A stretch of 64,000 nucleotides of DNA, from assembly GCA_017608025.1 (NCBI GenBank), contig JAFCGM010000004.1, positions 90,744 through 154,743 of the forward strand, in the 5' to 3' direction. Positions within the stretch are counted from its first letter, which is position 1. Each line of letters begins with the position of its first letter. Below the pieces are notes generated by a model. The model was not told the origin of the DNA. It made no database searches and saw nothing but the letters and a program-made list of their open reading frames with translations. Origin of the DNA: Candidatus Pacearchaeota archaeon. Its GTDB lineage: Archaea; Nanobdellota; Nanobdellia; UBA10117; JABICX01. The translations under genes were made by a program, and so were the position numbers. This document shows positions 1 through 64,000 of the stretch, piece by piece.

Positions 1-2345
1 CTCTTGCAGCAGCATTTTTTTTCTGGTTTACGCAAATACAAACTCATGGCCAAAACATAGGACTTGCAAATGAAGAAGAATTCATACAGCAAGGAACAAC
101 AACAATTGAAGTTATTGATGAAGTTGTTTACAACTCTCTTGCTGAAAAAAACCCGCTTGAAGATGCATTCATAACTGTTATTCTAAAAAACACAGGTTCA
201 AGAAAAATCAATTTTTCAGAAACAGAAAGCATTCAGCTAATCTTATATACTGAAAATGATGTTTTGTGTATCTCAAACATAACAGGAAACTGCCTTGACT
301 CAGCTTCAAGAACAATTGTTGGAGGAGAAAACAGCAGCATATATTATTCAGAAACATCTTCTTTTGATTCCAGCACAAAAATAAATGATGAAATAATTAC
401 TGCTTTAACAAATTACAATGATTATGTTCTTGCAGGAACAGCAACAAACAGCAGAATATTTCTTTCAAAAGATGGAATTAATTGGAAAGCAAAGCACTCT
501 TTTGGAAAAGGCGAAGTCTCTGAATTCCTAACTAACAGCAGCAGCATATATGGAATAGTTAATTTTGAAAACGGTGACAGCTCACTTGTTCTTTCTGAAG
601 ATTCTGGTTTTTCATGGGAAAAAATTTTCAATTTTTCAGAGGTTCATTTTTATGATTTAGAACTTTTCAACAATCAAATATTTCTTGTAGGAGAAAATGA
701 CACCAACGGAACAATTGTTAATGTTTCTGGAACCTCAAAAACAGAATGGTTTTTTGACAAAAAAATAGCATCAATTGGAAAAGTAAATGAAAAGCTTTAT
801 GCAGGAACTGGCGGAGGAAAAAACAACGGATACTTTTTAGTGTTTGATAGTGGAAATTGGGACAACTCTTACGGACCTTATGACTCAGAAATAACTGAAA
901 TAACTGAATATAAAAATAACATATATTTCTCAACAAAAAAAGAAAACGGAACTGGAAAAGTAAGAATGAACACAACAGGACCTTATTCTTTCAGTGAAAT
1001 AAACGGAATCAGCACAGAAATAAACGAAATCTCAAAAATAAAAGTAATTAACAATACTCTTTATGCAATTTCTTCAAACAACTCAGGAAACTCACATATA
1101 TATTATTTAAGTGGTTTTAGTTTCTACAAAAAAGATGAAATTCCCTTCTCTGTGTTAAATGACATTACTCATCTCAGTGGCTGTGACCAGTCTCTTGTTG
1201 AATGCTCGCAAGGATGTTCTGAAGGAGTTTTAGAGCCAGATGCAGTAAGGGAATTTAAATTTAGAACAGAAAACACAATTTGCGATATCTCAAGCAATGA
1301 ATCTCGCGATTTCAGCATAAAACTAAATATTGGAAAAGATGCGCAAATAATTAATGATTTTGAAAAATATTCTGTTGATGAAAAATTGAAAAACACCCCT
1401 TGCGAACTTTCATGGCCTCTTTGCAATGGAAAAGTATCTAACCCTCTTGCAACCTGTGAAGTTGTCAATGACCATTGCGAAGAAGTATTGCACTATCCTT
1501 GCAATGCCACAGCCTTTTCTGAAGCAAGTTGCTCAGATGCAAATGACGCTTGCCCTGATGGATATTACTGCAATGACACTGGTTCAACCTGTGAATGCGC
1601 GCCACTTAAAACTACTTGCTCGTCCCTGTCACCTCCAGACTGCTACAAAGGAACTTGCTCTGGATACAAAAACTGCACAGAACTTAATGGAGCTTGCGTG
1701 TGCCTTGACTGCTGGGAATCTTATGAAGCAACACCGCGATGCTCAGGAGGATGCTTATTAGGAAACAACTGCAATGAAGGTTCTTTTTCCTGTTATTGTG
1801 GTTCATATACACCACCACCAGATGAAATTTGCAATAATGACTTAGACGATGATTTAGACGGAAATACTGATTGTGCTGATTCTGAATGCACATATGATCC
1901 TGCCTGCTATGAGTATATATGCTATGACTCAATAGATAATGAATATCATTCTGACGGGCTTATAGACTGCAATGATCCTGACTGCAATCTTCAAATATGC
2001 AACCAAACCTGCGACATTGACAATCCAGAACTAATTCCTGACACAATAAACATATCAAAATGCACTCCTGAAAACAACTGTGCTTATTATGAAACACAGG
2101 ATTGCCCGCCAGAAGACCCAAACTGCATAATTGGAAATCCAATTGACAAATGCTCTGGAGAAATTTGCCACAACAATGCAGATGATGATTCAGACAGCTT
2201 TATAGATTGTGCAGACACAGAAGACTGCGAAGATCTTCTTTGCTGGTCTGACTGTAATGAAACAGCAGGAAAGCATGATTATTACTTCTGCTCTGGCGGA
2301 ACTTGCGGAGCAGGACATATTCAATTTGATGACCCTTCTTGCTGA
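1..2345 (+). CDS. Large secreted cysteine-rich surface protein, 5'-truncated by the window edge. The reading frame stays open from nt 3; the ORF-track start at 264 is an internal TTG. N-terminal repeat-rich (beta-propeller-like) region plus a C-terminal ~350 aa with >60 Cys and DDDxDxxxDC acidic motifs.
   Basis: No in-frame stop from nt 3 to 2345. C-terminal Cys-rich patterns (CxC, DCADSEC, DCADTEDC). It lies directly upstream of the pilus operon. Confidence 0.55.
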   Translation, partial: LAAAFFFWFTQIQTHGQNIGLANEEEFIQQGTTTIEVIDEVVYNSLAEKNPLEDAFITVILKNTGSRKINFSETESIQLILYTENDVLCISNITGNCLDSASRTIVGGENSSIYYSETSSFDSSTKINDEIITALTNYNDYVLAGTATNSRIFLSKDGINWKAKHSFGKGEVSEFLTNSSSIYGIVNFENGDSSLVLSEDSGFSWEKIFNFSEVHFYDLELFNNQIFLVGENDTNGTIVNVSGTSKTEWFFDKKIASIGKVNEKLYAGTGGGKNNGYFLVFDSGNWDNSYGPYDSEITEITEYKNNIYFSTKKENGTGKVRMNTTGPYSFSEINGISTEINEISKIKVINNTLYAISSNNSGNSHIYYLSGFSFYKKDEIPFSVLNDITHLSGCDQSLVECSQGCSEGVLEPDAVREFKFRTENTICDISSNESRDFSIKLNIGKDAQIINDFEKYSVDEKLKNTPCELSWPLCNGKVSNPLATCEVVNDHCEEVLHYPCNATAFSEASCSDANDACPDGYYCNDTGSTCECAPLKTTCSSLSPPDCYKGTCSGYKNCTELNGACVCLDCWESYEATPRCSGGCLLGNNCNEGSFSCYCGSYTPPPDEICNNDLDDDLDGNTDCADSECTYDPACYEYICYDSIDNEYHSDGLIDCNDPDCNLQICNQTCDIDNPELIPDTINISKCTPENNCAYYETQDCPPEDPNCIIGNPIDKCSGEICHNNADDDSDSFIDCADTEDCEDLLCWSDCNETAGKHDYYFCSGGTCGAGHIQFDDPSC

Positions 2346-2347
2346 AA

Positions 2348-2941
2348 ATGAAACAAACCGTTAAATCAAAAAAAGCAGCTTCAGAACTAATTGGATTTAT
2401 AGCAATAACAATGATTGCAGTAATTGTAATTGGAACAACTTTTTTCTGGACTCTGCAATTAATTGAAAAAAACAAACGATTCTCAACAGTTGAATATTCT
2501 GAAGAGCTTTCTATAAAAATATCAGAAAAACTTGAAAAAGTTCTTGAGCAAAGATCTCAAGAAAGCATGCGCCTTGAACTAAAGGAAGGGCAAATCCTTT
2601 CAGTTAAAAACAAATCTCTAATTATCTCAAACATGAATGCATTTTCAGATAGTTCCTTGTCTGGAACAAATTATCTCCGCGGGAATGAAGCAATCTGCAC
2701 ATCTGAAAATGTATCTCTCGGTCAGGAAAATATCTGCGTTGTTTCAAAATTCCTAAATCAATTTGAAATTTATTTTATAGACACTTATGACTCTTCAAAT
2801 AACATGCTTTACTCAGTTGAATTTAAGATTGGCAATGTTGGTTCAGCAACAAAAGGAACTCATTATCTAATAATGTCTTACTCTGGTCTTGAAGAATCTG
2901 GAGCAACAACAAAACAAACAATAAAAATAGACATTGAGTAA
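2348..2941 (+). CDS. Pilin-like protein with a class III (type IV prepilin-like) signal peptide.
   Basis: ATG at 2348, 2 nt after the upstream stop. N-terminus MKQTVKSKKAASELIGFIAITMIAVIV: short basic segment followed by a hydrophobic helix. Confidence 0.5.
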   Translation: MKQTVKSKKAASELIGFIAITMIAVIVIGTTFFWTLQLIEKNKRFSTVEYSEELSIKISEKLEKVLEQRSQESMRLELKEGQILSVKNKSLIISNMNAFSDSSLSGTNYLRGNEAICTSENVSLGQENICVVSKFLNQFEIYFIDTYDSSNNMLYSVEFKIGNVGSATKGTHYLIMSYSGLEESGATTKQTIKIDIE

Positions 2942-3191
2942 ATATGTGTTATCGAGCAAGGCGAAAATAGCACTAGCCTGGGTCCCTTGGCTAAAAGGAC
3001 TGCTATACAAATAGATATAGAATAATAAAACAATAATAATGTTTTCCGCGAGCGCTTTTTCCAAAAGGGCTCTGTGGAGTCCCTTAGCTAGAAAGACTGA
3101 AATAATATGTGTTATCGAGCCGAAGGCGAAGATAGCACCTCTGTGTGTCTCTTCAGAAGAAGGACTGCCATAAAAATAGATATAAAATAAA
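2942..3191 (+). repeat. Intergenic composite repeat between two pilin genes. Two ~90-bp sub-repeats (2942-3040 and 3105-3191) bracket a 60-bp core (3041-3100).
   Basis: Sub-repeats atatgtgttatcgagc...ggcgaa(a/g)atagcac...aaggactgc(t/c)ata(c/a)aaatagatata(g/a)aataa. The core tttccgcgagcgctttttccaaaagggctctgtggagtcccttagctagaaagactg is ~90% identical to 53235-53292. GC content is above that of the flanking DNA. Confidence 0.65.
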
Positions 3192-3635
3192 ATGAAAAAA
3201 GCAGCAACAAACATAATATCTTTCGGAGCCTTAACCCTAATTGGCTTACTAGTTGTTAGTATGGTTTTTGTAATTTCTGAAAACATTGTTGAAAATGCAA
3301 ACAAAGAAATATCAAAAGAATTTGCAGAGAATATTTTCCTTCTTGCTGAAAGCAAAATAATTGAAATCGAAACTCTTGTAAACTACTCTCATTCTGGAAA
3401 TGAAATTTCAATAGAAATAAAAGAAAAAATACCTGAAAAGCTTGGAAGAAACTCTTATACAATTCAAGGAAAAAACAACTCTCTTTTATTCAAAACTCAA
3501 AATTATGGATATTCTAAAATAAAAAACATTTCCTGGTCAGACATGAATATTCAAGGAATTTGCTATTCTGGAAACAAAGAAATATCTCTTTCATTTAATT
3601 CCAGCCAATCAAATAAAACAATCACGCTATGCTGA
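3192..3635 (+). CDS. Pilin-like protein with a class III signal peptide.
   Basis: N-terminus MKKAATNIISFGALTLIGLLVV. Confidence 0.5.
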   Translation: MKKAATNIISFGALTLIGLLVVSMVFVISENIVENANKEISKEFAENIFLLAESKIIEIETLVNYSHSGNEISIEIKEKIPEKLGRNSYTIQGKNNSLLFKTQNYGYSKIKNISWSDMNIQGICYSGNKEISLSFNSSQSNKTITLC

Positions 3636-3673
3636 ACTATATGTTTATAAACTAGTTTTGTTTACTTTAAGCT

Positions 3674-5440
3674 ATGGATTTGAGTACTAAAAAAAGGCTC
3701 AGAAATGTTCTCTCAAAAGTCAAGAAAATTTACTCCTCAAAAAAAAGCTTAAAAAACAAAAAAGAGTTAATTGAAGAAAAAAAGCAGGAAATTCCAGAAA
3801 ACCAATACAACTTTGACAGGATTGCCCGCCCAGAAGATTCTTTTGACCTCGATGTTCTTGATGTTGAAAGTGAAGAAAAAAGATTCTCTCTTCCAGACGA
3901 GCTCAACAAACCAGAACTTGTTAAAAGCGAAATCAGAGCTCAAATAAGAAACATAAATGAAACTTATCCAGTGGTTTTCTCTTACCAAAACAACCAAAAA
4001 ATTCCTATTGCAAAGGCAAACATTTTCTATGACCCAAATATCAACAGTATAAGATATAATTTAATTGAGCCTCACTTGACTAAAGAAGAAGAAGAAAAAG
4101 TTTTCAAAACTCTTGAAAAACTAAAAGACAGACTTGATGTAAATCTTGCTGATTTGAAAAACAAAAAAGAAGTTTATGACTATCTTAATTCAAAAATAGA
4201 AGACATTTGGAAAGTTCTTGAAATAAAGGCAACTCTTGAACAGAAAATAAAAATGAAATATTATCTTTTCAGAAACACAATCGGACTTGACAAAATAAAT
4301 GCTTTAATGGAAGACCCAAATATAGAAGATATTTCATGTGATGGAGTTGGACTTCCTGTTTATATCTTTCACAGAAATCCAATGTATGGTGAAATACCCA
4401 CAAACATAATTTTCAATGAAAAGGATGCTCTTGACAGCTTTGTAATGAAGCTTGCTCAAAAATGTCACAGAACAATCTCTGTTGCTTCACCTTTAATGGA
4501 CGGCTCTCTTGAAGACGGCTCTCGTGTGCAAATAACATATGGAACAGATATTGCAAGACGGGGCAGCAATTTCACAATAAGAAAATTCTTCAAAATTCCA
4601 TTAACTCCTGTTGATTTGATAAACCTTAACACCATAGACCCAATGATGCTTGCATATCTCTGGCTTGCAATTGAGAACCAAAAATCAATACTCATTGCTG
4701 GAAGCACAGCAACAGGAAAAACAACATTGCTCAATTCCCTGTCATTGTTTATTGAACCAAATCAGAAAATAGTTTCAATTGAAGACACAGCAGAACTTCG
4801 CTTACCGCATATAAATTGGATGCCTCAAGTAGCAAGAACTGGCTTCGGACCAAAAAAATACGGGGAAATAAGTCTTTACGATCTTTTAAAAGCAGCTCTT
4901 CGTCAGCGTCCAGATTATCTAATTGTAGGAGAAGTAAGGGGCAAGGAAGCTTCTGTGCTTTTTCAGGCAATGGCAACAGGTCATCCTGGACTTTCAACAC
5001 TTCACGCCGACTCAATAAATGCTGTAATTGACCGTCTTACAACAAGACCTATAAACCTTCCTGCAGCAATTCTACAAAACCTTGACATAATTATTTTCAT
5101 AACAAGAGTGAAAAAAGACAACAAAATAACAAGACGAGTTGAAAAGATAATTGAAGTTGAAAATTATGACTTCAGTAAAAACAAGCTTAATGTAAATGAA
5201 GTTTTTGTATGGATTCCCGCTAAAGACAAGTTCATGTCAAAAGAAAGCAGCATCTTAAAGCAAATAGCAGAAATAAATGGATGGTCTGAACAGCAGGTAA
5301 ACAATGAAATTCTTAGAAGAATGCATATCCTAATATGGATGTTAAAGAAAAAAATATATCATTTTGAAGATGTTTCACGAGTAATAAAAATGTACTACAC
5401 AAATCCTGAAAAATTATACGGAATAATGAATAATGGATAG
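3674..5440 (+). CDS. Type IV pilus/archaellum secretion ATPase (FlaI/TadA/VirB11 family).
   Basis: Walker A GSTATGKTTLLNS, Walker B DYLIVGEVRG, 588 aa. Sits in an operon with pilins and platform proteins. Confidence 0.85.
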   Translation: MDLSTKKRLRNVLSKVKKIYSSKKSLKNKKELIEEKKQEIPENQYNFDRIARPEDSFDLDVLDVESEEKRFSLPDELNKPELVKSEIRAQIRNINETYPVVFSYQNNQKIPIAKANIFYDPNINSIRYNLIEPHLTKEEEEKVFKTLEKLKDRLDVNLADLKNKKEVYDYLNSKIEDIWKVLEIKATLEQKIKMKYYLFRNTIGLDKINALMEDPNIEDISCDGVGLPVYIFHRNPMYGEIPTNIIFNEKDALDSFVMKLAQKCHRTISVASPLMDGSLEDGSRVQITYGTDIARRGSNFTIRKFFKIPLTPVDLINLNTIDPMMLAYLWLAIENQKSILIAGSTATGKTTLLNSLSLFIEPNQKIVSIEDTAELRLPHINWMPQVARTGFGPKKYGEISLYDLLKAALRQRPDYLIVGEVRGKEASVLFQAMATGHPGLSTLHADSINAVIDRLTTRPINLPAAILQNLDIIIFITRVKKDNKITRRVEKIIEVENYDFSKNKLNVNEVFVWIPAKDKFMSKESSILKQIAEINGWSEQQVNNEILRRMHILIWMLKKKIYHFEDVSRVIKMYYTNPEKLYGIMNNG

Positions 5441-6305
5441 AGTTTACGATATTTCATTTTCAATTTTCGGTAAGCTTACGCACATACTTGATTCTGTTTT
5501 TCTCCCTTTGAAAAAAAAACTGGTTTCAGCAGGAATGGATGTTGACTACAAAAAATATGCTTCTTTCATAATAATGGTTTTTGTGTTTTTTCTAATTATT
5601 TCATTAATAATTTCATTGTTTTTTATTTTCTTTTTTCTTAAAAACATATCAGAATATGCTCCAATAATTATATTTGGAAACATAATTGTCTCTCTCGGCT
5701 TTGCTTTGTTCGCCTATTACTACCCTTTTCTTGTCTCTAGCGACAGAAAATCAAGAATAGACAACCAGCTCCCTTTTGCTTCTCTTTACTTATCAACAAT
5801 TTCAAAATCAGGTTTCCCTGCCCATGAAATGTTTCGAATGCTTGGAAATTTCAAAAACTACAAAATAATAGCAGAAGAAGCCAAAAAAATAAGCAAGGAC
5901 ATAACTCTTCTTGGATTTGATTTGCCTGAAGCAATCAATCGGGCAATAAAGCGTTCTCCGTCAAAAGAATGGAACGAGCTTTTGTCTGGGATAAGAAATA
6001 CAGTAACTGTTGGTGGAGAGCTTGGAAAATTTTTAGAGGAAAAATCAATTGGTTTTATCCAAGATTACAAGCGCAAATTAAAAAAATTCAGTGAAACTGT
6101 TTCAGTTTTTATGAATGTTTACATAACAGTAATTATTGTTGGCATTGTTTTTTTCATTGTAATTTCCTCTTTGATGAGCACAATCGGAGGAATGTCAGTG
6201 GTTTTAATCAAAACAATGCAAATGGCTGTTGTGTTTTTCGGACTGCCGATTGTAACAGTTGGATTCATACTATTAGTTAAAAGCATGTCACCATGGTCAA
6301 AATAA
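5433..6305 (+). CDS. Type IV pilus platform membrane protein (TadB/FlaJ N-terminal-half-like, T2SSF-type).
   Basis: Polytopic membrane protein overlapping the ATPase gene stop by 8 nt. Its position downstream of the ATPase is typical of FlaJ/TadB. Confidence 0.55.
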   Translation: MDRVYDISFSIFGKLTHILDSVFLPLKKKLVSAGMDVDYKKYASFIIMVFVFFLIISLIISLFFIFFFLKNISEYAPIIIFGNIIVSLGFALFAYYYPFLVSSDRKSRIDNQLPFASLYLSTISKSGFPAHEMFRMLGNFKNYKIIAEEAKKISKDITLLGFDLPEAINRAIKRSPSKEWNELLSGIRNTVTVGGELGKFLEEKSIGFIQDYKRKLKKFSETVSVFMNVYITVIIVGIVFFIVISSLMSTIGGMSVVLIKTMQMAVVFFGLPIVTVGFILLVKSMSPWSK

Positions 6306-7456
6306 AAGAATTTTTGAAAATAAAGGAAATTGGAAAAAACAAAAAAAAGATACTTATCTTTATTCTAAGCATACCTATTCCTTTTCTTCTTTCATTTGCA
6401 GCATATCTTCTGAATGCAGAAACAACAACAATTATTGCAATTGCATCAATAGGAATTATTCTAATTTTCCTTCCTTTCCTAATTATGAGCTTTATTGAAT
6501 TTAAGGAAATATCCAATGCAGAAAAGCATTATCCTGCATTTCTCAGAGACCTTGCACAAAGCGTTTCATCAGGAATGACTCTTCCACAAGCAATTGCTAT
6601 AAGCGCTGAAAACAACTATGGAAAACTTAGCAAATACTTGAAAAAACTTGACATTTACTTGAGCTGGGACTTACCTTTTCCTGAAGCTTGGAATAAATTC
6701 ACAAAACTTCTTGAAAAAAGCAATTTAATTTCTCGCCTTAATAACTTGATTCTTGAAGCATTCACAACTGGCGGCGAACTAAAAACAACTCTAAATTCTC
6801 TTGGCGATGATGTGATTATGCTAAAAGACATGGAAGCTGAGAAAAAAGCAACAATGTATGAGCAAATAATAATAATGTATATTGTCTTTTTCATCTTCCT
6901 TGGAGTAATTGTAGGGCTTTTCAAAATTCTGTCTCCGATTTTGTTTATTCAGAAAATGGGAATTTTCAGTGGAATTGAACTTGGTTCTGCAACTTCAGAA
7001 TCAATTGGAATAAATTACTTCAAAAACCTATTTTTCATGATGGCGCTAATTGAAGGTATTTGCGCAGGATTCATAGCAGGCCAGATTTCAGAAGAAAAGT
7101 TAATTGCAGGATTCAAGCATGTAGTAATTATGGTCGCAGCATCAGTATTATTGTTTTTCATATTTATATTTCCTTCCCACTTGTCCCTTGAAGTATCTTT
7201 ATATCCTCCATCTGTTGAAATTGGAGAATCTGTAATAATTACAGGCTACGCAAGATATGAGACTGAGCCAGTATCAAACAACCCTATTGACATAGTTCTT
7301 CCTGATGGAACAATAAAACGGGAATATACAGACTCAAACGGAAAATTCTCAACAAATATAAAAGCGCCTACGCAAAAGGGAATACATAAAGTAATTGTTA
7401 CACTTACGTATAAAAAAGAAACAGTTCAGTCAGAACTGTCAATTAAAGTCACCTGA
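6293..7456 (+). CDS. Second pilus platform membrane protein (TadC/FlaJ C-terminal-half-like) with a C-terminal extracellular Ig-like/CARDB-like beta-sandwich domain.
   Basis: Multi-TM core. C-terminal ~90 aa soluble beta-rich tail (SVEIGESVIITGYARYETEPVSNNPIDIVLPDGT...). Overlaps the upstream gene by 13 nt. Confidence 0.55.
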   Translation: MVKIKEFLKIKEIGKNKKKILIFILSIPIPFLLSFAAYLLNAETTTIIAIASIGIILIFLPFLIMSFIEFKEISNAEKHYPAFLRDLAQSVSSGMTLPQAIAISAENNYGKLSKYLKKLDIYLSWDLPFPEAWNKFTKLLEKSNLISRLNNLILEAFTTGGELKTTLNSLGDDVIMLKDMEAEKKATMYEQIIIMYIVFFIFLGVIVGLFKILSPILFIQKMGIFSGIELGSATSESIGINYFKNLFFMMALIEGICAGFIAGQISEEKLIAGFKHVVIMVAASVLLFFIFIFPSHLSLEVSLYPPSVEIGESVIITGYARYETEPVSNNPIDIVLPDGTIKREYTDSNGKFSTNIKAPTQKGIHKVIVTLTYKKETVQSELSIKVT

Positions 7457-8286
7457 TGAAAGCGCAGTCAATATATGAATATATAGTAAGTTTTGCAGTT
7501 TTCCTAGTAATGGCTCTTTTCTTGTTTCAATTAATGCTTTCTCTCGGGCCAGAAAGCATTGCTATTTTTGAGAAAAACACTGCTTGCTTGCAGGCAAACC
7601 AAATTTTAGAATACTCTACAGAAAGCCGAAATACTGAAAAAATTAATCTTAATTTTGGAATAAACAAAATAAATTACTCAAAATGGGAAAGCATGTCTGA
7701 AACAGATTATATTGCTTTCAAAAACTCAAATGAAATATTTTTTCCATTCAAGCTCCAATACACAATTAAAGAGCTTCCTCTAAACAAAACAGATACAGAC
7801 ACAGAATATCCAAACGGAACAGCAGCAAAAATAATACGTATGTCAGGAAACCAAATAAAAGTTTATGCAAATGGGTCGGCAAAAGCCACTCTTAAATTGA
7901 TAATTAACACTTTTAATAAGTCCTCATCTGTCAATATTATTGAAAGCGGCTGCAATTCCGGCACTCTTGAAGCAGAGGATTCTGCATCTGCTGAAACTGG
8001 AAAAATGTCAATAACAATGAACTTAAATAAAACAGATTATGACTGCCTGATTTTTTCAGTTGATTCAAATGAAGAATATCTTTACTTTGAAACTCTTGAA
8101 TTCAGTGATTTAAAAGGTGAAAAAATGTTCCCAGTGTTCCTTGAAAACACTTTCAGATTAAACGGCAACTACGGTTCGCAGAACATTGAAAAGAAAAAGC
8201 AATGCAGCAAAGGAAAATATGTTATAATCCAGTCAACTGAAAATGAAAAATTCATTGCTTATATAGAGGCGAAAAGTTGGAATTAA
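7456..8286 (+). CDS. Pilin-like / pilus minor subunit candidate with a class III signal peptide.
   Basis: N-terminus MKAQSIYEYIVSFAVFLVMALFLF. Translationally coupled: ATGA overlap at 7453-7456. Confidence 0.4.
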   Translation: MKAQSIYEYIVSFAVFLVMALFLFQLMLSLGPESIAIFEKNTACLQANQILEYSTESRNTEKINLNFGINKINYSKWESMSETDYIAFKNSNEIFFPFKLQYTIKELPLNKTDTDTEYPNGTAAKIIRMSGNQIKVYANGSAKATLKLIINTFNKSSSVNIIESGCNSGTLEAEDSASAETGKMSITMNLNKTDYDCLIFSVDSNEEYLYFETLEFSDLKGEKMFPVFLENTFRLNGNYGSQNIEKKKQCSKGKYVIIQSTENEKFIAYIEAKSWN

Positions 8287-8687
8287 TAAAATCAAAAAAA
8301 TCTCTTATTTACATAATGGAAACAATGCTTTGTGCAGTGGCTTTTGCGCTTATATTATTCTACTTTTCAAACTCGTTCTCAAGCCTTGAACAAGATACTT
8401 CTGAAATTGATACAGATAGCTTAATATATTCTTTAATTAATACTCGGGAAGTAAATATTTCATCAATTCCCAACATAAAAACAAGTTCAGAAAGAATAAT
8501 GGGTACAAGCTTCGAACTTAAAATGTTTTTTATAAATTCAAGCTGCTACATACTAAACTCCACAGATAGTCTTATTCAGAACTCAAATTGCTCATACTCA
8601 TTCAACACAAACAAAAATGTATTTTCCGGAGAAGCAAAAATAAGCACAGGAGAAACAATAAAAATATTATTTTGGAGGAAAATGTGA
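8277..8687 (+). CDS. Pilin-like protein with a class III signal peptide.
   Basis: N-terminus MELIKSKKSLIYIMETMLCAVAFALILF. Overlaps the upstream gene. Confidence 0.4.
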   Translation: MELIKSKKSLIYIMETMLCAVAFALILFYFSNSFSSLEQDTSEIDTDSLIYSLINTREVNISSIPNIKTSSERIMGTSFELKMFFINSSCYILNSTDSLIQNSNCSYSFNTNKNVFSGEAKISTGETIKILFWRKM

Positions 8688-8933
8688 TGAATAATAATAT
8701 ATTATCGAGGAAACTTATTTTTTGATGAAACTTTTTCAAAAGTTTCCGAAGATAGCGCCAGAAGGAACTTAGTTCCGCCTTGGGCTTTAGCCCTAGCCGA
8801 TTTTGCGGCTGAGTGTGTCCCTTGGCTAAAAGGACTTGAAGGAAAGTGTAATGAAAAATAAGTGACCTTTATAACTAAAATTTGGTCGCTGTCGCACAGT
8901 CCGGGCGAAACGGACAGAGGAAAATGTGATGAA
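8675..8933 (+). mobile_element. 224-bp family element (8693-8916) inserted exactly at an overlapping stop/start junction between two pilin genes. It is flanked by a 17-bp direct duplication (ggaggaaaatgtgatgaa at 8675-8692; gaggaaaatgtgatgaa at 8917-8933).
   Basis: Each copy keeps one gene end intact: copy 1 gives ...KM-TGA for the upstream gene; copy 2 supplies GAGG plus the ATG for the downstream gene. The insert has the tttgatgaaactttttcaaaagtttccg, gaagatagcgcc and gtgtcccttggctaaaaggact motifs plus GC-rich hairpins. Confidence 0.6.
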
Positions 8934-9552
8934 AACAAAATCAAAAAAAGCAGAGTTTTTCATGATAAGCATAGCAATAATACTTCTTTTCATGCTAACT
9001 CTTTTGGGATTTCCAAAAAGCGCTGTGCAATCAACACATTTCTCTGAAATAAACTATAATTCTGAAATAATGAAATTAATTGAAGCAAAAAACTCAGGAA
9101 ACTTCTGGAACTACACTTGGCAAAGCCAAATGAAAATTTCCTCAGCTTCAAATGAAACTGGCCGCCTTAAAATAGAAAATTTTGAAATATCCTCAGGATT
9201 TGCTTGCGAAGAAGACATTGTAGTTCTAAATTCAGCAAAAAGTGAAATAGATTCTGATACTGTTTCTGTTGGAATAGGACTCTGCGATATTGCTTTTGAA
9301 ATTGAACCTAACAAAAAATATTACATAATTTATAACGCATTTTATCCATACACAGCATCTTACAGTCGAGCAATGCCTTCTGGCGAATTTAACAAAACGT
9401 ATACAGAAATTGCAGACAAAACACATAACTTCTGCATATATTCTAAAGAAAGCATAGGCTCAAAAGCAGATTTTAACTGCACAATTCTTGAACAAAATAA
9501 AATTAGTATTTCATATGAATCTCCGAAAATAATGTATTCTGGAGTTATATAA
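8929..9552 (+). CDS. Pilin-like protein with a class III signal peptide.
   Basis: ATG at 8929 preceded by GAGG at 8917-8920 (9 nt upstream). N-terminus MKTKSKKAEFFMISIAIILLFML. The ORF-track start at 8926 is GTG. Confidence 0.45.
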   Translation: MKTKSKKAEFFMISIAIILLFMLTLLGFPKSAVQSTHFSEINYNSEIMKLIEAKNSGNFWNYTWQSQMKISSASNETGRLKIENFEISSGFACEEDIVVLNSAKSEIDSDTVSVGIGLCDIAFEIEPNKKYYIIYNAFYPYTASYSRAMPSGEFNKTYTEIADKTHNFCIYSKESIGSKADFNCTILEQNKISISYESPKIMYSGVI

Positions 9553-9583
9553 ATCTTAAAATGCAAAACCTTCATTTAATATT

Positions 9584-11743
9584 ATGGACTTTTCCTCATT
9601 TGAAAAAAAAATTCACTCTGCGCTTTTTAAAGAAATAAAAAACCTTTCTCCTAGACCTTGTCAGAAAAAAGCATTAAAGCAAGGTCTTCTTGAAAAAAGC
9701 AATATTCTTGTTTGCAGCCCCACTGCCTCAGGAAAAACTCTTGTAGCTGAAATTGCTGCAATAAACTCAATTCTGAAAACAGGAAAAAAAGCCATTTACA
9801 TCGTCCCTCTAAAAAGCCTTGCATCAGAAAAATACGATGAATTTAAAGAAAAATATGAAAAAATAGGAATTAAAATAGGCATTTCAATCGGAGACCTTGA
9901 CTCAAAAGACCCTTGGCTGAAAAACAAGGACTTAATAATTGCAACATCTGAAAAAATGGATTCTCTAATTCGGCATAATGCATCATGGATTTCCCAAATA
10001 AACATTGCAGTAATTGATGAAATCCATTTAATGAATGATGAATCTCGCGGACCAACTTTAGAAGTGCTAATAACTGCCTTAAAAAAAAGAATAAAAAACA
10101 TTCAGGTAATTTCTTTGTCAGCAACAATTGGAAATCCTCGCGAGCTTGCAGACTGGCTAGATGCAGAGCTTGTCTATGATGAATGGCGTCCTGTAAAGCT
10201 TAGTCAAGCAGTATTTTTTGAAGACAAAATAACTTTGAAAAAGTCTCAGAAAATAAGTCTTGAAAAGGACGAGCTTTTTTCACTTGTAAAGTACTTCAAA
10301 GAAAAGGGTTTGCAAATGCTTGTTTTCTGTCCAACAAAAAAAACAGCAGAATCCTCTGCAGAAAAAGCAAGCGCAATCTTTAACTCAAACCTTGAAGACG
10401 AAAAATCAAAAATACTTTCCGCCCTGCCACAACCAACAAAACAATGCAAAAAACTGGCAAAATGCATTGAAAAAGGGGTAGCTTTTCATCATGCAGGTCT
10501 TGTAAATTCTCAAAAAAAACTAATTGAAAATTCCTTTAGAAAAAGAAAAGTCAAAGCAATTTTTTGCACACCTACTTTAGCAATGGGACTTAATCTTCCA
10601 GCAGACATTGTTATAATGAAATCTTTGAAAAGATTTTCAAAAAGATTTGGAAATGCATGGATTCCTGTGCTTGAATATCATCAAATGACTGGCAGAGCTG
10701 GAAGACCGCAGTCAAAATCAAAAGAAGGCCTCGCAGTATCAATTGCAAAAACAGAAGCAGAAAAGGAAATTATTGAAAAGAAATATATAAATGGAAAACC
10801 TGAACCTATTTTAAGTAAACTTGCAGTAGAGCCTATTTTACGGCAAGTTATTCTTGCCCTTGTAGCAAGCAACATTGTTGCAGACAGAAAAGGCCTTTTG
10901 AAGTTTTTTAAGAGCACTTTTTATGGCTTCCAATTCGGCGATGACTGGACATTTGAAGACAAAATCCTTTCTGTTCTCAAAACCCTGAAGCAGAATTCAT
11001 TTATAAAAGAAAAAAATCATTTGGAAGCGACAAAGCTTGGAAAGCGTGTTTCTCAGCTTTACATTGATCCTGAAACTGCAATAAAAATGATTAATGCATT
11101 GAAAATGGAAAAAGGAAATACTTTTACATTTTTGCAGTTGGTTTGCAACACTCTTGAAATGCGTCCACTTGTTCGAGCAAAAGCAAAAGATTTGGAAAAG
11201 ATAGAAGACCTTATTCTAATGCATAAAGAAAACTTATTGACAAATCTGCCAAATGAATGGGATTATAACTATGATTTTTTCATTGACTCAGTAAAAACCG
11301 CCAATCTTCTTTATGACTGGATTTCAGAAAAATCAGAAGAAGATATAATGCTTTTATATAGAATCCGTCCCGGAGAACTAAAATACAAAATTGATAACAG
11401 TAATTGGCTACTTTATGCAATGAGTGAATTGGCTAAAATAATAAACAAAAAAGATTCATACTCTAAAATAAACAAGCTTAGAATTCGAATTAAGAATGGA
11501 ATAAAAGAGGAACTTTTGCCTCTTGTTAAAATTCGTGGCATCGGCAGATTCAGGGCAAGGCTCCTTTACAACAATGGAATTAGAACAATTTCTGAAATAA
11601 AAAAAGCAGAGCCAGAAAAAATCGCCAGAATAATAAAATCTGTGGCAATTGCAAAAAAAATCAAGCAAGAAGTTGGCCAAAAAATAAAACATATCAATCC
11701 AGTTTCAATAAAAGAAGGGCAAGTAAAATTATCAGATTTCTGA
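9584..11743 (+). CDS. hel308: Hel308/Hjm (Ski2-like) DNA repair helicase.
   Basis: Walker A CSPTASGKT, DEIH box (VIDEIHLM), 719 aa, C-terminal HhH-like domain. Confidence 0.85.
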   Translation: MDFSSFEKKIHSALFKEIKNLSPRPCQKKALKQGLLEKSNILVCSPTASGKTLVAEIAAINSILKTGKKAIYIVPLKSLASEKYDEFKEKYEKIGIKIGISIGDLDSKDPWLKNKDLIIATSEKMDSLIRHNASWISQINIAVIDEIHLMNDESRGPTLEVLITALKKRIKNIQVISLSATIGNPRELADWLDAELVYDEWRPVKLSQAVFFEDKITLKKSQKISLEKDELFSLVKYFKEKGLQMLVFCPTKKTAESSAEKASAIFNSNLEDEKSKILSALPQPTKQCKKLAKCIEKGVAFHHAGLVNSQKKLIENSFRKRKVKAIFCTPTLAMGLNLPADIVIMKSLKRFSKRFGNAWIPVLEYHQMTGRAGRPQSKSKEGLAVSIAKTEAEKEIIEKKYINGKPEPILSKLAVEPILRQVILALVASNIVADRKGLLKFFKSTFYGFQFGDDWTFEDKILSVLKTLKQNSFIKEKNHLEATKLGKRVSQLYIDPETAIKMINALKMEKGNTFTFLQLVCNTLEMRPLVRAKAKDLEKIEDLILMHKENLLTNLPNEWDYNYDFFIDSVKTANLLYDWISEKSEEDIMLLYRIRPGELKYKIDNSNWLLYAMSELAKIINKKDSYSKINKLRIRIKNGIKEELLPLVKIRGIGRFRARLLYNNGIRTISEIKKAEPEKIARIIKSVAIAKKIKQEVGQKIKHINPVSIKEGQVKLSDF

Positions 11744-11761
11744 GTTGTGGAAAGAAAAGAT

Positions 11762-12469
11762 TTACTCAACTCTTCTAGCGAAAACCAAAAAAGCAGTATG
11801 ACCTAACTGCTGAAACTTTGGCCTTGCGATATCTCCTTTGACTTTCCACTCTTTAATTGGATTTTCAATAACATGCTCAATCAAAAATCCTTTTTCCTCT
11901 GCAAAATTAACAAACTTCACTACCTGAGTCATTTGCGGCAAATAAGCAACAGCATATCCACCAATTTTAACTCTTAAAATATCAACTTTCCACGGCTCAG
12001 GCAAATCCAATGCAAGCAAATCAATATTCCGCTCATTTAATTCACTATAAACATCTGCATTTTTTATCTGAACATTTTTTATTCCCAGCAGCTCAAAATT
12101 TTTCTTTGCAATTTTAATAAATTCCTTTCTTTTTTCATATGAAACAATTTTTTTGGGAAAAACAATTTTTGCAAGATAAGCAGCAAGCCACCCAGAGCCA
12201 GTTCCTGCATCAACAACCTTGGAATTCTTGCCAATTCCAGTAAAAGCAGCAATCAAAGCAGAATCTTTAAGAAGAACTGCTTGCGGCCCTCTTTTGCATT
12301 TATTCAAAATATCAGAAAAATTGGCATCAATCTGGTAAAAATCCTTTCCAAGATGGCTTTTTGTCTTGCCATTTTTAGAATCTACAGAAACTTCTCCATG
12401 CTTTGTTGAAAATTTTCCTTTTTTCTTAACTAAATATTTTTTCCCTAAAAAATCAATCAGCAATTTCAT
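11762..12469 (-). CDS. trmI: tRNA (adenine-N1)-methyltransferase TrmI/GCD14-like SAM-dependent methyltransferase.
   Basis: SAM motif VDAGTGSGWLAAYLA, ~235 aa. Confidence 0.65.
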   Translation of the reverse strand: MKLLIDFLGKKYLVKKKGKFSTKHGEVSVDSKNGKTKSHLGKDFYQIDANFSDILNKCKRGPQAVLLKDSALIAAFTGIGKNSKVVDAGTGSGWLAAYLAKIVFPKKIVSYEKRKEFIKIAKKNFELLGIKNVQIKNADVYSELNERNIDLLALDLPEPWKVDILRVKIGGYAVAYLPQMTQVVKFVNFAEEKGFLIEHVIENPIKEWKVKGDIARPKFQQLGHTAFLVFARRVE

Positions 12470-12774
12470 TTTCTTTTATTTCTAGAAAAAGTTCTTTCTT
12501 TCAAAAGAAACCTAGAAGCAATTATCCATGAAAAAAGGCCGATTAAAAGCAAAGCAGCAGACAAAGAAACAATTGAAGTACCACTGAAAAATGTTTGAAT
12601 TGATTTCTCTTCTGCATTTGAAAAAATCTCAACAGTAAAACCAAAAACAAAAATAATAATAAGAATCACTATTGAAATAACAGAAAAGAATTTTCTCTTT
12701 TTTGAAAAGTCCTTATCCATATCTATTAAAAAAAAATAAACAAATATAACCTTTATCCTAACAAACAAAAACAT
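12466..12774 (-). CDS. Small hypothetical membrane protein.
   Basis: ORF with two predicted TM helices and no recognisable motif. Confidence 0.3.
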   Translation of the reverse strand: MFLFVRIKVIFVYFFLIDMDKDFSKKRKFFSVISIVILIIIFVFGFTVEIFSNAEEKSIQTFFSGTSIVSLSAALLLIGLFSWIIASRFLLKERTFSRNKRK

Positions 12775-12788
12775 TTAAAACAATTCGC

Positions 12789-13676
12789 TTGTATTTTAAA
12801 AAAATGAATATATTAAACTCAATAAAAAATTTTTATGAAAAAAAATATAAGATTCTAGCAATAATTCCTCTTATAATTCTTTTAAGTTCAGTTGCATATC
12901 TTGGTTTTGTAAAAGCTTCAACTGGAGAATTTATTCAAAAAGATGTTTCTCTAAGCGGAGGAGTAATGATTACAATAAATACAAACGAAAATTTCAATGT
13001 AAAGGAACTCGAAGAACAATTTGAAAGCACAAAAGTTCGGCAAATAAAAGCAGCAGGAACAACAGAAATTCTAGGCTATTCTTTTGAATCAAACTACTAC
13101 TCTATTGAAGACCTTAAATCAAAAATCCACAAAACTACAAGCTTTGAATTTCAGGAAGGAAGCTATAGCATTGAGGAAACAAGCGCTTCATTAAGCTCTG
13201 CATTTTGGAGCAGCGCAATAAAAGCAATGATTTTCGCTTTTCTATTCATTTCAGTTGTTGTTTTTATATACTTTAGAAAAATTATACCTTCAGTAGCAAT
13301 TGTCCTCTCAGCTATTTCTGACATAATAATAACATTAACTGTGCTGAACATATTAAACATCTCTCTTTCAACAGCAGGAATTGCAGCAATTCTAATGTTA
13401 ATTGGTTATTCTGTTGACTCAAACATTCTCCTAACAACAAAAGTTGTAAAAAGAAAAAAAGATCTTTTTGAAAGCATTTTCACTGCAATGAAAACCGGCC
13501 TTACAATGCAAGCAACAACAATCGTGGCTCTGCTTTGTATCTTCCTTTTTTCTCCTGCAGAAATTTTGAAATCAATTACGCTAATCCTTATAATTGGAAT
13601 CCTTGTTGACTCAATAAACACTTGGATACAAAACGCCGGAATACTAAGCTGGTGGTCAAAAAAATGGGAAAAATAA
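12789..13676 (+). CDS. secF: Protein-export membrane protein SecF.
   Basis: N-terminal TM, periplasmic domain and C-terminal TM bundle. Lies directly upstream of and overlapping secD, the usual archaeal order. Confidence 0.75.
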   Translation: MYFKKMNILNSIKNFYEKKYKILAIIPLIILLSSVAYLGFVKASTGEFIQKDVSLSGGVMITINTNENFNVKELEEQFESTKVRQIKAAGTTEILGYSFESNYYSIEDLKSKIHKTTSFEFQEGSYSIEETSASLSSAFWSSAIKAMIFAFLFISVVVFIYFRKIIPSVAIVLSAISDIIITLTVLNILNISLSTAGIAAILMLIGYSVDSNILLTTKVVKRKKDLFESIFTAMKTGLTMQATTIVALLCIFLFSPAEILKSITLILIIGILVDSINTWIQNAGILSWWSKKWEK

Positions 13677-15232
13677 AGCAGATATTTTCATCATGGAAAA
13701 TCTGGCTCTTGCTAGCAGTACTGATACTTTCTATCTGGTCCATGTTTAACATAGAGGATTCAACAAACGGAAACATTGAAATAACCTATATTGAAAAAAA
13801 CTCAACATTTGAAGCAGCAGGATTGTCTTCTGGAAAAATAATAAATGAAATTAATAACCAAAAAATAGAAAACATCTCAGAGTTTAATAAAAAACTAAAT
13901 TCTTTTGAACCAAAAGACATAATCATAATAAAAACTCAGCAAGGATTAATTTTCAAAAAAACAGAAGAATACAAAGTTCTTGCTGAGAAAAACATGTCTT
14001 CTAAAATAAGAACAAAAGAAGTTGAATTTACAAAAATTCAAAAAGGCCTTGATTTAATTGGCGGCGCAAGAGTAATTTTAAAGCCAAATGAAAACATAAC
14101 TTCTCAGCAATTTTCAGACCTTCTGGCATTAATTGAAGAAAGAATGAACGTCTATGGCTTAAAAGACATAACCGTAAAATCTGTTACCGACATTTCAGGT
14201 CAAAAGTATGTTTTAATTGAAATCGCTGGTGCAAGCAGAGAAGAAGTAATTGACCTTGTGTCAAACCAAGGAAAGTTTGAAGCAAAAATAGCAAATAAAA
14301 CAATTTTTGTTGGTGGACAGGATATAAAATCAGTTTGCAGAGACACTTCTTGTTCAGGTGTTGCTCTGCAAAGTTGTGGTCAGTCTGAAACTGGGCAATG
14401 GTTCTGTCGCTACAATTTCAGAATAGACATAACTCCTAAAAGTGCTGAAAAATTTGCACAAGTTACATCCACAATTCCAATTGAATATGATTCTAAAACA
14501 GAAGAAAACTACCTTACAAAGCAAATTGACCTTTATCTTGACAATTCCCTTGTTGAATCCCTTAACATCGCTGCAGGACTAAAAGGTGAAGCAACAACTT
14601 CAATCACAATCTCTGGTCCAGGAATAGGCCAAACAAAGCAAGCAGCAATAAATGATGCAATTAATAAAATGAACAAAATGCAAACTCTGCTTATAACAGG
14701 CTCATTGCCAGTAAAGCTCGAAATTTCAAAAGTGGATATAATAAGTCCTTTATTAGGAAGCAATTTTCTTAAATATGCTTTCATATCTTTCGGAATTGCC
14801 CTTCTTGGTGTCGGAGCAGTAGTATTTTTGAGATTCAGAAAACTAAAGATAACAATACCAATTTTAATAACTGGAATTTCCGAAATCATAATCATCTTAG
14901 GAGTTGCATCTGTAATAAAATGGAATATTGACTTTGCAGCAATTGCCGGAATTCTCGCAACAATTGGAACAGGAGTAGATGATCAAATTGTCATAACTGA
15001 TGAAGTTTTAAGAGGTGAAATAGACTCCTCGTGGAAGCAAAAAATAAAAAACGCATTCTTCATTATAATGGCAGCATATTTCACAACTCTTGTTGCAATG
15101 GGCCCTCTTTACTTAATGGGCACAGGTCTTTTGAAAGGATTTGCAGTCACAACCATAATTGGAATCACTGCTGGCGTATTAATAACTCGGCCAGCATTTG
15201 CAAAAATAATTGAAATACTTCTGAAAGAATAA
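13622..15232 (+). CDS. secD: Protein-export membrane protein SecD. The true start is probably the ATG at 13664 (MGKIKQIF).
   Basis: Large periplasmic domain plus C-terminal 6-TM SecD/SecF fold (GTGVDDQIVITDE). 536 aa. Confidence 0.75.
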   Translation: MDTKRRNTKLVVKKMGKIKQIFSSWKIWLLLAVLILSIWSMFNIEDSTNGNIEITYIEKNSTFEAAGLSSGKIINEINNQKIENISEFNKKLNSFEPKDIIIIKTQQGLIFKKTEEYKVLAEKNMSSKIRTKEVEFTKIQKGLDLIGGARVILKPNENITSQQFSDLLALIEERMNVYGLKDITVKSVTDISGQKYVLIEIAGASREEVIDLVSNQGKFEAKIANKTIFVGGQDIKSVCRDTSCSGVALQSCGQSETGQWFCRYNFRIDITPKSAEKFAQVTSTIPIEYDSKTEENYLTKQIDLYLDNSLVESLNIAAGLKGEATTSITISGPGIGQTKQAAINDAINKMNKMQTLLITGSLPVKLEISKVDIISPLLGSNFLKYAFISFGIALLGVGAVVFLRFRKLKITIPILITGISEIIIILGVASVIKWNIDFAAIAGILATIGTGVDDQIVITDEVLRGEIDSSWKQKIKNAFFIIMAAYFTTLVAMGPLYLMGTGLLKGFAVTTIIGITAGVLITRPAFAKIIEILLKE

Positions 15233-15251
15233 GTTTTACATAAAAAAAAGA

Positions 15252-15259
15252 TTTATAAA
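15252..15259 (+). promoter_or_regulatory. Archaeal TATA box (TTTATAAA) with an A-rich BRE-like stretch upstream, 25-32 nt 5' of the tRNAi-Met.
   Basis: TTTATAAA at the expected about -27 position relative to the tRNA 5' end at 15284. Confidence 0.5.
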
Positions 15260-15283
15260 CCCAATTTTTTAATACAATTTATT

Positions 15284-15358
15284 AGCGGGATGGGGCAGTC
15301 TGGAGTGCCCGTCGGGCTCATAACCCGAAGGTCGAAGGTTCAAATCCTTCTCCCGCTA
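15284..15358 (+). tRNA. tRNA-Met (anticodon CAT), initiator-type.
   Basis: Cloverleaf: acceptor AGCGGGA/TCCCGCT, anticodon stem TCGGG/CCCGA with three G:C pairs, loop CTCATAA, T-arm GAAGG-TTCAAAT-CCTTC. A1:U72 pair, archaeal initiator signature. Confidence 0.85.
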
Positions 15359-15543
15359 CTTACAAGGAGAAATTCAATAAACCTTTTGGGTTGGAAAACA
15401 TCCCTGAAGGTTTTCCGCCAGAAACGAACGTAGTTCGTGCCTATGAAATAGTGCTTTTTTAAAAGGGCTGTTTAGGGTTGGAAGACCTTTTTCAAAGGGA
15501 TTCCGTTTGAATCCTTCTCCCGCTACTTACAAGGAGAAATTCA
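15343..15543 (+). mobile_element. 133-bp repeat element (15377-15509) inserted at the 3' end of tRNAi-Met, flanked by a 34-bp direct duplication of the tRNA 3' end plus downstream sequence (15343-15376 and 15510-15543).
   Basis: Exact direct repeat AATCCTTCTCCCGCTACTTACAAGGAGAAATTCA twice. The internal sequence shares a >50-nt near-identical core (GGTTTTCCGCCAGAAACGAACGTAGTTCGTGCCTATGAAATAGTGCTTTTT) with 35579-35632. Confidence 0.6.
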
Positions 15544-15556
15544 TCAAAAAAATAAA

Positions 15557-16207
15557 ATGAAAACATGCGGTGTTGATGAAGCTGGAAGAGGACCTATTAT
15601 CGGACCAATGGTTCTTGCAGGTGTTTGCGCTTCAGAAAAAAAACTAGAAGAATTAAAAAAGCTTCATATAAAAGATTCTAAATTACTAACTCCAAAACGG
15701 CGGGAAGAACTCTTCAAAAAGATAATTGCAAAATATAAATATGTAATTGTAAAAATATCTCCGCAAGAAATTGATTCTAACAACGCAAATGGAACAAATT
15801 TAAATCGCCTTGAAGCAAAAACTATTGCTCGAATAATTATGGAAATGAAACCTAACAAAGTAATTGTAGATTCTCCAGAACCTGCTGATGAGCAAAAATT
15901 TGGCCGAACAATAAAAGAACTATGTAAAAACTGCAAACCTAAAATTTCAAGTGAACATAAAGCAGATACAAACCACATTATTGTTGGTGCAGCCTCAATT
16001 CTAGCAAAAGTAACTCGCGACAAGGAAATTGAAAAAATAAAAAAAGAAACAAAAATAGATATTGGCTCAGGATACCCTTCAGATGAAATAACAATAAAAG
16101 CATTAAAAGAGCATTTAAGTGAACTTGAACCTTATATAAGAAAATGCTGGGCAACATACAAAAGACTCAAAGGTGAAAAGTTCCAAGCTAATTTAGAAGA
16201 TTTCTAG
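15557..16207 (+). CDS. rnhB: Ribonuclease HII.
   Basis: N-terminal GVDEAGRGPIIGPMV catalytic motif, 216 aa. Confidence 0.9.
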   Translation: MKTCGVDEAGRGPIIGPMVLAGVCASEKKLEELKKLHIKDSKLLTPKRREELFKKIIAKYKYVIVKISPQEIDSNNANGTNLNRLEAKTIARIIMEMKPNKVIVDSPEPADEQKFGRTIKELCKNCKPKISSEHKADTNHIIVGAASILAKVTRDKEIEKIKKETKIDIGSGYPSDEITIKALKEHLSELEPYIRKCWATYKRLKGEKFQANLEDF

Positions 16208-16364
16208 TTTGGGGTTGGAAGACCTTTTCTAAAGGGATTCCTGTGAAAAGTTCCAAGCTAATTTAGGAGATTTCTAATTCAGTGCACAACAATGCAAATG
16301 TTTGTGCGCTAAGCGTGGGTCCCTTCGCTTTAAGGACTTCCAAGCTAATTTAGGAGATTTCTAA
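16177..16364 (+). repeat. Three direct copies of the rnhB 3' end (ttccaagctaatttag[a/g]agatttcta[g/a]) at 16180-16207, 16248-16274 and 16339-16364, separated by two short hairpin elements (16208-16247; 16278-16338).
   Basis: Copy 1 ends in TAG; copies 2 and 3 are identical to each other and end in TAA. Inserts carry the family motifs tttggggttggaagaccttttctaaagggattcc and gtgggtcccttcgctttaaggact. Confidence 0.6.
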
Positions 16365-16756
16365 ACTTTCTCAAGAAGTTTATTAAGATAAGAAACAGTA
16401 ACATCTCGCATAAAGCGGATTATATCTATATTCTCTGGGTTATGCAGACGTATATTTTTCTTATCAACAACATATGTAAAATTAAAAGTATTAGTAATAA
16501 AATCAAAGGTTAAAATATCATGACAAGCAGTAATGCGCGATTCTAACGTCTCATCAGATTTACTCAAAAATAGCTGATAGATTAAACCACTATACGTTGA
16601 GATTTTATTATTTTTATAATCTCTAACAACATCCATAAAAATCTCGGGATCTTTTCTAATTTCAGCAGGCAATCCAAGAACCTCGTCTGGAATTGGAATT
16701 GCTCCAAACCCACATTTAGTTACTTCATAATCCTCAGGATTAAGATATTCAACCAT
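16361..16756 (-). CDS. Hypothetical protein (131 aa).
   Basis: ORF only. Its stop codon overlaps the last rnhB-tail repeat copy. Confidence 0.35.
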   Translation of the reverse strand: MVEYLNPEDYEVTKCGFGAIPIPDEVLGLPAEIRKDPEIFMDVVRDYKNNKISTYSGLIYQLFLSKSDETLESRITACHDILTFDFITNTFNFTYVVDKKNIRLHNPENIDIIRFMRDVTVSYLNKLLEKV

Positions 16757-16796
16757 AAATAAAATTCAATAAGCGTATTCTTAAACATTTGTATAA

Positions 16797-18107
16797 TCAC
16801 GGCGTCAACCTCTCAGTATCTCTTGGAAATAAAATTCCTTCTCTTATGTTTCCCAGACCGCAAATCATCATTGTAAGACGGTCAACTCCCAAACCAAAAC
16901 CTCCGTGAGGTGGCATTCCATATTTGAAAGGCATTAAATAATCCTTAAAATCTTTCGGATTCATTCCTTTTTCTTTTATTTGCTTTACAAGAACATCATA
17001 CCTGTGCTCTCTCTGGCTTCCAGTAAACATCTCTTGCCCTTTGTATTCCAAATCTCCTCCAAAACCAACTTTCTTATCCATCATCCAGTAAAATTTTCCC
17101 TCTTTCCTCGGAAGTTCAGAAATAAAATAAGCATCTGTCTTGTATTTGCTCTTCACAATATTTCCAAGAATTTTCTCCTTCTCCAAGTCAAGTTCTTCTC
17201 CTTTTTTCACTTTGACTCCAGACTTTTTAAGCAAATCAACTGCTTCTGAATGTTTTATTCTTGGAAATGGAAGTTTTGGAACATCAATCTTAACTCCTAG
17301 CTCCCTAAGTTCATTTTTGCATTCTCTCTTAACTTTCCTCAAAACATAAACCAGCATTCTTTCTCCAACAGAAAAAACATCTTCATACGAGTCTATAAAA
17401 GACATTTCAACATCCAAATGTGAGAACTCAGCAACATGCCTAATTGTATGTGATTTTTCAGCTCTGAAACTGGGACCTATTTCAAAAACTTTCTCAAACC
17501 CTGCAGCCATCATTATCTGCTTGTAAAGCTGCTGACTCTGAGACAAATAGGCTTTTTTATTAAAATAATCAAAAGCAAAAAGAGTTGCACCACCTTCTGC
17601 TCCAGACTCTGAAATTTTTGGGGTATGAACTTCAATAAAATCCTCTTTTCTGAAAAATTCTCTTAAAGCAGAAAAGATTTCCTGTCTTATCTTAAATATT
17701 GCAAGATTTCTCGAATTTCTTAAATCCAAAAACCTATTGTCAAGCCTTTTGCTAAACTCGGTTTCAATATTTTTATCGTGAATTGATATCGGCAATGGAG
17801 TTTTTGCCTTGTTTAAAATATCCATTTTAGAAACAACAACTTCATTTGCACCAGATTTGAGTTTTGATTTTTTAACTTCTCCTTCAACAAGAACAACTGA
17901 CTCAACAGTAAGATTTTTTATTTTTTCAAAATCTGGAAATTTTTTCTTCAAAAAAGTAAGCTGAATTTTACCTTCACGGTCTCTCAAAGTTATAAAAGAA
18001 AGCTTTCCTAAAAATTTTATTTTTTCAACCCAGCCAGCAAGAACAACATTTTTTCCAGACTGCATTTTCAAGGCTTTTCTTGTGCTTATTCTTTTGCTGA
18101 ATTTCAT
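16797..18107 (-). CDS. aspS: Aspartyl-tRNA synthetase, archaeal type (possibly non-discriminating Asp/Asn).
   Basis: N-terminal OB anticodon-binding domain, class II motifs (FRAE..., GGFGLGVDRL), C-terminal ...FPRDTERLTP. 436 aa. Confidence 0.8.
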   Translation of the reverse strand: MKFSKRISTRKALKMQSGKNVVLAGWVEKIKFLGKLSFITLRDREGKIQLTFLKKKFPDFEKIKNLTVESVVLVEGEVKKSKLKSGANEVVVSKMDILNKAKTPLPISIHDKNIETEFSKRLDNRFLDLRNSRNLAIFKIRQEIFSALREFFRKEDFIEVHTPKISESGAEGGATLFAFDYFNKKAYLSQSQQLYKQIMMAAGFEKVFEIGPSFRAEKSHTIRHVAEFSHLDVEMSFIDSYEDVFSVGERMLVYVLRKVKRECKNELRELGVKIDVPKLPFPRIKHSEAVDLLKKSGVKVKKGEELDLEKEKILGNIVKSKYKTDAYFISELPRKEGKFYWMMDKKVGFGGDLEYKGQEMFTGSQREHRYDVLVKQIKEKGMNPKDFKDYLMPFKYGMPPHGGFGLGVDRLTMMICGLGNIREGILFPRDTERLTP

Positions 18108-18157
18108 AATATTACTTTAAAATAAAGAAATAAAAGCATTGCTGTATTTGCTTGAAT

Positions 18158-18913
18158 TTATTGAAAATCTTGCTCTGAATTGCCTATTGCAGACAAGTCT
18201 GCCTCTTGCTGCTCTGGCTCAAAATTAACAATAATTCCATCATCTGTTATGTGCATTGGAATCAAATCTCTTTTTTGCTTTGTTCTTCTTATTTTCAAGA
18301 CCCGAATCATTCTGTCAGTATCTCCGCCCAACCCGCCATAATGCAATGTTGTAACTGAATCAGAAATAAACTCCTCAACACCAAACCTTGAAAGAGAGCC
18401 TCCGCCACTAGAATCAATTGAGCCAGACTCTGTAACTTCTGCAGTCAAAAGTGCTGTAACTCCTGTTTTCTTAACAACTCTCTGCATTTCAAAAAGAAAT
18501 TTTCTAACTTCATATGAATTTCCCATAGCCAATCCCAAAACAGAAGATGAATCAAAAACAACTCTTTTTGCTTGAAAGCTTCTTATTTCATCAATAAGGT
18601 TGTCTGAAAATTTCTTCAAATCATAAGGTGAATGAAAAATAATTTTAGCTCGATTTAATTTTTCAAGCTGTTCAAAATCCCAATTAAAACTTCTTGCATC
18701 TTCAATCAAATCCTCTTTTGTCTGCTCAAAGGAAATGTAAATGCCTCTGTCTCCGTAACTAATTGCGCCATAATAAATAAACTGAAGTGCAAAAATTGTT
18801 TTTCCAGTTCCAGGACCTCCGCTAATCATATTCAAACTACCAGGATAAAATCCCCCCTGAATTAAATTATCAAAACCAGGAACTCCAGTAGGAACTCTTC
18901 TAATATTATTCAT
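18158..18913 (-). CDS. KaiC-like / RecA-superfamily ATPase (archaeal RadA paralogue aRadC-type).
   Basis: Walker A GGPGTGKT, single KaiC-like domain, 251 aa. Confidence 0.7.
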   Translation of the reverse strand: MNNIRRVPTGVPGFDNLIQGGFYPGSLNMISGGPGTGKTIFALQFIYYGAISYGDRGIYISFEQTKEDLIEDARSFNWDFEQLEKLNRAKIIFHSPYDLKKFSDNLIDEIRSFQAKRVVFDSSSVLGLAMGNSYEVRKFLFEMQRVVKKTGVTALLTAEVTESGSIDSSGGGSLSRFGVEEFISDSVTTLHYGGLGGDTDRMIRVLKIRRTKQKRDLIPMHITDDGIIVNFEPEQQEADLSAIGNSEQDFQ

Positions 18914-18960
18914 ATTATCTATCTAGTTGTGTATATATTTAATAGTTTTGTTATAAATAT

Positions 18961-19038
18961 GTTTGGGGTGAAGAAGTGAACTCTTTATTACAATTCACGC
19001 CTGAACTTGTTCAGACCTTTTTGAAAGGGATTCAAGTA
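18961..19038 (+). repeat. Repeat-family element in the divergent promoter region: gtttggggtgaag...[two hairpins]...acctttttgaaagggattcaag.
   Basis: Shares the tttggggt(t)gaagacc...ttt(c/g)aaagggattc ends with elements at 15470-15505, 16208-16245 and 35640-35670. Internal inverted repeats gtgaa...ttcac and ctgaac...gttcag. Confidence 0.5.
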
Positions 19039-19085
19039 TCTAAAAAAACATAAACATTAAATCTAATAAGTTTTAGTTTTATATA

Positions 19086-19988
19086 ATGGTTTTAGAGTCA
19101 ATAATCCCAGTAAACATTGCTGAGGAAAGGCCGATTAAAATTCTTCCTACAAGTTTCATATATGCCACAATAGCCTTGTTCATTGCTTATTGGCTTTTCC
19201 CAACAGAAGCTAGCATGACTCTAATTTTTTTCACAGTAATGGCTTGCCTTCCTCTAATGCTTGGCCTAATCGGACTTGAAAAACTAAAAGCAGAAGCAAT
19301 TTTAAAGGAAATAGTTTTTGACTATGTATCTCAACCAAATAAAAAAACATCAAATCCTTTCAAAACCCACAAAAAATTCTTCCTGTTTATGACATACTTA
19401 ACAATTGGACTTGTTCTTGCATTCACTCTTTGGTATATTGTTCTGCCAACAAATATGGTAAATCTTCTTTTCAATTCCCAAATAAACACAATAAACACAA
19501 TAAACAGCAATGTGTCCCATCTAACTGGAAATGCAATAAACATTATATCTTATTTCAGCATAATACTTACAAACAATCTCAAGGTTTTGATTTTCTGTCT
19601 TCTCTTTTCTTTCATTTATGGAGCAGGAGCAATTTTCATTCTTGTTTGGAACGCCAGTGTTGTATCTATTGCAATTGGAAATTCAATTAGAGGTCTTTTA
19701 AGCAGTTACGCAGCAGCAACTGGAGCAAACACTCTTAGTCAGTATTTCTCTGCCTTCTCTCTTGGACTCTTGCGATATATTGTACATGGAATTCCTGAAA
19801 TCGGAGCATATTTTATTGGTGGGCTTGCTGGAGGAATGATTTCAATTGCAATTATAAAACACGAATTTATGAGTCCTAAATTCAAAATAATTTTAATGGA
19901 CGCCCTCCTGCTAATGCTAATTTCTGTCGGGCTTCTAATCCTTGCCGCACTTATAGAAACCTTTATCAGTCCACTAATTCCTATTTAA
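19086..19988 (+). CDS. SpoIIM-like (DUF95 family) polytopic membrane protein, paralogue 1.
   Basis: Multi-TM protein. Conserved core NNLKVLIFCLLFSFIYGAGAIFILVWNASVV is shared with the downstream paralogue. Confidence 0.5.
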   Translation: MVLESIIPVNIAEERPIKILPTSFIYATIALFIAYWLFPTEASMTLIFFTVMACLPLMLGLIGLEKLKAEAILKEIVFDYVSQPNKKTSNPFKTHKKFFLFMTYLTIGLVLAFTLWYIVLPTNMVNLLFNSQINTINTINSNVSHLTGNAINIISYFSIILTNNLKVLIFCLLFSFIYGAGAIFILVWNASVVSIAIGNSIRGLLSSYAAATGANTLSQYFSAFSLGLLRYIVHGIPEIGAYFIGGLAGGMISIAIIKHEFMSPKFKIILMDALLLMLISVGLLILAALIETFISPLIPI

Positions 19989-20331
19989 GTCATTGTTCTT
20001 TTGATGAAATTTTTTCAAAAAGTTTCCGCCAGCGCTTTTTCTAAAAGGGGCTTTTTTCTTTTCCGCAGCCGCTTTTTCTAAAAGGGGCTTTGGGGTTGGA
20101 AGACCTCTAAATTAGTTTTCTTTTTAGGACGGGTTTTTCTTTTTCTAAAAGAAAAAAGCATTTGGGAATGCAAACACTTTTCTAAAGGGTTTGCAGAGGC
20201 GTTCATCAGTCCGCTAATTCCTATTTAAGTCATTGTTCTTTTGATGAAATTTTTTTCCAAAATTTCAATTTTTTGCGAGCTTTGTTCTTGCTCTAAGAAA
20301 GCTTAAATAATACTCTTACTACAATTAATTT
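19965..20331 (+). repeat. Composite repeat element between the SpoIIM paralogues, flanked by a 52-bp direct duplication of the paralogue-1 3' end (19965-20016 and 20205-20258). It contains tandem ttccgc(c/a)agc(g/c)gctttttctaaaaggggct units and the terminal gggaatgcaaacacttttctaaagggtttgc hairpin.
   Basis: Direct repeats read directly from the sequence. The terminal hairpin GCAAAC...GTTTGC abuts the second target copy, as at the Hef and radA loci. Confidence 0.6.
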
Positions 20332-21174
20332 ATGGTTTTAGAATCAATAATTCCAATAAAAACAGCAGAAAAGCAACCAATAGAAATGCTGCCTCTGGCT
20401 TTTTTGTATGCTTCAATTGGAATTTTCATTGGATACTGGATTTTTCCAAATTACGCAAGCCTCTCTTCTGTTTTCTTCACAGTCCTTGCTCTAGTGCCTT
20501 TAATGGTAAGTTTCATAAAATTCGAGGAAAAAGATGTTTTCAAAAAGCAGGAAAAATGGCATCACAAAAAAGCAATTCCTTTTTTTTGCTTTATGTTTCT
20601 CGGCCTTGTTTTTGCTTATTCATTTTGGTTCATAGTGTTCCCTTCTTCTCTAATTGGAAGTGTTTTTGGAATTCAGCTTAACACAATAAATCAAATAAAC
20701 AGCCAAGTAACTGGAAATTCTGCAGCAGTATCGTTTTTTTCAGCAATTTTATCAAACAATCTCAAGGTTTTGATTTTCTGTCTTCTCTTTTCTTTCATTT
20801 ACGGAGCAGGAGCAATTTTCATTCTTGTTTGGAATGCAAGCGTGGTTTCAGCAGCAATTGGAAATGGAGCTAGAGCATTAATTTCAAAACTTGTAGAAAC
20901 AACAAACCTACCAGGAATTGCAGTGTATTTCTCTGCCTTCTCTCTTGGGTTACTTAGGTATATGTCTCATGGAATTTTCGAAATGATTGGCTATTTCCTA
21001 GGCGGGCTTGCTGGTGGACTGATTTCTGTTGCAATTCTCCGTCACGAATTTATGGATAATAATTTCAAAAAAGTAATGCTCGATTCATTAACCTTAACTC
21101 TTTTTTCAATAGCAGTTTTGATTCTGGCTGCAGTAATAGAAGTTACTTTCTCACCCTTAATTCCATTTAAATAA
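20332..21174 (+). CDS. SpoIIM-like (DUF95) membrane protein, paralogue 2.
   Basis: ~45% identical to 19086-19988 overall, but shares an 83-bp tract (20755-20837) with only 2 mismatches to 19572-19654. Confidence 0.5.
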   Translation: MVLESIIPIKTAEKQPIEMLPLAFLYASIGIFIGYWIFPNYASLSSVFFTVLALVPLMVSFIKFEEKDVFKKQEKWHHKKAIPFFCFMFLGLVFAYSFWFIVFPSSLIGSVFGIQLNTINQINSQVTGNSAAVSFFSAILSNNLKVLIFCLLFSFIYGAGAIFILVWNASVVSAAIGNGARALISKLVETTNLPGIAVYFSAFSLGLLRYMSHGIFEMIGYFLGGLAGGLISVAILRHEFMDNNFKKVMLDSLTLTLFSIAVLILAAVIEVTFSPLIPFK

Positions 21175-21205
21175 TCTTTTTATATGTAAAGCTAAAAATA
21201 AAGAA

Positions 21206-23782
21206 ATGGACGAACTTCCCGAACAAAATCAGGAAATAATTGAAAAAAGAAAGAAAAAAATATTAAATTTCCTAAAAAAATTCTCAAAAGGAAAAGATTT
21301 TCTTGAAAATCCATTTGTAAGCATTGGCGCAATAATTTTCACAATAATTTTAGGAGTTTACATTCGAATTCAAAATCTTCCGCATCTTGCAAACAAATAC
21401 CTTCTCGGTCTTGACCCTTACTTTTTCTTTCGCTATGCTCAAACTCTTTTTGAGAAAGGTACTCTTCCAGTAATTGACTATATGCGTTATTCTCCAGTAG
21501 GCTACCCAACTGCAAAATTTAGTGTTTTAACTCATTTATTTGTTTATTCTTACAAAATTGCAAACCTATTTTATCCAATGACACAAAAACAATGGCACAT
21601 AATTTATCCTCCAGTTATAACTGCAATCTCTTTTGTATTTTTCTTTCTAATGCTTGCAAAGCTTTTCAATAAAAAAACCGCAATAATTGGAACAGCCCTT
21701 TTAGCAACAATTCCTGCTTATATATATAGAACTGGTGCAGGATTTGCTGACCACGAAGCTTTTGCCATGCTTTTCATGTTTGCAGCAATGTATTTTTTTG
21801 TCCTTGCATTCAAATCACTAAAAGCAAAGAAAATAATTATTTTTTCAATAATGTCTACAATTTCCGCATCTCTTATGGCTGCTTCATGGGGTGGAGTAAA
21901 ATTCTTAACAGTTTCACTAGCAATATTTTTGTTTACTCTCTCTTTCCTCTCAACTCTAAGCAAAAAGCAAATTATTTCCAGCAGCATATTTATTTTACTT
22001 TTTATCCCGCTAAGTTCTCTCACAACAACACTTTCAATCAAAATTTCTGCTTTAACTTCAATAGATAATCTTATTCTTCTGGCAGCACTTGGCTTTGTAA
22101 TCATAACTCAATTTGTAAAGCAAACAAAAAATCCAAAAATCAAAGAATATTTGTCAAAAACAAAACTGCCTAATTCAATAAACGGAACAATAATTTATAT
22201 AATTTTCAGCATTCCTGTTTTATTAATTTCAATTATAACAGGCATTTTTAATCCGCAGACAATCATAGAAAACCTCTTTGGTGTTGGACTTTCAAGATTT
22301 CAGACAACTGTTTCTGAAAGTATGGTGCCGCAAATCAAAGCTTCATGGATGTCTTCTAGCGCTTTTGGAACAATAACTTTTCTTTTAATATTCATAAGCG
22401 CAGTTTTCCTGATATATTGCATTTTCAAAAACTCAAAAAGAAATGCAGTTGTTTTCAGTTCAATAACTTCAATTTTCTTTTTGATTTTCATCGGAAGCAA
22501 TTATTCTGGAGATTTCCAGAGAAAAGCAATTGGTTACTTTCTTGCCCACTCTTACATGTATTTATTAATATTACTCTTTGCAGGAGCTGCAGTTTATTAT
22601 GTTTACATTTACAAAAAAAGCAAATCAAACTTTGAAAAATTTTCACAAATAAAATGGCAGAACATATTTATTCTTTCCTTCTTTTTAGTAAGCCTTCTTG
22701 TCGCAAAAGGAAGCACTCGACTTTTATTTGCACTGGCTCCTTTTGCAATGATTGTAATTGCCTTTTTCTTCTCAAAACTTATTGAAAAATCTCTGGCAAA
22801 CAAAAAAATAATTTGGATTTCGTTTGTGGTTGGAATCCTCTTTATTATTATAATTATAAGCAATTCAAAAGCAAGTTACATACTTAATTCATACGCTGGT
22901 TCTGGCTATCCTGGCCAATGGGAGTCTTCAATGACTTTCTTAAGAGAAAACACTTCTGAAGATTCTGTAATTGCTCATTGGTGGGATTATGGCTACTGGA
23001 CACAAACAGAAGGTAAAAGAACAACAGTTGGAGATGGTGGAAATCTTATGGGATGGAACCATCAGCTTGGAAGATATGCTATGACTGGAAAAAACGAAAC
23101 AGAATATTTAGCATACTTAAAGACACACAAAGTCACTCATCTTCTTTACTCTGAAGAGGAAATTGGAAAATATCATGCTTTCTCATTTATTGGTTCTGAC
23201 GAAAACCTAGATAGGGAAAGTACAATTGGAATTTTCAGCTTAAGAGATGTAAAAGAAGTAAGAAACGGAACTCGTTATATATATCAAAGCGCATGGGGGC
23301 TTGACAAGGATTATGTAATCGGAAATACTGTTTTTGAGCAAGGTGCAGACGCTTTGCTTGGACTTTCATATGACTTAAGAAACAACAAGACAGAAAATCC
23401 ACTAGCATACTTGTACAGAAACGGGCAGCAATACTCTTTCCCTGCAGAATGCGTGTGCTATGACTCAAAATGCAGGCACTATGAATCTAAAGAAAATTCT
23501 TTCCCTGGCTGCTTTGTAATTGCTCCATTCTTTTCACAAGAAAATGTTAATGAACGAGGAACAGCATTTTATTTGTCTCCAAAAGTTAATGGAGGATTGT
23601 TTGCAGAACTTTATATAAAAAACCAAAAACTGCCATACTTCAATGAAGTTTACAACGACAAAACACCTCTCGGGCTTTACAATGGAAGGCTTATTGGTCC
23701 AATAAGAATTTGGGAAGTTTCATATCCTTCTTGGGTTAAGGAAGAACCTAACAAATACATTAAAAGAAGTGTGTATGGCTAA
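21206..23782 (+). CDS. aglB: Archaeal oligosaccharyltransferase AglB (STT3 family).
   Basis: 13-TM N-terminal domain followed by a periplasmic domain carrying the diagnostic WWDYGYW motif. 858 aa. Confidence 0.85.
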   Translation: MDELPEQNQEIIEKRKKKILNFLKKFSKGKDFLENPFVSIGAIIFTIILGVYIRIQNLPHLANKYLLGLDPYFFFRYAQTLFEKGTLPVIDYMRYSPVGYPTAKFSVLTHLFVYSYKIANLFYPMTQKQWHIIYPPVITAISFVFFFLMLAKLFNKKTAIIGTALLATIPAYIYRTGAGFADHEAFAMLFMFAAMYFFVLAFKSLKAKKIIIFSIMSTISASLMAASWGGVKFLTVSLAIFLFTLSFLSTLSKKQIISSSIFILLFIPLSSLTTTLSIKISALTSIDNLILLAALGFVIITQFVKQTKNPKIKEYLSKTKLPNSINGTIIYIIFSIPVLLISIITGIFNPQTIIENLFGVGLSRFQTTVSESMVPQIKASWMSSSAFGTITFLLIFISAVFLIYCIFKNSKRNAVVFSSITSIFFLIFIGSNYSGDFQRKAIGYFLAHSYMYLLILLFAGAAVYYVYIYKKSKSNFEKFSQIKWQNIFILSFFLVSLLVAKGSTRLLFALAPFAMIVIAFFFSKLIEKSLANKKIIWISFVVGILFIIIIISNSKASYILNSYAGSGYPGQWESSMTFLRENTSEDSVIAHWWDYGYWTQTEGKRTTVGDGGNLMGWNHQLGRYAMTGKNETEYLAYLKTHKVTHLLYSEEEIGKYHAFSFIGSDENLDRESTIGIFSLRDVKEVRNGTRYIYQSAWGLDKDYVIGNTVFEQGADALLGLSYDLRNNKTENPLAYLYRNGQQYSFPAECVCYDSKCRHYESKENSFPGCFVIAPFFSQENVNERGTAFYLSPKVNGGLFAELYIKNQKLPYFNEVYNDKTPLGLYNGRLIGPIRIWEVSYPSWVKEEPNKYIKRSVYG

Positions 23783-23822
23783 ATACAAAACCTTTTAAGC
23801 ATTTTTACTAATATGAAATATT

Positions 23823-24824
23823 ATGGCGGAAATATTAATCATAAGCGCATTAGTAAGTTTTTTAATCACTTTAGCATTCACACCAAGAACAATCTCTTTT
23901 TTTAATAAAATAGGTCTCTCTGCAAAAGACATTCACAAAAAAAACGCTCCGCTTATTGCTCGCGGAGCAGGAATACCAGTTATTGTCGGAATATTCGCAG
24001 CCATATCTGCTGTAATTTTCATTCAGACTTTTATTCTAAAAAACTCAGAGCCAGTAATATCGCTTCTAGCAGGTCTATTAACTCTTTTAATAATAACAAT
24101 TTCAGGATTTATAGATGACTTTGCATCAATAAAAGACAAGTCAGCATACAAGGAAAATGAAAATGGTCGTCTTCCTCAATGGATTAAAATGATAATTGTT
24201 ATTCCAGCAGCAATCCCTTTAATGGTCATATCTGCAGGAACTTCAACAATGAATGTTCCTTTGCTTGGGCAAGTAAATTTCGGAATTCTCTATCCGCTTT
24301 TTCTGGTTCCTCTTGCTATTTTCGGTGCAGCAAACATGGTTAATCTCCTTGAAGGTCTTAATGGAACAGCATCTGGTCTTGGAATTATTTACACTGGAAT
24401 GCTTGGACTTTATGCTGCAGTTCATGGAAGGTATATAGCAGCCATCTTCGCATTTTCAGTCTTTGGTTCACTGCTTGCAATTTGGAGATTCCACAAAGCA
24501 CCTGCAAAAATTCTTGCTGGAGACTCTCTAACTTACTTGCTCGGAGCATCCCTTGCAATAATCGCAATCCTGGGAAACATGGAAAAAGCAGCACTAATTG
24601 TATCTATTCCTTTTGTAATTGAATTCATATTGAAAATGCGCGGAAAACTAAAAAAAGAAACTCTTGGCTACTTGCTCCCAAATGGAAACATTAAGTCAAA
24701 ATATTCAAAAATCTATTCTCTTCCACACATCTGGATGATTAAAGGAGATTTCACAGAAAAGCAAATAGTTTATCTTCTTATGAGTCTTGAATTAATCTTT
24801 TCATTATTAATTTGGGTGGTATAA
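23823..24824 (+). CDS. Polyprenyl-phosphate N-acetylhexosamine-1-phosphate transferase (MraY/WecA family; AglH-like) that initiates the dolichol-linked glycan.
   Basis: Motifs DIHKKNAPLIARGAGIPV, ISGFIDDF, MVNLLEGLNGTASGL. Confidence 0.7.
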   Translation: MAEILIISALVSFLITLAFTPRTISFFNKIGLSAKDIHKKNAPLIARGAGIPVIVGIFAAISAVIFIQTFILKNSEPVISLLAGLLTLLIITISGFIDDFASIKDKSAYKENENGRLPQWIKMIIVIPAAIPLMVISAGTSTMNVPLLGQVNFGILYPLFLVPLAIFGAANMVNLLEGLNGTASGLGIIYTGMLGLYAAVHGRYIAAIFAFSVFGSLLAIWRFHKAPAKILAGDSLTYLLGASLAIIAILGNMEKAALIVSIPFVIEFILKMRGKLKKETLGYLLPNGNIKSKYSKIYSLPHIWMIKGDFTEKQIVYLLMSLELIFSLLIWVV

Positions 24825-25594
24825 TGGACTTATCTTTAATAATTCCAGCATATAATGAAGAAAAAACAATTGAAAAAGTTGTTATGAATTACTATAAATT
24901 ATTTAAAAAAAAGAAACTGGATTTTGAAATAATCCTTTCAGTTGACGGATGCAAAGACAGAACACCGCAAATAGCAAAAAAACTTGCAAAAAAACACAAG
25001 CAAATAAAAACAAATTTTTCCAAAGAAAAAAGAGGAAAAGGCGGCGGAGTGTTCAGCGCATTTCCAAAAGCTAAAGGAAAATTCATTGGAATAACAGATT
25101 CTGATGAATCTGTTTCTCCTGAGCAATTTTATGAAATGTTTTCTCAAAAGCAAAACGCAGATGTAGTCATTGGTTCTCGATGGCTTCCGCAATCAAAAAA
25201 CATTGGCTCTTCTCTTTTTAGAAAATTCCTTGGACGCGGATTCAACTATTACATACGGCTGCTGTTTTTCCTTCCTTACAGAGACACGCAATGCGGCTCA
25301 AAAATAATAAAAAGAAAATTAATAAAGCCAATACAAAATCAGTTAAGAATTACAGATTGGGCGTGGGATATAAATCTCCTCTATCTTCTGAAAAAGCAGG
25401 AAGCAAAAGTAATGGAATACCCAATTACTTGGATAAATTCAGACAGGAAAAGCAAATTCAATTACAAAAAAGCAGTGCTTCAAATGGCACTCTCAACTCT
25501 TCGACTTAGATTAATTTATTCTCCAATTTCAAGACTCAGAATTCCTGGACTGAGAAAAGTTAAAGGAAAAATATACTGCTTGCTTGAAAATTAA
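24812..25594 (+). CDS. Family 2 glycosyltransferase (dolichyl-phosphate sugar synthase-like).
   Basis: GT-A fold N-terminus (LIIPAYNEE, DGCKD). Overlaps the upstream gene. Confidence 0.65.
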   Translation: MGGIMDLSLIIPAYNEEKTIEKVVMNYYKLFKKKKLDFEIILSVDGCKDRTPQIAKKLAKKHKQIKTNFSKEKRGKGGGVFSAFPKAKGKFIGITDSDESVSPEQFYEMFSQKQNADVVIGSRWLPQSKNIGSSLFRKFLGRGFNYYIRLLFFLPYRDTQCGSKIIKRKLIKPIQNQLRITDWAWDINLLYLLKKQEAKVMEYPITWINSDRKSKFNYKKAVLQMALSTLRLRLIYSPISRLRIPGLRKVKGKIYCLLEN

Positions 25595-25628
25595 AAACAA
25601 TTTTAAAGCTTAAAAAAATAATCTTAAT

Positions 25629-26738
25629 ATGAAAATTCTTGTCCTTAACTGGAAATCCTGGAAGGATTCTGAAGCAGGTGGAGGAGAACATAATGCATAT
25701 TATCTTTCAAAATATCTTATTTCTAAAGGAAATCAAGTAACATATTTTTGTAGAAAAAGCAAATCTTCTGAGCAAAAAAACATCATCCCAAAAAAGGACA
25801 GGAAAAACAGCATAAAAATAATTGAAAAGGGAAACAAATTAACTGTTTACATCTGGGCGATACTCTACTACATTTTCAAATTAAGAAAAAACACTAATTT
25901 CATTGTAGAATACTGCAACGGAATTCCGTGGTTCACTCCGATTTTTTCAAGAAAACCAAAAATTCTGATTATGCACCATGTTCTGGGAAAACTCTGGTTT
26001 AAAATAAAAGAGCCAGGATTTCCGTTTTATTATTTAGGATATTTCATAGAAAATAAATTAATGCCCGTAATTTACAAAAAAACAAAAACAATAGCAGTTT
26101 CTCCCAGCACAAAAAAAGATTTAATTAAAATTGGTTTCAAGAAAAAAAATATAACAGTATCATATAGTGGAATTTCTGGAAAATTATCTAAAGGAATAAA
26201 AAGCAGAAAACCTCTAATTGTGTATGTTGGTAGAATAAAAAGTTACAAGAACATTGAAAAAATGATTGATGTTTGTAAAGAATTAAACATCTGCGGCGAG
26301 ATAATTGGCCAAGGAAATCACCTGCCAAAATTAAAAAAATACACTAAAAAAATAAAAGCAACAAATCTAATAAAATTCCGGGGATTTGTGTCTGAAAATG
26401 AAAAAATAAAAGCATTCCAAAAAGCTTGGATTTTCATAATGCCCTCTTTAAGAGAAGGATGGGGTCTAACTGCAATTGAGGCTAATAAATGCGGAACTCC
26501 AGTTATTGCATTCAATGTAAAGGGATTGAAAGATGCTATTAAAAACAATTATTCTGGATACCTATGCAAAAACTATAACCAAATAAAACAAAAAGCAAAA
26601 GAGATAATAAAAAATAAAAATCTGAGAAAAAAGCTAGAAAAAAGCTCAGAAAAATGGGCTTCTCAATTTAATTGGGAAAATTATTCAGAAAAAATTTACA
26701 ATGAGATTGAAAAAATTGCTAAGAAAAATAATAAGTAG
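25629..26738 (+). CDS. GT-B fold glycosyltransferase (GT4 family).
   Basis: C-terminal EGWGLTAIEANKCGTPVIA (E-X7-E) motif. Confidence 0.7.
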   Translation: MKILVLNWKSWKDSEAGGGEHNAYYLSKYLISKGNQVTYFCRKSKSSEQKNIIPKKDRKNSIKIIEKGNKLTVYIWAILYYIFKLRKNTNFIVEYCNGIPWFTPIFSRKPKILIMHHVLGKLWFKIKEPGFPFYYLGYFIENKLMPVIYKKTKTIAVSPSTKKDLIKIGFKKKNITVSYSGISGKLSKGIKSRKPLIVYVGRIKSYKNIEKMIDVCKELNICGEIIGQGNHLPKLKKYTKKIKATNLIKFRGFVSENEKIKAFQKAWIFIMPSLREGWGLTAIEANKCGTPVIAFNVKGLKDAIKNNYSGYLCKNYNQIKQKAKEIIKNKNLRKKLEKSSEKWASQFNWENYSEKIYNEIEKIAKKNNK

Positions 26739-27978
26739 TTATTCAGAACTGTTGAAAATGAGTTCTGTCTTCATTACAGGTATCTTTATCTTTAACTTTT
26801 TCAATTATTTGTTTCAGTTAGTATCTGCAAGATTTCTTGGTCCTGCATTTTACGGGGAAGTCGGAGCAATTCTTTCAATAATGTATTTGTTTACAATCCC
26901 CAGTGAAATAATAGGAACATCAATAATAACATTTGGTTCAAAATTGAAAGTTAAAAAGCAGTTCGGAAAATTGAAATCTTTTTTTAAGTTCTCAATAAAA
27001 ACCACAGCAATATTTTTCTCAGTATCCACATTAATCCTTCTTTTGCTAACTCCTTTAATTTCAAATTTCCTAAAGCTGTCATCTACTATACCTTTAATTA
27101 TATTCTTTATATTCATTTTAACAATGATTCCTACACTGACAAACCGCGCCTTTATGCAGACTTCATTGAAATTCACTTCCCTTAGTGTAAATATAGTAGC
27201 AGAATCTCTGCTTAAATTTTCCTTAGCTCTTTTGTTTCTCTTTTTGGGCTTTAAAATAACAGGAATCTTTGTTGCTGTTCTGATGGCAGGATTAATAACA
27301 GCAATCCTTTCCTTTATTCCAATAAGAAAAATATTTTCTTACAAAGCAAAGAAAATTAACACCAAAAAGATACTAACTTCATCAAAAAGCATTTCTCTAA
27401 TTTTAATTGGAATAACTGCAATGTACTCTGTAGATATTCTTCTTGCAAAGCATTTCCTTCTTCCAGAGCAAGCAGGATTTTATGCTGCTCTTTCATTGTT
27501 TGGAAAAACAATTTTCTTCGGTTCTTTTGCAGTAATAAAAGTCATGTTTGCGCAGCTCTTTGAAAAGAGCAAGTTAGAAAAAAGAAAGCTTGTTCTAAAA
27601 GCACTTTCACTGCTAATTCTTGGCTCAGCAATAGCTTTATTTGTCTTTTTGATTTTCCCAGCACAGCTTGTTACGCTCCTGCTCGGAAAAGAATATCTTC
27701 CAATGGCAAAATACCTTTTCAAATTCGGTCTTGCAATGACTTTGTTTTCAATATCATATTTAATAGCTCATTACAACATATCAAAGCAAAGCAAGAAAGG
27801 GACAATTATCTTCCCGGTTTTCGCACTTATTGAAATTATTTTAATAATCTTAATGAGTCAATCTCTAGCATCAATAACAAATGCTATTTTAATAACAATG
27901 TCTCTACTGTTTGTTGTAACAATAGTGTTGCCTGGAATAAAAAAAATAGGAGAAATACTGAAAAATGAAATTAGTTAG
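26701..27978 (+). CDS. Oligosaccharide flippase (Wzx/MOP superfamily). Probable true start at MSSVF (26758).
   Basis: ~12 TM helices, no soluble domain, in a glycosylation cluster. Confidence 0.55.
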   Translation: MRLKKLLRKIISSYSELLKMSSVFITGIFIFNFFNYLFQLVSARFLGPAFYGEVGAILSIMYLFTIPSEIIGTSIITFGSKLKVKKQFGKLKSFFKFSIKTTAIFFSVSTLILLLLTPLISNFLKLSSTIPLIIFFIFILTMIPTLTNRAFMQTSLKFTSLSVNIVAESLLKFSLALLFLFLGFKITGIFVAVLMAGLITAILSFIPIRKIFSYKAKKINTKKILTSSKSISLILIGITAMYSVDILLAKHFLLPEQAGFYAALSLFGKTIFFGSFAVIKVMFAQLFEKSKLEKRKLVLKALSLLILGSAIALFVFLIFPAQLVTLLLGKEYLPMAKYLFKFGLAMTLFSISYLIAHYNISKQSKKGTIIFPVFALIEIILIILMSQSLASITNAILITMSLLFVVTIVLPGIKKIGEILKNEIS

Positions 27979-28762
27979 TATAGTAATTCCAACATACAAC
28001 AATGAAGAAACAATAGAAAAATGCATAAAAACACTTAAGAATCAAACATATCTAAAAATAGAAATAATTGTTGTTGACAATCTAAGCAAAGACAAAACAC
28101 CGCAAATCTGCAAAAAATTCAAAGTAAAACTAATTTCAAAAAAATCAACAAGAACTCAAGCAAGGAACATTGGAATAAAAAAAGCTCGCGGAGATTTTAT
28201 TTTCAACATTGACTCTGACATGTACTTCCCAAAAAATTTAATTTCAGAATGCATCAAAAAAATTGAAAAATATGATGCTTTGTGTGTTGATGAAAAATCA
28301 ATAGGCACTGGATTCTGGTCAAAAGTTCGTTCATTTGAAAGATCTCTTTATTCTGGAAATGAAAATATAGATGCTGCTCGATTTGTAAAAAAGAACATAT
28401 TTACAAAAATAAACGGTTATGATGAAAAGTTAAATTTTGGCGAAGACTGGGACATACATTCTAGAATAAAAAAAGCAGGTTTCAAAATTGGTCGCCTAGA
28501 AAATCCAAAAATACTTCATGATGAAGGAAAATTAACATTAAAAAAAGCATACAAGTCAAAAAAATTCTACGGAAAATCTATGAAAAAATTCTTTGAAAAA
28601 AACCCGCAAAGAAAATCCCAAATCTACAGCGCAAAAAATATCATTGTAAATGTAATTCTTAAGAATTGGAAGAAAATAATTTTCCACCCAATTCTATTCA
28701 TAGCAGCAGCAATCCTGAAAACAACAGAATACATCGGCGCCTGGAGGGGAATAAAAAAATGA
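27965..28762 (+). CDS. Family 2 glycosyltransferase.
   Basis: N-terminus VSIVIPTYNNEETIEKCI, DSD motif. Confidence 0.7.
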   Translation: MKLVSIVIPTYNNEETIEKCIKTLKNQTYLKIEIIVVDNLSKDKTPQICKKFKVKLISKKSTRTQARNIGIKKARGDFIFNIDSDMYFPKNLISECIKKIEKYDALCVDEKSIGTGFWSKVRSFERSLYSGNENIDAARFVKKNIFTKINGYDEKLNFGEDWDIHSRIKKAGFKIGRLENPKILHDEGKLTLKKAYKSKKFYGKSMKKFFEKNPQRKSQIYSAKNIIVNVILKNWKKIIFHPILFIAAAILKTTEYIGAWRGIKK

Positions 28763-29844
28763 AAATTCTCATAATAAACAACGGCTATCTCTCAGGAATT
28801 AGTGGAGGAGACAAGCACATAATCAATGTTGCAAAAAACTGGGCAATAAAAAATTCAGTTGAATTTATAATCCCTGCTTCCGCAAAAAAATACCTAACAA
28901 AAAATCTAAAATCAAAAACCTATTCTGCAAAAATTCCAAAATCGCTGTTTTCAATTCTTCTGGAATATTTTAAGCGTGTAATAAAAGCAGGAAAAATAAC
29001 AAAAAAATCTCCTGCAGACATAGTAATTGCCTCCTCTCCTTTTTTATACGATGTTTTTCCGGCACTTGCCCACAAAAAGAAATTCAATTCGAAACTTATT
29101 ATTTACTTCCATCATGTAATTGGAAACAGAAAAGCAAAAACTCTTCGCCAAAAAATCCAATTCAAAATCTCAAAAGCAATGCAAGAACTATCCTTAAAAC
29201 TTTGCAGAAAAGCTGACTTAATTTTCACAGACAACGAAAATGAGAAGAACAAACTAAAGAAACACAATCTAAAAAACATCCATCTTCACCCAGAAATAAT
29301 AAATAAAGCAATATTTTCTGCAAAACCTAAAAACAAATTCGACGCAATTTTCATAGGCCGTCTTGTAAAACAAAAAGGAATCTTTGATATAATTGAAGCA
29401 GCAAAAAGCCTTAACATTTCAGTTGGAATTATTGGAGATGGAGAGGAAAAAGAAAACCTAATCAAAAAAATAAAATCAGAAAACCTTAAAACTAAAATAA
29501 AAATTCTGGGATTTGTTTCTGAAAAGGAAAAATTTTCTCTGCTAAAAGGCTGCAAATTCCTTTTATTTCCAAGTTATGAAGAAGGTTATGGACTTGCAAT
29601 TGCAGAAGCAATTGTCGCAAAAAAGCCAGTTCTTGCATACAACTTACCTCATTACAAGAGCACGTTCAATAATTCAATAATTATAGCACCAATCGGAAAT
29701 ACAAAGGAGTTAAAAAAGAATATAAAAAACCTAATGTCAGGAAAAATTAAAACAAAAGAAATCCTAAAAAAATACAAAAAAATAAAAATCTACAATGAAA
29801 AAGAAGCAGCAGATTTCGAACTTGAAAAGATAAAAGAAAATTAA
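28759..29844 (+). CDS. GT-B fold glycosyltransferase (GT4). Start taken as MKILIINN (ATGA overlap with the upstream stop) rather than the ORF-track TTG at 28666.
   Basis: C-terminal EEGYGLAIAEAIVAKKPVLA motif. Confidence 0.65.
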   Translation: MKILIINNGYLSGISGGDKHIINVAKNWAIKNSVEFIIPASAKKYLTKNLKSKTYSAKIPKSLFSILLEYFKRVIKAGKITKKSPADIVIASSPFLYDVFPALAHKKKFNSKLIIYFHHVIGNRKAKTLRQKIQFKISKAMQELSLKLCRKADLIFTDNENEKNKLKKHNLKNIHLHPEIINKAIFSAKPKNKFDAIFIGRLVKQKGIFDIIEAAKSLNISVGIIGDGEEKENLIKKIKSENLKTKIKILGFVSEKEKFSLLKGCKFLLFPSYEEGYGLAIAEAIVAKKPVLAYNLPHYKSTFNNSIIIAPIGNTKELKKNIKNLMSGKIKTKEILKKYKKIKIYNEKEAADFELEKIKEN

Positions 29845-31370
29845 TTATTATACTCAAAAACATAAATAATTGGCTGCCCGTTTCTCTTATAAACTTTAAC
29901 AGGAATAAAAACGCCTTGTTCTTGCTTTTTCTGGAAATATTCAATCTGCCACTGAGATTTTTCTCTCAATTCATAAAAAGTCAAAACAACAAATTTCGGA
30001 TTGTATTTTGCAAGTGCTTCATCAAACTCTGTAGTATTTTGCAAATCATTAATAGTTATTGTTTTTCTTTCAGAATAATAAACATTCTGAGGTAATGCGG
30101 CATTAAAAATAATGTCTTCTGGATTAGAATTTTCTTTAATCCATAAACTTGAATCTCTTGTTTCAGAATAAGTATCTGTTTTTAAATTAATTAAATTGTT
30201 TGCTTCTTGCAATTGAAAAAATCCTGCAAAAATCAAAACTCCTGCAATAAAAATAAAGCCAATTATTTTGCCAGATTTCTCAGGAGAAATAAACTCTTTA
30301 ATTTTTCTATAAATAAAATCCAAACCATATGCAAAAAATAAAGCTAAAATTGGAAAAACAACAATTAAATATCTATTATCTTCTGATCCTACATAAACAA
30401 GATAAACAAAAATTAAAGAAAAAGACAACATCAAAAGACAAATAAATTTAATTTTACTATTTTTCTTTATTAAATCATATCCTATAAAAAGCGAGAAAAG
30501 AGCAAGCATTAAACCAAATATAAAAAATAAAAAAAAATATTGTGGAAAATAACTAAACAAAAAACCAATATTATTTTTAATTACATACAAATAAGAATCT
30601 GGTCCTGGCGCGCCAATTCCTCCTTGCCCAGATAAAGACTTAAACATGCCTTCAAAAAAAGTACCATAATACAAAAACAAAGAAAGAAAATATATTCCAA
30701 ACCCAAAAATTCCAATTCCTCCAGCAATCCAAAAATCCTTATTTTTAAAAACATTAAGTCCTCTTGTTATTAAAAAGTAAATTATAACTGAAACAATTAA
30801 AATACCTGCACTAAATTTTACTAAAAACGCTATAACAAGCAAAAATGAAAGAATCCAAAGAAATTTCCCATTATCTGTTTTTTCATACTTAACTAAAACA
30901 AAAATACACAAAAGCCAAGCAAAAACACTTGGAACTTCCATAAAAATTCTTGTAACTGAAAAAATCTCAAGCCAGAAAACAGACATCAAAGCAGAGGCAA
31001 TCAAAGCAATTCTTTTGTTAAACATCTCTTTTCCTAAAAAGTAAATCAAAACAACAGACCCCATTGAAACCAAAACATTCAAAAACCGAATAAAGTTCTC
31101 TCCCAAGCCAACCCTAAAAATGCCTGCATGAATCAAATTGTAAAAACTAAACCTTATTGAATCAATTGTATATGGAACACCATAAGCAATATGCTTTGCA
31201 ATCGCAACATAATCTGCCTCATCCCACCAAAGCGGTTGGTTCAGAGTCCTGAAAAAATAAAACAGGCGTACTGCAAACGCAAAAATTAATATTGCAAGAA
31301 AAACCTTATTGTAATTATCTGACCAAAATGCTTTTGCACTATCTTGCAATTTTTCCAAATTAATCTTCAT
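29841..31370 (-). CDS. GT-C fold membrane glycosyltransferase (ArnT/PMT/GT39/GT83-like).
   Basis: 509 aa with >10 TM helices. First-loop acidic motif PLWWDEADY typical of GT-C enzymes. Confidence 0.5.
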   Translation of the reverse strand: MKINLEKLQDSAKAFWSDNYNKVFLAILIFAFAVRLFYFFRTLNQPLWWDEADYVAIAKHIAYGVPYTIDSIRFSFYNLIHAGIFRVGLGENFIRFLNVLVSMGSVVLIYFLGKEMFNKRIALIASALMSVFWLEIFSVTRIFMEVPSVFAWLLCIFVLVKYEKTDNGKFLWILSFLLVIAFLVKFSAGILIVSVIIYFLITRGLNVFKNKDFWIAGGIGIFGFGIYFLSLFLYYGTFFEGMFKSLSGQGGIGAPGPDSYLYVIKNNIGFLFSYFPQYFFLFFIFGLMLALFSLFIGYDLIKKNSKIKFICLLMLSFSLIFVYLVYVGSEDNRYLIVVFPILALFFAYGLDFIYRKIKEFISPEKSGKIIGFIFIAGVLIFAGFFQLQEANNLINLKTDTYSETRDSSLWIKENSNPEDIIFNAALPQNVYYSERKTITINDLQNTTEFDEALAKYNPKFVVLTFYELREKSQWQIEYFQKKQEQGVFIPVKVYKRNGQPIIYVFEYNN

Positions 31371-31415
31371 ACCAAAACAAAGAACTTATTAATTTATAAG
31401 AATTTATCTATTAAT

Positions 31416-31988
31416 ATGAAATCTTCAAAAAAACTACATTTAGGATGTGGAATAGATATAAAAAAAGATTATATTAACGTTGACATTGTAAAAAACAAAG
31501 GAGTTGACAAAGTAATTGATTTAAATAAATATCCTTGGCCTTTCAAAGAAGACCAATTTAATGAAATAATTATTAATCATACATTAGAACACCTTGACGA
31601 TGTTATAAAAGCACTAAACGAAATGTGGAGAATAACAAAAAAAGGTGGAAAAATCGAAATTAGTGTCCCGTATTTCGCATCCGCACTCACATTCAGAGAC
31701 TTAACACACAAACATGTATTTACATATACTTCTTTTGACAATTGGGACATAAAGAATTTCAAAAAAGGAATTTACGTAACACATATGAATAAAAAAATGA
31801 GATTCAAAATCGAAAAACGAAGAATTAACTTTTTTGGGAAAAATAGAGGAATTATTAGCATAATCACTAACATTCTTACAATTATTCCTGATTTCCTAAT
31901 AAACCTCGCACCAAAAATCTATGAAAGATTTTTCTTTTTTTACTTTCCAGCTACAAGCATAGAATATATACTCGAAGTTGTAAAATAA
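31416..31988 (+). CDS. Class I SAM-dependent methyltransferase (Methyltransf_11-like).
   Basis: LHLGCG motif I and EHL motif. The ATG at 31416 is in-frame inside the ORF-track TTG-start ORF. Confidence 0.55.
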   Translation: MKSSKKLHLGCGIDIKKDYINVDIVKNKGVDKVIDLNKYPWPFKEDQFNEIIINHTLEHLDDVIKALNEMWRITKKGGKIEISVPYFASALTFRDLTHKHVFTYTSFDNWDIKNFKKGIYVTHMNKKMRFKIEKRRINFFGKNRGIISIITNILTIIPDFLINLAPKIYERFFFFYFPATSIEYILEVVK

Positions 31989-31989
31989 T

Positions 31990-32904
31990 TTACTTTGTGC
32001 TCTCAATCCTTTCCCAATTGTCTGTGTATTTCTTTCTTCGTATTTTTGTGTCATAAAAAACCAAAATCCAGATCAAAAGTCGAAATCCAAAAAGCAAAAA
32101 TGTCCAGAAAAGCTCTTTCAAATTCCTTACATATCTCAATGCTCTAAAGCTTCCATATTTAACTTCATTCCAAAATGACTTCATCCTCGGAACCCTTAAA
32201 ATATCAACATATCTTTCCAAAGTCTCGTGCGCCTTTGCAGTCCTCCTTCTTTGCTTTATCCAATCCCCAAGCGTCTCTGGATTTTTGACATAAACTTTAG
32301 CATTCGGAGCATAATCAATTTTCCATCCTTTTTCATAAAACAAATACGGAATTACTGAATCTTCTGCAACATCAAGCGGGATCTTATCCACAATTCCTTT
32401 CCTAAAACCAAACAAATACCCTGAACACTCTAAAAAACCTTTTTTTGCCTGCCTTCTTCTTTGCTCATGCGCACCAGCCTCAAAAAGCAGCCAGGACCAG
32501 TATCCTAACATCGTCTTTCTTGAATCCTGTGGAATCGGCCTTCCTGAAACAACACCTACATTTTTCTTTTGAAATTCTTTAATAAGCTCGTTAATTGCAT
32601 TCTTGCCTAAGTAAACATCTCCGTCAGTAAAAATCCAAAAATCTCCTTTAAGTTTTTTGAAAATCAAATTCAAAGCATAAGATTTTCCTTTGCCAGGGTC
32701 TTTGAAATACTTAACTTGATTATGCTTCTTCTCATATTTTTTAATTATATCTGAGGTTTCTTTATCTGGCGCAGCAACAATTAATTCATACTCATCTTTA
32801 ATTTTCTGATTAATAATAGACTTAATAGCCTTACCAATTGTTTTCGGCTCTTTAAAAGCAGTAATTACAATTGAAAGCTTAATTTTCTGAGACTTCATCT
32901 TCAA
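31990..32904 (-). CDS. Family 2 glycosyltransferase.
   Basis: LSIVITAFKEPKTI and FTDGD (DXD) motifs. Confidence 0.7.
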   Translation of the reverse strand: MKMKSQKIKLSIVITAFKEPKTIGKAIKSIINQKIKDEYELIVAAPDKETSDIIKKYEKKHNQVKYFKDPGKGKSYALNLIFKKLKGDFWIFTDGDVYLGKNAINELIKEFQKKNVGVVSGRPIPQDSRKTMLGYWSWLLFEAGAHEQRRRQAKKGFLECSGYLFGFRKGIVDKIPLDVAEDSVIPYLFYEKGWKIDYAPNAKVYVKNPETLGDWIKQRRRTAKAHETLERYVDILRVPRMKSFWNEVKYGSFRALRYVRNLKELFWTFLLFGFRLLIWILVFYDTKIRRKKYTDNWERIESTK

Positions 32905-33508
32905 TTATTTCTGCTAAGGTATGGTATATTAATAAATGTGCCTCTTGAATTCTTGGTGTTGAATTTGAAAGAACAACTATATTCAAATCAGTAAATTCTT
33001 TTAGTTTTCCTCCATCTCTTCCAAGCAAACCAATTATTTTAATTCCTTTTTCTTTTGCCAGTTTAGCAGCACTTAATAAATTTGCAGAATTTCCACTTGT
33101 AGATATCAAAAACAAAATATCTCCTTCTTTTCCAATAGCTTCAAGTTCTCTTGAAAACTGCTCATCATAATTTATGTCATTAGACCAAGCAGAAACAACT
33201 GCAGGATTTGTTCCAAGAGCAACTGCTGAAATCGCTTTTCTCTTCTTGTTGAAAAAAGAATTAACCAGTTCAGCAGTAAAATGTTGCGCATCTGCCATTG
33301 AACCGCCGTTTCCAGCAGTAATAATTTTATTACCTCTTTTAACACAGGAAATCATTTCTTCTGCAGCCTCACAAATATTTAACTTTGAATCAGAAATGAG
33401 ATTGATTACTTCCTTGTGTTCTTTCATATTTATTAAAAATTTTTCAATTATTTTCATTTTTTCCCCTCCAATAATCCAAAGAATCCTTGATTGTTTGGTC
33501 AATTCCAA
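32879..33508 (-). CDS. gmhA: Sedoheptulose-7-phosphate isomerase GmhA (SIS domain). Probable true start MKIIEKF (33457).
   Basis: ITAGNGGSMADAQHFTAEL and LISTSGNS SIS motifs. Confidence 0.75.
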   Translation of the reverse strand: MELTKQSRILWIIGGEKMKIIEKFLINMKEHKEVINLISDSKLNICEAAEEMISCVKRGNKIITAGNGGSMADAQHFTAELVNSFFNKKRKAISAVALGTNPAVVSAWSNDINYDEQFSRELEAIGKEGDILFLISTSGNSANLLSAAKLAKEKGIKIIGLLGRDGGKLKEFTDLNIVVLSNSTPRIQEAHLLIYHTLAEIIEDEVSEN

Positions 33509-34418
33509 TCTCTGGTTTCCATCCAGTTTCCTTAATAAGCTTTGAATTGTCTCCTAGAATTATTGGTTCATCACTAGGCCTTAATTTTTCCTTGTCCATC
33601 TCAACTTTGATTTCATTTTTTGAAATTGAAATCAGTTTGTCTAAAATATATTGAATTTTAATTGCCTTGCTTGAGCAGAAATTGTAAACCTCTCCATACT
33701 TCGCCTTTTCAGTTGCCAGCCAGAAACTACGAATCTGGTCGCGAACATCAGTTATATCTCTTTCTGCTTCTAAATTTCCAACTTTAATTACTGCCTCTTG
33801 CTCTCCAGCCTCAATCTTCGCAACTTGAGATGAAAAATCAGCAAGAGCATCTCCAACTTTTCTTGGCCCTGTTGTATTAAAAATTCTTGCAGCAATAGTT
33901 CTTATTCCAAAATTCTTGAAATACTGGTATGTCAAATTCTCCTGTGCAACTTTTGAAATCCCATATGGATGCAATGGCTTAAGAATATGTGTTTCCTTAA
34001 CTGGAACTTCTTCTGGAGTAACTAATCCATATTCAGCTGAAGAGCATGCAACAAAAACAATTGGATTTAATTTTAATTTCTTGACAGCTTCAAAAATATT
34101 TATTGTTCCATTAACATTAATATCTATTGTAAGCCTTGGCTTTTTCCAGGAAACTGTTGGATAAGACTGTGCAGCAAGATGAAAAATTTTGTCAGGCATT
34201 GCTTTTTTAATTGCTAAAAAAACATCCTCTTTTTTTCTGACATCGCACTCAATCATTTCCTCTGTCTTATCTGAATACTCTGAAATGTCAACTGTAGGAT
34301 TGTAATATGTTCCGTAAATTTTTACATCAGGATAATTTTCAGCAACAAATTCAATCAAATGGCTTCCAATAAATCCTCCTGCACCTGTAATCAAAACATT
34401 CATTCTCTTGCCCTCCAA
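33444..34418 (-). CDS. GDP-sugar 4,6-dehydratase (Gmd/DmhA-like SDR).
   Basis: GAGGFIGSHL Rossmann motif, YGISK catalytic YxxxK, Gmd-like FNTTGPRKVGD...GNLEAERD segment. Confidence 0.7.
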   Translation of the reverse strand: MEGKRMNVLITGAGGFIGSHLIEFVAENYPDVKIYGTYYNPTVDISEYSDKTEEMIECDVRKKEDVFLAIKKAMPDKIFHLAAQSYPTVSWKKPRLTIDINVNGTINIFEAVKKLKLNPIVFVACSSAEYGLVTPEEVPVKETHILKPLHPYGISKVAQENLTYQYFKNFGIRTIAARIFNTTGPRKVGDALADFSSQVAKIEAGEQEAVIKVGNLEAERDITDVRDQIRSFWLATEKAKYGEVYNFCSSKAIKIQYILDKLISISKNEIKVEMDKEKLRPSDEPIILGDNSKLIKETGWKPEIGIDQTIKDSLDYWRGKNENN

Positions 34419-35443
34419 GTGTAAATGCCCCTGTCTTCAAACCGAACAGGAAGTTTCGAAATTGTTGTTTCATAATCAATTGCAACTTTTTGTAATTCCT
34501 TTAGCAAAGTTAATTTCTGAATCGGCTCTTTAACAATGAAATACATAAATCCTCCTCCGCCAGCACCAGAAACCTTTCCGCCAATAGCACCATTTTTCTT
34601 TGCAGTATCATATATTTTATCTAAAAATTCATTTGTAACTCCATCAGAAACTTTTCTTTTCTCCTGCCAGGAAAGGTCAATATATCTAGCAAATTCATCA
34701 ATGTCTTCTTTCTCCAATGCCTCTTTCATCTTGTAAGCATACTCTTTTATTTTATGAAGACATTCCACATTTTGCTTTTTCTCCAAATTCTTCTTAAGCT
34801 CATCCTGAAGTTTTCCAGAAACCCGCACTTTTCCAGTAAAGCACAAAAGAATTCTTGCCTGTAACTCATTTTTAAAACTATTGGAAACTCTAAGAGGAGA
34901 GACATGAACACTTCCGTCTTTTCTATATTCAATCCAATTAAACCCTCCAAAAGAAGATGCAAACTGATCCTGATAACCTCCTTGAATTCCAAGCTCTTTT
35001 CTTTCAATTTCATAAGCAAGATTTGCAATATCATATTTTGTAGATGCTAAATTCAAAGGAGAAGCAATTCCTCTACCGGTTCCATCCCAAATTACGCCAA
35101 TCAAAGCCACATTAACAGCAGAAGAAGTTCCTAACCCAGAACCTGGCGGAGCTTCGCAATGAATGCAAAATTCTCCGCCAATAGGAACTTTTAGTTTTTT
35201 AAGAGTCGTTTCAATTAAATTCGTATTTTCATAAAGTGAAAGGTTTTCAATTTTCTTTTTAAGCTGAACATCTGGCGCATTAATTTTTGTAATGCTGTTA
35301 TTCTGCTTTTTCCATGTAGCATATGCATACACATTAATTGCAGCACTTAAAGTAACTCCGCCAAATTCTGTGCAATAAGGAACAACATCTGTTCCTCCTC
35401 CGCCAAAACCTAAACGAAGAGGTGCTCGACTTCTTATAATCAT
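34400..35443 (-). CDS. GHMP-family sugar kinase, D-glycero-D-manno-heptose-7-phosphate kinase (HddA)-like.
   Basis: RAPLRLGFGGGGTD N-terminus and PPGSGLGTSSA ATP-binding motif. Located next to gmhA. Confidence 0.7.
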   Translation of the reverse strand: MIIRSRAPLRLGFGGGGTDVVPYCTEFGGVTLSAAINVYAYATWKKQNNSITKINAPDVQLKKKIENLSLYENTNLIETTLKKLKVPIGGEFCIHCEAPPGSGLGTSSAVNVALIGVIWDGTGRGIASPLNLASTKYDIANLAYEIERKELGIQGGYQDQFASSFGGFNWIEYRKDGSVHVSPLRVSNSFKNELQARILLCFTGKVRVSGKLQDELKKNLEKKQNVECLHKIKEYAYKMKEALEKEDIDEFARYIDLSWQEKRKVSDGVTNEFLDKIYDTAKKNGAIGGKVSGAGGGGFMYFIVKEPIQKLTLLKELQKVAIDYETTISKLPVRFEDRGIYTWRARE

Positions 35444-35557
35444 GTTAAGTATGAAAAAGTAATACCTATTTAAAAAGATTGTTGTTTTTTGGCAGACGAA
35501 AAGCAGATACTTTTATAAAGTAATACTTTTTCATAATATCAATGAAAAATAAATTTA

Positions 35558-35674
35558 GTGTGGAGGTTCTTTTCTAAAGGTTTTCCGCCAGAAACGAACG
35601 TAGTTCGTGCCTATGAAATAGTGCTTTTTCTAAAAGAGCTGTTTGAGGTGAAGACCTTTTCCAAAGGGATTCAA
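35558..35674 (+). repeat. Repeat-family element covering the 5' leader of the next gene.
   Basis: Contains the ~53-nt core shared with 15403-15455 and an end gaggtgaagaccttttccaaagggattcaa. The ORF-track start at 35558 lies inside it. Confidence 0.6.
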
Positions 35675-36409
35675 ATGAAGAAAAAGATTGCAATTGCCCT
35701 AAGTGCTGAAATCCTTGATGAAGTGGATTTTATTTCAAAAAAAGAAAGTCTATCAAGAAGCCAGGAAATTGAAAAACTCATCTTAGAAGGACTGAAAAAA
35801 ACTGAAGTGAAAACTGCGGTATTGCTAATACACAAAAATAAAAAAGAAGTTTTATTCAAAAACAGCAACGAACTGCTAAAGAAGCAATATGAATTTCTTA
35901 AAAAAAACCGAATTCAAAATATAATATTCGTTTCTGAATTCAAAGAAAGTGAAAAGCGAAAAATAGAGCAAATTTTTCAAGAAATTAACTTAAAAATAAT
36001 ATCTGACAAATCAAATGGCACTGCTCAAGCTCTGAAAAAAGCAAATAAACACATCTTTTCAGATTTCATACTAATTAACGCAGACACGTACAATGAATTT
36101 GACTTAAAAAAAATGATTTCATTCCACAAAGAAACAAAAACAACAGCAACTCTTGGCCTTATAAACAGTGATTCTCCAGAAAAATATGGCTCAGTAATTC
36201 TAGATGGAACAAAAATAATAAAATTCAGTGAAAAAGCAAAACCTCTTTCAAATATAATCAGCGCAGGAATTTATATATTAAAGCCCAAAATCTTTGCAAG
36301 CATCAAAAATAAAAAATCTCTTGAAAAAGAAATCTTTCCAGAACTCGCTGAATCGCGAGAAATTCGCGGATTTTTTACTTTCGGCCAATACCAACATTTC
36401 GGAAACTAA
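35675..36409 (+). CDS. Sugar-phosphate nucleotidyltransferase (HddC/RmlA-fold) with an atypical N-terminus: an RHH-like segment replaces the canonical GGxGTRL loop.
   Basis: GTAQAL, LINADTY, YGSVILD and ISAGIYIL motifs of the NTP_transferase family. Start at ATG 35675 (MKKKIAIALSAEILDEVD...). Confidence 0.5.
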   Translation: MKKKIAIALSAEILDEVDFISKKESLSRSQEIEKLILEGLKKTEVKTAVLLIHKNKKEVLFKNSNELLKKQYEFLKKNRIQNIIFVSEFKESEKRKIEQIFQEINLKIISDKSNGTAQALKKANKHIFSDFILINADTYNEFDLKKMISFHKETKTTATLGLINSDSPEKYGSVILDGTKIIKFSEKAKPLSNIISAGIYILKPKIFASIKNKKSLEKEIFPELAESREIRGFFTFGQYQHFGN

Positions 36410-37886
36410 AAATTCTTTTTCTTATTTTATATAGAATTTCCAAATCTTTTTTTTCTAATGCCTTTGTAACATACAAAAGCAAAGCATAAATAACACAAAA
36501 CAAAACTCCAAGAAAAAGCAAAACAAAAACACTGCTCGCATTAGTCATTTCCTTTACAAAGTAAACAATTCCAAAAGGAACTAAAGCAGAAATAAAAATA
36601 AGCACATACCTAAAATTAAAAAAGCGAATTTTTGGAACAAACTTCTTAACAAAAATCAAAGACAAAATCATAATAATAAAATACGCAAACGAAGTTGAAA
36701 TTGCTCCGCCAACAATTCCGTATTTTTGAATCAAAAAGTAATTTAAGATTACATTAAAAAAAGTTGCAGTCATAGCAATAATTAAAACATACTTGCTTTT
36801 GCCAAGCATTTTAAGAATATTTAGGTTTGGAAAACTCATGTTGTACAAAAAAAATCCTGCTGCCAAAACTGAAAGAGAAATTGCTCCGCCAACATATTCA
36901 TTTCCAAACATTATGCTTAGAATTTGACTTGAAAACAAAACAAAAATCAAAGTCAATGGAAAAATAAACAGCAAAATCCATTTACTAACTACTTTGTAAA
37001 TCCCGGAAATAGACTTGTTCTTTGAAAATCTCTCTGTTATTAATGGAAAAAACATCGACATAAGCGCCATCGGAAAAAGATTAATCAACGCTGCTGTGGG
37101 AAGCGCAGCATTGTAAATTCCAGTAGCTTCAGAAGAAATAAAATGCCCAATCATCAAAACATCGATCTTTCCAATAATAATATTTAAAATTCCAAAAAGC
37201 AATAATGGAAATGAATAAGAAAAAATCCTACCAAAAAAATGAGTCTTTTTCTTGAAAATATTTGAATTTTTAAAAAGAAAATACATTAAAACTAAAGCTG
37301 AAACAAAAACAGACAACAAATAAGCAATTGCTGCCCCGAAAACACCATATGAAAAAAAGAAAACAAAAGCAATTGCAAAAACAAATTTTACTCCATGCCA
37401 AACAAACTCAGAAACAAATGAAGAAATTGGAGCTTTTTTCAATCCAAACAAACTCCTTGAAAAAACTTTCATCAAAACTAAAAACGGCAAAGATAAAACA
37501 ACAATCCTAAGAACAGGAATCAAAAGAGGTTCATTAAACAAAAAGGAAATCTGAGGTGAAAAAGAAAAAAGTACAACAGTGAAAATAATACTTAAGGAAA
37601 AAGAAATCAGTGCTGTATCAAAAATAACTCCTCTAATCCTCTCTTTGTTTTTCTTTCCATTATAATATGCAACAAATCGTTCTGCTCCTTCTTGAAGTCC
37701 TAAAAGAGAAAGCAAAAGTAAAAACTCCATAATCGCAAATGAAATTGACAAAACACCATACTCTCTTGTTCCAATCCTTGCTACAAAAAGAGTAAACAAA
37801 TATGAAAATAATTTACCAAAAACCAAGGAAACAAATACAAGCAAAGTTCCTTTTGCAATAAAGCTTGCGTCTTTTGAGCTGCTCAT
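36375..37886 (-). CDS. Polysaccharide/oligosaccharide flippase (MOP/Wzx-like).
   Basis: 503 aa, ~14 TM helices. Confidence 0.55.
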   Translation of the reverse strand: MSSSKDASFIAKGTLLVFVSLVFGKLFSYLFTLFVARIGTREYGVLSISFAIMEFLLLLSLLGLQEGAERFVAYYNGKKNKERIRGVIFDTALISFSLSIIFTVVLFSFSPQISFLFNEPLLIPVLRIVVLSLPFLVLMKVFSRSLFGLKKAPISSFVSEFVWHGVKFVFAIAFVFFFSYGVFGAAIAYLLSVFVSALVLMYFLFKNSNIFKKKTHFFGRIFSYSFPLLLFGILNIIIGKIDVLMIGHFISSEATGIYNAALPTAALINLFPMALMSMFFPLITERFSKNKSISGIYKVVSKWILLFIFPLTLIFVLFSSQILSIMFGNEYVGGAISLSVLAAGFFLYNMSFPNLNILKMLGKSKYVLIIAMTATFFNVILNYFLIQKYGIVGGAISTSFAYFIIMILSLIFVKKFVPKIRFFNFRYVLIFISALVPFGIVYFVKEMTNASSVFVLLFLGVLFCVIYALLLYVTKALEKKDLEILYKIRKRIFSFRNVGIGRK

Positions 37887-38015
37887 GAATTACTAAACCT
37901 TCTGAAATATAAAACATTAGTGGATACTGGACAACCAACTGAGAGCTTTTTATTTCAAAATATAGAACTTACCATATAAACCTTTAAATTCAAAATTTGG
38001 AAAAGTATAACAGAG

Positions 38016-39023
38016 TTGTTCAAAATGCTTAAAGTTCCAATAAATGAAATAATAGAAAAAATTTCAGAAGCCAGCGGCCTTTCTGACGCAGAAATAAAAA
38101 AGAAAATACAAGAAAAAATGAATTCCTTAGAAGGCCTTGTTTCAGAAGAAGGAGCAGCACACATAATTGCTCATGAACTTGGAATAGAACTTTTCAAAAC
38201 AAGCTATGAAAAGGAAGTTAAAATAAAAGAGCTTCCAATTGGATTAAGAAAATTCGAAATAGTTGGTGTAATAACTAATGTTTTTAATGTGAAGACTTTC
38301 AAAAAGCAAAATAAAACTGGAAAAGTTGCATCATTTATTCTAGAAGATGAAACAGCAAGAATAAGAGTAACTCTTTGGAATGAAGCTACAGATCTTGTTG
38401 AAACAGGAAAAATAGCAGAAGGAAAAACAATCAAAATAAAAAATGGACTAGTAAAAATAAACAAATACCAAGGACGTGAAAACAAGGAAATTCACACAAC
38501 ATCTGGAACGAAAATTGAGTTTGATGTTGAAGAAAAAATAGAAATTCATGACAGAACAAAAGCTCCTGCATATGAATTTAAAAATATAAATCAAACAAAA
38601 GCAGGAGATTTAGTTAAAATAAGAGGAACAGTTGTTTCTGTTTTCATGCCCAAACTTTATTTTGCTTGCCCTGAGTGTAACAAAAAAATAGAAGTTGAAA
38701 ATGAAAAAGGAATTTGCAAAGACCATGGTGATGTTAAGCCAAAGAAAACAGCTCTTTTCTCTTTTGTTGTTGATGATGGAACTGACAACATTCGTTGCGT
38801 GTCATTCCGTGAAACAGCAGAATCAATATTGAACATGTCACCAGAAGATATTGAAGTTGCTCAGGAAGAAAATATTAATCAAAGAATATTAGGAGATGAA
38901 GTGGAAATTGTCGGAAGAGTTAATGAAAACAAGCAGTCTGGAAAAAAAGAAATACTCCTCTCAGGAGTTAACAAAAATTTAAATCCAGTTCAAATTGCAA
39001 AAAGCATATTAGGTGATAATTAA
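38016..39023 (+). CDS. rpa: Replication protein A (ssDNA-binding) with an OB fold and a C4 zinc ribbon.
   Basis: RPA-like N-terminus (...[16 protein letters not shown]), OB domain, [21 protein letters not shown] zinc finger. Confidence 0.65.
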
Positions 39024-40099
39024 TGGCAAAAAAAACAAAACCTGAAAAAAAAGAGGAAAAAATTTCAGAAGAAATTGCAGAAAACAATCCAGAAGAAAAA
39101 GCAAAACAAAAAAAAGAATCTGATGAAATAAAAGAAAAAGAAAAAGTAGCTACAATGAAAATCGAGGACTTACCTGGAGTTGGTCCGGCAACTGTTGAAA
39201 AGCTAAAGGAAGCAGGTTATTTAGACTTAATGAGTCTAGCAGCAGCCCCTTCTCGTGAACTTGCAGACATAGCAGGAATGACTGAATCTGGAGCAGGAAA
39301 AGTTATTGTTGCTGCAAGAAAAGCTCTTAAAATTGATTTCATGACAGGAGATGAATTATCTTCAAAAAGAAAAAGTATTGAAAGAATATCAACTGGAAGC
39401 CAGGAATTTAACAAGCTTATTGGTGGGGGAATTGAAACACAAGGTCTGTTTGAATGCTTTGGTGAATATGGTTCTGGAAAATCCCAACTAGCAATGCAGT
39501 TGGCAGTTATGGCTCAGCTTCCAAAAGAAAACGGAGGTCTCAACAGTGATGTAATTTACATTGACACAGAAAACACATTCCGGCCAGAAAGAATAAAGCA
39601 AATAGCAGAAGCGCAAGGCCTTGACTCTAAAAAAGTATTGAAAAGAATAATGGTAGCTCGGGCATTCACATCAGATCATCAAATGCTGCTTGCAGAAAAA
39701 ATTGACAGTATGATTCGTGAAAAGAATATACACGTAAGGCTTGTAATAGTAGATTCCTTAACTTCATTATTCAGAACAGAATATTCTGGAAGAGGAACTC
39801 TCGCCACAAGACAGCAAAAACTTAATCGACATCTTCACACTCTGCAGAGAATCGCAGACATACACAACATAGCAGTTTACGTAACAAACCAAGTAATGGC
39901 TCGGCCAGACATTTTCTTTGGAAACCCAACAGCAGCAATAGGAGGTCATGTTCTAGGGCATGCCTGCCAGTTCAGAGTTTACCTTAGAAAAAGCAAAGGA
40001 GACAAAAGAATCGCCCGCTTAATAGACTCTCCATATTTACCAGAAGGCGAAGCAATCTTCAGAGTAACTGAAAAAGGAATTGAAGATATTAAGTCCTAA
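39023..40099 (+). CDS. radA: DNA repair and recombination protein RadA, with a Lys/Glu-rich N-terminal extension or an alternative start at 39155.
   Basis: HhH ([13 protein letters not shown]), Walker [10 protein letters not shown], RecA core. 358 aa. Confidence 0.9.
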
Positions 40100-40440
40100 C
40101 TTGTGTTAAGCAATCACTTTTTTGATGAAACTTTTTCTAAAATTTCAATTTTTTGCAAGCTTTCTTTCTAAGAAAGCTTTGGGAATGAAAACACTTTTTA
40201 AAGGGTTTTCTGTAACTGAAAAAGGAATTGAAGATGTTAAGTCTTAATTACAGGTATCGTATTTTGTTTACCTGTTGAAAGTGCCAGCTGATTTTGCAGC
40301 TGGAAGATGTTAAGTCTTAATTACAGGTATCGTATTTTGTTTACCTGTTGAAAGTGCCAGCTGATTTTGCAGCTGGAAGATGCTAAATCCTAACTTATAT
40401 TAAGCAATCCATTTTTTTAATGAAACTTTTTCTAAAAGAG
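40066..40440 (+). repeat. Nested/tandem array downstream of radA: four direct copies of the radA 3' end (40066-40099, 40214-40247, 40303-40320, 40376-40393). They are separated by a ~95-bp family element and by two copies of a 55-bp two-hairpin module (40248-40302 and 40321-40375; period 73 bp).
   Basis: Copies ...gaagat(a/g)ttaagtc(c/t)taa. Module ttaCAGGTAtcgtattttgttTACCTGttgaaagtgcCAGCTGattttgCAGCTG with two perfect stems. Confidence 0.65.
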
Positions 40441-40473
40441 AATCTTTTTATTTTTCTCTGAGTTTATTAGTTC

Positions 40474-41349
40474 ATGTTCATAATTTACATCTTAACTGCA
40501 ATAGCTGTTATATATACTTTAGTCGGAGCTTACACAGACATACGCTGGCGTATTTTTCCTGACTATTTAAGCTATTCTTTAATTCTTTTCGGCCTCTTTG
40601 GAAATCTTTTCTTGTCAATAGAAACAGGAAATAGTGCTTTTTTCGCAAATTCAGTGCTTTTCCTTATTCTTGCCTTTTCAATTGGATATTTTCTGTCTTA
40701 CTTTGGTTTGTGGGGAATGGGTGATACAAAAATACTGGCTGGTTTTGCTGCGGTTTTTTCAATCTGGCCGTCTTTCCAGTCATTTCCATTATTTCAAGCC
40801 CCATGGCCTTTTGTAGTAACAATTTGGCTTAATGCTGTATTGCTTGCGCCTTTCCTTGCTGTTGCTTTCATGACTTTCCATATAATAAAAAACAGAAAAA
40901 AGCTTCTGATATTAATAAGAAAAAAATTCCAAAAATACAGAAAAGTAACATATATATTTGCAGCTTCTCTCGTGCTTTTTTCAATAATTTATTTTACGAC
41001 TCCTGTGTATGGTTTGTATTTTTTGGTTTTATGGGCGTTTGCAATTCTTTTCACATACTTTTCAATCCTTGCAAAGATAATGGATTCAAATATCTATGAA
41101 CTGAAAAAACCGTCTGAATTAATTGAAGGAGACTATCCTATCGAACTGAAATTAAAAATACCTGGAAAGCTAAAAAAATGGGGTCTTGAAAAAAATCAAA
41201 TAAATTACATAAAAAGTCACACAAAAAAGCAACTTAAAATAAAAAGAGGATTTCCAATGATTGTAGCATATGCATTTTCCTTGTTGATTTCCTTATTTTC
41301 AGGAGACCTTACCTACAAAATAATTTATTCTTTAATTCATATAATTTAA
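40474..41349 (+). CDS. Type IV prepilin/preflagellin peptidase (A24 family, PibD/FlaK-like).
   Basis: Catalytic Asp motifs YTDIRWRIFPD and WGMGDTKIL in a polytopic membrane protein. Confidence 0.65.
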   Translation: MFIIYILTAIAVIYTLVGAYTDIRWRIFPDYLSYSLILFGLFGNLFLSIETGNSAFFANSVLFLILAFSIGYFLSYFGLWGMGDTKILAGFAAVFSIWPSFQSFPLFQAPWPFVVTIWLNAVLLAPFLAVAFMTFHIIKNRKKLLILIRKKFQKYRKVTYIFAASLVLFSIIYFTTPVYGLYFLVLWAFAILFTYFSILAKIMDSNIYELKKPSELIEGDYPIELKLKIPGKLKKWGLEKNQINYIKSHTKKQLKIKRGFPMIVAYAFSLLISLFSGDLTYKIIYSLIHII

Positions 41350-41414
41350 AGTAAGTATCACAAAATATAAATACCAGTAAATAGATATATGAATATAAAA
41401 AAGAGGTTAAAAGC

Positions 41415-41708
41415 ATGCTAGCACCAATACAATATGTATTCCTAGGAGTAATTGGTTTTGCTGCGTTGATGTGGGCTCTTTCAAGTATGGGTGTGATTGA
41501 AGCGCGTGACCACGAACTCTACAACCAAAGAAAAAGGCATTTGCGGATGGCTGAAAACACAATTGAAAGAACATACTATTATTTGAAACATATTCCAAAA
41601 GAATCACGTTCAGATGTTTTCAAGCATCTTGATCGCGGACTTTTAAGTTATGCCTATACCAACGCAAAAACTAAACATGACGTTTACAACTTTTTCAAAA
41701 GTATGTAA
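41415..41708 (+). CDS. Hypothetical protein with an N-terminal TM anchor.
   Basis: ORF only. Confidence 0.3.
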   Translation: MLAPIQYVFLGVIGFAALMWALSSMGVIEARDHELYNQRKRHLRMAENTIERTYYYLKHIPKESRSDVFKHLDRGLLSYAYTNAKTKHDVYNFFKSM

Positions 41709-41738
41709 GCGCCACTTTTTATTGTTTTTATTTAAATA

Positions 41739-42431
41739 TTAAGGAAGAATTCTTTTTGCTTTTAGTTTGTTCCTAAACTCTTCACTGAAAATACCAGTTA
41801 CTTTATTTTCTTTTTTCTCAGAAGCATTTGTTTTTTTGTCAGCATCGGGCTTATTTGCGCTCCCTTCTGGCGCTTGCAACACTTGCTGTTCTGTCTCAGT
41901 TTTGTTTTTTGGTTTAAAATAAACTCTTTTCATTCCCTCTGAAATTGCCTCTGAAATAGTCTTCATTTCTTCATCTGTAACCTCTTTAATTCGCTCTTTA
42001 AAGTCTGTTGCTAAGTCGTTTTTCATTGTTGGAATAATGTGAATATGAACATGAGGCACAGCTTGACCAGCGCTTGAACCATTCCTTTGTGTAATCAAAA
42101 TTCCTGTTGCATTCATTAATTCAAAAACAACTGGAGCAATTCTCTTTGCAATAACAAACAAATGAGAAACAATCTCATCTGGAGTTTGAGTAATTAAGGA
42201 GTAATGCTTCTTAGGAACAACAAGAACATGACCTTTGTTTATTGGCTGAATATCTAAAAAAGCAATAACATAATTATCTTCATAGACTTTGTAACTTGGA
42301 ACATCTCCTTTGACAATCTTGCAGAAAAGGCACTGCTTCTGAATTAATTCATTAATCTCTTCCGGAGACATTTGCTTAAGCTTCTCCTCGTACGCTTTCC
42401 TTTGCTCAAAAGTCATTTCTTGCTCTGCCAT
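41739..42431 (-). CDS. HIT-family (HINT-like) nucleotide hydrolase with a Lys-rich C-terminal tail.
   Basis: HVHIHIIP histidine triad. Confidence 0.8.
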   Translation of the reverse strand: MAEQEMTFEQRKAYEEKLKQMSPEEINELIQKQCLFCKIVKGDVPSYKVYEDNYVIAFLDIQPINKGHVLVVPKKHYSLITQTPDEIVSHLFVIAKRIAPVVFELMNATGILITQRNGSSAGQAVPHVHIHIIPTMKNDLATDFKERIKEVTDEEMKTISEAISEGMKRVYFKPKNKTETEQQVLQAPEGSANKPDADKKTNASEKKENKVTGIFSEEFRNKLKAKRILP

Positions 42432-42470
42432 GTTAATATCTAAAAAATAAAGATTTTAAGTGTTTTTATT

Positions 42471-43946
42471 TCAAATTCTAAACTTAACCACAATCTTAGG
42501 ACCATCTTCAGAATCCTGAATCTCATATCCTTTTGAAGCCAGCTCATCTCTAATTTTGTCTGCCTTTTCCCAGTCTTTGTTTTTTCTTGCTTTTTCTCTC
42601 TCATCAACTTTATTTAAAATCTCTTTTGGAATTTCTTCCTTATAATCCAAAACACCTAAAACAGAATCAAATTTCTCAAGTTCCTGAAGCAAAATTTTTG
42701 CTCCTTTTTTGCTCAGCTCCTTTTTTGAAATAAGCTTATTTCCTTCAGAAATCATCTCAAAAATAAAAGCAATTCCTTTTGAAATATTAAGGTCGTTGTC
42801 CATTGCTTTTTCAAATTCCTTTCTTGTGTTTTTTGAAAGAACTACTCCGTCATTCTTGCCATTGCTATTGTAATTTTCCAAATCTTTCTTAAAGGAAAGA
42901 ATCTTCTGCAAGGCTTTGTTTGAAGCCTGAAATGAATCAAATGTAAAATTAAATGGTTTCCGATAATGCTTTGAAAGCAGAAAAAATCTGAACTGTTGTG
43001 GAGTAAACCCTCTCTTGTATATATCTTCTGGAGTGTAAAAATTACCTGTCCTTTTGCTCATCTTCTCTCCTTCAACAAACAAGTGCCTTACATGCATCCA
43101 AAAATTTGAAAAATCTTTTCCAGTAGCGCCTTTTGTCTGGGCAATCTCTGCCTCATGATGTGGAAATATATTATCTTCTCCGCCAGTGTGAATATCAATT
43201 GTCTCAAATTTTTTTGGATAAAATTTTCCTTTTGAAAAGCAGTTTGACAAATATTTCATTGCCATAACCGAACATTCAATATGCCATCCAGGATACCCGT
43301 GGTCATTCCATGGAGACGACCACCACATTAAATGATCTGGATCATTAACCCACAGCGAAAAATCATAAAAATGCCTCTTTTCTTTGTTTGAATCTACATC
43401 CCGTCCAGACTTGCCTTCCTCAAGTTTTTCAATAGTATTTCCTGAAAGCTTTCCATACTCTGGAAATTTTGAAATATCATAATAAACGCTTCCATTAACT
43501 TCATAAGCAAGTTTCTTTTTAAGCAAAACAGAAATAACTTGCTGCATTTCCTTTATATGGTCTGTTGCTCTTGGTCGATGATATGGCTTTTTAAGATTAA
43601 GCTTTTCGCATTCCTTTTCAAATGCATTTTCATAAAACCGAGCAATTTCTTCTGGAGAAATTTTTTCTTTCTTGGCTTTTTTCTGAATCTTGTCTTCTCC
43701 TTTTTCCAAATCATCATCAGACAAATGCCCTACATCAGTAATATTCATAACCTGCTTAACTTCAAAACCCTTATATTCCAAATACCGTCGCAAAACATCT
43801 GCAAAAACAAAGCTACGAAAATTGCCAATATGCGCATAATCATAAACTGTTGGTCCGCAATTGTACATTCTCACAACGTTTCCCTTAACTGGTTTGAAAT
43901 TCTCAAGTTTTTTAGAATAAGTATTGTAAAACCTAAGACTCATCAT
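42471..43946 (-). CDS. cysS: Cysteinyl-tRNA synthetase.
   Basis: HIGN (HIGH) and KMSKR (KMSKS) motifs, 491 aa. Confidence 0.9.
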   Translation of the reverse strand: MMSLRFYNTYSKKLENFKPVKGNVVRMYNCGPTVYDYAHIGNFRSFVFADVLRRYLEYKGFEVKQVMNITDVGHLSDDDLEKGEDKIQKKAKKEKISPEEIARFYENAFEKECEKLNLKKPYHRPRATDHIKEMQQVISVLLKKKLAYEVNGSVYYDISKFPEYGKLSGNTIEKLEEGKSGRDVDSNKEKRHFYDFSLWVNDPDHLMWWSSPWNDHGYPGWHIECSVMAMKYLSNCFSKGKFYPKKFETIDIHTGGEDNIFPHHEAEIAQTKGATGKDFSNFWMHVRHLFVEGEKMSKRTGNFYTPEDIYKRGFTPQQFRFFLLSKHYRKPFNFTFDSFQASNKALQKILSFKKDLENYNSNGKNDGVVLSKNTRKEFEKAMDNDLNISKGIAFIFEMISEGNKLISKKELSKKGAKILLQELEKFDSVLGVLDYKEEIPKEILNKVDEREKARKNKDWEKADKIRDELASKGYEIQDSEDGPKIVVKFRI

Positions 43947-44112
43947 TTTCCTCCTTTATATTTTCAACACTATTTTTTGGATGAAACTTTTTTTCAAAAC
44001 CCAAAACAGGAATATCAAAATCAACTGACAACTCAATATCCTTTTTTAAAAAACTCAAAAAATCTTCTTGATTAACAAACTCTTTTTTCAAAAGTTCTAA
44101 ATCACAAAAAAA

Positions 44113-44185
44113 GCACGGGGCGGGATTTGAACCCGCAATCTTACGGGCTGCAACCGTACGCCTTACCGGATTTGGCCACCCGTGC
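44113..44185 (-). tRNA. tRNA-Cys (anticodon GCA).
   Basis: Minus-strand cloverleaf GCACGGG-TG-GCC..GGC-G-TACGG-TTGCAGC-CCGTA-AGATT-GCGGG-TTCAAAT-CCCGC-CCCGTGC. 73 nt, directly upstream of cysS on the same strand. Confidence 0.85.
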
Positions 44186-44212
44186 AATTCTTGCCAAATT
44201 TCCTCCTTGTAC

Positions 44213-44219
44213 TTTAAAA
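44213..44219 (-). promoter_or_regulatory. TATA-like box (minus-strand TTTTAAA) about 28-34 nt upstream of tRNA-Cys.
   Basis: AT-rich box at the archaeal TATA distance from the mature tRNA 5' end. Confidence 0.35.
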
Positions 44220-44286
44220 CTAAATTGTTTTCCTCAGCAAAATTCAAGAACTCGTTATCTATCTTTAAATTCTTAAGCTGTACAGG

Positions 44287-44543
44287 GATGCTCACCCTTA
44301 CATTCCATTTTAATTTACCTTGATTTTCCGTGAACACTTTTCTTAAAAGGGTTCTTGTTTTTTTGATGAAACTTTTTCTAAAAGTTTCCGTGAACACTTT
44401 TCTTAAAAGGGTTCTTGTTTTTTTGATGAAACTTTTTCTAAAAGTTTCCGTGAACACTTTTGCAGGCATCGTATTTTATTCGCCTGCTCAGAGTGCCAGC
44501 TGATCTCTCAGCTGTGGTGCTCACCCTTACATTCCATTTTAAT
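44287..44543 (+). repeat. Repeat locus upstream of tRNA-Cys. 25-bp direct repeats (44290-44314 and 44519-44543) flank two and a fraction tandem 60-bp units (44325-44384, 44385-44444) plus one 52-bp two-hairpin module (44462-44513).
   Basis: Unit tttccgtgaacacttttcttaaaagggttcttgtttttttgatgaaactttttctaaaag. Module GCAGGCatcgtattttattcGCCTGCtcagagtgcCAGCTGatctctCAGCTG. Confidence 0.65.
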
Positions 44544-44599
44544 CTCAGATATTTATTTATATTAAATCTTGCCTTTTAAAAACCTTTGGGTGATCGTAA

Positions 44600-44914
44600 T
44601 CAAAAAAAAGAGCTTGCTCTCCTTAATATCAAGTAAAGTGAAATAGCAATCAGCAATGCTGGCCAGAAAACTTGTTCAGAGACATAACCCAAATTCTTCA
44701 AAAGCCAAAACAAGGCAATTATAAGCAAAATTGACGGTATAAATCCAACTCCTCTTCCTCTAAAAAGATGCGTGTATCTCATAACTGGAACATTTTTCGG
44801 AATTTTAATTGAAACACCAGGAAACCGAATATCTTCATCAAACTCCTGCCAGTTTGCATCAATATCTCTTTTTTTATTTGTCTTTCTTTTTTTAAGCTTT
44901 TTATTAAATACCAT
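44600..44914 (-). CDS. Hypothetical small membrane protein with a basic N-terminus and two TM helices.
   Basis: ORF only. Confidence 0.3.
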   Translation of the reverse strand: MVFNKKLKKRKTNKKRDIDANWQEFDEDIRFPGVSIKIPKNVPVMRYTHLFRGRGVGFIPSILLIIALFWLLKNLGYVSEQVFWPALLIAISLYLILRRASSFF

Positions 44915-44984
44915 AAGAATAAAACTAAACTAAAGTTTTTAAAAATTTCTAAACAAAAAATTTAAAATCAAGAAACTATTAACT

Positions 44985-45308
44985 ATGTTAAAAATGGAAT
45001 TTCCCTGTGAAATTGTTGCTAACAAAATCCTACCTTCAGTTAAATGCGAACTTGCAAAAACCCTAAAGAAAAAAGGCGTGACTCAAAGAAAAATAGCGCA
45101 GTATCTTAACCTTACAGAAGCTGCAGTTTCTCAATATTTGTCTGGAAAAAGAGCAAAAGACTATAAAATACCTGAAAAAATAAAGCCAATGTTTGAGCTT
45201 GTTGCAAAAGCAATTTTTAAAAAACAAAGCAAAGATGTAATGGTTTTTGGAATAAGTGAAATATGCAAAGCAATTAGAAAACTAGAAAATATTGACTTTA
45301 AATGTTAA
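44985..45308 (+). CDS. HTH-type transcriptional regulator (small).
   Basis: Helix-turn-helix GVTQRKIAQYLNLTEAAVSQYLSGKR. Confidence 0.45.
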   Translation: MLKMEFPCEIVANKILPSVKCELAKTLKKKGVTQRKIAQYLNLTEAAVSQYLSGKRAKDYKIPEKIKPMFELVAKAIFKKQSKDVMVFGISEICKAIRKLENIDFKC

Positions 45309-45351
45309 TTTTTTGATAAAAATTTCAATAAAACAGCTTCACTTTAAAAAT

Positions 45352-45774
45352 TCACAAAAAGAAGATTATAACAAAAACCAGAATTATAAATATTATTCTC
45401 TCAATTAATCCACCGCTTTTAATTCCCCAACTAAGTCTATATCTTATTGGATAAATTGGATGTATTCCGTGCAAAGTAATCATGTCTCCTAAAAGATGTG
45501 TAAAGTAACCTATAGAAAATGCAATTAAAAACGGAAAAGCAGGCTTTATTACAAACGCCAAAATCAACGCCAGAACAGGAAGGTAAATTGTATGCGTTAT
45601 TCCTCGGTGTTGAAATACGTTAAATCTATGGTCAATATCTGGAAATGCAGTTCCAATAATCAAACCAATTGAAAACAAAAATTTTGAAAAAATATCTGCA
45701 ATAGCTAATGGAAAAATCCTAATGAATATCATTCCAAAAATTAATCCTAAAAGCAAATGTGTTTTTCCATTCAT
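45352..45774 (-). CDS. Membrane-bound metal-dependent hydrolase-like protein (DUF457/YdjM-like).
   Basis: His-rich motifs (PDIDHR, RGITH, HLLGD) in a 4-TM protein. Confidence 0.4.
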   Translation of the reverse strand: MNGKTHLLLGLIFGMIFIRIFPLAIADIFSKFLFSIGLIIGTAFPDIDHRFNVFQHRGITHTIYLPVLALILAFVIKPAFPFLIAFSIGYFTHLLGDMITLHGIHPIYPIRYRLSWGIKSGGLIERIIFIILVFVIIFFL

Positions 45775-46007
45775 TTTTTATTTCGCCGGATGCTTTTAGT
45801 TGTAGCAAGCATCTCTGGTGCTCTCTCAAGAGCAAACTCTTCAGCAAGCGCTTCAAAACCATATTTAAGGAAAAGCTTAACAACATTCCTTGCCGACTCT
45901 TTTTCTTGTTCAGAGCGTATCTTTCTCATATACTCTGCCTTTTTCTGCTTAACATAACTGCGTTGATTATATTCTTTCATGTACTGTTTTTTTCCTTCTG
46001 AAACCAT
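45771..46007 (-). CDS. Small basic hypothetical protein.
   Basis: ORF only, Lys/Arg-rich. Confidence 0.25.
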   Translation of the reverse strand: MVSEGKKQYMKEYNQRSYVKQKKAEYMRKIRSEQEKESARNVVKLFLKYGFEALAEEFALERAPEMLATTKSIRRNKK

Positions 46008-46097
46008 TTCATCTGCAACTTCTCATAACCACTCTTCATTCCTTTCTAAAGAAAGGATATCTATTATATTCTCTCTTAAATAAACTATTTAATAGTT

Positions 46098-46814
46098 ATG
46101 ATTAAAGAAAAAATCATGCCAAAATTGAAAACAGGAGCAAAACCTCTTGATGTAATGCTTAATGGCGGAATAGAAAATGGAATTATAAGCACAGTCTATG
46201 GTCCAGCTGGCTCTGGAAAAACAAACATAGGGCTAATTGCAGCAGCAAATGCTGAAAAAGAAGGTAATGTTATTTTTATAGATACTGAAAGCTCTTTTTC
46301 TATGGAAAGATATTATCAAATTTCTGGAAAAAGAAAACTGGATAACATAGAGCTTATTGAACCAGTTGAATTTGAAGAGCAAAAAAAAGTTATAAGAAAT
46401 TTAAGGGAAAAAGTAAATGAAAAAGAAATAAAATTAATTGTTATTGACTCCTTAACTATGCTCTACAGATTGGAGCGTTCAGAAAATCATGAAGAAGTGA
46501 ATTTGGAACTAACAAAACAGCTCTCGATTTTGTCATCAATTGCAAGAAAAAAGAACATAGCAATTCTTGTAACAAACCAAGTTTATTCTGATTTTGAGAA
46601 AAAAGGTTCAATTAAAATGGTTGGTGGGGACATCTTAAAATATTGGAGTAAATGCATTGTCCGTCTTGACAAAAAAGAAGGACTTAGTAACATACGAAAA
46701 GCCACTTTAGTGAAGCACCGCTCTTTACCTGAAAATCGTAGTTTTTATTTCAAAATTACGCAATTTGGAATTGAAGAAACTCAGCCAGAAAAAAAGAAAA
46801 TTAATCTTTTTTAG
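46098..46814 (+). CDS. radB: DNA repair protein RadB.
   Basis: Walker A GPAGSGKTN, RecA core without an N-terminal HhH, 238 aa. Confidence 0.8.
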   Translation: MIKEKIMPKLKTGAKPLDVMLNGGIENGIISTVYGPAGSGKTNIGLIAAANAEKEGNVIFIDTESSFSMERYYQISGKRKLDNIELIEPVEFEEQKKVIRNLREKVNEKEIKLIVIDSLTMLYRLERSENHEEVNLELTKQLSILSSIARKKNIAILVTNQVYSDFEKKGSIKMVGGDILKYWSKCIVRLDKKEGLSNIRKATLVKHRSLPENRSFYFKITQFGIEETQPEKKKINLF

Positions 46815-48888
46815 ATTTCTTGATTGTCTTTTTCTTTGATTTTAATTTAGTGTATTCTTCTTTTGTTTTGCAGTTTGGATTTGGGCACAAAAACCATGGC
46901 TTTCTTCCTGAAGAGAATATCGCAATCTTCCTTGCACCACATTCTTTGCAGTTATTGTCAAGAAAAACTAGTTTTCCCTTTTGAGGCAGAGGCCAGCAGT
47001 TCATGCATTTTGGATATGCATTGCAAGCCAAAAACCGTTTTTTTGTCTTTTTGGAAAACCTAATAACCATTTTTCCTTTATTGCATTTTAAACAAGTCAT
47101 AAGCTCTGTTTCTGCTTTTCTAACATCCTTAAATGCCTCAAACAATTCATGACCTAATTTTAATTCATGCTTTGATATATCTTTGTAAATTTCCGTAACA
47201 ATTTTTTTAGCTTGCTCAAGCACTTTCTCGGGTTTGCTTTTTTTCTCCCTAATTTTATCCATTTGAATTTCAAAATCTCTTGTCAAATTCTCATCAAGAA
47301 CTGTTGGAGCATATTTTTTAAGTAATGAAAAAACTTTTAATCCAAGTTCTGTAACTTCAATCTCTCTTCCCACAATATATTTTCTGTCAAAAAGAATATC
47401 AACAATTGAAGACCTTGTCGCTTTTGTTCCCAAATTTCTTTTTTCAAGTTCCCGCACAATTGAAGCTTGCGAATACCTCTTTGGTGGTTGTGTCTCCTTA
47501 TTCTCAACAAAAGGTTTTTGTGAAAATTCCTCTCCTTTTTCAACTTTTGGAACCTCGCCTTCTTTTCTTTTTGAATATGGTAAATACCATTTCATCCATC
47601 CAAGTTTGGTTGTTCTTGTTGCTGAAGCAGAAAAATCCATGCCGTTTATGTCAAAAACAATTTTAGCAGTTGTTCTCTCTCCTGCTTCTCCAAAAACAGC
47701 AAAAAATCTCTTAACAATCAAATCATAAAGTTTTGCATCATCTTTATTAAGCGATTTCGGCGCATGCCCTGTGGGATATATTGCTGGGTGAGCAGAGTCT
47801 TCTTTCTTTCCTTGGTTAGGTTTAAGCTCTGTCTTTAAAACTTCCTTAACAATGTCAAAATATTTGCTTTGCTTTGCCAGATTTTGAAGAATTTTTTTAA
47901 ATCCGAGCTTATATGGAAGCTTCTGGCTGCTTGTTCTTGGATATGAAATATATGCTTTTGTGTAAAGATTTTGAGCAATCTGCAAGGTTTTTTTCGGACT
48001 GAATCCAAAAACACGATATGCTTCAAGCTGAAGAGACGTTAAATCAAAAGGAAGCGGCGGCAATACTTTCTTTGGAATATCTTTTGTATCAGAAACAACT
48101 GCTTTTTTTCTTTTTGCCTTCTCAAAAAGATTTTGGGCTTTTTCCTTATCTCGCAGCTCGTTTCCAGAATATTCTGCTTCAAGCTCATCATTTTTTATTT
48201 TTATTATTGACTTCAAAAGCCAAAATGGCTCTGGCTTGAATTTCTTTATTTCCTGCTCTCTTTCTGACAACAAAGCAAGAGCAGGACCCTGAACTCTACC
48301 AATGCTCAAAACAACTCTTTTGTTTTCAGCGCTTGCAACTGCCTTGCTCAGTGCTTGTGAAAGATTCACACCATAATACCAGTCAAGATAATGCCTTGTT
48401 TCTCCTGCATTTGCTTGCCCCCAGTCAAGAGACTTGCTGCGATTTTTATAAGCTTCAACTAAATCAAAAACAGTAAGTGTTGAGAATTTCATTCTTGAAG
48501 CATCTTTTTTTCCAAAAATATATTTCATAACATTAAGTCCAATTACTTCTCCCTCAATATCATAATCTGTAGCAATAACTAATGAATCCGCTTTTTTTGA
48601 TATTTTCTCAAGAGCGCTAAAATATTTTTTTGAAAATTTGTCTGAAGAAGACATATATGTTGGCTTCCAATCCAAATCAAAGCAAGGATATTCTGCCCCG
48701 CGCTTTTTTGCCAAAGTAAACAAATGACCTACAGCATTTGCTACAATTAAGTCCTGTTTTGAATTTGTATAATAATAAACAGAACCGATTTTTTTCCGAA
48801 TTTTTGCACCAAGAGCATATGCAATTTTGCTTGCAGCACTTGGCTTTTCAGCAAGCACAACCTGCGCCATTACTTGCCTAACAATCAC
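46801..48888 (-). CDS. topA: DNA topoisomerase I (type IA, archaeal Topo III-like) with C-terminal zinc ribbons.
   Basis: Toprim N-terminus VVLAEKPSAASKIA, ~695 aa. C-terminal CxxC...CxxC fingers (CLKCNKGKM..., CKECGARK..., CPNPNC). Confidence 0.85.
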   Translation of the reverse strand: MIVRQVMAQVVLAEKPSAASKIAYALGAKIRKKIGSVYYYTNSKQDLIVANAVGHLFTLAKKRGAEYPCFDLDWKPTYMSSSDKFSKKYFSALEKISKKADSLVIATDYDIEGEVIGLNVMKYIFGKKDASRMKFSTLTVFDLVEAYKNRSKSLDWGQANAGETRHYLDWYYGVNLSQALSKAVASAENKRVVLSIGRVQGPALALLSEREQEIKKFKPEPFWLLKSIIKIKNDELEAEYSGNELRDKEKAQNLFEKAKRKKAVVSDTKDIPKKVLPPLPFDLTSLQLEAYRVFGFSPKKTLQIAQNLYTKAYISYPRTSSQKLPYKLGFKKILQNLAKQSKYFDIVKEVLKTELKPNQGKKEDSAHPAIYPTGHAPKSLNKDDAKLYDLIVKRFFAVFGEAGERTTAKIVFDINGMDFSASATRTTKLGWMKWYLPYSKRKEGEVPKVEKGEEFSQKPFVENKETQPPKRYSQASIVRELEKRNLGTKATRSSIVDILFDRKYIVGREIEVTELGLKVFSLLKKYAPTVLDENLTRDFEIQMDKIREKKSKPEKVLEQAKKIVTEIYKDISKHELKLGHELFEAFKDVRKAETELMTCLKCNKGKMVIRFSKKTKKRFLACNAYPKCMNCWPLPQKGKLVFLDNNCKECGARKIAIFSSGRKPWFLCPNPNCKTKEEYTKLKSKKKTIKKSKKD

Positions 48889-49053
48889 AACATTTAAAAT
48901 AGTTTTGAAAAGGAATTACGGAAATCCATTAAAAACAGTTTACTAGACTAAATATCAAAACTAATCTTTTTTGATTCAAAATGCTTTAGTAACTCTACAT
49001 CTTTGTCTTCAAAAAAGTTGTTAAGCAGAACAAAATGTTTTTGAAAAAGGCAG

Positions 49054-49656
49054 TTATACTTCAACAATCACACCATCTTTTCCAGCACAGATAAGTCTTG
49101 TGTCTCCAACTTTATCTTCAATTCCATGCCCTTCATGAATGTGGGAAAAAATCGCAACATCAGGCTTAAACTTATCAATGGCTTCTTTAACTGCCTTGCT
49201 CCCTTCAAATCCAGATATTTTCTCAACCAAAGATTTTGAAGGATGCACATGCGTTATCATTATTTTGCTTTTCTTTTTCTTTATTTTATCAAAACTTTTT
49301 GAAAGCATGCTAAGCATTTCTTTCTCAGCGTTCATTGTTACTGGTCCAATGTTTGCTCCGCCAGCTCCAAACAATCCCACTTCTCCAAAATCAGCATAAT
49401 ATCCATTTAATGAAAAAACACCATAATTCTCAATTGCAAATTTAATTGTTGAAAGAGATTCATGATTTCCTGGAATAATAAAAATCTTCTTGCCTGCTTG
49501 CTTCAATTTCTTGAAACTACCTTTTGAAAGATAGTCAAAATTTGTAAAATCACCAGAAAGCACAATAGCATCAACATTTTCCTTTTCTGCTTTTTCAGCA
49601 AGACGCTCAATCGCCCTTAAATCAGAATGAACGTCTCCTGCTACTAAGAATTTCAT
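49054..49656 (-). CDS. Metallophosphoesterase (calcineurin-like, YfcE/MJ0936 family).
   Basis: GDVHSD, GDFTN, GNHE, HVHP motifs. Confidence 0.75.
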   Translation of the reverse strand: MKFLVAGDVHSDLRAIERLAEKAEKENVDAIVLSGDFTNFDYLSKGSFKKLKQAGKKIFIIPGNHESLSTIKFAIENYGVFSLNGYYADFGEVGLFGAGGANIGPVTMNAEKEMLSMLSKSFDKIKKKKSKIMITHVHPSKSLVEKISGFEGSKAVKEAIDKFKPDVAIFSHIHEGHGIEDKVGDTRLICAGKDGVIVEV

Positions 49657-49994
49657 TATAAAAATGCATCCAAAGAGAAGTCCTCTGCATTTACTTCTTC
49701 CGTATTGCTTTTTAAAAAAGAATACTCTTCAATCATTGCATTAATTTGCTCTTCTAAAAAACTATGCTCTGAACTAATGCTTGCTCTTACTATTGTAGTA
49801 TTTGTATTTGAATCCCAATAAACACTCAAATGAGTGTCTGCAAAATCCCAATAATGCATTTGAGGAAGAACTTTGCTTTTAGTATAACAAATCATTGGAA
49901 GCATTCCTTTAATTCTTGACACTATTTTATCAATATATTCTGGAAGCTCTTCATCAATTTCTACCATTTTAAACCGCGATATAAAAAATAACAA
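49656..49994 (-). CDS. Hypothetical protein.
   Basis: ORF only. Confidence 0.3.
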   Translation of the reverse strand: MLFFISRFKMVEIDEELPEYIDKIVSRIKGMLPMICYTKSKVLPQMHYWDFADTHLSVYWDSNTNTTIVRASISSEHSFLEEQINAMIEEYSFLKSNTEEVNAEDFSLDAFL

Positions 49995-50012
49995 AAAATC
50001 CTTTTAAAAACA

Positions 50013-51296
50013 TTACTTTTTTGCTTTTATCTTCCGAAATCCAGTGTATTTCCACAAGCATCCAGGAATTTTAATGCTGCCGTCTTTTTGTTGATGATTT
50101 TCAAGCAATGCAGGCAAAGCTCGTGAAGTTGCAACCATTGTATTATTCAGCATGTGAACGTATTTTTTCTCATTCCTATCCAAATATCTTGTTTTTGTCT
50201 TAACTGCCTGGTAGCTTCTGCAGTTGCTGCATGAAGTGACTTCTCGATAAGCTCCTTTCTTATTGTTTTGTCCTGGAAACCATGCCTCAATATCATATTG
50301 TAAGCTTTGTTTATCTCCCAAATCACCTGAACAAATATTGACAACTTGAAAAGGAATTCCCAAATCTTTGAAAAATTTCTCAGTGATTTTCTGCAAAATG
50401 TTAAAAAATTTATCTGAATCTTTTGGTTCGCAAAGAACAACTTGTTCTGCCTTATTGAATTGATGCATCCTCATTGTTCCTTTGTCATCCTTGCCATGCG
50501 TTCCTGCCTCCATTCTAAAGCATGGGCTTATTCCTCCATACTTAATTGGCAAATCCTTTTTTTGTAGTGTCTCATTTGCATGCAAGTTAACCAAAGGTAG
50601 CTCAGAACTTCCAATTAAATACAAATCTTCATTTTCAACTTTGTAAATTGTATCTTCAAAATCACTTAAATTAACTGCATTACCAATATACTTTTTCTTC
50701 ATCATCAGTGGTGGCCAAACCATTTTAAAGCCATTTTTAACCAAAATCTCAATTGCATACATTTGCATTGCCCAATCAAGAACAACTGCCTCATTCTTAA
50801 AATAAACAAACCTCGCGCCAGAAACCTCAGCACCTTTGTCAAAGTCAAACAAGTCAAGAGTTTTTCCAAGTTCAATATGGTCTTTGTGCTTGAAGCGAAA
50901 TTTCTTTGCTTTTCCAACTTTCTTTAAAACAACATTATCTCGCGCATCTTTGCCTTTTGGAACTGAATTGTCAAGCAAGTTTCCAACTTTTCTTCTATAA
51001 AAATCTCTTAGTTTCAGAAAATCATCTGACTCTTTCTGAGCATCATTTATTCTTGCAGAAACTTTCCGCATTTCTTGAATCTGCAATTCAGCCTTTTTTC
51101 CCTGGCTTCGAAGCTTTGCAACTTCCTTGTTCAGCTCGTTTCTCCTAGCCCTAAGCTCCTCAACTTCCTTTAATGAATTTCTCCACTTTTTATCATACAA
51201 AGCAACATTTCTTGCATTTGAAATAGGCTTTCCCCGTTTCCTTTCGCTTTCTTCAACTTCTTTAAGATGCTCTCTAAAATATCTTATTTCCAGCAT
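50013..51296 (-). CDS. serS: Seryl-tRNA synthetase.
   Basis: N-terminal coiled-coil arm and class II core. 427 aa. Confidence 0.9.
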   Translation of the reverse strand: MLEIRYFREHLKEVEESERKRGKPISNARNVALYDKKWRNSLKEVEELRARRNELNKEVAKLRSQGKKAELQIQEMRKVSARINDAQKESDDFLKLRDFYRRKVGNLLDNSVPKGKDARDNVVLKKVGKAKKFRFKHKDHIELGKTLDLFDFDKGAEVSGARFVYFKNEAVVLDWAMQMYAIEILVKNGFKMVWPPLMMKKKYIGNAVNLSDFEDTIYKVENEDLYLIGSSELPLVNLHANETLQKKDLPIKYGGISPCFRMEAGTHGKDDKGTMRMHQFNKAEQVVLCEPKDSDKFFNILQKITEKFFKDLGIPFQVVNICSGDLGDKQSLQYDIEAWFPGQNNKKGAYREVTSCSNCRSYQAVKTKTRYLDRNEKKYVHMLNNTMVATSRALPALLENHQQKDGSIKIPGCLWKYTGFRKIKAKK

Positions 51297-51356
51297 AATT
51301 AAAAATACGCATACAGATTTAAAAAAGTATTTATCTGCAAAAATTTAATTATTAGC

Positions 51357-52373
51357 ATGCTGCTTATAGATGGCTCCAAAGGCGAAGGCGGAGGGCAAAT
51401 TCTCCGAACGGCTTTGTCTCTTAGTGCAATAACGGGCAAGCCATTTAAAATCAAAAACATCCGTACAAACCGCCCAGAAAAAGGGCTTCGCCCGCAACAT
51501 CTTTCATGCATAAATGCTTGCGCAGAAATCTGCAATGCAGACGTAACTGGAGCAAAAATTGGCTCAAAAGAGCTTTCTTTTTTCCCTAAAAAAATTCAGT
51601 CAAAAAAATATAACTTCAAATTTAACATTGGAACTGCTGGCTCAACACCTTTGCTTTTGCAAACAATAATTCCAATCCTTGCCTTTTCCCCTTCAGTTTC
51701 AAAAGTGGAAGTAACTGGTGGGACAGATATTCCTTTCTCTCCAACAATACACTATCTTCGCCACGTATTCTGCGACTTTCTTCAAAGAATAGGTCTTAAC
51801 ACTCACTTGCACATTTTGTATCATGGTTTTTACCCAAAAGGACTAGGAAAAGTGAAAGTGATTATTTATCCATGGAAAAACAAATATCCTCTTAAAATAA
51901 AAAAAAGAGGAAAAGCAGAAAGAATCGACACAATAAGCATTGCCTCATTTAATTTAAAAAAAAGAGATGTTGCCAGACGGCAAACATATGGATTTGAACA
52001 GGAAATTAAAATAACTGGAGACTCAACAAATCAATATGTGCCTTCTGCTTCGCCAGGAACTTCTTTTCACGCTCATGCTCATTTTGAAAACACAAAACTC
52101 GGCTCTTGCGAAGTTGGAAGAAAAAACATTTCTGCAGAGCAGGTTGGAAGAAACGCAGGCCTTAAACTATTAAAAGAAATAAAATCTTCAGCAACTATTG
52201 ACAAAAGAATGGCTGACCAAATTCTATTGTATCTTGCTTTCAGCGGAGGAGAATTTATAATAAGCAAAAAAACAAACCATTTCATAACAAACAAGAAGAT
52301 TATTCAAAAGTTCTTAAATTGTAAAATAAGTGAAAAAAATAATATAATTAAAATTACACGTTATAATACATAA
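51357..52373 (+). CDS. rtcA: RNA 3'-terminal phosphate cyclase RtcA.
   Basis: N-terminus IDGSKGEGGGQILRTALSLSAITGKPFKIKNIR and overall RtcA architecture. 338 aa. No rtcB is adjacent. Confidence 0.85.
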   Translation: MLLIDGSKGEGGGQILRTALSLSAITGKPFKIKNIRTNRPEKGLRPQHLSCINACAEICNADVTGAKIGSKELSFFPKKIQSKKYNFKFNIGTAGSTPLLLQTIIPILAFSPSVSKVEVTGGTDIPFSPTIHYLRHVFCDFLQRIGLNTHLHILYHGFYPKGLGKVKVIIYPWKNKYPLKIKKRGKAERIDTISIASFNLKKRDVARRQTYGFEQEIKITGDSTNQYVPSASPGTSFHAHAHFENTKLGSCEVGRKNISAEQVGRNAGLKLLKEIKSSATIDKRMADQILLYLAFSGGEFIISKKTNHFITNKKIIQKFLNCKISEKNNIIKITRYNT

Positions 52374-52532
52374 AATTTATTTTTAAGCGACTTTTCATTC
52401 CCAATGTTTATCGCCAGAAGCAAACTTAATTTGCGCCTAAGCTATGCTTAGTAGGGATCTCTTCGCTAGAAAAACACAAACAAAGAAATCATTGAAAAAT
52501 TTCTTAATTGCAAAATCATTGAAAAAAACAAA

Positions 52533-52739
52533 TTAATTATAATCTTTCCTTCTAGAATTTAATTCCACATTTTTACCAATAAAAACAATGCCGTCCTTCA
52601 TCATCTGGTCCTTGCCTTCTTCAGCCATTATCAAAAGATATGCTGCATGCTCAAAAAAAGCGTCAAAATCCTTATACCTGCCTTCTTCAATAAACTTCTT
52701 AATCTTATCTTTTTTCTCTTTTGAAATTTTTATTTCCAT
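52533..52739 (-). CDS. Small ribbon-helix-helix (CopG/Arc-like) DNA-binding protein candidate.
   Basis: Beta-alpha-alpha pattern MEIKISKEKKDKIKKFIEEGRYKDFDAFFEHAAYLLI. 68 aa. Confidence 0.4.
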   Translation of the reverse strand: MEIKISKEKKDKIKKFIEEGRYKDFDAFFEHAAYLLIMAEEGKDQMMKDGIVFIGKNVELNSRRKDYN

Positions 52740-52835
52740 TACTCCTCCATTGCACTGCGCGTAAACGTATGTGCAATCAAATTGCGAGCTTTTTCGAAAG
52801 CTCTGAAATTTTTATTTCCGTTTTATTCCTGCTCC
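52740..52835 (+). repeat. Direct duplication of the RHH gene 5' end (gaaatttttatttcc[a/g]tt...tcctcc) at 52722-52750 and 52803-52835.
   Basis: Read directly. The second copy lacks the start codon. Confidence 0.5.
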
Positions 52836-52993
52836 TTATCAACAAGAACAATAACTCGTTTTCCAATTAATTTTTTCGGAAGTGTGATTTTTCCAGATGA
52901 AGCATTGTTTTTAATAACATATCTTGTTAAAATTTGGTTAAAGTTTATTGGCTTCAACTTAACACTTCCCCGAACTTTCGCATTAATTCCCAT
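52823..52993 (-). CDS. 56-aa AbrB/MazE/SpoVT-like swapped-hairpin DNA-binding protein. Not in the supplied ORF track because it is under 60 aa.
   Basis: Translation MGINAKVRGSVKLKPINFNQILTRYVIKNNASSGKITLPKKLIGKRVIVLVDKEQE. The GKITLPKKL..GKRV motif resembles the AbrB swapped hairpin. ATG at 52991-52993 (rc), TAA at 52823-52825 (rc). Confidence 0.35.
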   Translation of the reverse strand: MGINAKVRGSVKLKPINFNQILTRYVIKNNASSGKITLPKKLIGKRVIVLVDKEQE

Positions 52994-53359
52994 TAAATTA
53001 ATTCCTCATCTTTCTAATTTGTTTCTTTGGGCAACTTGCACTTTCTTTTCTAAAGAAAGGGCAGAGCATTAATTCCCATTAAATTAATTCCTCGTCTCTC
53101 TAATTTGTTTCTTTGGGCAACTTGCACTTTCTTTTCTAAAGAAAGGGCAGAGCATAACTTTTATAGTCTAATTAAAGACTACAATATTTAAAAACCTTAT
53201 GTGCATCCTTGCTCTACACGATCATATTCGTCATTTTCCGCAAGCGCTTTTTCCAAAAGGGCTCCATGAGTCCCTTGGCTAGAAGGACTATAACCAGAAT
53301 TAAACCGTTGTGTGAAGCTCTGCTTTACACGACCAGCCTGTGTCCCTTGGCTAGAAGGA
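52979..53359 (+). repeat. Two tandem 87-bp units (52979-53065 and 53066-53152), each beginning with a copy of the AbrB-like gene start. These are followed by a ~120-bp GC-richer family element (53235-53359) carrying two gtcccttggctagaaggacta hairpin motifs.
   Basis: Tandem units are near-identical. The 53235-53292 segment is ~90% identical to 3041-3100. Confidence 0.6.
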
Positions 53360-55201
53360 CTATTTAATCTTCTTTAAAATAGCGTGATTTCCCTTCCAGT
53401 TAATTGCTTCTTTAAGAACATCCTTAAGCGTGGTTGCAGGAATAATTTTTATTTTGTTTTTCAAATTAGAACTTAAAATAATATCTTTTTCATTTGCAGC
53501 GGGAACAATAACTTTCTTCATTCCTGCCTCAATAGCAGCCTCAACTTTTTGAGTTACACCACCAACAGGAAGAACATCTCCTCTAACAGACAAACTTCCA
53601 GTCATTGCTACTTCCTGATTTATTGGCAAGTTCTTTATTGCAGAAATAATGCATGTTGCAACAGATATGCTCGCACTATCACCTTCAACACCTTCATATG
53701 TTTGGAGAAATTGAACATAAACATCATATTTCTTCAAATCTTCATTAAACCATTTCTTAACAATTGCAGAAACATTTGTAATTGCTTCTTTTGCAATTTT
53801 TCCAAGTTGGCCTGTAGCAACAATTTTCCTGTCTTTTTTTGATTCAGATGGAACTACTTCTCCATCAATTGGCAAAACAATTCCTGAAAAATTGCCATTG
53901 CTTCCAATAACAGCAAGACCATTAACTCGCCCAACAAACTCTCCTTTTGACTTTATAACATTGTAAGCTTTCTTGTCATTAATAACTCTATCAGCAAGCT
54001 GCTGCTCCAAACCTCTAGAAAGCTTTCTTGCATCAATAACATCTTTCTCTGTAACAACTTTATGATCTCGTTCATTTGCTAAATCTCCTGCTGCTCTTAC
54101 AAGCCCTCCCAAATCTCTCAATCTTAAAGTTAGTTTTTTCTTTTTTCCAGACATTCTTCTTGCAACAGAAATAACTTCTTCAACTGCTTTTTTAGTGAAA
54201 TGCGGAATCTTGCCATCCTTAACAACTTCTTGTGCAACAAACCTTACCAGTTTGTCTCGGTTTTCTTTGTTATCTTCCATATAATCATTCATATAAATTT
54301 CATAACCATATCCCTTAAGCCGCGACCTTAAAGCAGGATGTATGTTTTTAACAGTTTCAAGATTTCCTGCTGCAATTAAAACAAAATCACAAGGAACTTG
54401 TTTAGTTTTAACTAATGCTCCTGCGCTTCTCTCAGACTGGCCTGTAATTGAAAATTTCTTTTCCTGCATTGCAGTCAAAAGCTCTTGTTGAGACTTTGGC
54501 TCAAGTGTTGAAACTTCATCAATAAACAAAACTCCGCCATTTGCTTTATGAATCATTCCTGCTTCAACTCTCAAATGCGCTGGAGTTGCAAGCCCGCCAG
54601 ACTGAAAAGGGTCGTGTCTTACATCTCCAAGCAAAGCACCAGCTTTTGCTCCAGTAGCATCAACAAAAGGTGCTTTTTTTGCTCCAGAATTATTAACAAT
54701 AAGCTTTGGCTCAACAATTTTTTTATTTTTTTGCGGCATGCTAAGTGAAAGCATAATTATTCCAAAAAAAATAAACCCTCCAATTAAAGAAGCAGCAGCC
54801 ATCACATCTCCGTACTGGCTCCGAATAAACCAAGGAATCATCAATACAATAAATCCCAAAACCAAATAAAGCAGTTTCCTACTCTTCATAAAGCTCTGTG
54901 CTTTAATCTTTGCAGAGTTAACAAAAGAACTTCCCTGACCTGCTTTTACCTCACTAATTATTGGCTCATTTTCATCTTCTTCATTTGGAAAAACAAGTAT
55001 ATCTCTCAATAAGCTTTTTGGCAAAAGCTCTGAAAGCGCCTGCCCAATCATTGATTTTCCCGTCCCTGGAGTTCCAATAAGAAAAACATGACGTCTTTGC
55101 TTCGCTGCCTTCTTAATTATGTTTACAGCTTCATCCTGCCCAATAATCTGGTCAACAATTTTGCTCGGGACTTTAATTTCTTTAGTGGTTTTGAATTTCA
55201 T
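53360..55201 (-). CDS. lonB: Archaeal membrane-bound Lon protease (LonB).
   Basis: AAA+ Walker A GTPGTGKSM with two TM helices inserted in the ATPase domain. C-terminal Lon protease domain with catalytic Ser (VGGVTQK...). 613 aa. Confidence 0.9.
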   Translation of the reverse strand: MKFKTTKEIKVPSKIVDQIIGQDEAVNIIKKAAKQRRHVFLIGTPGTGKSMIGQALSELLPKSLLRDILVFPNEEDENEPIISEVKAGQGSSFVNSAKIKAQSFMKSRKLLYLVLGFIVLMIPWFIRSQYGDVMAAASLIGGFIFFGIIMLSLSMPQKNKKIVEPKLIVNNSGAKKAPFVDATGAKAGALLGDVRHDPFQSGGLATPAHLRVEAGMIHKANGGVLFIDEVSTLEPKSQQELLTAMQEKKFSITGQSERSAGALVKTKQVPCDFVLIAAGNLETVKNIHPALRSRLKGYGYEIYMNDYMEDNKENRDKLVRFVAQEVVKDGKIPHFTKKAVEEVISVARRMSGKKKKLTLRLRDLGGLVRAAGDLANERDHKVVTEKDVIDARKLSRGLEQQLADRVINDKKAYNVIKSKGEFVGRVNGLAVIGSNGNFSGIVLPIDGEVVPSESKKDRKIVATGQLGKIAKEAITNVSAIVKKWFNEDLKKYDVYVQFLQTYEGVEGDSASISVATCIISAIKNLPINQEVAMTGSLSVRGDVLPVGGVTQKVEAAIEAGMKKVIVPAANEKDIILSSNLKNKIKIIPATTLKDVLKEAINWKGNHAILKKIK

Positions 55202-55261
55202 TTTGCCAAATAATATAAATACAATAATTAATAAAACTTATATTGTTTTTGTGTAGAAAAA

Positions 55262-55531
55262 TCACTCTGTTGTAGTATCTGTAATGTTTGCTGTAGCGTT
55301 TTCAATTATCATTATTTGACCAATTGCCCGTACAAGTTGGTGTGGAATTTGAACTCCCTTTGCAGAAGGAAGTGATTTTTTAAGAAGAGAATTGCTATTT
55401 GTGGTTCTTACTCTCCATCCAACAACCTTGTTTGTTGAAACAATAGCATCCTCTATTTCGCCGAAAAATTCGCCATCAATAGTATAAACTCTCAAACCAT
55501 TAACTTCACTAATATTTTTAAGATTTAACAT
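55262..55531 (-). CDS. PRC-barrel domain protein.
   Basis: LRVYTIDGEFFGEIEDAIVSTNKVVGWRV pattern. 89 aa. Confidence 0.55.
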   Translation of the reverse strand: MLNLKNISEVNGLRVYTIDGEFFGEIEDAIVSTNKVVGWRVRTTNSNSLLKKSLPSAKGVQIPHQLVRAIGQIMIIENATANITDTTTE

Positions 55532-55581
55532 TAAGCATCACCGTCTTAAAAAATACACATCATACTACAATAAAAAGATTT

Positions 55582-55770
55582 CTAAAATATAACGTATGCT
55601 TCTTAAATTATATTTCTTTTAGTGCAGGTTTTCTTTGTAAAAGAAAAAGTGCAAAGGTCTCTAAAATATAACGTATGCTTCTTAAATTATATTTTTTTCT
55701 TTGTAAAAGAAAAAGTGCAAAGGTCTCTAAAATATAACGTATGCTTCTTAAATTATATTTCTTTTAATAC
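55582..55770 (+). repeat. Three tandem direct repeats (79, 66 and a partial ~45 bp) upstream of the TraB-family gene.
   Basis: Unit ctaaaatataacgtatgcttcttaaattatattt(c)tttt...ctttgtaaaagaaaaagtgcaaaggtct. Units begin at 55582, 55661 and 55727. Confidence 0.7.
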
Positions 55771-55828
55771 AGAAGTGAACTTTTGTTTTAATTTGCGACT
55801 GAATTTAGTTCAGGTTTTCTCAAAAACA

Positions 55829-55836
55829 TTTATAAG
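55829..55836 (+). promoter_or_regulatory. Candidate TATA box (TTTATAAG) 22-29 nt upstream of the TraB-family gene start.
   Basis: AT-rich box at the archaeal promoter distance. Confidence 0.3.
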
Positions 55837-55857
55837 CCTAAAGCAAAAGTTCTTCTT

Positions 55858-56514
55858 ATGTCTCTCAAAATACTTGGCTCATCGCACATATCAGGAAAAT
55901 TCGCAAGCAAGGTTTATGACACAATAATCGTTGAAGAACCAGAAATTGTTGCAGTTGAATTAGACTTAGCTCGCGCCCGCGCTTTATTTTCAAAACAAAA
56001 ACAAAAAATTTCATTTAAAACAATAAGGAATTTCGGCCTTTTTGGGTTCTTTTTTGCACTTATTGGATCTAAAATACAGAAATATTTAGGTAAAAAAGTT
56101 GGTTTTGAACCTGGAATTGACATGAAAAAGGCAATTATTGCAGCAAAAAAAGTAAATTCAAAAATAATTCTCATTGACCAGCCAATGAGTAAAACACTTC
56201 AAAAACTTTCCAAAATTAGTTTTAAAGAAAAAGTAAAACTTTTCTTTTATTTAATTTGGCCATTTCAAAAAAAAGCTAAAATGTCTTTTGATTTGTCTTC
56301 TGTGCCAAATGAAAAAACAATTAATAAAATAATAAAAGATTTTAAAGAAAAATTTCCTGGAATTTATTCGGTGCTTATTAAAGAAAGAAATGATTTTATT
56401 GCAAAAAACTTAATTGATTTAAAAAGAAAATTTGAAAATTTAAACATTGTAGCTGTTTTGGGAGCAGGACATGTTTCTGAAGTAAAAAAATTAATTAAAA
56501 ATTTTGAAGAATAA
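55858..56514 (+). CDS. TraB/PrgY-family protein (Tiki/TraB fold).
   Basis: N-terminus ILGSSHISGKFASKV, GHVSEV near the C-terminus. 218 aa. Confidence 0.6.
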   Translation: MSLKILGSSHISGKFASKVYDTIIVEEPEIVAVELDLARARALFSKQKQKISFKTIRNFGLFGFFFALIGSKIQKYLGKKVGFEPGIDMKKAIIAAKKVNSKIILIDQPMSKTLQKLSKISFKEKVKLFFYLIWPFQKKAKMSFDLSSVPNEKTINKIIKDFKEKFPGIYSVLIKERNDFIAKNLIDLKRKFENLNIVAVLGAGHVSEVKKLIKNFEE

Positions 56515-56526
56515 TTAAAAATATTT

Positions 56527-56818
56527 TTAAAAAAATTATTTTAATATAATATTTTTTTAAATATAAATTAAAACAAAAAAAAGCATTTTTTAACTGAAAT
56601 ATGCAAAAAAAATAGCAAAAATTAAATAAAAAATTAAATAAAAATTATTTTTTATTAAATTAAAACAAAAAATAAGTAAATTTAATGAAAAATCATAAAA
56701 AATACATAAAAATCATGAAAAAAAGATTTAAAAAAATTATTTTAATATAATATTTTTTTAAATATAAATTAAAGCAAAAAAAGCAAGAGATAAGTTTTTA
56801 TGTTCTGAAATATACAAA
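56527..56818 (+). repeat. Extremely AT-rich (>90% AT) intergenic region containing a ~200-bp tandem duplication. The 59-bp near-identical cores are at 56527-56585 and 56727-56785, with weaker similarity continuing about 30 bp beyond each.
   Basis: tttaaaaaaattattttaatataatatttttttaaatataaattaaa(a/g)caaaaaa(a)agca occurs twice, 200 bp apart. Confidence 0.7.
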
Positions 56819-56823
56819 TTATC

Positions 56824-57672
56824 ATGAATAAAGATGAAATAATTGATATTATTTTAGTAACAATTATTCTCGGATTTTGCTTCAGTTTTAGAAATTGGAG
56901 TGGAAATATTGTCTTTTACAAAGATGTTGCCGGCATAACAAACTTATTAATTACTTGTTTAGTAGTACTTATTGCTGTTTTAATACATGAAGCAAGTCAT
57001 TATTTTGTAGCAAAGAAATATTTTGCAGAAGTAAAAACAAAAACATGGAAAGCTTTTCTTGTTCTCGCACTCTTAAGCACATTCATAACAAATGGATATT
57101 TTGTTTTTGCAGCAGTTTGGTCAATTGCTATTATAAAAAGTCCTTTGTTTTCAATTGGAGAAAAAAGAACATTTCTTGGCCCGAGAAAACGGGCGAAAAT
57201 TGCTTTAATTGGACCTCTAATAAACTTTGCCTTAGGAATTATTGGTTTTTTGTTTTTTGTAAAAACTGGAAGCTTCTTTGCAAAAAAGCTTGTAGAAGTT
57301 AATCTTTATCTGGCAGTGTTCAATTTGTTCCCTTTTTTCAGGTTTATTTATTTAACATTTAATATCCCTATGCTTCGTGACAACAAATACAAGCAAAACT
57401 ATTGGCAGAAATATGTTCATAAAATGCTTTCAGGATTCAAAAGCACAAGAAACCCTCCAGAAGGTCATGTTACATTTAATGAAGGAGAAATGGTGTTTTT
57501 CGGCTCCAGACCATATTGGTTCTTTTTCTTTCCCTTAATTTTAACATCATCAATAATGATATTCTTGACTTCAAAAATCTTTATAAGTCTTCTAATTGGT
57601 CTTTTAATAGCTAGCATGTCTTGGCTCATTGAGCATTATTTTGTTGAAATACATGTAAAGCCAGAAACCTAA
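56824..57672 (+). CDS. Site-2-protease-like (M50 family) membrane metalloprotease homologue, possibly degenerate.
   Basis: HEASHY (HExxH) in a TM helix. The second zinc-ligand region reads NLFPFFRF rather than the canonical NxxPxxxxDG. Confidence 0.45.
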   Translation: MNKDEIIDIILVTIILGFCFSFRNWSGNIVFYKDVAGITNLLITCLVVLIAVLIHEASHYFVAKKYFAEVKTKTWKAFLVLALLSTFITNGYFVFAAVWSIAIIKSPLFSIGEKRTFLGPRKRAKIALIGPLINFALGIIGFLFFVKTGSFFAKKLVEVNLYLAVFNLFPFFRFIYLTFNIPMLRDNKYKQNYWQKYVHKMLSGFKSTRNPPEGHVTFNEGEMVFFGSRPYWFFFFPLILTSSIMIFLTSKIFISLLIGLLIASMSWLIEHYFVEIHVKPET

Positions 57673-57673
57673 A

Positions 57674-59872
57674 ATGCAATTCTTAAAGCAAAAGCTAAAT
57701 TTAAGAGTGTATCAGCAAACAATATTAAACACAGCTCTTAGCAAAAATACTCTTTGCGTAATCCCTACTGGTCTTGGAAAAACCTACATAGCAATAGCTC
57801 TAATTGGCTTAAAATTAAAAGAAAAAAAAGCAATTTTTCTTGCTCCAACTAAGCCTCTTGTAACGCAGCACTTTAACACCTTTAAGCAGTTTTTTGATTC
57901 TGAACCCGAAGAAATAATTGAAGTTTCTGGAACAGTTCCTTCAAAAAAAAGAAAAGAAATGTATAAAAAAGCAAAAATAATTTTTGCAACCCCACAAACA
58001 ATTGAAAATGACATAATTACAAAAAGAATACTTCCTGAGGAATTTTCAATAGCAATATTTGATGAAGCTCATCGCGCAGTAGGAGACTATGCATATGTTT
58101 TCCTTGCAAAGCAATTCAAAGAAAGTAGAATTCTAGCATTAACAGCTTCTCCCGGTCATGAAATTGAAAAAATAAATGAAATAAAAAATAACCTGTTTAT
58201 TCAAGAAATTGAAAAAAGAACACAAAAAGACAAAGATGTTAAAGAATATGTAAAGGAAATTAAATTTCAGTACAAAAAAGTTGAGCTTCCAAAACTTATG
58301 AAAGCAATACAAAAACACCTTAAAATGGCAATGAAAGAATATCTTGTCCAACTAAAGGAATTAGATATTATTGACTCAACCAGCTTGTCAAAATTCAGCA
58401 GAAAAAACCTTCTAAATCTTCAAACTAAACTTCGTACGCAAATAAGCACAGGAGATTTTGAAATAATGCGCGCCCTATCAATAACAGCAAGACTAATAAA
58501 AATAAATTATGCCCTTCATCTTCTTGAATCTGAATCGCTGAATGCCTTGAATGATTATTTAAAGTCAATTTGGAAAGATTCAAAAACAACAAAAACAAAA
58601 GCAGTAAAAGCTCTTGTCCAAAATTTCCATATTCGTGCAGCATACAGGCTTTCTCAAGAATGTAAAGAAAAGAAAATAGAGCACCCAAAAATGCTTGAAC
58701 TGAAAAAAACAATTAAACAGGAATTGAAAAAAAATCCCAACTCAAAAATACTAATTTTCACTGAATACCGAAGCAATGTTGAGCAAATTGTACAAGAATT
58801 ATCTGAATTTAAAATTCATCAGTTTGTTGGCCAATCCTCTTTAAAGAAAAAAGGAATGTCGCAAAAAGAGCAGATTAAAGCAATAGAAGATTTAAAAACA
58901 GGAAAAGTTAATGTTCTTGTCTGCACTTCTGTAGCTGAAGAAGGCCTTGACATTCCAAAAGTGGATTTAATTGTTCTTTATTCTCCAATTCCTTCTGCTA
59001 TTAGGTCAATACAAAGAAAAGGAAGAACTGGCAGACAGGAAGTTGGAAATCTTGTAGTCCTTTTAACAAAAGACACAAAAGATGAAACTTATCATTGGAT
59101 TTCTGTAAATCGGGAAAGGAAAATGAATCAAGTGCTTACAAACATGTCACAGTCAAAAAGCAAGCTAATAACTCTTGACTCCTTTCAAAACAAAAGCAAA
59201 GAAAAGCAAACTGTTGAAAATAGGGAAGAAATAAAAGTATATTGTGATTGCCGCGAATCAGGAATATTAAAATATCTCATAGAGCACGGCGTTACAGTTC
59301 TTCCAAAAAAACTAGAAGTTGCAGACTTCATTCTCTCTGATGATATTGCAGTTGAAAGAAAGGAAGTAGAAGATTTTACTTCTTCTTTAATTGACCAACG
59401 CCTTTTTAACCAAGCAACTGAACTAAAACGAAACTTCGAAAAACCGCTTTTTATTATTGAAGGAGACTTATCAGAAATTTTCTTTTCAAGAAACATAAAT
59501 CCTGATGCTCTCCGCTCAGCAATGATCTCTTTGCTTGTTGATTATCAAATACCTTTTTTATTCAGTTCAAACAAGCAGGAAACTGCAAAATACCTTTACC
59601 TCATAGCTAAAAGAGAACAAATTGAAAAGAAAAAATTAATTTCCTTACGCGGCTCCAAAAGATTAACTTCAATTCCAGAAATGCAGCAATTCTTTATTGA
59701 AGGTTTGCCTTTAATTGGTCCTGCTCTTACAAAAAAGCTCCTAAAGCACTTCAAAACACCAAAAGCTTTGTTAAATGCCTCAAAAGAAGAGCTTCAAAAT
59801 GTTAAAAACCTCGGCCCAAAAAAAGCAGAAAAAATCAAAATGATTCTTGAAGAAATATATGATGAAGAATGA
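57674..59872 (+). CDS. hef: Hef (helicase-associated endonuclease for fork-structured DNA; XPF/FANCM homologue).
   Basis: SF2 helicase motifs (GLGKT, DEAH), XPF nuclease ERK motif (AVERKEVEDF), C-terminal HhH2. 732 aa. Confidence 0.85.
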   Translation: MQFLKQKLNLRVYQQTILNTALSKNTLCVIPTGLGKTYIAIALIGLKLKEKKAIFLAPTKPLVTQHFNTFKQFFDSEPEEIIEVSGTVPSKKRKEMYKKAKIIFATPQTIENDIITKRILPEEFSIAIFDEAHRAVGDYAYVFLAKQFKESRILALTASPGHEIEKINEIKNNLFIQEIEKRTQKDKDVKEYVKEIKFQYKKVELPKLMKAIQKHLKMAMKEYLVQLKELDIIDSTSLSKFSRKNLLNLQTKLRTQISTGDFEIMRALSITARLIKINYALHLLESESLNALNDYLKSIWKDSKTTKTKAVKALVQNFHIRAAYRLSQECKEKKIEHPKMLELKKTIKQELKKNPNSKILIFTEYRSNVEQIVQELSEFKIHQFVGQSSLKKKGMSQKEQIKAIEDLKTGKVNVLVCTSVAEEGLDIPKVDLIVLYSPIPSAIRSIQRKGRTGRQEVGNLVVLLTKDTKDETYHWISVNRERKMNQVLTNMSQSKSKLITLDSFQNKSKEKQTVENREEIKVYCDCRESGILKYLIEHGVTVLPKKLEVADFILSDDIAVERKEVEDFTSSLIDQRLFNQATELKRNFEKPLFIIEGDLSEIFFSRNINPDALRSAMISLLVDYQIPFLFSSNKQETAKYLYLIAKREQIEKKKLISLRGSKRLTSIPEMQQFFIEGLPLIGPALTKKLLKHFKTPKALLNASKEELQNVKNLGPKKAEKIKMILEEIYDEE

Positions 59873-59955
59873 TTTGGGGATGCAAACACTTTTTCAAAGG
59901 GTTTGCTGCTGAAAAAATCAAAATGATTCTTGAAGAAGAATTTAGTGAGGAGTAA
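59825..59955 (+). mobile_element. 35-bp hairpin element (59873-59907, tttggggatGCAAACactttttcaaaggGTTTGCtgct) inserted at the Hef 3' end with a ~48-bp duplication of the gene tail (59825-59872 and 59908-59955).
   Basis: Copy 1 encodes ...AEKIKMILEEIYDEE*. Copy 2 encodes ...AEKIKMILEEEFSEE*. The first 30 bp are identical and the ends have diverged. Confidence 0.55.
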
Positions 59956-60154
59956 TTAATTGTATGCAAATTTGTTACACTGCTTTATTAAAAGGACTTT
60001 AACAATAAAATATATTCAAAGAATAATAATAAATTTTATTAATTATATAAAAGGGTTCTTATTGGAAAATAGTCAAAAAATAGACTATAATAAGCCTTAA
60101 TTTTTTATGATATTTTCAGTAAAAAACAAAATACTCAAAAGAACTGCTTTTTTC

Positions 60155-60988
60155 TTAAATTGTTTGAATAATTAAGCTTACTATAAATCCTACTAAAGAA
60201 CCAAAAGCAATTGGTGGAAGTGCTGGAAGTGCCTGCCTTTGCGACTGTTTTAATAATAAGTAAAAAATAACAATAAGACCAAAAACTGCTCCAAACACAA
60301 CAAACATAGAAGTCATTAAGCTAATTTTAAGGCAAGAAACTGCAAAAATAAGTGGAAAAACCAAATCTCCTGTTCCAAGAACAAGAACATCTCTTCCAAT
60401 ATGAATTTTTTTTGTTTTATTTAAAAAATTCTTAAAATTAAAAGGAACAATTAAAGCAAGAAAAACTCCTTTGTTTGAAAGCTGTTTAAACATTTTAACC
60501 ATATGCCTTGTCTTATAAACTGCAAAAACATCATAAATTGAAAGAACTGCAAAAAGAATTAAGACACTCCCAACTGTTAAAGACAATCCAAGCTGAGCTC
60601 CAACACCTGCAATTGCAAAAAGGATTGCTATATCGTGCATAAAAACTCTGTCAATTAAAATCCAAAGAACAATAAATAACACAGAAAAGAAAAACGAAAT
60701 CTTGTTTGAAAAGAAAATCTGCGCAGAATAATTAACTCCTGTGAAAATTAAAATAATAAATGCTATTTTAAAAATAATTCCTGTTTTAATATATTTCATT
60801 GAAAAAATAATAAATAAGGTCATTACTATAAACGCAATAATAAACCAAAAAATTGAAAGCTGTGGAAAAGAAACATACTCGCCGCTAATCATAAAATTCA
60901 GAGCAATAAAAATTCCAAAAAACTGAATTATTAAGAAAAAAATAATTTCTAAAAATAATAATTTTAGCTTCTGAATATTAAACATCAT
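60155..60988 (-). CDS. Presenilin / signal-peptide-peptidase homologue (A22 family intramembrane aspartyl protease).
   Basis: YD (SIYDVFAV), GxGD (LGTGDLVFP) and PAL (RQALPALPP) motifs in the correct order in a 9-TM protein. Confidence 0.6.
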   Translation of the reverse strand: MMFNIQKLKLLFLEIIFFLIIQFFGIFIALNFMISGEYVSFPQLSIFWFIIAFIVMTLFIIFSMKYIKTGIIFKIAFIILIFTGVNYSAQIFFSNKISFFFSVLFIVLWILIDRVFMHDIAILFAIAGVGAQLGLSLTVGSVLILFAVLSIYDVFAVYKTRHMVKMFKQLSNKGVFLALIVPFNFKNFLNKTKKIHIGRDVLVLGTGDLVFPLIFAVSCLKISLMTSMFVVFGAVFGLIVIFYLLLKQSQRQALPALPPIAFGSLVGFIVSLIIQTI

Positions 60989-61051
60989 TATTTATTTCCT
61001 TCAATGTATTATATACATTTCCTTTAATTTTTTTAATATATTTAAAAATCT

Positions 61052-62443
61052 TCAGCTGAAATCGAGAATAGAAACTTTACCTGTTTTCAAATTAAGTATT
61101 GGAACTTTTCCTGGTTCGGGGTGATGCCCGACTTTCTCTTGAAACTCTGTTTTTGCCTGCCAGCAGGAACTGCATATAGTATGAATTCCCTTGTATTTTC
61201 CAACAGCAACTTTGTGTATGTGCCCTGTTGCAAGAACATGAGGAATATTTTTTATAATCAATGGGTCTTCTTTCATCGGAAAGCAAAGAGTGGATCCATA
61301 GCAAGGAGCTAAATGTCTTCTTTTAAGCAAAAATTTCATTATTTCGTCTGCCTTATCATATCCTCCAGCAAGTCTTAAAAATTCAACTTTGTCAACAAAA
61401 TAATCAAAGCTATATCCATGATAAATCAAAACTTTTAGTCCGCAGTATTTAGGATTTTTATGAAGCTTTAAAAGGCATGGATTTGGAACAAGAAAAACAT
61501 TGCTAAATTCTGTTAAGATTTTTGCATATTTTTCTGAAAAAACCTGCGGCTCTTCAATAGTAAGTCCATCATGATTTCCTGGACAGAGAATTATTTTTTT
61601 GTCTTTTGGAATTTTTGAAATATATTCTGAAAATTTTTCAAATTGCTTTTCCAAATCTTTTATAATTAACTCATCTTCCTGACCAGGATATACTCCAACG
61701 CCATCAACAAGATCACCAATAAAAAAAATATACTTCACTTTTTCAGCAATTTTTCTCTGGTTTTCATCACCAATTTCCCCTGAAAGCCACTTAATAAATG
61801 TATTAAATTTTTTCTCAAGAAACATATTTGAACCAATATGAACATCACTTGAAAAAACAATATAAACCTCTTCGTCTGTTTTTGGAAAGGGCGTCATAGG
61901 AATATCTGGCCAAATAATATCTTTTATAAAAAAAATGTCTTTTGAAAATCTACCTTTTAAAGCAATTACTTCATCAAATGAAACATATTTTATTTTCTCC
62001 AAAACTTCTGAATTGTTTTTTGAAGCAATTGCTGTGTATTTGCCAGACAAATCCTCAATTTCTAAAATATAAGAACCAGTATTAAGTAAGTTAATGTCAA
62101 AAACCATTGCAATAATAGTAACTTCTTCTTGCATTTGCTTTGCGCGTGAAATAGATACTGCATCCTGAACTTCAGGCCGCTGCATTAAAATTCTTTTTAT
62201 CGTGTTATATCTTGCTCTGAAACTCTCAACAAAATCAGAGGATTTTATTTTCTTTGGTATAAAACTTTTTTTATTTAAAACTTCAACATTTGGCTCAAAA
62301 CTCTTATTAAGAAATTCTTTTTTATTTTTAAAAACATTAACATCATAATCACACTGCGTTAATATTTGTATATTTTGCTTATTAGGTAAAATATTTTCTT
62401 TCATTAAAATTGAAATTGCTTTCAAATCTTGTTCTGTTGCCAT
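61052..62443 (-). CDS. DNA polymerase D small (exonuclease) subunit DP1.
   Basis: Calcineurin-like phosphoesterase motifs (GDLVDG, GNHD), N-terminal OB region, 463 aa. Confidence 0.8.
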   Translation of the reverse strand: MATEQDLKAISILMKENILPNKQNIQILTQCDYDVNVFKNKKEFLNKSFEPNVEVLNKKSFIPKKIKSSDFVESFRARYNTIKRILMQRPEVQDAVSISRAKQMQEEVTIIAMVFDINLLNTGSYILEIEDLSGKYTAIASKNNSEVLEKIKYVSFDEVIALKGRFSKDIFFIKDIIWPDIPMTPFPKTDEEVYIVFSSDVHIGSNMFLEKKFNTFIKWLSGEIGDENQRKIAEKVKYIFFIGDLVDGVGVYPGQEDELIIKDLEKQFEKFSEYISKIPKDKKIILCPGNHDGLTIEEPQVFSEKYAKILTEFSNVFLVPNPCLLKLHKNPKYCGLKVLIYHGYSFDYFVDKVEFLRLAGGYDKADEIMKFLLKRRHLAPCYGSTLCFPMKEDPLIIKNIPHVLATGHIHKVAVGKYKGIHTICSSCWQAKTEFQEKVGHHPEPGKVPILNLKTGKVSILDFS

Positions 62444-62494
62444 TTTTGGAAAAGCCTGTTATTTTTCTGAAATAAAGGAATTTGCTTGAAGTTT

Positions 62495-64000
62495 TTAATT
62501 GAAAAGCAAGTCATAAAGGCTCGTCTTAACTCTGTCAATTAAATCAAAAGGAATGGAAATATAAACTTCTCTTGTTCTTCCATATCTTCCTTTTGAAATA
62601 AGTTTTGTATTAATTAATCCAAGCATTCCTAATTCAGACAGCAAATCTGAAATTCTTCTTTGAGTTAAAATTCGATTTCCTGTCTGGTCGCAAAGCTCTT
62701 TGTATTTATCAAATATTTCTCCAGTCTCTGTTATTGAACCTTCTTTTTTATTTTCAATAACTAGCAAAATTGAATATAAAACCATTTGAGATTGCTTTGG
62801 CTGAGTCTCAATTATTTCCATTATGCGATTTCTTTCAATTTTTTCTTCAGCTAAATCAATGTGCTTCTCTTCAATAACAGCATCACCATGCCTCTCAGCA
62901 AGTTCTGCAGAAACTCTTAGTAAATCCAAGGCTCTTCTTGCATCTCCGTGCTCTCTAGCTGCATATGCAGCGCATTTTGCAAGCACAGATGTTGAAACAA
63001 CTCCTTTTTTAAAAGCATCTTTTGACCTTTCAAGCAAAATATCTTTTATTTCAAGAGCATTGTATGGTGGAAAAACAAGCTCTTCTTCTCCTAAAGAAGA
63101 CTTAACTCTTGGATCTAAATCCTCAACAAAACGAACATCATTTGAAATTCCAATTATTGAAACTTGTGAATTTTTAAGTTCAGCATTTATTCTTGTTAAA
63201 GTATAAAGAATCTCATCTCCTGCTTTCTTAACAAGTCTGTCAACTTCATCTAATACTAAAATAACAATTTGATTTTCAATATCAAGTTTTTTAAGGAAAA
63301 TATTGTAAACTTCGTCTGTTGGAAGGCCAGTCATTGGAACTTCCTCTCCAATTTCTCTTGCTAATTGAGCAATAACTCGATATTCCGTATCTGCAACTTT
63401 TTTCAATTTACAATTAATATAAATTATTTTCAAAGAAAGATTTCTTTTTAAAGATATTTTTTTTAATTTACTTAAAACATGTTGAACACATAAAGTCTTT
63501 CCCGTACCTGTTTTACCATATATAAATAAATTTGAAGGTTGCTCTTCTCGTAATGCTGGAGCTAAAATTGAAGCTAATTGTTTTATTTGTGTATTTCTAT
63601 GAGGAATTGTGTTTGGTAAATATCGAATCCGTAAAACATCTTTATTTTGAAAAATTGATTCTTTGCTTAAATAATCAGAAAAAAATTCATCTAATTCAGA
63701 CTCTGCTCCATTATCTTCCAAATCAATTTCATTAACTCTTTTCTCTTCTTCAGCTAATATTGTTTTTTGCTTTTCAAAATTATCTATATTAAAAAGAAAA
63801 ACCAACTCTTCATCATCAACAAAACAAATATTATTATAAAAATAAGAAAAATTCTTTTTTTCTATAGTAATTTCTTTATTAATTTGAATATATTTTTCTC
63901 TATCTTTAATTTCTTCAATATCTATTTTTTTTCGTTCTTCATTCAAAAATGAAGTTAAAAAAGAATCTTTAACCATATTGCTTCCACTGGAAAAATTCAT
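62495..64000 (-). CDS. orc1: Orc1/Cdc6 replication initiator with a ~110-aa acidic N-terminal extension. Its start is at or beyond the window edge.
   Basis: AAA+ Walker A GKTGTGKT, Walker B LVLDEVD, C-terminal winged helix. Confidence 0.85.
   Translation of the reverse strand: MNFSSGSNMVKDSFLTSFLNEERKKIDIEEIKDREKYIQINKEITIEKKNFSYFYNNICFVDDEELVFLFNIDNFEKQKTILAEEEKRVNEIDLEDNGAESELDEFFSDYLSKESIFQNKDVLRIRYLPNTIPHRNTQIKQLASILAPALREEQPSNLFIYGKTGTGKTLCVQHVLSKLKKISLKRNLSLKIIYINCKLKKVADTEYRVIAQLAREIGEEVPMTGLPTDEVYNIFLKKLDIENQIVILVLDEVDRLVKKAGDEILYTLTRINAELKNSQVSIIGISNDVRFVEDLDPRVKSSLGEEELVFPPYNALEIKDILLERSKDAFKKGVVSTSVLAKCAAYAAREHGDARRALDLLRVSAELAERHGDAVIEEKHIDLAEEKIERNRIMEIIETQPKQSQMVLYSILLVIENKKEGSITETGEIFDKYKELCDQTGNRILTQRRISDLLSELGMLGLINTKLISKGRYGRTREVYISIPFDLIDRVKTSLYDLLFN

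What the first reader, a model, noticed from the sequence alone, without database searches (positions are those of the whole stretch)
15284..15543. Integration-like signature at the initiator tRNA: 34-bp duplication of the tRNA 3' end flanking a 133-bp non-coding insert
The last 16 nt of tRNAi-Met plus 18 nt downstream (AATCCTTCTCCCGCTACTTACAAGGAGAAATTCA) recur exactly 167 bp downstream. A tRNA 3'-end duplication is the classical attL/attR footprint of integrase-mediated insertion. Here the DNA between the repeats is only 133 bp, has no ORF, and consists of family modules. A 53-nt core is near-identical to 35579-35632. Either a larger integrated element was later deleted to this remnant, or these miniature elements are mobilised in trans by a tRNA-targeting recombinase encoded elsewhere.
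Basis: seen in the sequence. Interest (0 to 1): 0.7.

Follow-up and report, generated by a model that had tools for sequence, protein, structure and literature searches.

The report
Hairpin-module insertion duplicating a tRNA end
A 133-bp block of three small hairpin repeats was copied in behind the initiator tRNA gene of an uncultured archaeon and duplicated the tRNA's last 16 bases plus 18 more, one of about ten such insertions in this window, and one of its hairpins forms transfer-RNA introns in related archaea.

Summary
An exact 34-bp direct repeat (15343-15376 and 15510-15543) flanks a 133-bp ORF-less insert behind tRNAi-Met.

The integrase reading is only partly right. The insert is a 93%-identical copy of a chromosomal array of three hairpin modules (35577-35672). 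The same layout, target copy / hairpin modules / target copy, recurs about ten times in the window:
- at the 3' ends of rnhB, hef, radA and a SpoIIM-like gene;
- at a gene-gene junction;
- in a spacer near tRNA-Cys.

Repeat lengths range from 13 to 72 bp. A related genome has the unoccupied, single-copy site for two of these loci. No integrase or transposase is encoded in the window. No tyrosine-integrase homologue was found in about 300 kb of related contigs. No viral contig carries the repeat.

The tRNA duplication is therefore most likely a long target duplication made by a general, tRNA-independent copy-insertion of non-autonomous hairpin modules. The enzyme is unknown. I favour template switching during DNA synthesis.

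Module C is also the core of canonical-position introns in at least nine tRNA genes of related archaea. This links spacer repeats to mobile tRNA introns.

The parts
15284..15358 (+). tRNAi-Met (CAT), intact. Its 3' end is formed by repeat copy 1.
   Evidence: ARAGORN. Rfam tRNA, 65 bits.
15343..15376 (+). Repeat copy 1 (S): tRNA positions 58-73 plus 18 nt of trailer. It extends imperfectly to 15338.
   Evidence: Exact match. 44 nt at 91% (D13).
15377..15509 (+). Insert (M), 133 bp, with no real ORF: a ragged left filler plus three hairpin modules.
   Evidence: It folds into separate hairpins, z = -3.7.
15384..15416 (+). Module A: leader TTTTGGGTT plus hairpin GGAAAAC...GTTTTCC.
   Evidence: Read from the sequence. 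Aligned to 35560-35585.
15417..15469 (+). Module B: GCCAGAA, hairpin CGAAC-GTA-GTTCG, GCC, then a second hairpin with a CTTTTTT..AAAAG apex.
   Evidence: (D16) and 58: 100% identity over 45 nt to 35585-35629.
15470..15504 (+). Module C: leader GTTTAGGGTT plus hairpin GGAAGACCTTT-TTC-AAAGGGATTCC with a tandem G.A internal loop. Its 3' base directly abuts repeat copy 2.
   Evidence: Family D3. Covariation of the two basal pairs. Found in tRNA introns of relatives.
15510..15543 (+). Repeat copy 2 (S'): a dead tRNA 3' fragment plus trailer, followed by the 13-nt spacer and the rnhB ATG. The extension at 15505-15509 reads GTTTG instead of GTTCA.
15557..16207 (+). RNase HII gene (rnhB), the downstream neighbour.
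   Evidence: Pfam PF01351, E = 9.7e-47.
35560..35672 (+). Sister array A+B+C, ending GGGATTCAA directly before the ATG (35675) of a nucleotidyl-transferase gene.
16173..16364 (+). The same layout at the rnhB 3' end. Three copies of the last 27-34 nt including the stop codon (16173-16206, 16243-16276, 16338-16364) are separated by module C (16207-16242) and another module.
   Evidence: (D9). Also present in relatives L001 and L003/L209.
59825..59957 (+). The same layout at the 3' end of the Hef helicase/nuclease gene: 50-nt copies (27 nt exact) around a 33-nt module.
   Evidence: (D12).
40064..40393 (+). Four copies of the RadA gene end (40064-40099, 40212-40247, 40303-40320, 40376-40393) interleaved with modules.
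   Evidence: Unoccupied 35-nt spacer in L210 and an independent 13-21-nt duplication in L211.
19955..20266 (+). The end of a SpoIIM-like gene plus the first module, duplicated (72 nt, 88%) around about 170 nt of modules.
   Evidence: (D7).
44289..44543 (+). A 26-nt exact repeat flanking 203 nt of modules in the spacer next to tRNA-Cys.
   Evidence: D17. Single-copy unoccupied site in L210.
8675..8933 (+). A 17-nt exact repeat (GAGGAAAATGTGATGAA) around 225 nt of modules. I read it as a former stop/start junction of two genes.

Best explanation
The 34-bp (39 bp with two mismatches) repeat is a long target duplication. It was made when a 113-133-bp block of three non-autonomous hairpin modules was copied into the junction between tRNAi-Met and rnhB.

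The block belongs to families of short imperfect hairpins that fill the spacers of this compact archaeal (Woesearchaeota-like) genome as mosaic arrays. Most share a conserved CTTT(T)-loop-(A)AAAG apex, a purine-purine mismatch and a covarying lower stem.

The process is not tRNA-specific. It puts modules at gene ends and gene junctions, and it duplicates 13-72 bp of the target.

Inference: in a gene-dense genome only insertions that leave both neighbours intact survive. Here copy 1 completes the tRNA and its trailer. Copy 2 keeps the sequence in front of rnhB and is otherwise a dead fragment.

Shown here:
- insertion plus duplication, from unoccupied sites at two other loci;
- generality across loci;
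- family membership of the insert;
- absence of a recombinase gene in the window, and no tyrosine-integrase homologue in the related contigs held.

Inferred, and my preferred mechanism at about 40% of the weight within this explanation:
- The modules spread by template switching (copy choice) during DNA replication or repair, not by a dedicated cut-and-paste enzyme.
- The nascent strand leaves the target and copies a stretch of another module array, of arbitrary length, up to the 3' base of a terminal hairpin.
- It then re-engages the target upstream of where it left, so a stretch of the target is copied twice.
- This would account for the fixed right end, the ragged left end, the variable insert length, the variable duplication length and the exact tandem duplications inside arrays.

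A staggered-cut transposase encoded elsewhere remains possible.
For: 1. The insert is a copy of a chromosomal array, not foreign DNA. It is 98 nt at 93% identical to 35577-35672, with modules A, B and C in the same order.

2. The layout copy/modules/copy recurs at rnhB, hef, radA and SpoIIM gene ends, at 8675/8917 and at 44289/44518. There are 16 local direct repeats against 0 in each of 30 controls.

3. Unoccupied sites exist in relative GCA_964435825.1.
- The RadA-peptidase spacer is 35 nt without modules, against 374 nt with four RadA-end copies in the window.
- Another relative (L211) has an independent 13-21-nt duplication at the same gene end.
- The 26-mer of 44289/44518 is single-copy with no insert in L210.

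4. Repeat length varies from 13 to 72 bp, with no fixed stagger.

5. The anatomy is polar. By my reading of the printed junctions, the downstream copy starts 0-1 nt after the 3' base of a terminal hairpin (GGGATTCC| or CAGCTG|) in about 12 of 15 events. The left junction carries 0-11 nt of filler.

6. Inserts range from one 33-nt module (rnhB, hef) to 113-nt and longer arrays with the same right end.

7. Exact tandem duplications of 60, 66, 73 and 86 nt sit inside arrays, so duplication is active.

8. No recombinase was found.
- Pfam annotation of 57 window proteins shows only housekeeping genes.
- There is no tyrosine-integrase homologue in the window or in about 300 kb of related contigs.

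9. The hairpin is a conserved structure.
- The two basal pairs covary (GC/UA/AU and GC/CG/AU), and 0 of 500 shuffles reached the observed score.
- Extended stems occur almost only in the 9% of the window that is non-coding.

10. tRNAi-Met end duplications with different inserts and repeat lengths (16-19 nt) occur in L002, L012 and L099. They are absent in L001 and L209, so they are recurrent, lineage-specific events.
Against: - The enzymology is not shown. No donor-target microhomology could be demonstrated for the tRNA event, because the true donor is unknown.
- One boundary lies in the T loop in three of the four tRNA-linked events that were found without pattern bias: the window, L002 copy 2 and L012 tRNA-Ser. 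That suggests site preference, as for T-loop integrases.
- Among 32 tRNA genes in related contigs, 3'-end duplicates were seen only at tRNAi-Met.
- Downstream copies of protein-gene ends keep their stop codons and differ mainly by silent changes. Simple in-situ duplication followed by neutral decay does not predict this. It points to recombination between diverged lineages or to gene conversion.
- Only 64 kb of a contig of at least 193 kb was available, so a recombinase could be encoded elsewhere.
- The related contigs were screened only with one tyrosine integrase, not for transposases in general.
- Module B was found only twice, both times in the window.
Confidence: 0.55

Rival explanations
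1. Site-specific integration by a T-loop-type tyrosine integrase. The two 34-mers would be attL and attR. The 133 bp would be either a deletion remnant or a mini-element carrying an attP copy, mobilised in trans by an integrase encoded elsewhere.
For: - The repeat starts in the T loop and runs past the tRNA 3' end, and the tRNA is regenerated intact.
- Pseudo-copies recur at tRNAi-Met in four genomes, and L002 and L012 share the junction AGTGGG|AATCC.
- A real integrase next to a tRNAi-Met-derived attP exists in a low-GC viral contig, L127.
- Gene-end copies with an identical left part and a silently diverged right part resemble prophage e14 or phage 21 at the E. coli icd gene (my own knowledge; the pattern is).
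Against: - No integrase is in the window or in about 300 kb of relatives.
- The 25-mer, the GGGAATCC... junction and the module-B core are absent from 2.9 million viral contigs. The 25-mer is also absent from metagenome contigs.
- The insert is a copy of a chromosomal array.
- At least eight distinct non-tRNA targets with repeats of 13-72 bp would need many specificities.
- All four tRNAi-Met inserts are only 69-143 bp, and none retains a gene.
- The attP in L127 has a different core, 48 nt from the anticodon stem.
Confidence: 0.15
2. Homology-driven spread. Once a target-module-target allele exists, fragments or small circles carrying module plus target copy enter related cells. They integrate by RadA-dependent recombination through the 17-70-bp target homology, Campbell-type or as ends-out allele transfer. 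The repeats would then mark the homology used, not a staggered break.
For: - At rnhB in three genomes the left 24 nt of both copies are identical within a genome but differ between genomes. The last 11 nt differ between the copies by silent or conservative changes.
- The same left-identical, right-diverged pattern is seen at hef and radA.
- In L174, 12 differences in 48 nt change only 1 of 16 residues.
- Boundaries are conserved across relatives at rnhB.
Against: - It does not explain the first origin of any duplication.
- Double-stranded circles of 70-170 bp are physically unlikely.
- The tRNA repeat shows no diverged part.
- The downstream copy in L003/L209 overlaps the last codons of the convergent PRK gene. 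That alone can explain its conservation there.
Confidence: 0.15
3. The arrangement is kept for a function at the RNA level. Examples would be terminator hairpins that insulate rnhB from the tRNA promoter, a processed small RNA, or an intron-like insert in the T loop removed by the splicing endonuclease.
For: - Module C has a strong orientation bias. It lies 12-24 nt after the stop of a same-strand ORF of at least 90 aa in 7 independent loci, where its sense strand carries a T4-T5 run. It has the opposite orientation in all module-bearing tRNA introns.
- The full transcript can fold with copy 2 forming the acceptor and T stems. A 7-bp helix then forms between the T loop and GUUUGAA.
- Module C is a bona fide intron core in relatives.
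Against: - No Rfam family matches the modules even at E <= 1.
- Inspection of the T-arm region found no bulge-helix-bulge motif. The predicted helix is continuous with a 1-nt bulge.
- Copy 1 already gives a complete tRNA, so splicing is unnecessary.
- A function for the modules would not explain why the target is duplicated.
Confidence: 0.07
4. Assembly artefact. A metagenome assembler joined strain variants or repeats and created a false duplication.
For: The source is a metagenome-assembled contig. The repeat is exact. L003 has a 100-N gap right after the same tRNA.
Against: - The repeat continues imperfectly for 5 more nt.
- The same layout, with diverged copies, occurs at many loci and in independent assemblies from other projects: L001, L002, L003/L209, L012, L099, L138, L147, L155/L183 and L174.
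- L003 and L209 agree base for base across their rnhB duplication.
Confidence: 0.03

Closest known systems
Integrative elements at archaeal and bacterial tRNA genes (SSV- and pNOB8-type or phage-type tyrosine integrases, T-loop sublocation)
   Same: A direct repeat consisting of the tRNA 3' part from the T loop onward. An intact tRNA is regenerated on one side and a dead 3' fragment is left on the other. The initiator tRNA is a recurrent target.
   Different: No integrase. The 133-bp insert is a copy of chromosomal repeats. The identity extends 18 nt into a non-conserved trailer. The same layout occurs at protein-gene ends and spacers with repeats of 13-72 bp.
Caldiarchaeum tRNA-Thr disruption model (PMC3293823)
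   Same: A partial tRNA copy next to an intact gene. A mobile element is linked with tRNA intron gain in an uncultured archaeon.
   Different: There the 1.8-kb insert encodes a DNA recombinase and occurs six times. Here the inserts are 33-230 bp, non-coding, and no recombinase was found.
Transposed tRNA introns of Thermoproteales (Fujishima et al. 2010, as summarised in PMC4090602)
   Same: Near-identical intron sequences in tRNA genes of different specificity. The mechanism is unknown and thought to act at the DNA level.
   Different: Here the same core also sits outside tRNA genes, at gene ends, with target duplications and unoccupied sites. That gives a DNA-level footprint. The lineage is different (DPANN-like). 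The window's own insert is not an intron.
Bacterial extragenic palindromes and mosaics (REP/BIME, BOX, Correia, RPE; e.g. PMC3733652, PMC3184786)
   Same: Short imperfect palindromes confined to spacers. They are combined in mosaic arrays, with covarying stems and many copies.
   Different: An archaeal host. No GTAG/CGTC tag. No RAYT-type gene was seen. Long, variable target duplications. A link to tRNA introns.
MITEs of archaea and bacteria
   Same: Small, non-coding, multi-copy insertions flanked by direct repeats.
   Different: MITEs have defined terminal inverted repeats at both ends and a short, fixed target duplication (2-10 bp). They also have a parent IS. Here one end is ragged, the duplication is 13-72 bp, and no parent element is known.
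Prophage e14 or phage 21 at the E. coli icd gene (own knowledge, not checked in a paper here)
   Same: A displaced gene 3' end survives downstream. It differs from the functional end mainly by silent changes, with an identical core at the left.
   Different: Those are kilobase-scale prophages with an integrase. Here the inserts are 33-230 bp of hairpins.
Repetitive hairpin-forming elements of organelle genomes (e.g. sponge mitochondria, PMC2800124)
   Same: Proliferating hairpins that invade the spacers of a compact genome without any encoded enzyme.
   Different: A different host and different sequences. Long target duplications and intron use are not a described feature there, as far as I know. 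I saw only the title and abstract.

Membership tests
Integrase-mediated tRNA integration (attL/attR) | Direct repeat containing the 3' part of the tRNA, with the tRNA regenerated | tested here: met
Integrase-mediated tRNA integration (attL/attR) | Integrase gene inside the element or nearby | tested here: not met
   No recombinase among 57 window proteins scanned with Pfam. phmmer with the L127 integrase found nothing in the window or in about 300 kb of relatives. The rest of the genome was not available.
Integrase-mediated tRNA integration (attL/attR) | A free or integrated element elsewhere that carries the same att core (attP) | tested here: not met
   0 hits for the 25-mer in viral and metagenome contigs. 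0 hits for the GGGAATCC... junction in viral contigs. The searches are exact-match only.
Integrase-mediated tRNA integration (attL/attR) | Site specificity, meaning one target sequence | tested here: not met
   The same layout occurs at about ten unrelated targets in the window.
MITE | Short target-site duplication of fixed length | tested here: not met
   13-72 bp, variable.
MITE | Defined terminal inverted repeats at both ends, and a parent IS with transposase | tested here: not met
   The right end is fixed at a hairpin base and the left end is ragged. No transposase is in the window.
REP/BIME-like extragenic palindromes | Short imperfect palindromes confined to spacers, multi-copy, in mosaic arrays | tested here: met
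   Covariation.
REP/BIME-like extragenic palindromes | Association with a RAYT (IS200/IS605-like TnpA), and a GTAG/CGTC tag | tested here: not met
   No such gene is in the window. The modules start TTTGGGG or TTTCCG, not GTAG or CGTC.
Archaeal endonuclease-spliced tRNA intron | Lies inside a tRNA gene, and its removal gives a canonical tRNA | tested here: met
   Met for module C in relatives. The intron is at position 37/38 in tRNA-Met, -Val and -Arg, and the spliced forms are called as standard tRNAs. Not met for the window's insert, which lies 3' of a complete tRNA.
Archaeal endonuclease-spliced tRNA intron | Bulge-helix-bulge (or relaxed hBH) motif at the exon-intron junctions | tested here: inconclusive
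   In the relatives' introns, 4 nt complementary to nt 32-35 followed by 2 nt precede exon 2 (read by eye). In the window no such motif was found around the T loop. The predicted helix is continuous. No dedicated BHB search tool was available.

The most novel reading that the evidence does not exclude
The hairpin modules are the DNA-level mobile form of archaeal tRNA introns.
- One duplicative, polar copy-insertion process seeds them into gene ends, gene junctions and tRNA genes.
- In a tRNA anticodon loop they survive as introns when 4 nt happen to pair with nt 32-35, and only in the orientation that lacks the T run.
- Elsewhere they survive when the target duplication keeps both neighbours intact.

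The tRNAi-Met duplication would then be a failed or alternative outcome of the same event that creates introns. These footprints would reveal how archaeal tRNA introns are gained.
Probability: 0.25. Interest if true: 0.8.

Novelty: new variant of a known kind. Interest (0 to 1): 0.6.

Why it matters
Partial tRNA-gene duplications are routinely read as scars of viruses and plasmids. Here the same scar comes from tiny non-coding hairpin repeats that also duplicate the ends of ordinary genes. That is a caution for annotating integrated elements in uncultured archaea.

The anatomy does not fit the known small repeat elements. The target duplications are long and variable. One end is fixed and the other ragged. 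No enzyme gene was found in the sequence examined.

One of these hairpins is also the shared core of introns in many tRNA genes of related archaea. This gives a concrete sequence family, with occupied and unoccupied sites, for studying how archaeal tRNA introns move. That question is recorded as open in the literature (PMC4090602).

Tried and rejected
- **Source contig.** I tried to retrieve it through its own proteins. Nothing was on record, and the cluster look-up gave no names.

- **Genome-collection scan.** The scan with BAATCCTTCTCCCGCTA was badly chosen. Only L012 and L099 were useful, and they are biased towards a T-loop boundary by the pattern itself.

- **Metagenome scans.** The 25-mer found nothing, not even the source. 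The module-B core was therefore never searched in the genome or metagenome collections. It has 0 viral hits and 0 hits in the loci held.

- **More tRNAi-Met loci.** SecD relatives were fetched for this purpose. Synteny ends outside the closest clade.

- **Bulge-helix-bulge intron in the T loop.** Rejected by inspection. The 4 nt before the putative 3' bulge do not pair with nt 54-57, and the predicted helix has no 3-nt bulges.

- **Translation of the downstream gene-end copies by read-through.** Rejected. The spacings of 70, 83 and 98 nt are not multiples of three. By my reading of the window's rnhB sequence, reading on from the rnhB stop meets another stop before the copy, and the copy has no start codon in its own frame.

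- **K-turn or C/D-box reading of the TGATGA-hairpin modules.** The geometry does not fit, and Rfam gives nothing.

- **Microhomology TTCAAAT between the T loop and the GGGATTCAAATG end of the sister array.** The predicted junction GGGATTCAAATCC is not the observed GGGATTCCGTTTGAATCC.

- **Codon-position statistics on window loci alone.** These were not significant by a hand count: 10 of 21 differences were at third positions. Only the pooled silent-change excess, with the metagenome loci included, is persuasive.

- **Strict hairpin count across loci.** It undercounts module C because of its internal mismatches, so I did not use it.
Full report
**Observation**

The window is low-GC (about 33%) archaeal chromosome. 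The best named relatives of its RNase HII and SecD are Woesearchaeota, at about 50% identity. tRNA-Met(CAT) with the A1..U72 pair of an archaeal initiator lies at 15284-15358. It sits between secD (13622-15232) and rnhB (15557-16207).

The 34-mer occurs exactly twice, at 15343-15376 and 15510-15543. No match was found in 100 shuffles. It covers the last 16 nt of the tRNA and 18 nt of trailer. The intervening 133 bp has only trivial ORFs. The repeat continues 5 nt leftwards, as GTTCA in the tRNA and GTTTG in the second copy.

**What the insert is**

The whole insert, not only a 53-nt core, aligns with 35560-35672: 98 nt at 93%, with three modules in the same order. That array ends GGGATTCAA directly before the ATG of a nucleotidyl-transferase gene.

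The modules belong to families that fill the spacers of this genome. Most are hairpins with a conserved apex CTTT(T)-loop-(A)AAAG, a purine-purine mismatch and a variable lower stem. Hairpins with extended stems are found almost only in the 9% of the window that is non-coding.

For module C the two basal pairs covary (GC/UA/AU and GC/CG/AU). None of 500 shuffles reached the observed covariation. Rfam has no family for any module, even at E <= 1.

**The duplication is not special to the tRNA**

The same layout, target copy / modules / target copy, is present at several other places:
- The rnhB end: three copies of the last 27-34 nt including the stop, separated by module C and another module.
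- The hef end: 50 nt, of which 27 are exact.
- The radA end: four copies.
- The end of a SpoIIM-like gene: 72 nt.
- 8675/8917: a 17-nt sequence that I read as a former stop/start junction of two genes, now around 225 nt of modules.
- 44289/44518: 26 nt exact, next to tRNA-Cys.

The window holds 16 local direct repeats of at least 24 nt, against none in 30 Markov controls. Exact tandem duplications of 60-86 nt lie inside the arrays.

**Unoccupied sites**

A relative, GCA_964435825.1, shares the gene order RPA-RadA-peptidase-...-CysRS-tRNA-Cys.
- Its RadA-peptidase spacer is 35 nt with no module and no duplication.
- The window has 374 nt at that position.
- A third genome (L211) has 251 nt with its own 13-21-nt duplication of the RadA end.
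- The 26-mer of 44289/44518 is single-copy and uninterrupted in the relative, with both flanks alignable.

So these structures are insertions that duplicated the target. They arose independently in different lineages.

**The tRNAi-Met locus in relatives**

- L209 is the same species as L003. The tRNA is followed after 6 nt by a methyltransferase gene.
- L001 is the closest relative, with RNase HII 83% identical. It has no duplication, but it has a roughly 380-nt insertion at position 37/38 of the tRNA.
- L002 (76%) has two further copies of the tRNA end, with other modules between them.
- L012 and L099 have 19- and 17-nt duplications around 69- and 83-nt inserts. These two were found with a pattern that forces a T-loop boundary.

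The events are recurrent and lineage-specific.

**No recombinase**

- Pfam annotation of 57 window proteins gives only housekeeping functions: SecDF, RNase HII, AspRS, KaiC, RadA, Hef, Hel308, TopA, glycosyltransferases and others.
- A phmmer search with a genuine integrase found nothing in the window or in about 300 kb of related contigs. The related contigs were not screened for transposases in general.
- The 25-mer, the junction and the module-B core are absent from viral contigs. The 25-mer is also absent from metagenome contigs.
- One viral contig (L127) does carry a classical attP. It has the 3' 48 nt of an archaeal tRNAi-Met, starting in the anticodon stem. It is flanked by arm-type repeats and lies next to a tyrosine integrase. 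Real integrase targeting of this tRNA therefore exists, but it looks different.

**Anatomy that bears on mechanism**

- Duplication length varies from 13 to 72 bp.
- The right end of the insert is fixed. By my reading of the printed junctions, the downstream copy starts 0-1 nt after the 3' base of a terminal hairpin (GGGATTCC| or CAGCTG|) in about 12 of 15 events.
- The left junction carries 0-11 nt of filler.
- Inserts range from a single 33-nt module to copies of whole arrays with the same right end.

These features do not fit a cut-and-paste transposase with a fixed stagger, or one integrase with one site. They fit a polar copying process. I favour template switching during replication or repair: the strand leaves the target, copies part of another array up to a hairpin base, and returns upstream of the departure point. 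This is inference. No junction microhomology could be tested, because the true donor is unknown.

**Points that resist the simple model**

1. The T loop is a boundary in three of the four tRNA-linked events that were found without pattern bias: the window, L002 copy 2, and a pseudo-copy of tRNA-Ser in L012 that ends at TTCA. The fourth, L002 copy 3, starts at CCCGCTA.
2. Among 32 tRNA genes in related contigs, only tRNAi-Met shows 3'-end copies.
3. All four tRNAi-Met pseudo-copies read GT, then 2-3 changed bases, then AATCC....
4. Downstream copies of protein-gene ends keep their stop codon and differ mostly by silent changes.
   - rnhB in L003: 4 of 4 differences are silent.
   - L174: 12 differences in 48 nt with 15 of 16 residues kept.
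   - L155: 5 silent and 1 replacement.
5. At rnhB the left 24 nt of both copies are identical within each of three genomes but differ between genomes.
6. These copies are not read in frame, since the spacings are 70, 83 and 98 nt.

Partial explanations for points 4-6:
- Overlap with a convergent gene. In L003/L209 the downstream copy overlaps the last codons of the PRK gene.
- Gene conversion.
- Import of module-bearing alleles from diverged lineages by homologous recombination. This would give the e14/icd-like pattern.

I keep the last of these, and the integrase model, as rivals.

**Link to tRNA introns**

A metagenome scan with the module-C core found 71 loci. About 40 of them are one conserved coding gene and are irrelevant.

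In low-GC archaeal contigs the same 33-nt module lies in two contexts:
- Behind protein genes, flanked by duplicated gene ends (L138, L147, L155/L183, L174).
- Inside tRNA genes.

ARAGORN calls tRNA-Arg, -Met, -Val, -Leu, -Ser and others with 47-54-nt introns at or next to position 37/38. Removing the insert from three of them gives canonical tRNAs. The intron 3' ends carry 4 nt complementary to nt 32-35, followed by 2 nt. In those contigs 21 of 32 tRNA genes have predicted introns.

Orientation is biased.
- Behind genes, the module's sense strand carries the T4-T5 run. It lies 12-24 nt after the stop of a same-strand ORF in 7 independent loci.
- In tRNA genes it is always the other way round.

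Near-identical introns in different tRNAs are known from Thermoproteales, with unknown mechanism (PMC4090602). A recombinase-bearing element has been linked to intron gain in Caldiarchaeum (PMC3293823). I found no description of the same core occurring outside tRNA genes with target duplications. My literature search was limited.

**Verdict**

It is wrong in attributing the footprint to a tRNA-targeting integrase or to a decayed larger element.

The tRNA-end duplication is one instance of a general, apparently enzyme-gene-free proliferation of hairpin modules with long target duplications. Its mechanism is unresolved. The link to tRNA introns is the most interesting lead.

Noticed in passing
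L001 350-790: The tRNAi-Met of the closest relative (RNase HII 83% identical) is interrupted at position 37/38 by about 380 nt containing short ORFs. ARAGORN without the intron option misses the gene.
   Followed up: partly
L127 3190-4153 (IMG/VR UViG_3300030104_006563): A classical attP. The 3' 48 nt of an archaeal tRNAi-Met is flanked by repeated 'aaatgtctac' motifs and lies next to a 226-aa tyrosine integrase (Pfam PF00589, E = 2.4e-21).
   Followed up: yes
window 40230-40375, 44325-44444, 52980-53151, 55629-55760: Tandem duplications of 73, 60, 86 and 66 nt inside module arrays, at 98-100% identity. They indicate very recent duplication activity.
   Followed up: partly
window 16173-16364; L001 1514-1610; L003 6617-6750; L209 2336-2470: The rnhB-end duplication is present in three related genomes with the same left boundary. 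The left 24 nt of the copies are identical within each genome but differ between genomes (concerted pattern). In L003/L209 the downstream copy overlaps the last codons of the convergent PRK gene.
   Followed up: partly
window 40082-40393: The four RadA-end copies form a stepwise series from downstream to upstream: GCT AAA TCC, then GTT AAG TCT (twice), then ATT AAG TCC. The most downstream copy matches the GCT of relative L211.
   Followed up: partly
L012 1640-2100 (minus strand): tRNA-Ser(GCT) is preceded by a pseudo-copy of its 5' 50 nt, and by a further fragment ending at TTCA in the T loop. About 150 nt of hairpins separate them from the intact gene.
   Followed up: partly
window 15284-15556: The predicted minimum-energy fold of the read-through transcript uses the second repeat copy for the acceptor and T stems. 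The two changed bases (GTTTGAA) make a 7-bp helix with the T loop UUCAAAU.
   Followed up: partly
window 8720, 20005, 40120, 40415, 43975, 44360, 44420: A module family starts with TTTTGATGAAAC followed by a hairpin. It is reminiscent of a C box, but no Rfam C/D family matches.
   Followed up: partly
window 56487-56823: A very AT-rich spacer (the 2-kb bin 56001-58000 has GC about 0.26) with 95-nt repeats, between a TraB-family gene and an M50 peptidase gene. It is unlike the hairpin-module spacers.
   Followed up: no
window 15284-18913 versus L205, L207, L208: The block tRNAi-Met / rnhB / hypothetical / AspRS / KaiC lies between secD and the SpoIIM-STT3 genes. In more distant relatives (54% SecD identity) SpoIIM and STT3 follow secD, directly or after one small ORF.
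   Followed up: no
L207 4046-4290: A more distant Woesearchaeota-like contig has its own, different hairpin repeat family (GGCACGAGGAAC...GTTCCGAC) in the spacer after secD.
   Followed up: no
L003 5898-5997: A run of 100 N directly after the tRNAi-Met replaces the methyltransferase gene that is present at this place in the near-identical contig L209.
   Followed up: partly

Follow-up and report, generated by a model that had tools for sequence, protein, structure and literature searches.

The region at positions 21206–37886 raises the question of whether a DPANN archaeon makes an activated heptose for its N-glycan, and how much of the necessary pathway is encoded on the spot. This part of the window (the window being the whole 64-kb stretch of DNA analyzed) had been described in an earlier note as coupling AglB to a GDP-heptose/6-deoxyheptose route that is complete except for the phosphatase GmhB.

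Gene content of the island

Gene calls rest on Pfam, NCBIfam and PDB searches. The gene content at 21206–37886 is real, and homology marks the region as a chromosomal island for N-glycan assembly in a low-GC, Woesearchaeota-like DPANN archaeon. The members of the island are contiguous with no unrelated genes between them. Besides the heptose operon and its neighbor gene described below, they are:

21206–23782, + strand: AglB oligosaccharyltransferase of 858 aa (N-terminal domain with several TM segments; residues 592–596 are WWDYG)
23823–24824, + strand: polyprenol-phosphate sugar-1-P transferase, WecA/AglH/MraY superfamily (PF00953 Glycos_transf_4, 101 bits; multi-TM)
24812–25594, + strand: soluble GT2 glycosyltransferase (PF00535, E 1e-23)
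25629–26738, + strand: GT4-type (Glycos_transf_1) glycosyltransferase (PF00534, E 9e-36)
26701–27978, + strand: Wzx-like flippase 1 (PF01943 and PF13440; multi-TM)
27965–28762, + strand: GT2 glycosyltransferase (PF00535, E 2e-32)
28666–29844, + strand: GT4-type glycosyltransferase (PF00534, E 6e-28)
29841–31370, − strand: GT-C (PMT_2) membrane glycosyltransferase, lipid-phosphate-sugar donors (PF13231, E 7.5e-15)
31344–31988, + strand: SAM-dependent methyltransferase (PF08241 and PF13489)
36375–37886, − strand: Wzx/MATE-like flippase 2 (PF13440, PF01943, PF01554; multi-TM)

Most of the inventory given in the earlier note was recovered, namely AglB with WWDYG in an STT3 domain, the WecA/AglH-type initiating transferase, three GT2 enzymes (the third at 31990–32904), one GT-C protein, the methyltransferase and two Wzx-like flippases. 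Three GT4 enzymes had been counted where two Glycos_transf_1 genes were found, and the descriptions of the short-chain dehydrogenase/reductase (SDR) and of the NTP-transferase had to be revised. AglB matched PF02516 (STT3) at E 3e-18 and its core domain PF21436 at 21.4 bits, under the 23-bit cutoff, and it showed 35% identity to AglB of a Woesearchaeota MAG (locus L016). Homology suggests an order of assembly in which the polyprenol-phosphate transferase, the likely initiating enzyme, would start a lipid-linked glycan that is extended by the GT2 and GT4 enzymes, flipped by a Wzx-like protein and transferred to Asn by AglB. The PMT_2 protein is syntenic with heptose genes in the relatives L056 (61% identity over 358 aligned residues) and L016 (29% identity, E 1e-51).

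The heptose operon

An operon with the gene order hddA-SDR-gmhA-GT2c is embedded in the island and runs antiparallel to the aglB block:

34400–35443, − strand: HddA-type D-glycero-D-manno-heptose-7-P 1-kinase, GHMP family (first gene)
33444–34418, − strand: extended SDR of the GMD/RMD clade, motif S-S-A-E-Y-G (PF16363)
32879–33508, − strand: GmhA-type sedoheptulose-7-P isomerase, SIS (TIGR00441 and PDB matches), start codon likely at 33457
31990–32904, − strand: GT2c, Glyco_tranf_2_3/GT21-like GT2 (Pfam), with one C-terminal TM helix (last gene)

The kinase starts with GGGGTD, and its best NCBIfam match was HddA (NF049969), with 274.8 bits against an equivalog cutoff of 600, compared with 81 bits for mevalonate kinase and 53 bits for galactokinase; in the PDB it matched the HddA/WcbL structures 3k85, 4n3o and 4usk (E about 1e-67 to 1e-61). 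For the SIS protein TIGR00441 was the best family match (178.7 bits, likewise under its equivalog cutoff of 209), and the top 13 PDB matches were all phosphoheptose isomerases (best 1tk9, E 5.7e-45). The earlier assignments to the HddA type and to GmhA, and with them the picture of an AglB-centered island containing both, are thus supported; the kinase did not group with mevalonate kinases or galactokinases, nor the SIS protein with KpsF/GutQ, the outcomes that had been named as speaking against them. GmhA would convert sedoheptulose-7-P to D-glycero-D-manno-heptose-7-P, from which HddA would form the alpha-1,7-bisphosphate. GT2c, which has full-length orthologues (45–79% identity) beside heptose genes in L056, L058, L016, L001 and L015, is a candidate heptosyltransferase; anchored in the membrane, it would hand the heptose to a lipid-linked acceptor, and work on the outer face may fall to the PMT_2 GT-C together with the second Wzx.

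The SDR had been taken for a Gmd-like 4,6-dehydratase. Its best solved relative was the reductase Rmd (2pk3, 232 bits), with 160 bits for DmhA (7us5) and about 95 bits for GMDs. A clade alignment showed that it lacks the dehydratase acid/base Glu of the GMD-type [ST]SE fingerprint (PMC8987622, Table 1). Relatives have T-S-G (L001) or S-S-A-Q (L058, which contains an SDR::GmhA fusion) at this position. The argument on SDR function rests on this fingerprint, which discriminates imperfectly, Rmd itself keeping the Glu. Since the protein lacks the Glu and is closest to Rmd, a 6-deoxyheptose product is unsupported; no partner dehydratase is encoded. The SDR is predicted to be a C4 oxidoreductase that would epimerize or reduce an NDP-heptose without 4,6-dehydration.

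A nucleotidyltransferase fold with a predicted DNA-binding domain

The NTP-transferase, which had been called HddC-like, is encoded by a gene transcribed divergently from the heptose operon:

35675–36409, + strand: RHH-NTP, N-terminal ribbon-helix-helix (RHH) plus sugar-1-P nucleotidyltransferase fold (Pfam, PDB, AF2, Foldseek)

Its true start is at 35675; a longer GTG ORF from 35558 is not conserved. PF00483 was matched only from profile position 20 on, and both Pfam and PDB alignments begin only at fold position 20–30. The N-terminus gave weak RHH_5 and RHH_1 matches in the window protein and a PF01402 match over cutoff (24 bits) in the homologue P0004. The AF2 model (pLDDT 91.6) showed an N-terminal extended segment and two helices followed by the NTP fold, for which the best Foldseek matches were GDP-mannose pyrophosphorylases, the inactive paralogues GMPPA and KJC2, and HddC.

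All Woesearchaeota-type members (13/13) have lost the GGxGTRLxP catalytic loop through a 9-residue deletion, and in all 13 the metal-binding Asp of W-x-D-x-G is replaced by His. The residues in place of the loop vary across the clade (IHKN, LSRAH, ISKKD, IKEQH). The GTA motif, the EK motif and the NGD Asp are kept, the last being invariant in 45/45 aligned sequences. A member from a Patescibacteria MAG (L018) retains GGKGQKMRP and FDVG, and the Micrarchaeota form is intermediate and adjoined by a true NTP-transferase. To our knowledge, the Arg and Gly of the GGxGTRL loop hold the NTP phosphates in all characterized sugar-1-P nucleotidyltransferases of the RmlA/GMPP family. The loop deletion, the Asp to His change and the RHH fusion argue against an HddC identity. 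RHH-NTP looks like a nucleotidyltransferase paralogue that has degenerated and lost catalysis, and its most probable role is that of a repressor or sensor. A literature search returned no description of a fusion between an RHH domain and a sugar-1-P nucleotidyltransferase fold, and the regulator family appears undescribed so far.

Predicted operators and promoters

Two predicted operators (no strand assigned) lie between hddA and the RHH-NTP gene:

35449–35465: O2, GTATGA-AAAAG-TAATAC (palindrome)
35520–35536: O1, GTAATA-CTTTT-TCATAA (weaker, second; 2 mismatches)

O2 is located between a TATA-like box (35467–35477) and the hddA start codon (35441–35443), and O1, which faces the regulator gene, directly follows the TATA-like TTTTATAAA (35511–35519). 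With at most one mismatch, the O2 motif was matched three times in the 64 kb of the window (expected number 0.18); O2 itself accounts for two of these, one per strand, and is the only exact match. Of 18 family loci, 16 have the 6-5-6 palindrome GTATGA-N5-TMATAC upstream of their RHH-NTP gene, against a background of 5 matches in 831 kb, and L056 has the same layout as the window, one operator per divergent promoter. The operator is conserved, position-specific and rare elsewhere. Together with the RHH fusion, the paired conserved operator implies transcriptional control. RHH-NTP would bind the palindromes between the TATA boxes and the starts of hddA and its own gene, and may tune transcription of the heptose operon through a heptose-nucleotide or heptose-phosphate ligand in its remnant active site, so that the operon is probably switched on and off by this protein.

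Missing steps and loci of relatives

The reported lack of GmhB was reproduced, no HAD/GmhB-like protein being found anywhere in the 64-kb window, nor did the same 64 kb yield an HddC whose catalytic loop is intact. Because RHH-NTP lacks the loop and the metal-binding Asp, the guanylyltransferase step is missing as well; RHH-NTP not being HddC, the island is without both enzymes. Of the earlier interpretation, the AglB island with GmhA and HddA is retained, but the four-gene block is not a full route minus GmhB, as the HddC step is gone and the SDR is Rmd-like.

In L001 and L015, the genes for GmhB and HddC separate gmhA from the GT2c orthologue, filling exactly the interval between them; the window has no such interval, as its gmhA and GT2c overlap. 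Both enzymes are likewise absent from the closest relative, L056, and comparison of L056 with the window gave dN/dS of 0.12–0.34 for HddA, SDR, GmhA, GT2c, RHH-NTP and PMT_2, showing that the heptose-cluster genes of both are under purifying selection. The RHH-NTP gene is divergent from HddA-type operons in L001/L006, L015, L009, L056 and the window, and from operons of the HldE/PfkB type with GT9 in L003–5, L013 and L016. In L016, AglB adjoins a GT9 heptosyltransferase and the RHH-NTP/heptose operon.

We favor, with a probability of roughly 0.6, a reading of the whole as an N-glycan island with a partial heptose operon and RHH-NTP as a degenerate NTP-fold regulator, with GmhB as 7-phosphatase and HddC as guanylyltransferase presumably supplied from elsewhere in the genome. 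The gene neighborhood points to the AglB-transferred glycan as the destination of the heptose, rather than a glycolipid or other polymer.

Alternative explanations

Instead of joining the N-glycan, the heptose could go to another surface glycoconjugate (glycolipid, O-glycan or polysaccharide), with the second Wzx, GT2c and the PMT_2 GT-C forming a separate branch. This is consistent with the likeness of GT2c to lipid-acceptor GT2/GT21 enzymes, with the protein O-mannosyltransferase-like proteins among PMT_2 enzymes, with the opposite strand of the operon and with the island having its own second flippase. The whole gene set is, however, uninterrupted, and AglB has heptose genes and a heptosyltransferase as neighbors in L016, so we regard such a destination as unlikely.

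Quite unlikely is also a bifunctional RHH-NTP, a trigger enzyme resembling PutA or BirA that would combine a non-canonical heptose-1-P nucleotidyltransferase with an RHH repressor and leave only GmhB missing. The clusters of the window and of L056 contain no other NTP-transferase although purifying selection acts on them; the retained motifs may permit residual or unusual catalysis, and the apparently intact Patescibacteria protein suggests a possibly catalytic ancestor of the fusion. Against this, the deletion takes out the very Arg and Gly that hold the NTP phosphates, it co-occurs with the Asp to His change, the replacing residues are not conserved, and an intact enzyme is encoded separately in L001, L015 and L017.

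The model of the earlier note, in which the four genes encode GmhA, HddA, a GDP-heptose 4,6-dehydratase and HddC, agrees with the Pfam families matched (SIS_2, GHMP kinases, GDP_Man_Dehyd, NTP_transferase), with DmhA as second-best PDB match of the SDR and with Yersinia HddC among the structural neighbors of the NTP domain. It is nevertheless improbable, as the supposed HddC has an RHH domain and neither loop nor metal-binding Asp, relatives with RHH-NTP also own an intact HddC, and the SDR lacks the Glu required in GMD-type dehydratases and is nearest to Rmd, ahead of DmhA and GMD. Decay of the operon after deletion of gmhB and hddC, with no activated heptose made, would account for the two genes absent from their syntenic position but is very improbable given that all ORFs are intact, operator and promoter elements are conserved, and a relative at about 70% protein identity keeps the truncated layout at the low dN/dS given above.

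Comparison with known systems

The earlier statement that no heptose-containing archaeal N-glycan is known is outdated, since the N-glycan of Thermoplasma acidophilum carries D-glycero-D-galacto-heptose (PMC11407970, PMC12448462). ADP-heptose clusters were also predicted in glycan loci of 'Iplasma' and Methanococcus maripaludis KA1/JJ (PMC3750248, PMC12667266). These cases show that heptose is possible in archaeal surface glycans, with its genes in glycan loci; in contrast to the predicted ADP (HldE) routes, the window has a GDP-type HddA kinase, and its heptose genes are contiguous with aglB in a DPANN lineage. The C. jejuni capsule locus is a precedent for a heptose locus without gmhB, the phosphatase gene being absent from the cluster in both (PMC10680097). 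Compared with this and other GmhA/HddA systems, the window lacks an intact-loop HddC as well as GmhB in 64 kb, and its module sits in an archaeal AglB island with an Rmd-like SDR between hddA and gmhA. This SDR shares the GMD/RMD clade (PF16363) with the 4,6-dehydratase DmhA/WcbK and the 4-reductase DmhB/Rmd, but has S-S-A in place of [ST]-S-E, the dehydratase acid/base residue being absent.

In Haloferax volcanii AglD/AglR/AglS, a GT2 makes Dol-P-mannose, a Wzx-like protein flips it and a GT-C adds the sugar outside the cell. The island has a trio equivalent in protein type (GT2c, Wzx2 and the PMT_2 GT-C) beside sugar-supply genes, which recurs in L056 and L016, although GT2c is Glyco_tranf_2_3/GT21-like and not clearly DPM1-like.

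RHH-NTP shares its fold with the inactive regulators human GMPPA, Arabidopsis KONJAC and eIF2B gamma/epsilon, and GMPPA (7d72_A/B), KJC2 (8yre_A) and eIF2B were among its Foldseek neighbors. Like RHH-NTP, these proteins have lost catalytic residues and preserve the ligand pocket for the most part; they regulate via protein-protein contacts, whereas in RHH-NTP the apparently dead domain is joined to a DNA-binding RHH domain. NikR, MetJ and PutA are RHH-fused, ligand- or enzyme-coupled repressors with palindromic operators. RHH-NTP likewise combines an N-terminal RHH with a small-molecule/enzyme domain and palindromic operators, but differs from them in having a sugar-1-P nucleotidyltransferase fold as effector domain.

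Glycosylation island and flanking regions

The interest of this locus rests mainly on the predicted regulator RHH-NTP, a protein with a putative ribbon-helix-helix (RHH) domain and a sugar-1-phosphate nucleotidyltransferase fold, and the pathway called in an earlier note on this DNA needs correcting. The window is of low GC content (about 33%), and Pfam searches detected archaeal housekeeping genes for SecDF, RNase HII, several aminoacyl-tRNA synthetases, RadA, RPA, LonB, Hel308, Hef, the PolD small subunit, Cdc6/Orc1 and a type-IV-pilus ATPase set. The island (21206–37886) was found to consist of 15 contiguous genes bordered by two SpoIIM-like membrane proteins and RPA/RadA. Searches of Pfam, NCBIfam and PDB bore out the content that had been read from the sequence as regards AglB, a polyprenol-phosphate sugar-1-phosphate transferase (PF00953), three GT2 glycosyltransferases, one PMT_2 GT-C, a SAM methyltransferase and two Wzx-like flippases, while two GT4-type genes were present instead of three. 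AglB matched PF02516 (STT3) above the cutoff and PF21436 with 21.4 bits, under the 23-bit cutoff. It contains more than 10 hydrophobic segments and the WWDYG motif at residues 592–596, and thus combines the multi-TM STT3 domain and the WWDYG in a C-terminal soluble domain that characterize STT3 oligosaccharyltransferases. An assignment to the archaeosortase-associated subtype was rejected (TIGR04154, 66 bits compared to a cutoff of 450).

The two SpoIIM-like (PF01944) proteins are paralogous (19086–19988 and 20332–21174), are encoded directly upstream of aglB and have near-identical N-termini (MVLESIIP...). GC content was 0.28–0.30 across the glycosyltransferase, flippase and GT-C part (26000–32000) compared to approximately 0.33 in the flanks; glycan loci that are exchangeable often show such a drop. 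A perfect 60-bp tandem repeat (44325–44461, 2.3 copies, 100% identity) was detected about 140 bp upstream of a tRNA-Cys gene (44112–44185, minus strand). It may be a duplicated promoter region, and the 178-aa ORF that it produces, which encodes a repeated peptide, is spurious.

Heptose operon

The heptose genes form a tightly packed operon on the minus strand, and RHH-NTP is encoded on the opposite strand.

Genes and sites of the heptose part of the island (window coordinates)
29841–31370, minus: PMT_2 GT-C, membrane glycosyltransferase
31990–32904, minus: GT2c, GT2 glycosyltransferase, last gene of the operon
32879–33508, minus: gmhA, SIS-domain isomerase
33444–34418, minus: SDR, read earlier as a Gmd-like dehydratase
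34400–35443, minus: hddA, GHMP kinase
35449–35465: putative operator, hddA side
35520–35536: weaker putative operator, regulator side
35675–36409, plus: RHH-NTP
36375–37886, minus: second Wzx-like flippase

The SIS protein matched PF13580 (E 1e-24) and showed its best match to GmhA (TIGR00441, 178.7 bits, under the curated equivalog cutoff of 209.45), compared to 112 bits for DiaA; there was no match to KpsF/GutQ, and phosphoheptose isomerases made up all of the top 13 PDB matches. The kinase contains GHMP N and C domains and showed 274.8 bits to HddA (NF049969, curated equivalog cutoff 600), compared to 80.8 for mevalonate kinase and 53 for galactokinase. Its PDB matches were the heptose kinases 3k85, 4n3o and 4usk (WcbL; E 1e-67 to 1e-61), and many of the named entries among the database matches listed bear the name heptose-7-phosphate kinase. 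Both proteins thus kept the GmhA and HddA-type identities proposed for them earlier, and did not group with the families that would have spoken against these. They are divergent family members, and since no rival family scores higher, the heptose reading of these two genes stands. GT2c has a single C-terminal TM helix, and its orthologues in five heptose loci are 45–79% identical.

The SDR had been read as a GDP-sugar 4,6-dehydratase leading to a 6-deoxyheptose. It matched PF16363, and the best solved relative was the reductase Rmd (2pk3, 232 bits), ahead of the C. jejuni GDP-heptose 4,6-dehydratase DmhA (7us5, 160 bits) and the GMDs (85–95 bits); the match to the gmd family TIGR01472 reached 106 bits compared to a cutoff of 415. 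GMDs have the fingerprint [ST]SE...Yx3K, in which Glu is the acid/base (PMC8987622, Table 1). In residue-level alignments the window SDR reads S-S-A at this position, where DmhA reads S-S-E and GMD T-S-E, and orthologues in relatives read T-S-G-E, S-S-A-E and S-S-A-Q. As the S-S-A-type fingerprint is followed by E or Q, no acidic residue is conserved at either of the two fingerprint positions among the aligned orthologues. Without the Glu of [ST]SE, and with Rmd closer than DmhA or GMD, there is no convincing case for a 4,6-dehydratase, and the 6-deoxyheptose product is unsupported. One lineage has the SDR and GmhA joined in a single 510-aa protein (L058, 11047–12579; also L059), which ties the SDR functionally to heptose metabolism, and it may carry out C4 redox chemistry, as an epimerase or reductase, on a nucleotide-heptose. 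In L058, HddA precedes the fusion gene and a GmhB-like HAD protein follows it.

GmhB and HddC

The earlier observation that no GmhB phosphatase is evident in the window was confirmed for the ORFs scanned. Neither a HAD protein nor a second PF00483 protein was found by Pfam among window ORFs of at least 120 aa, a scan that covered all but a few short ORFs at 2339–3635 and 8277–9552, and DxDxT was absent from the 37 listed ORFs outside the island. In the related loci L001 and L015, it is precisely the interval from gmhA to the GT2c orthologue that holds GmhB and an intact HddC; the gmhA and GT2c genes of the window overlap by 26 nt. The closest relative, L056 (HddA 70% and GT2c 79% identical), has the same layout without GmhB and HddC, plus PMT_2. 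All six orthologue pairs between the window and L056 showed dN/dS of 0.12–0.34, so that selection maintains the cluster although neither GmhB nor HddC is encoded in it. The C. jejuni capsule locus is an earlier case in which GmhB is encoded outside the cluster (PMC10680097).

Two other window proteins were considered for the missing steps, a HIT protein (41739–42431) and a metallophosphoesterase (49054–49656), and both were set aside because none of the relatives shows either of them linked to heptose genes or in synteny with these. Single-polypeptide HddC-GmhB fusions (NTP_transferase plus HAD, about 400–430 aa) were found to be extremely common in bacterial metagenomes (P0017–P0134), some with an additional SIS domain (P0119) or PRK/uridine-kinase-type domain PF00485 (P0070, P0083, P0084).

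RHH-NTP, a predicted inactive nucleotidyltransferase

The remaining candidate for HddC was RHH-NTP, which had been listed as the NTP-transferase of the pathway. Its conserved start is the ATG at 35675, giving a protein of 244 aa. Database gene calls start it at a GTG (35558, 283 aa); this ORF is probably an over-extension, and its N-terminal extension is missing from all homologues. About 130 nt (35558–35674) separate the putative promoter and operator from the ATG, a stretch with no counterpart in L056, whose entire intergenic region measures 126 bp.

The N-terminus of the window protein matched RHH_5 (E 0.004) and RHH_1 (E 0.07) weakly and below cutoff. The family member P0004 reached 24 bits to RHH_1, above the cutoff of 20.5, and 13 members share the conserved motif KIAISID..LL..ID...RSRSQAIE.LL. 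An AF2 model built on a 45-sequence alignment (pLDDT 91.6; a model from a 6-sequence alignment, pLDDT 58, was discarded) showed an extended segment and two helices followed by the nucleotidyltransferase fold. Residues 1–45 are accordingly predicted, from sequence and model, to form a ribbon-helix-helix unit.

The overall fold is that of NTP_transferase (PF00483, E 9e-20), and Foldseek placed the model close to GDP-mannose pyrophosphorylase (E 1e-18) and Yersinia HddC (target-normalised TM 0.73–0.74). Further neighbours were GMPPA, KJC2 and eIF2B, which are known as inactive paralogues with a regulatory role. A toxin-antitoxin pair, as RHH and nucleotidyltransferase together might suggest, was dismissed because the fold is of the sugar-1-phosphate type and not a Pol-beta/MNT NTase. 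An active HddC fits the fold, but not the catalytic residues. Alignments to nucleotidyltransferases begin at fold position 20–30 (Pfam and PDB; profile position 20 in the case of Pfam). Alignment with active enzymes showed that the G-G-x-G-T-R-L loop, which binds the NTP phosphates, is replaced by LLIHKN, a 9-residue deletion having removed GGxGTRLxP, and that the second metal-binding Asp of W/F-x-D-x-G is His (QYQHFGN). Both changes are present in every Woesearchaeota-type RHH-NTP; the Asp is kept in L001 HddC, in the second NTP-transferase of L017 and in L018 RHH-NTP. The remnant pocket retains GTA, NGD and EK motifs. With the loop deleted, the Asp replaced and a putative RHH domain at the N-terminus, the HddC assignment was abandoned.

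Putative operator

The intergenic regions of the RHH-NTP family have a 17-bp 6-5-6 palindrome, GTATGA-N5-TMATAC, in common. Exact copies are located 106–158 nt upstream of the RHH-NTP start in L001–L005, L009, L011 and L013, and none was found in 46 other loci. With one mismatch allowed, the palindrome precedes RHH-NTP in 16 of the 18 family loci, with a background of 5 matches in 831 kb. The window contains a single exact copy, at 35449–35465; at most one mismatch gave three matches compared to 0.18 expected, two of them being this site on either strand. The site has a TATA-like box (35467-77) on one side and the start codon of hddA (35441-43) on the other, and the weaker copy follows a second TATA-like box facing the regulator gene. 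The layout in L056 is the same, with one operator per promoter. A position between TATA box and transcription start is the classical one for an archaeal repressor. The palindrome is a putative operator that RHH-NTP would bind.

Relatives and origin of RHH-NTP

Relatives of RHH-NTP were found in Woesearchaeota and Nanoarchaeota MAGs. The Woesearchaeota-like DPANN placement used here is based on relatives.

Gene contexts of RHH-NTP in related loci
L001/L006, L015: divergent from rSAM-B12, HddA, SDR, GmhA, GmhB, HddC and the GT2c orthologue
L009: faces GmhB-HddA
L003–5, L013: faces an ADP-type set of GT9 heptosyltransferase, PfkB(+HAD), an NTP/CTP-transferase-like protein and GmhA
L016: faces rSAM, GT2c, GmhA, HldE (PfkB + CTP_transf_like), PMT_2 and GT9

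Since these contexts span both HddA and HldE/PfkB sets, RHH-NTP tracks heptose operons of either activation chemistry. In L016, AglB-GT9 is located approximately 1–2 kb away on the opposite side of RHH-NTP, and heptose genes beside aglB recur in the lineage of the window. The RHH-NTP of a Patescibacteria MAG (L018, 5810–6643) has kept GGKGQKMRP and FDVG with an almost intact catalytic loop, and that of a Micrarchaeota MAG (L017, 10001–11507) has a half-degenerate loop and is followed by an intact NTP-transferase paralogue. These sequences suggest that the fusion began as an active enzyme-repressor and that catalysis was lost later.

A B12-binding radical-SAM enzyme heads the heptose operon in most relatives (L001 5544–7013, L015 5261–6649, L016 8469–9848, L003–5) and could be a C-methylase or another heptose-modifying enzyme; no such gene was found in the window or L056. 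L056 (418–6072) carries a tandem duplication of the RHH-NTP/HddA/SDR unit of about 2.8 kb, in which both regulator copies and both intergenic regions appear identical and which may reflect either a true amplification or an artefact of assembly. Between SDR and GmhA, L056 has an extra 402-aa protein without Pfam match.

Proposed pathway and regulation

By homology, GmhA and HddA convert sedoheptulose-7-phosphate into heptose-1,7-bisphosphate. A phosphatase and a nucleotidyltransferase encoded elsewhere would finish activation, and the SDR would modify C4. Synteny points to GT2c as the enzyme through which the heptose may enter the lipid-linked glycan, with possible contributions of the syntenic PMT_2 GT-C and second Wzx to this step, and AglB, by homology, transfers the glycan to protein. 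RHH-NTP would repress hddA-SDR-gmhA-GT2c and its own gene, modulated by a heptose-derived ligand in the remnant nucleotidyltransferase pocket.

In a further reading, to which we give slightly less than an even chance (about 0.45), RHH-NTP would be the founding member of a family of transcription factors derived from a pseudoenzyme, a family so far undescribed. Catalysis would have been lost in an HddC-like enzyme whose ligand pocket persisted, and the fused RHH domain would have given it control over DNA. The protein would sense a heptose-nucleotide or a heptose-phosphate and, acting at GTATGA-N5-TMATAC, would repress its own gene together with the heptose operon; the series would run from apparently active (Patescibacteria) over intermediate (Micrarchaeota) to dead sensor (Woesearchaeota).

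Comparison with known systems

The earlier note knew of no archaeal N-glycan containing heptose. That of Thermoplasma acidophilum does contain it, and N-glycan heptose has also been modelled for the pili of Thermoplasmatales (PMC11407970, PMC12448462). For archaeal glycan loci, clusters of the ADP-heptose type were predicted earlier (PMC3750248, PMC12667266), and the island as such is therefore not of a new kind. The genomic evidence indicates that glycans with heptose recur as a trait among the AglB islands of Woesearchaeota, by the GDP (HddA) or ADP (HldE) route. The locus also calls for caution in annotation, as the Pfam labels GDP_Man_Dehyd and NTP_transferase would suggest a full 6-deoxyheptose pathway, which the locus does not encode.

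DPANN archaea depend on cell-cell contact with their hosts, and to our knowledge very little is known on their surface glycans or on archaeal regulation of N-glycan synthesis. The 244-aa RHH-NTP and the 17-bp palindrome make a compact putative regulator-operator pair. If the reading given above is true, RHH-NTP would be the first regulator that responds to a nucleotide sugar in controlling the supply of N-glycan precursors in archaea, and the pair may stand for a new class of nucleotide-sugar sensors that arose from a dead enzyme. The literature searched contained no description of a catalytically dead nucleotidyltransferase that is fused to RHH and has a conserved operator; among the nearest analogues are GMPPA and KONJAC as dead sensor paralogues, and NikR and PutA as combinations of RHH with an effector domain.

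What the first reader, a model, noticed from the sequence alone, without database searches (positions are those of the whole stretch)
40066..40440. radA is followed by four nested copies of its own 3' end interleaved with a 55-nt two-hairpin module in a 73-bp tandem arrangement
Copies of ...gaagat(a/g)ttaagtc(c/t)taa occur at 40066-40099, 40214-40247, 40303-40320 and 40376-40393. Between them lie a 95-bp family element and two copies of ttaCAGGTAtcgtattttgttTACCTGttgaaagtgcCAGCTGattttgCAGCTG, which has two perfect 6-bp stems. A diverged copy of the same two-hairpin module is at 44462-44513 upstream of tRNA-Cys. Serial insertion into the same target, each time re-duplicating the gene tail, implies strong site preference. 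The two-hairpin module looks like a structured RNA or protein-recognition unit.
Basis: seen in the sequence. Interest (0 to 1): 0.65.

Follow-up and report, generated by a model that had tools for sequence, protein, structure and literature searches.

The report
Hairpin repeat pile-up duplicating radA's tail
The DNA just after the recombinase gene radA of this tiny (DPANN, Woesearchaeota-like) archaeon holds small hairpin-forming repeat elements, each followed by a fresh copy of the gene's last 18-36 bases; the same happens at many gene and tRNA ends in this lineage, and one of the element families also forms tRNA introns in related genomes.

Summary
Four copies of the radA tail, each with a stop codon, lie at 40064-40099, 40212-40247, 40303-40320 and 40376-40393. 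They are separated by a 112-nt block of three hairpin modules and by two identical 55-nt two-hairpin modules (M). A third M, 81% identical, lies at 44460-44516.

The locus is not unique. The window has 21 local direct-repeat pairs against 0-1 in shuffles. At least nine gene or tRNA ends carry hairpin blocks flanked by 17-42-nt duplications of the target.

The orthologous radA site is empty in three relatives and filled with other M variants plus a duplicated tail in a fourth. M's stems show compensatory changes. M matches no Rfam family and folds equally well on both strands.

One module family in the 112-nt block (G-type) makes up ~50-nt tRNA introns in other Woesearchaeota-like contigs. It also sits behind protein genes there, flanked by duplicated tails. 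The displaced tails still encode the same peptide: 42 of 66 differences fall at third codon positions.

Best reading: DNA-level insertion of small non-autonomous hairpin elements with long target duplication, followed by tandem amplification of the 73-nt unit. The enzyme is unknown.

The parts
39023..40099 (+). radA (358 aa), the gene whose 3' end is copied
   Evidence: Pfam Rad51 E=3e-89 plus HHH_5. Best homologues are Woesearchaeota RadA.
40064..40099 (+). Tail copy A: the functional last 36 nt of radA, ending ...EDIKS*
40100..40146 (+). Module 'Fa': T-rich leader plus hairpin GAAACTTTT-TCT-AAAATTTC (H-a family)
   Evidence: Seven + strand copies of GATGAAACTTTTTCTAAAA in the window against 0.5 expected. 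Family D2/D13.
40157..40179 (+). Perfect 10-bp palindrome AAGCTTTCTT-TCT-AAGAAAGCTT
   Evidence: A similar copy follows the second SpoIIM tail copy at 20239-20283.
40178..40210 (+). G-type module: leader TTTGGGAATG plus hairpin GAAAACACTTTTTAAAGGGTTTTC. It ends 1 nt before tail copy B.
   Evidence: Families D3/D5. 86-94% identical to 20161-20192 and 59865-59904. Same architecture as the tRNA-intron element.
40212..40247 (+). Tail copy B (36 nt, 2 differences from A, ends in TAA)
40248..40302 (+). M copy 1: two-hairpin module (ACAGGTA/TACCTGT and CAGCTG/CAGCTG)
40303..40320 (+). Tail copy C (18 nt, identical to the end of B)
40321..40375 (+). M copy 2, identical to copy 1
40376..40393 (+). Tail copy D (18 nt, EDAKS*), probably the original radA end
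   Evidence: It is followed by the old downstream sequence.
40394..40437 (+). Fa': diverged copy of Fa, with a degenerate H-a hairpin
   Evidence: 92% over 38 nt.
40438..40473 (+). Probable promoter of the next gene (CTTTTTATTT about 30 nt before the ATG). Inferred only.
   Evidence: The same TTTTTATT box at the same distance from the ATG is present in L001 and L003.
40474..41349 (+). Peptidase A24-like (prepilin peptidase) gene, downstream neighbour in all relatives
44289..44314 (+). Left copy of a 26-nt direct repeat flanking the second M-containing block
   Evidence: Single copy in L001 at 14355-14376.
44325..44461 (+). 60-nt unit x 2.3 (two hairpins of the CTTTT...AAAAG type)
44460..44516 (+). 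M copy 3 (81% identical, 2 compensated pairs in stem 1)
44518..44543 (+). Right copy of the 26-nt direct repeat, starting 2 nt after M

Best explanation
The spacer after radA is an insertion hot spot. It has been filled by small, non-coding, hairpin-forming repeat elements that are mobile at the DNA level in this lineage.

How each insertion looks. Each element lands at or just behind the stop codon and leaves a direct duplication of the last 18-36 nt of the target on its far side. radA therefore stays intact, and the old tail is pushed downstream.

Inferred history.
1. The ancestral spacer was about 30-35 nt.
2. M inserted behind the stop codon and duplicated at least 18 nt. This produced copy D, which still carries the old downstream sequence Fa'.
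3. The 73-nt unit (tail + M) doubled by unequal recombination or slippage between the flanking tail copies.
4. A 112-nt block of three hairpin modules, ending in a G-type module, inserted behind the stop codon and duplicated 36 nt. This produced copy B.

Shown versus inferred. Shown: the anatomy, the empty and filled orthologous sites, the dispersed module families, stem covariation, and the generality of the pattern. Inferred: the order of events and the mechanism. The mechanism could be a long staggered break that is filled in, or a template switch at a hairpin. The enzyme is unknown. The hairpins are probably what the machinery recognises. Some modules carry T runs and may incidentally act as terminators.
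For: Empty and filled sites.
- The radA site is empty in L001, L089 and L090. L087 has simple hairpins and no tail copy there. L003 has M variants between two tail copies.
- The second M block at 44.3-44.5 kb is flanked by a 26-nt repeat, and that site is single-copy in L001.

The pattern is general.
- The window has 21 local direct-repeat pairs against 0-1 in Markov shuffles. Other archaeal radA loci have a median of 0.
- Hairpin blocks flanked by repeats lie at 2941/3104, at 8675/8917, at tRNA-Met 15343/15510, at the RNase HII tail (three copies), and at the SpoIIM and Hef tails. The 8675/8917 block splits an overlapping stop/start junction that is intact in L086.
- The RNase HII tail is duplicated around a G-module in L084, and around a different insert ending in an M-type hairpin in L086. 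The tRNA-Met 3' end is triplicated in L085.

The modules are dispersed families.
- Modules at different loci are 85-100% identical.
- The downstream copy always starts 0-7 nt after the 3' foot of a hairpin.
- M stems covary: 3 pairs are compensated and 98% of cells are paired.

Other points.
- Precedent for long, variable target duplications: IS1549 and IS1634 make repeats of 8-514 bp (PMC2266710).
- No mobile-element gene is needed nearby if the elements are non-autonomous, and none was found in the window.
Against: - No transposase, integrase, reverse transcriptase or Cas1 lies in the 64 kb, and the rest of the genome could not be read.
- A plain target duplication should decay neutrally, but the displaced tails look protein-constrained: 42 of 66 differences are at codon position 3.
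- The upstream copy ends exactly at the stop codon in most events. Random staggered cuts do not predict this.
- Within a genome the two tail copies share lineage-specific variants (window versus L084). This requires gene conversion or recurrent insertion.
- The start of the 112-nt block resembles the old radA downstream sequence. That could instead mean a local or allelic duplication.
- M has only three full copies in 64 kb, two of which are one tandem event.
Confidence: 0.5

Rival explanations
1. Site-specific (att-type) integration. Each block is, or is the remnant of, an integrative element that carries its own replacement copy of the gene tail. On integration the element's copy becomes the functional tail and the resident tail is displaced. 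Serial integrations then nest the tails. This is essentially the first reader's reading.
For: - Tail copies end exactly at the stop codon and begin at the same position in different genomes: 35 nt for RNase HII in the window, L084 and L086.
- The tRNA-Met repeat starts in the T-loop, which I recall as a common tRNA attachment point for integrases (not checked here).
- Differences between copies are mostly synonymous and stop codons are kept, as expected if the element-borne tail is selected.
- A model of tRNA disruption by integrating elements exists (PMC3293823).
Against: - The 'elements' are 35-225 nt, too small for double-stranded circles and without any gene.
- At least eight different targets in 64 kb would need as many specificities.
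- The same G-module sits at many unrelated targets.
- Window and L084 tail pairs share lineage-specific variants, so the upstream tail is not foreign there.
- No integrase is present in the window.
Confidence: 0.15
2. Purely local events. Replication slippage, or duplication protected by a hairpin in a flap, copies the gene end plus spacer in tandem. The copies then diverge, and no element moves between loci.
For: - Clear recent tandem duplications exist: 60, 66, 73 and 86-nt units in the window at 97-100% identity (plus a diverged AT-rich 92-nt array at 79%), and an 85-nt unit in L001.
- The 2.9-kb and SpoIIM loci show duplicated spacers extending well beyond the exact repeat.
- Copy A plus Fa resembles copy D plus Fa'.
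Against: - It cannot explain the same 35-100-nt modules at 85-100% identity at unrelated loci or in other genomes and inside tRNA genes.
- At RNase HII and tRNA-Met the sequence after the second tail copy is not a second copy of the insert.
Confidence: 0.12
3. M is a functional structured RNA in the radA 3' UTR (terminator, stabiliser, small RNA or protein-binding site), kept in multiple copies for dosage.
For: - Conserved hairpins with compensatory changes, and loops more conserved than stems.
- T runs in both loops on the radA strand.
- Five of the six M-type copies are sense to the adjacent gene.
Against: - No Rfam match even at E<=10.
- Both strands fold equally well.
- The copy at 44.46 kb is antisense to both neighbours.
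- Close relatives do without it at radA.
- It does not explain the duplicated tails.
Confidence: 0.1
4. RNA-level, intron-like elements. The blocks are removed from the transcript, or the transcript is processed at them, so the displaced tail is the one that is translated at least part of the time.
For: - The G-module family forms ~50-nt introns in many tRNA genes of related contigs.
- T-loop introns there show the same arrangement of repeat, element, repeat (L140, L142, L143).
- Displaced tails keep the peptide: L127 has 15 of 16 amino acids identical at 75% nucleotide identity.
Against: - No bulge-helix-bulge fold could be drawn by eye at the radA or RNase HII junctions; no BHB search tool was run.
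- The direct repeats at the junctions cannot pair with each other.
- In L111 versus L136 the displaced tail evolves as if neutral (2 non-synonymous and 1 synonymous change), while the upstream tail has only synonymous changes.
- The G-module is antisense in tRNAs but sense behind protein genes.
Confidence: 0.08
5. Assembly artefact: the tandem array or the nested tails arise from mis-joined strain variants or collapsed repeats.
For: - Three of the four sharp intergenic arrays (97-100% identical) show 2.0-2.3 copies. Short-read graphs cannot resolve higher numbers for 60-86-nt units.
- The source is a metagenome-assembled contig.
Against: - The same architecture appears in independent assemblies from other samples: L003, L084, L085, L086, L094, L103 and L127.
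- The repeats (17-42 nt) are shorter than usual assembly k-mers.
- The copies differ at a few positions rather than being identical.
Confidence: 0.03

Closest known systems
REP / BIME elements of bacteria (mosaics of short extragenic palindromes, thought to be moved by RAYT transposases)
   Same: Short imperfect palindromes of family type. They are combined in mosaics and tandem arrays, packed against gene ends and sometimes supply the stop codon (PMC3733652). Their stems covary.
   Different: No GTAG/CGTC head. This is an archaeal lineage. Each block is flanked by a 17-48-nt duplication of the target, which I do not recall for REPs (PMC3733652 never uses the word 'duplication'). No RAYT gene was seen in the window.
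MITEs and IS1634/IS1549-type insertion with long, variable direct repeats
   Same: Non-autonomous small elements with target duplication. IS1549 and IS1634 make repeats of 8-514 bp, and that family is common in archaea (PMC2266710).
   Different: No terminal inverted repeats beyond the hairpin itself. No partner transposase was found. Insertion is strongly biased to the position just behind stop codons and tRNA ends.
Mobile archaeal tRNA introns (Thermoproteales intron transposition, Fujishima 2010, as reviewed in PMC4090602)
   Same: One module family here (G-type) is the body of ~50-nt introns in many different tRNA genes of related contigs, at canonical and T-loop positions. The mechanism of such intron spread is stated to be unknown and thought to act on DNA.
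   Different: At radA the modules lie outside any tRNA, behind a protein gene, with long tail duplications. M itself was not found inside a tRNA. No bulge-helix-bulge was seen at the junctions.
Integrative elements in gene or tRNA 3' ends, and their gene-less remnants (CIMEs)
   Same: Nested direct repeats of the 3' end. The displaced tail is kept. The tRNA-Met repeat starts in the T-loop.
   Different: Size of 35-225 nt, no genes, many targets, and module families shared between targets.
Neisseria intergenic mosaic elements (repeat units separated by 20-bp dRS3 repeats). Recalled from memory, not checked here.
   Same: Arrays of the form repeat, unit, repeat, unit behind genes.
   Different: There the short repeat is one genome-wide sequence. 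Here it is the local gene's own tail.

Membership tests
Rfam RNA families | Covariance-model match at the gathering score | tested here: not met
   Only two tRNAs in the window reach the gathering score. Between 39950 and 40500 the best match is 24 bits against a threshold of 115.
CRISPR array | Identical repeats separated by unique spacers, usually with cas genes | tested here: not met
   The intervening 55-nt units are identical to each other, and the 'repeat' is the gene's own tail. No cas domains in the window ORFs.
Diversity-generating retroelement | Template copy of the gene end differing at adenines, with a reverse transcriptase nearby | tested here: not met
   Differences are A/G and C/T transitions at mixed positions. 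No reverse transcriptase in the window.
REP/BIME | Short palindromes with a conserved GTAG or CGTC head | tested here: not met
   Palindromes are present, but the heads are TTTGGGG (G-type) or absent (M).
REP/BIME | RAYT (IS200/IS605-like) gene in the genome | not testable with these tools
   None in the 64 kb.
MITE | Terminal inverted repeats, a short target duplication of fixed length, and a related autonomous IS | tested here: not met
   Duplications are 17-48 nt and variable. No IS in the window.
Integrative element (att duplication) | Direct repeats of the target 3' end flanking an element that encodes, or once encoded, an integrase | tested here: inconclusive
   The repeats fit. The content is only hairpin modules of 35-225 nt, and there is no integrase in the window.
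Archaeal bulge-helix-bulge intron | Located within an RNA gene or mRNA with a bulge-helix-bulge at both junctions | tested here: inconclusive
   Met for the G-module in tRNA genes of L093, L101, L108, L123, L124, L144 and L152 (ARAGORN intron calls). No such fold was recognised by eye at the radA junctions. No dedicated BHB search was available.
Archaeal mobile intron family | Near-identical intron sequence in different tRNA genes | tested here: met
   GGAATCCCTTTGGAAAAGGTCTTCCAACCCCAAAG occurs in at least 13 tRNA genes with different anticodons. This applies to the G-type module, not to M.
Integron attC | RYYYAAC ... GTTRRRY core pair around an imperfect hairpin | tested here: not met
   GTTAAGT is present in copies B and C, but no partner ACTTAAC-type box lies in the unit (read).

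The most novel reading that the evidence does not exclude
The hairpin modules are the DNA-mobile form of archaeal intron-type elements. The long duplications of gene and tRNA ends are then the footprint of their insertion, with a preferred length of about 35 nt. The displaced tails stay under protein-level selection because they are still used, either after RNA-level removal of the block or after reversible excision. If so, this would be the first visible insertion signature for archaeal intron transposition, and it would define a class of element that makes itself harmless by carrying the host gene's end across the insertion.
Probability: 0.15. Interest if true: 0.85.

Novelty: new variant of a known kind. 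Interest (0 to 1): 0.62.

Why it matters
Small hairpin repeats are well known in bacteria, but I found no description of them in DPANN archaea. Two things stand out here.

First, the insertions come with unusually long duplications (17-48 nt, often about 35) that exactly preserve the end of an essential gene or tRNA.

Second, one of the module families is also the body of tRNA introns in related genomes. How archaeal tRNA introns spread is an acknowledged open question (PMC4090602). Loci like this one offer filled, empty and serially filled sites from which the insertion chemistry could be inferred and tested.

There are practical consequences too. These blocks break assemblies, create false ORFs (for example 40122-40247 and 43933-44469), and can mislead annotation of gene ends.

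Tried and rejected
Searches that led nowhere.
- Rfam at gathering and at permissive thresholds gave nothing relevant.
- Exact-pattern scans for M found 0 hits in genome contigs and metagenome contigs. A G-module scan of viral contigs also found 0. The source lineage is therefore absent from those collections.
- Look-up of the window's own RadA (also returned as P0001) found no contig on record, so the rest of the source contig could not be read.
- The RadA scan of GTDB species genomes gave nothing closer than 69% identity, and none of those loci carried the modules.
- The covariance model of M found no copies beyond those used to build it, except a weak M-like module 5' of a tRNA in L123.
- About 35 of the 62 metagenome hits to the G hairpin are a coincidence inside one conserved coding sequence and were set aside.

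Ideas considered and dropped.
- C/D-box sRNA: a UGAUGA box is present, but there is no CUGA at the right spacing.
- K-turn: tandem G.A pairs are present but the 3-nt bulge is missing.
- CRISPR, DGR and integron attC: see the membership tests.
- An ORF in the array: 40122-40247 is simply the reading frame running into tail copy B.
- A + strand gene ending in the 26-nt repeat at 44.3 kb: no such ORF exists.
Full report
ORGANISM AND GENE CONTEXT. The window has 32% G+C. Its genes are housekeeping genes of a DPANN archaeon. RadA's best database matches are Woesearchaeota proteins. The local order is RPA-like OB-fold protein, radA (39023-40099), a peptidase A24-like gene (40474-41349), a 97-aa ORF, HIT, CysRS and tRNA-Cys. 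The same order is found in relatives L001, L003 and L087.

OBSERVATION.
- The tail motif GAAGATRYTAARTCYTAA occurs four times, at 40082, 40230, 40303 and 40376. Shuffles give a mean of 0.02.
- Copies A and B extend to 36 nt (40064-40099 and 40212-40247) and differ at 2 positions. Copy C equals the last 18 nt of B. Copy D differs from C at 3 positions.
- The 73-nt unit is present 2.2 times at 100% identity.
- M (55 nt) folds into a 7-bp and a 6-bp hairpin as RNA or DNA, on either strand, better than almost all shuffles.
- The third M copy is at 44460-44516.
- The stretch between A and B is 112 nt, not 95. It is a composite of three parts: a T-rich leader with the hairpin GAAACTTTT/AAAATTTC (40100-40146), a perfect palindrome (40157-40179), and a 'G-type' module with leader TTTGGGAATG plus a hairpin (40178-40210).
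- Copy D with the next 44 nt is a diverged copy of A with its first 43 downstream nt. D therefore looks like the original gene end.

RELATED GENOMES AT THE SAME SITE.
- In L001 (RadA 79% identical), L089 and L090 the spacer between radA and the peptidase gene is 29-36 nt and has no repeats.
- L087 has two simple hairpins and no tail copy.
- In L003 (83% identical) the site carries about 175 nt with three M-like modules. It lies between GAAAAAGGACTCGAAGATGCTTAG (1773-1796, functional) and GAGAACGGCATCGAAGATGCTTAA (1973-1996).
- The second M-containing block in the window (44315-44517) lies between two copies of a 26-nt sequence. That sequence is single-copy at the syntenic place in L001.
Both M loci therefore have an empty counterpart and a flanking duplication.

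THE M FAMILY. Seven full or partial copies were aligned: window radA, window 44.46 kb, three in L003, the second hairpin alone in L086 and the second hairpin alone at window 8790.
- The two helices are paired in 98% of cells, with three pairs changed on both sides. Versions with the partners slid by 1-3 columns pair in only 18-49% of cells.
- The loop of hairpin 1 (TCGYWTTTTRTT) and the spacer AAAGTGC are more conserved than the stems.
- A covariance model recovers only these copies in about 440 kb of held sequence. The one addition is a weak M-like module directly 5' of an intron-containing tRNA-Met in L123.
Even so, nothing identifies M as an RNA gene: there is no Rfam match, both strands fold equally, and the copy at 44.46 kb is antisense to both neighbouring genes.

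THE LOCUS IS ONE OF MANY. The window contains 21 pairs of direct repeats of at least 14 nt spaced 25-600 nt apart. Markov shuffles give 0-1. Eighty other archaeal radA loci have a median of zero. Read in detail, the loci are:
- a 17-nt repeat around a block after gene 2339-2941;
- a 17-nt repeat (GAGGAAAATGTGATGAA) around a 225-nt block that separates two genes whose stop and start overlap in L086;
- a 34-nt repeat of the tRNA-Met 3' end plus trailer around a 133-nt block;
- three copies of the RNase HII tail (35 and 27 nt);
- the SpoIIM tail plus terminator-like hairpin (42 nt exact, 72 nt at 88%);
- the Hef tail (27 nt exact).
Relatives repeat the pattern. L084 has the same G-module between two 35-nt RNase HII tails. 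L086 has a different 63-nt insert (9809-9871), ending in GCCAGCTGactgaaCAGCTG, between two 35-nt RNase HII tails. L085 has three nested copies of the tRNA-Met 3' end, with one hairpin module inserted in the loop of another.
Two regularities hold. The downstream copy begins 0-7 nt after the 3' foot of a hairpin. The upstream copy usually ends exactly at the stop codon.
The blocks are built from a limited set of module families that recur at 85-100% identity at unrelated loci.

LINK TO tRNA INTRONS. A scan of metagenome contigs with the G-hairpin core gave 62 loci. About 35 are a coincidence in one coding sequence. In the rest, the module (TTTGGGGTTG plus hairpin) is found in three settings.
- Inside tRNA genes, always antisense to the tRNA. 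There it forms the body of introns of about 50 nt, at the canonical position in at least seven tRNAs.
- In the T-loop in L140, L142 and L143. In those cases the exon's last 8-9 nt are repeated at the far end of the intron.
- Behind protein genes, in sense orientation, between duplicated tails of 35, 36, 36 and 48 nt (L094, L103, L111, L127).
Similar near-identical introns in different tRNA genes have been described for Thermoproteales. Their mode of spread is stated to be unknown and probably DNA-based (PMC4090602). Direct repeats near archaeal intron borders have also been reported (PMC11782384).
The G-type module in the radA spacer is a diverged member of this family by architecture, about 73% identical by eye. 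Typical members sit at the RNase HII tail and behind tRNA-Met in the window.

THE DISPLACED TAILS ARE NOT SIMPLY DECAYING. Twelve pairs of functional and displaced tails were compared.
- 42 of 66 differences are at third codon positions. P = 5e-7 against an expectation of one third. P = 4e-4 against 0.425, my estimate for one constrained and one free copy. P = 0.018 against one half.
- Every displaced copy keeps an in-frame stop codon.
- In L127 the two tails are 75% identical in DNA but 15 of 16 residues are identical. In L103 they are 83% identical in DNA and 12 of 12 residues are identical.
Two observations cut the other way.
- Between L111 and L136, which share the insertion, the upstream tail has three synonymous changes. 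The displaced tail has two non-synonymous changes and one synonymous change, as a free sequence would.
- In the window and L084, the two RNase HII tails of one genome share lineage-specific synonymous variants. This calls for gene conversion or repeated insertion.
I cannot reconcile these observations with one simple model and record them as unexplained.

ORIENTATION. The hairpin type CTTTT..AAAGGG occurs 14 times on the + strand and never on the - strand. All 21 BLAST matches between different intergenic regions are co-oriented. GC skew is negative over the whole window, so the window lies on one replichore. Ten of the 14 hairpins lie behind + strand genes, two lie in divergent promoter regions, and two loci lie between - strand genes. 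The bias could therefore follow the replication strand, which would suggest a single-strand intermediate. It could also largely follow the host gene, as the sense/antisense rule in other genomes suggests. One window cannot separate these.

MECHANISM. What is shown:
- insertion-like blocks with empty orthologous sites;
- flanking duplications of 17-48 nt, with a cluster at 34-36 nt for G-type events;
- dispersed module families;
- conserved hairpins;
- recent tandem doublings.
What I infer as most likely is DNA-level insertion of non-autonomous hairpin elements with a long target duplication. Amplification of the (tail + M) unit by recombination between the flanking copies followed. Long, variable duplications have a precedent in IS1549 and IS1634 (PMC2266710). 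No candidate enzyme lies in the window.
The rivals are set out with their evidence in their own section: att-type integration with element-borne tails, purely local duplication, a functional 3' UTR RNA, RNA-level intron-like removal, and assembly artefact.

CAVEATS.
- Only 64 kb of the source genome could be read.
- The close relatives are short contigs from metagenome assemblies.
- Copy numbers of 60-86-nt arrays in short-read assemblies are lower bounds.
- The codon-position test pools small samples and some non-independent sites.
- Several comparisons of module boundaries were made by eye from the printed sequences.

VERDICT. The radA array is an especially clear example of a lineage-wide process that, as far as I could find in six literature searches, has not been described. 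I rate it a new variant of known kinds (REP/MITE-like repeats and mobile archaeal introns). Interest is moderate to high, mainly because of the long tail-preserving duplications and the link to tRNA introns.

Noticed in passing
L084 357-799: The tRNA-Met gene of this relative is interrupted after the anticodon by an insert of about 364 nt that starts with an ATG-led reading frame. ARAGORN calls it a tRNA with an intron only in intron mode, and labels it tRNA-Leu.
   Followed up: partly
window 52980-53155: An 86-nt unit repeated 2.0 times (97%) duplicates the first 14 nt, the start codon and the upstream region of a 56-aa - strand gene (52823-52993). From the motif GKITLPKKLIGK the gene is probably AbrB/SpoVT-like. 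Here a gene START rather than a tail is copied, together with a hairpin.
   Followed up: partly
window 55581-55766: Three copies of a 35-41-nt AT-rich sequence alternate with two copies of the hairpin TTTTCTTTGTAAAAGAAAAA in a divergent promoter region. The architecture matches that at radA.
   Followed up: no
window 56487-56782: A very AT-rich intergenic region with several diverged ~92-nt repeats lies 6 kb from a Cdc6/Orc1 gene (62495-64000). It could be a replication origin, but GC skew does not change sign there.
   Followed up: no
window 19086-19988 and 20332-21174: Two tandem SpoIIM-like paralogues (segments 74-89% identical, 1183 nt apart). The displaced tail copy of the first gene lies between them.
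   Followed up: no
L085 2000-2130 (reverse strand): A G-module hairpin carries a 45-nt insertion of two further small hairpins in its loop, so modules nest inside one another.
   Followed up: no
L123 4229-4281: An M-like two-hairpin module (GTATTCAGC/GCTGAATAC, spacer AAAGTG, GAACTG-ATTTCG-CAGTTC) ends at the first base of a tRNA-Met gene that itself carries a G-module intron.
   Followed up: partly
window 43933-44469 and L001 13926-14357: ORFs of 178 and 143 aa run across tRNA-Cys and the repeat block. They have no Pfam match and are almost certainly false gene calls created by the repeats.
   Followed up: partly
window 32904-33444: A 539-nt gap between called ORFs reads like - strand coding sequence. 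It may be an unannotated or frameshifted gene.
   Followed up: no
window 46098-46814: A second, short Rad51/RadA-family protein (238 aa, RadB-like) lies 6 kb downstream of radA.
   Followed up: no
L105 and L109: A 28-nt repeat (TGTCAGTGTCAAGCTGGCTGCTCTCACC) flanks a hairpin block ending in a G-module. The target does not look like a protein tail and may be an RNA gene end.
   Followed up: no
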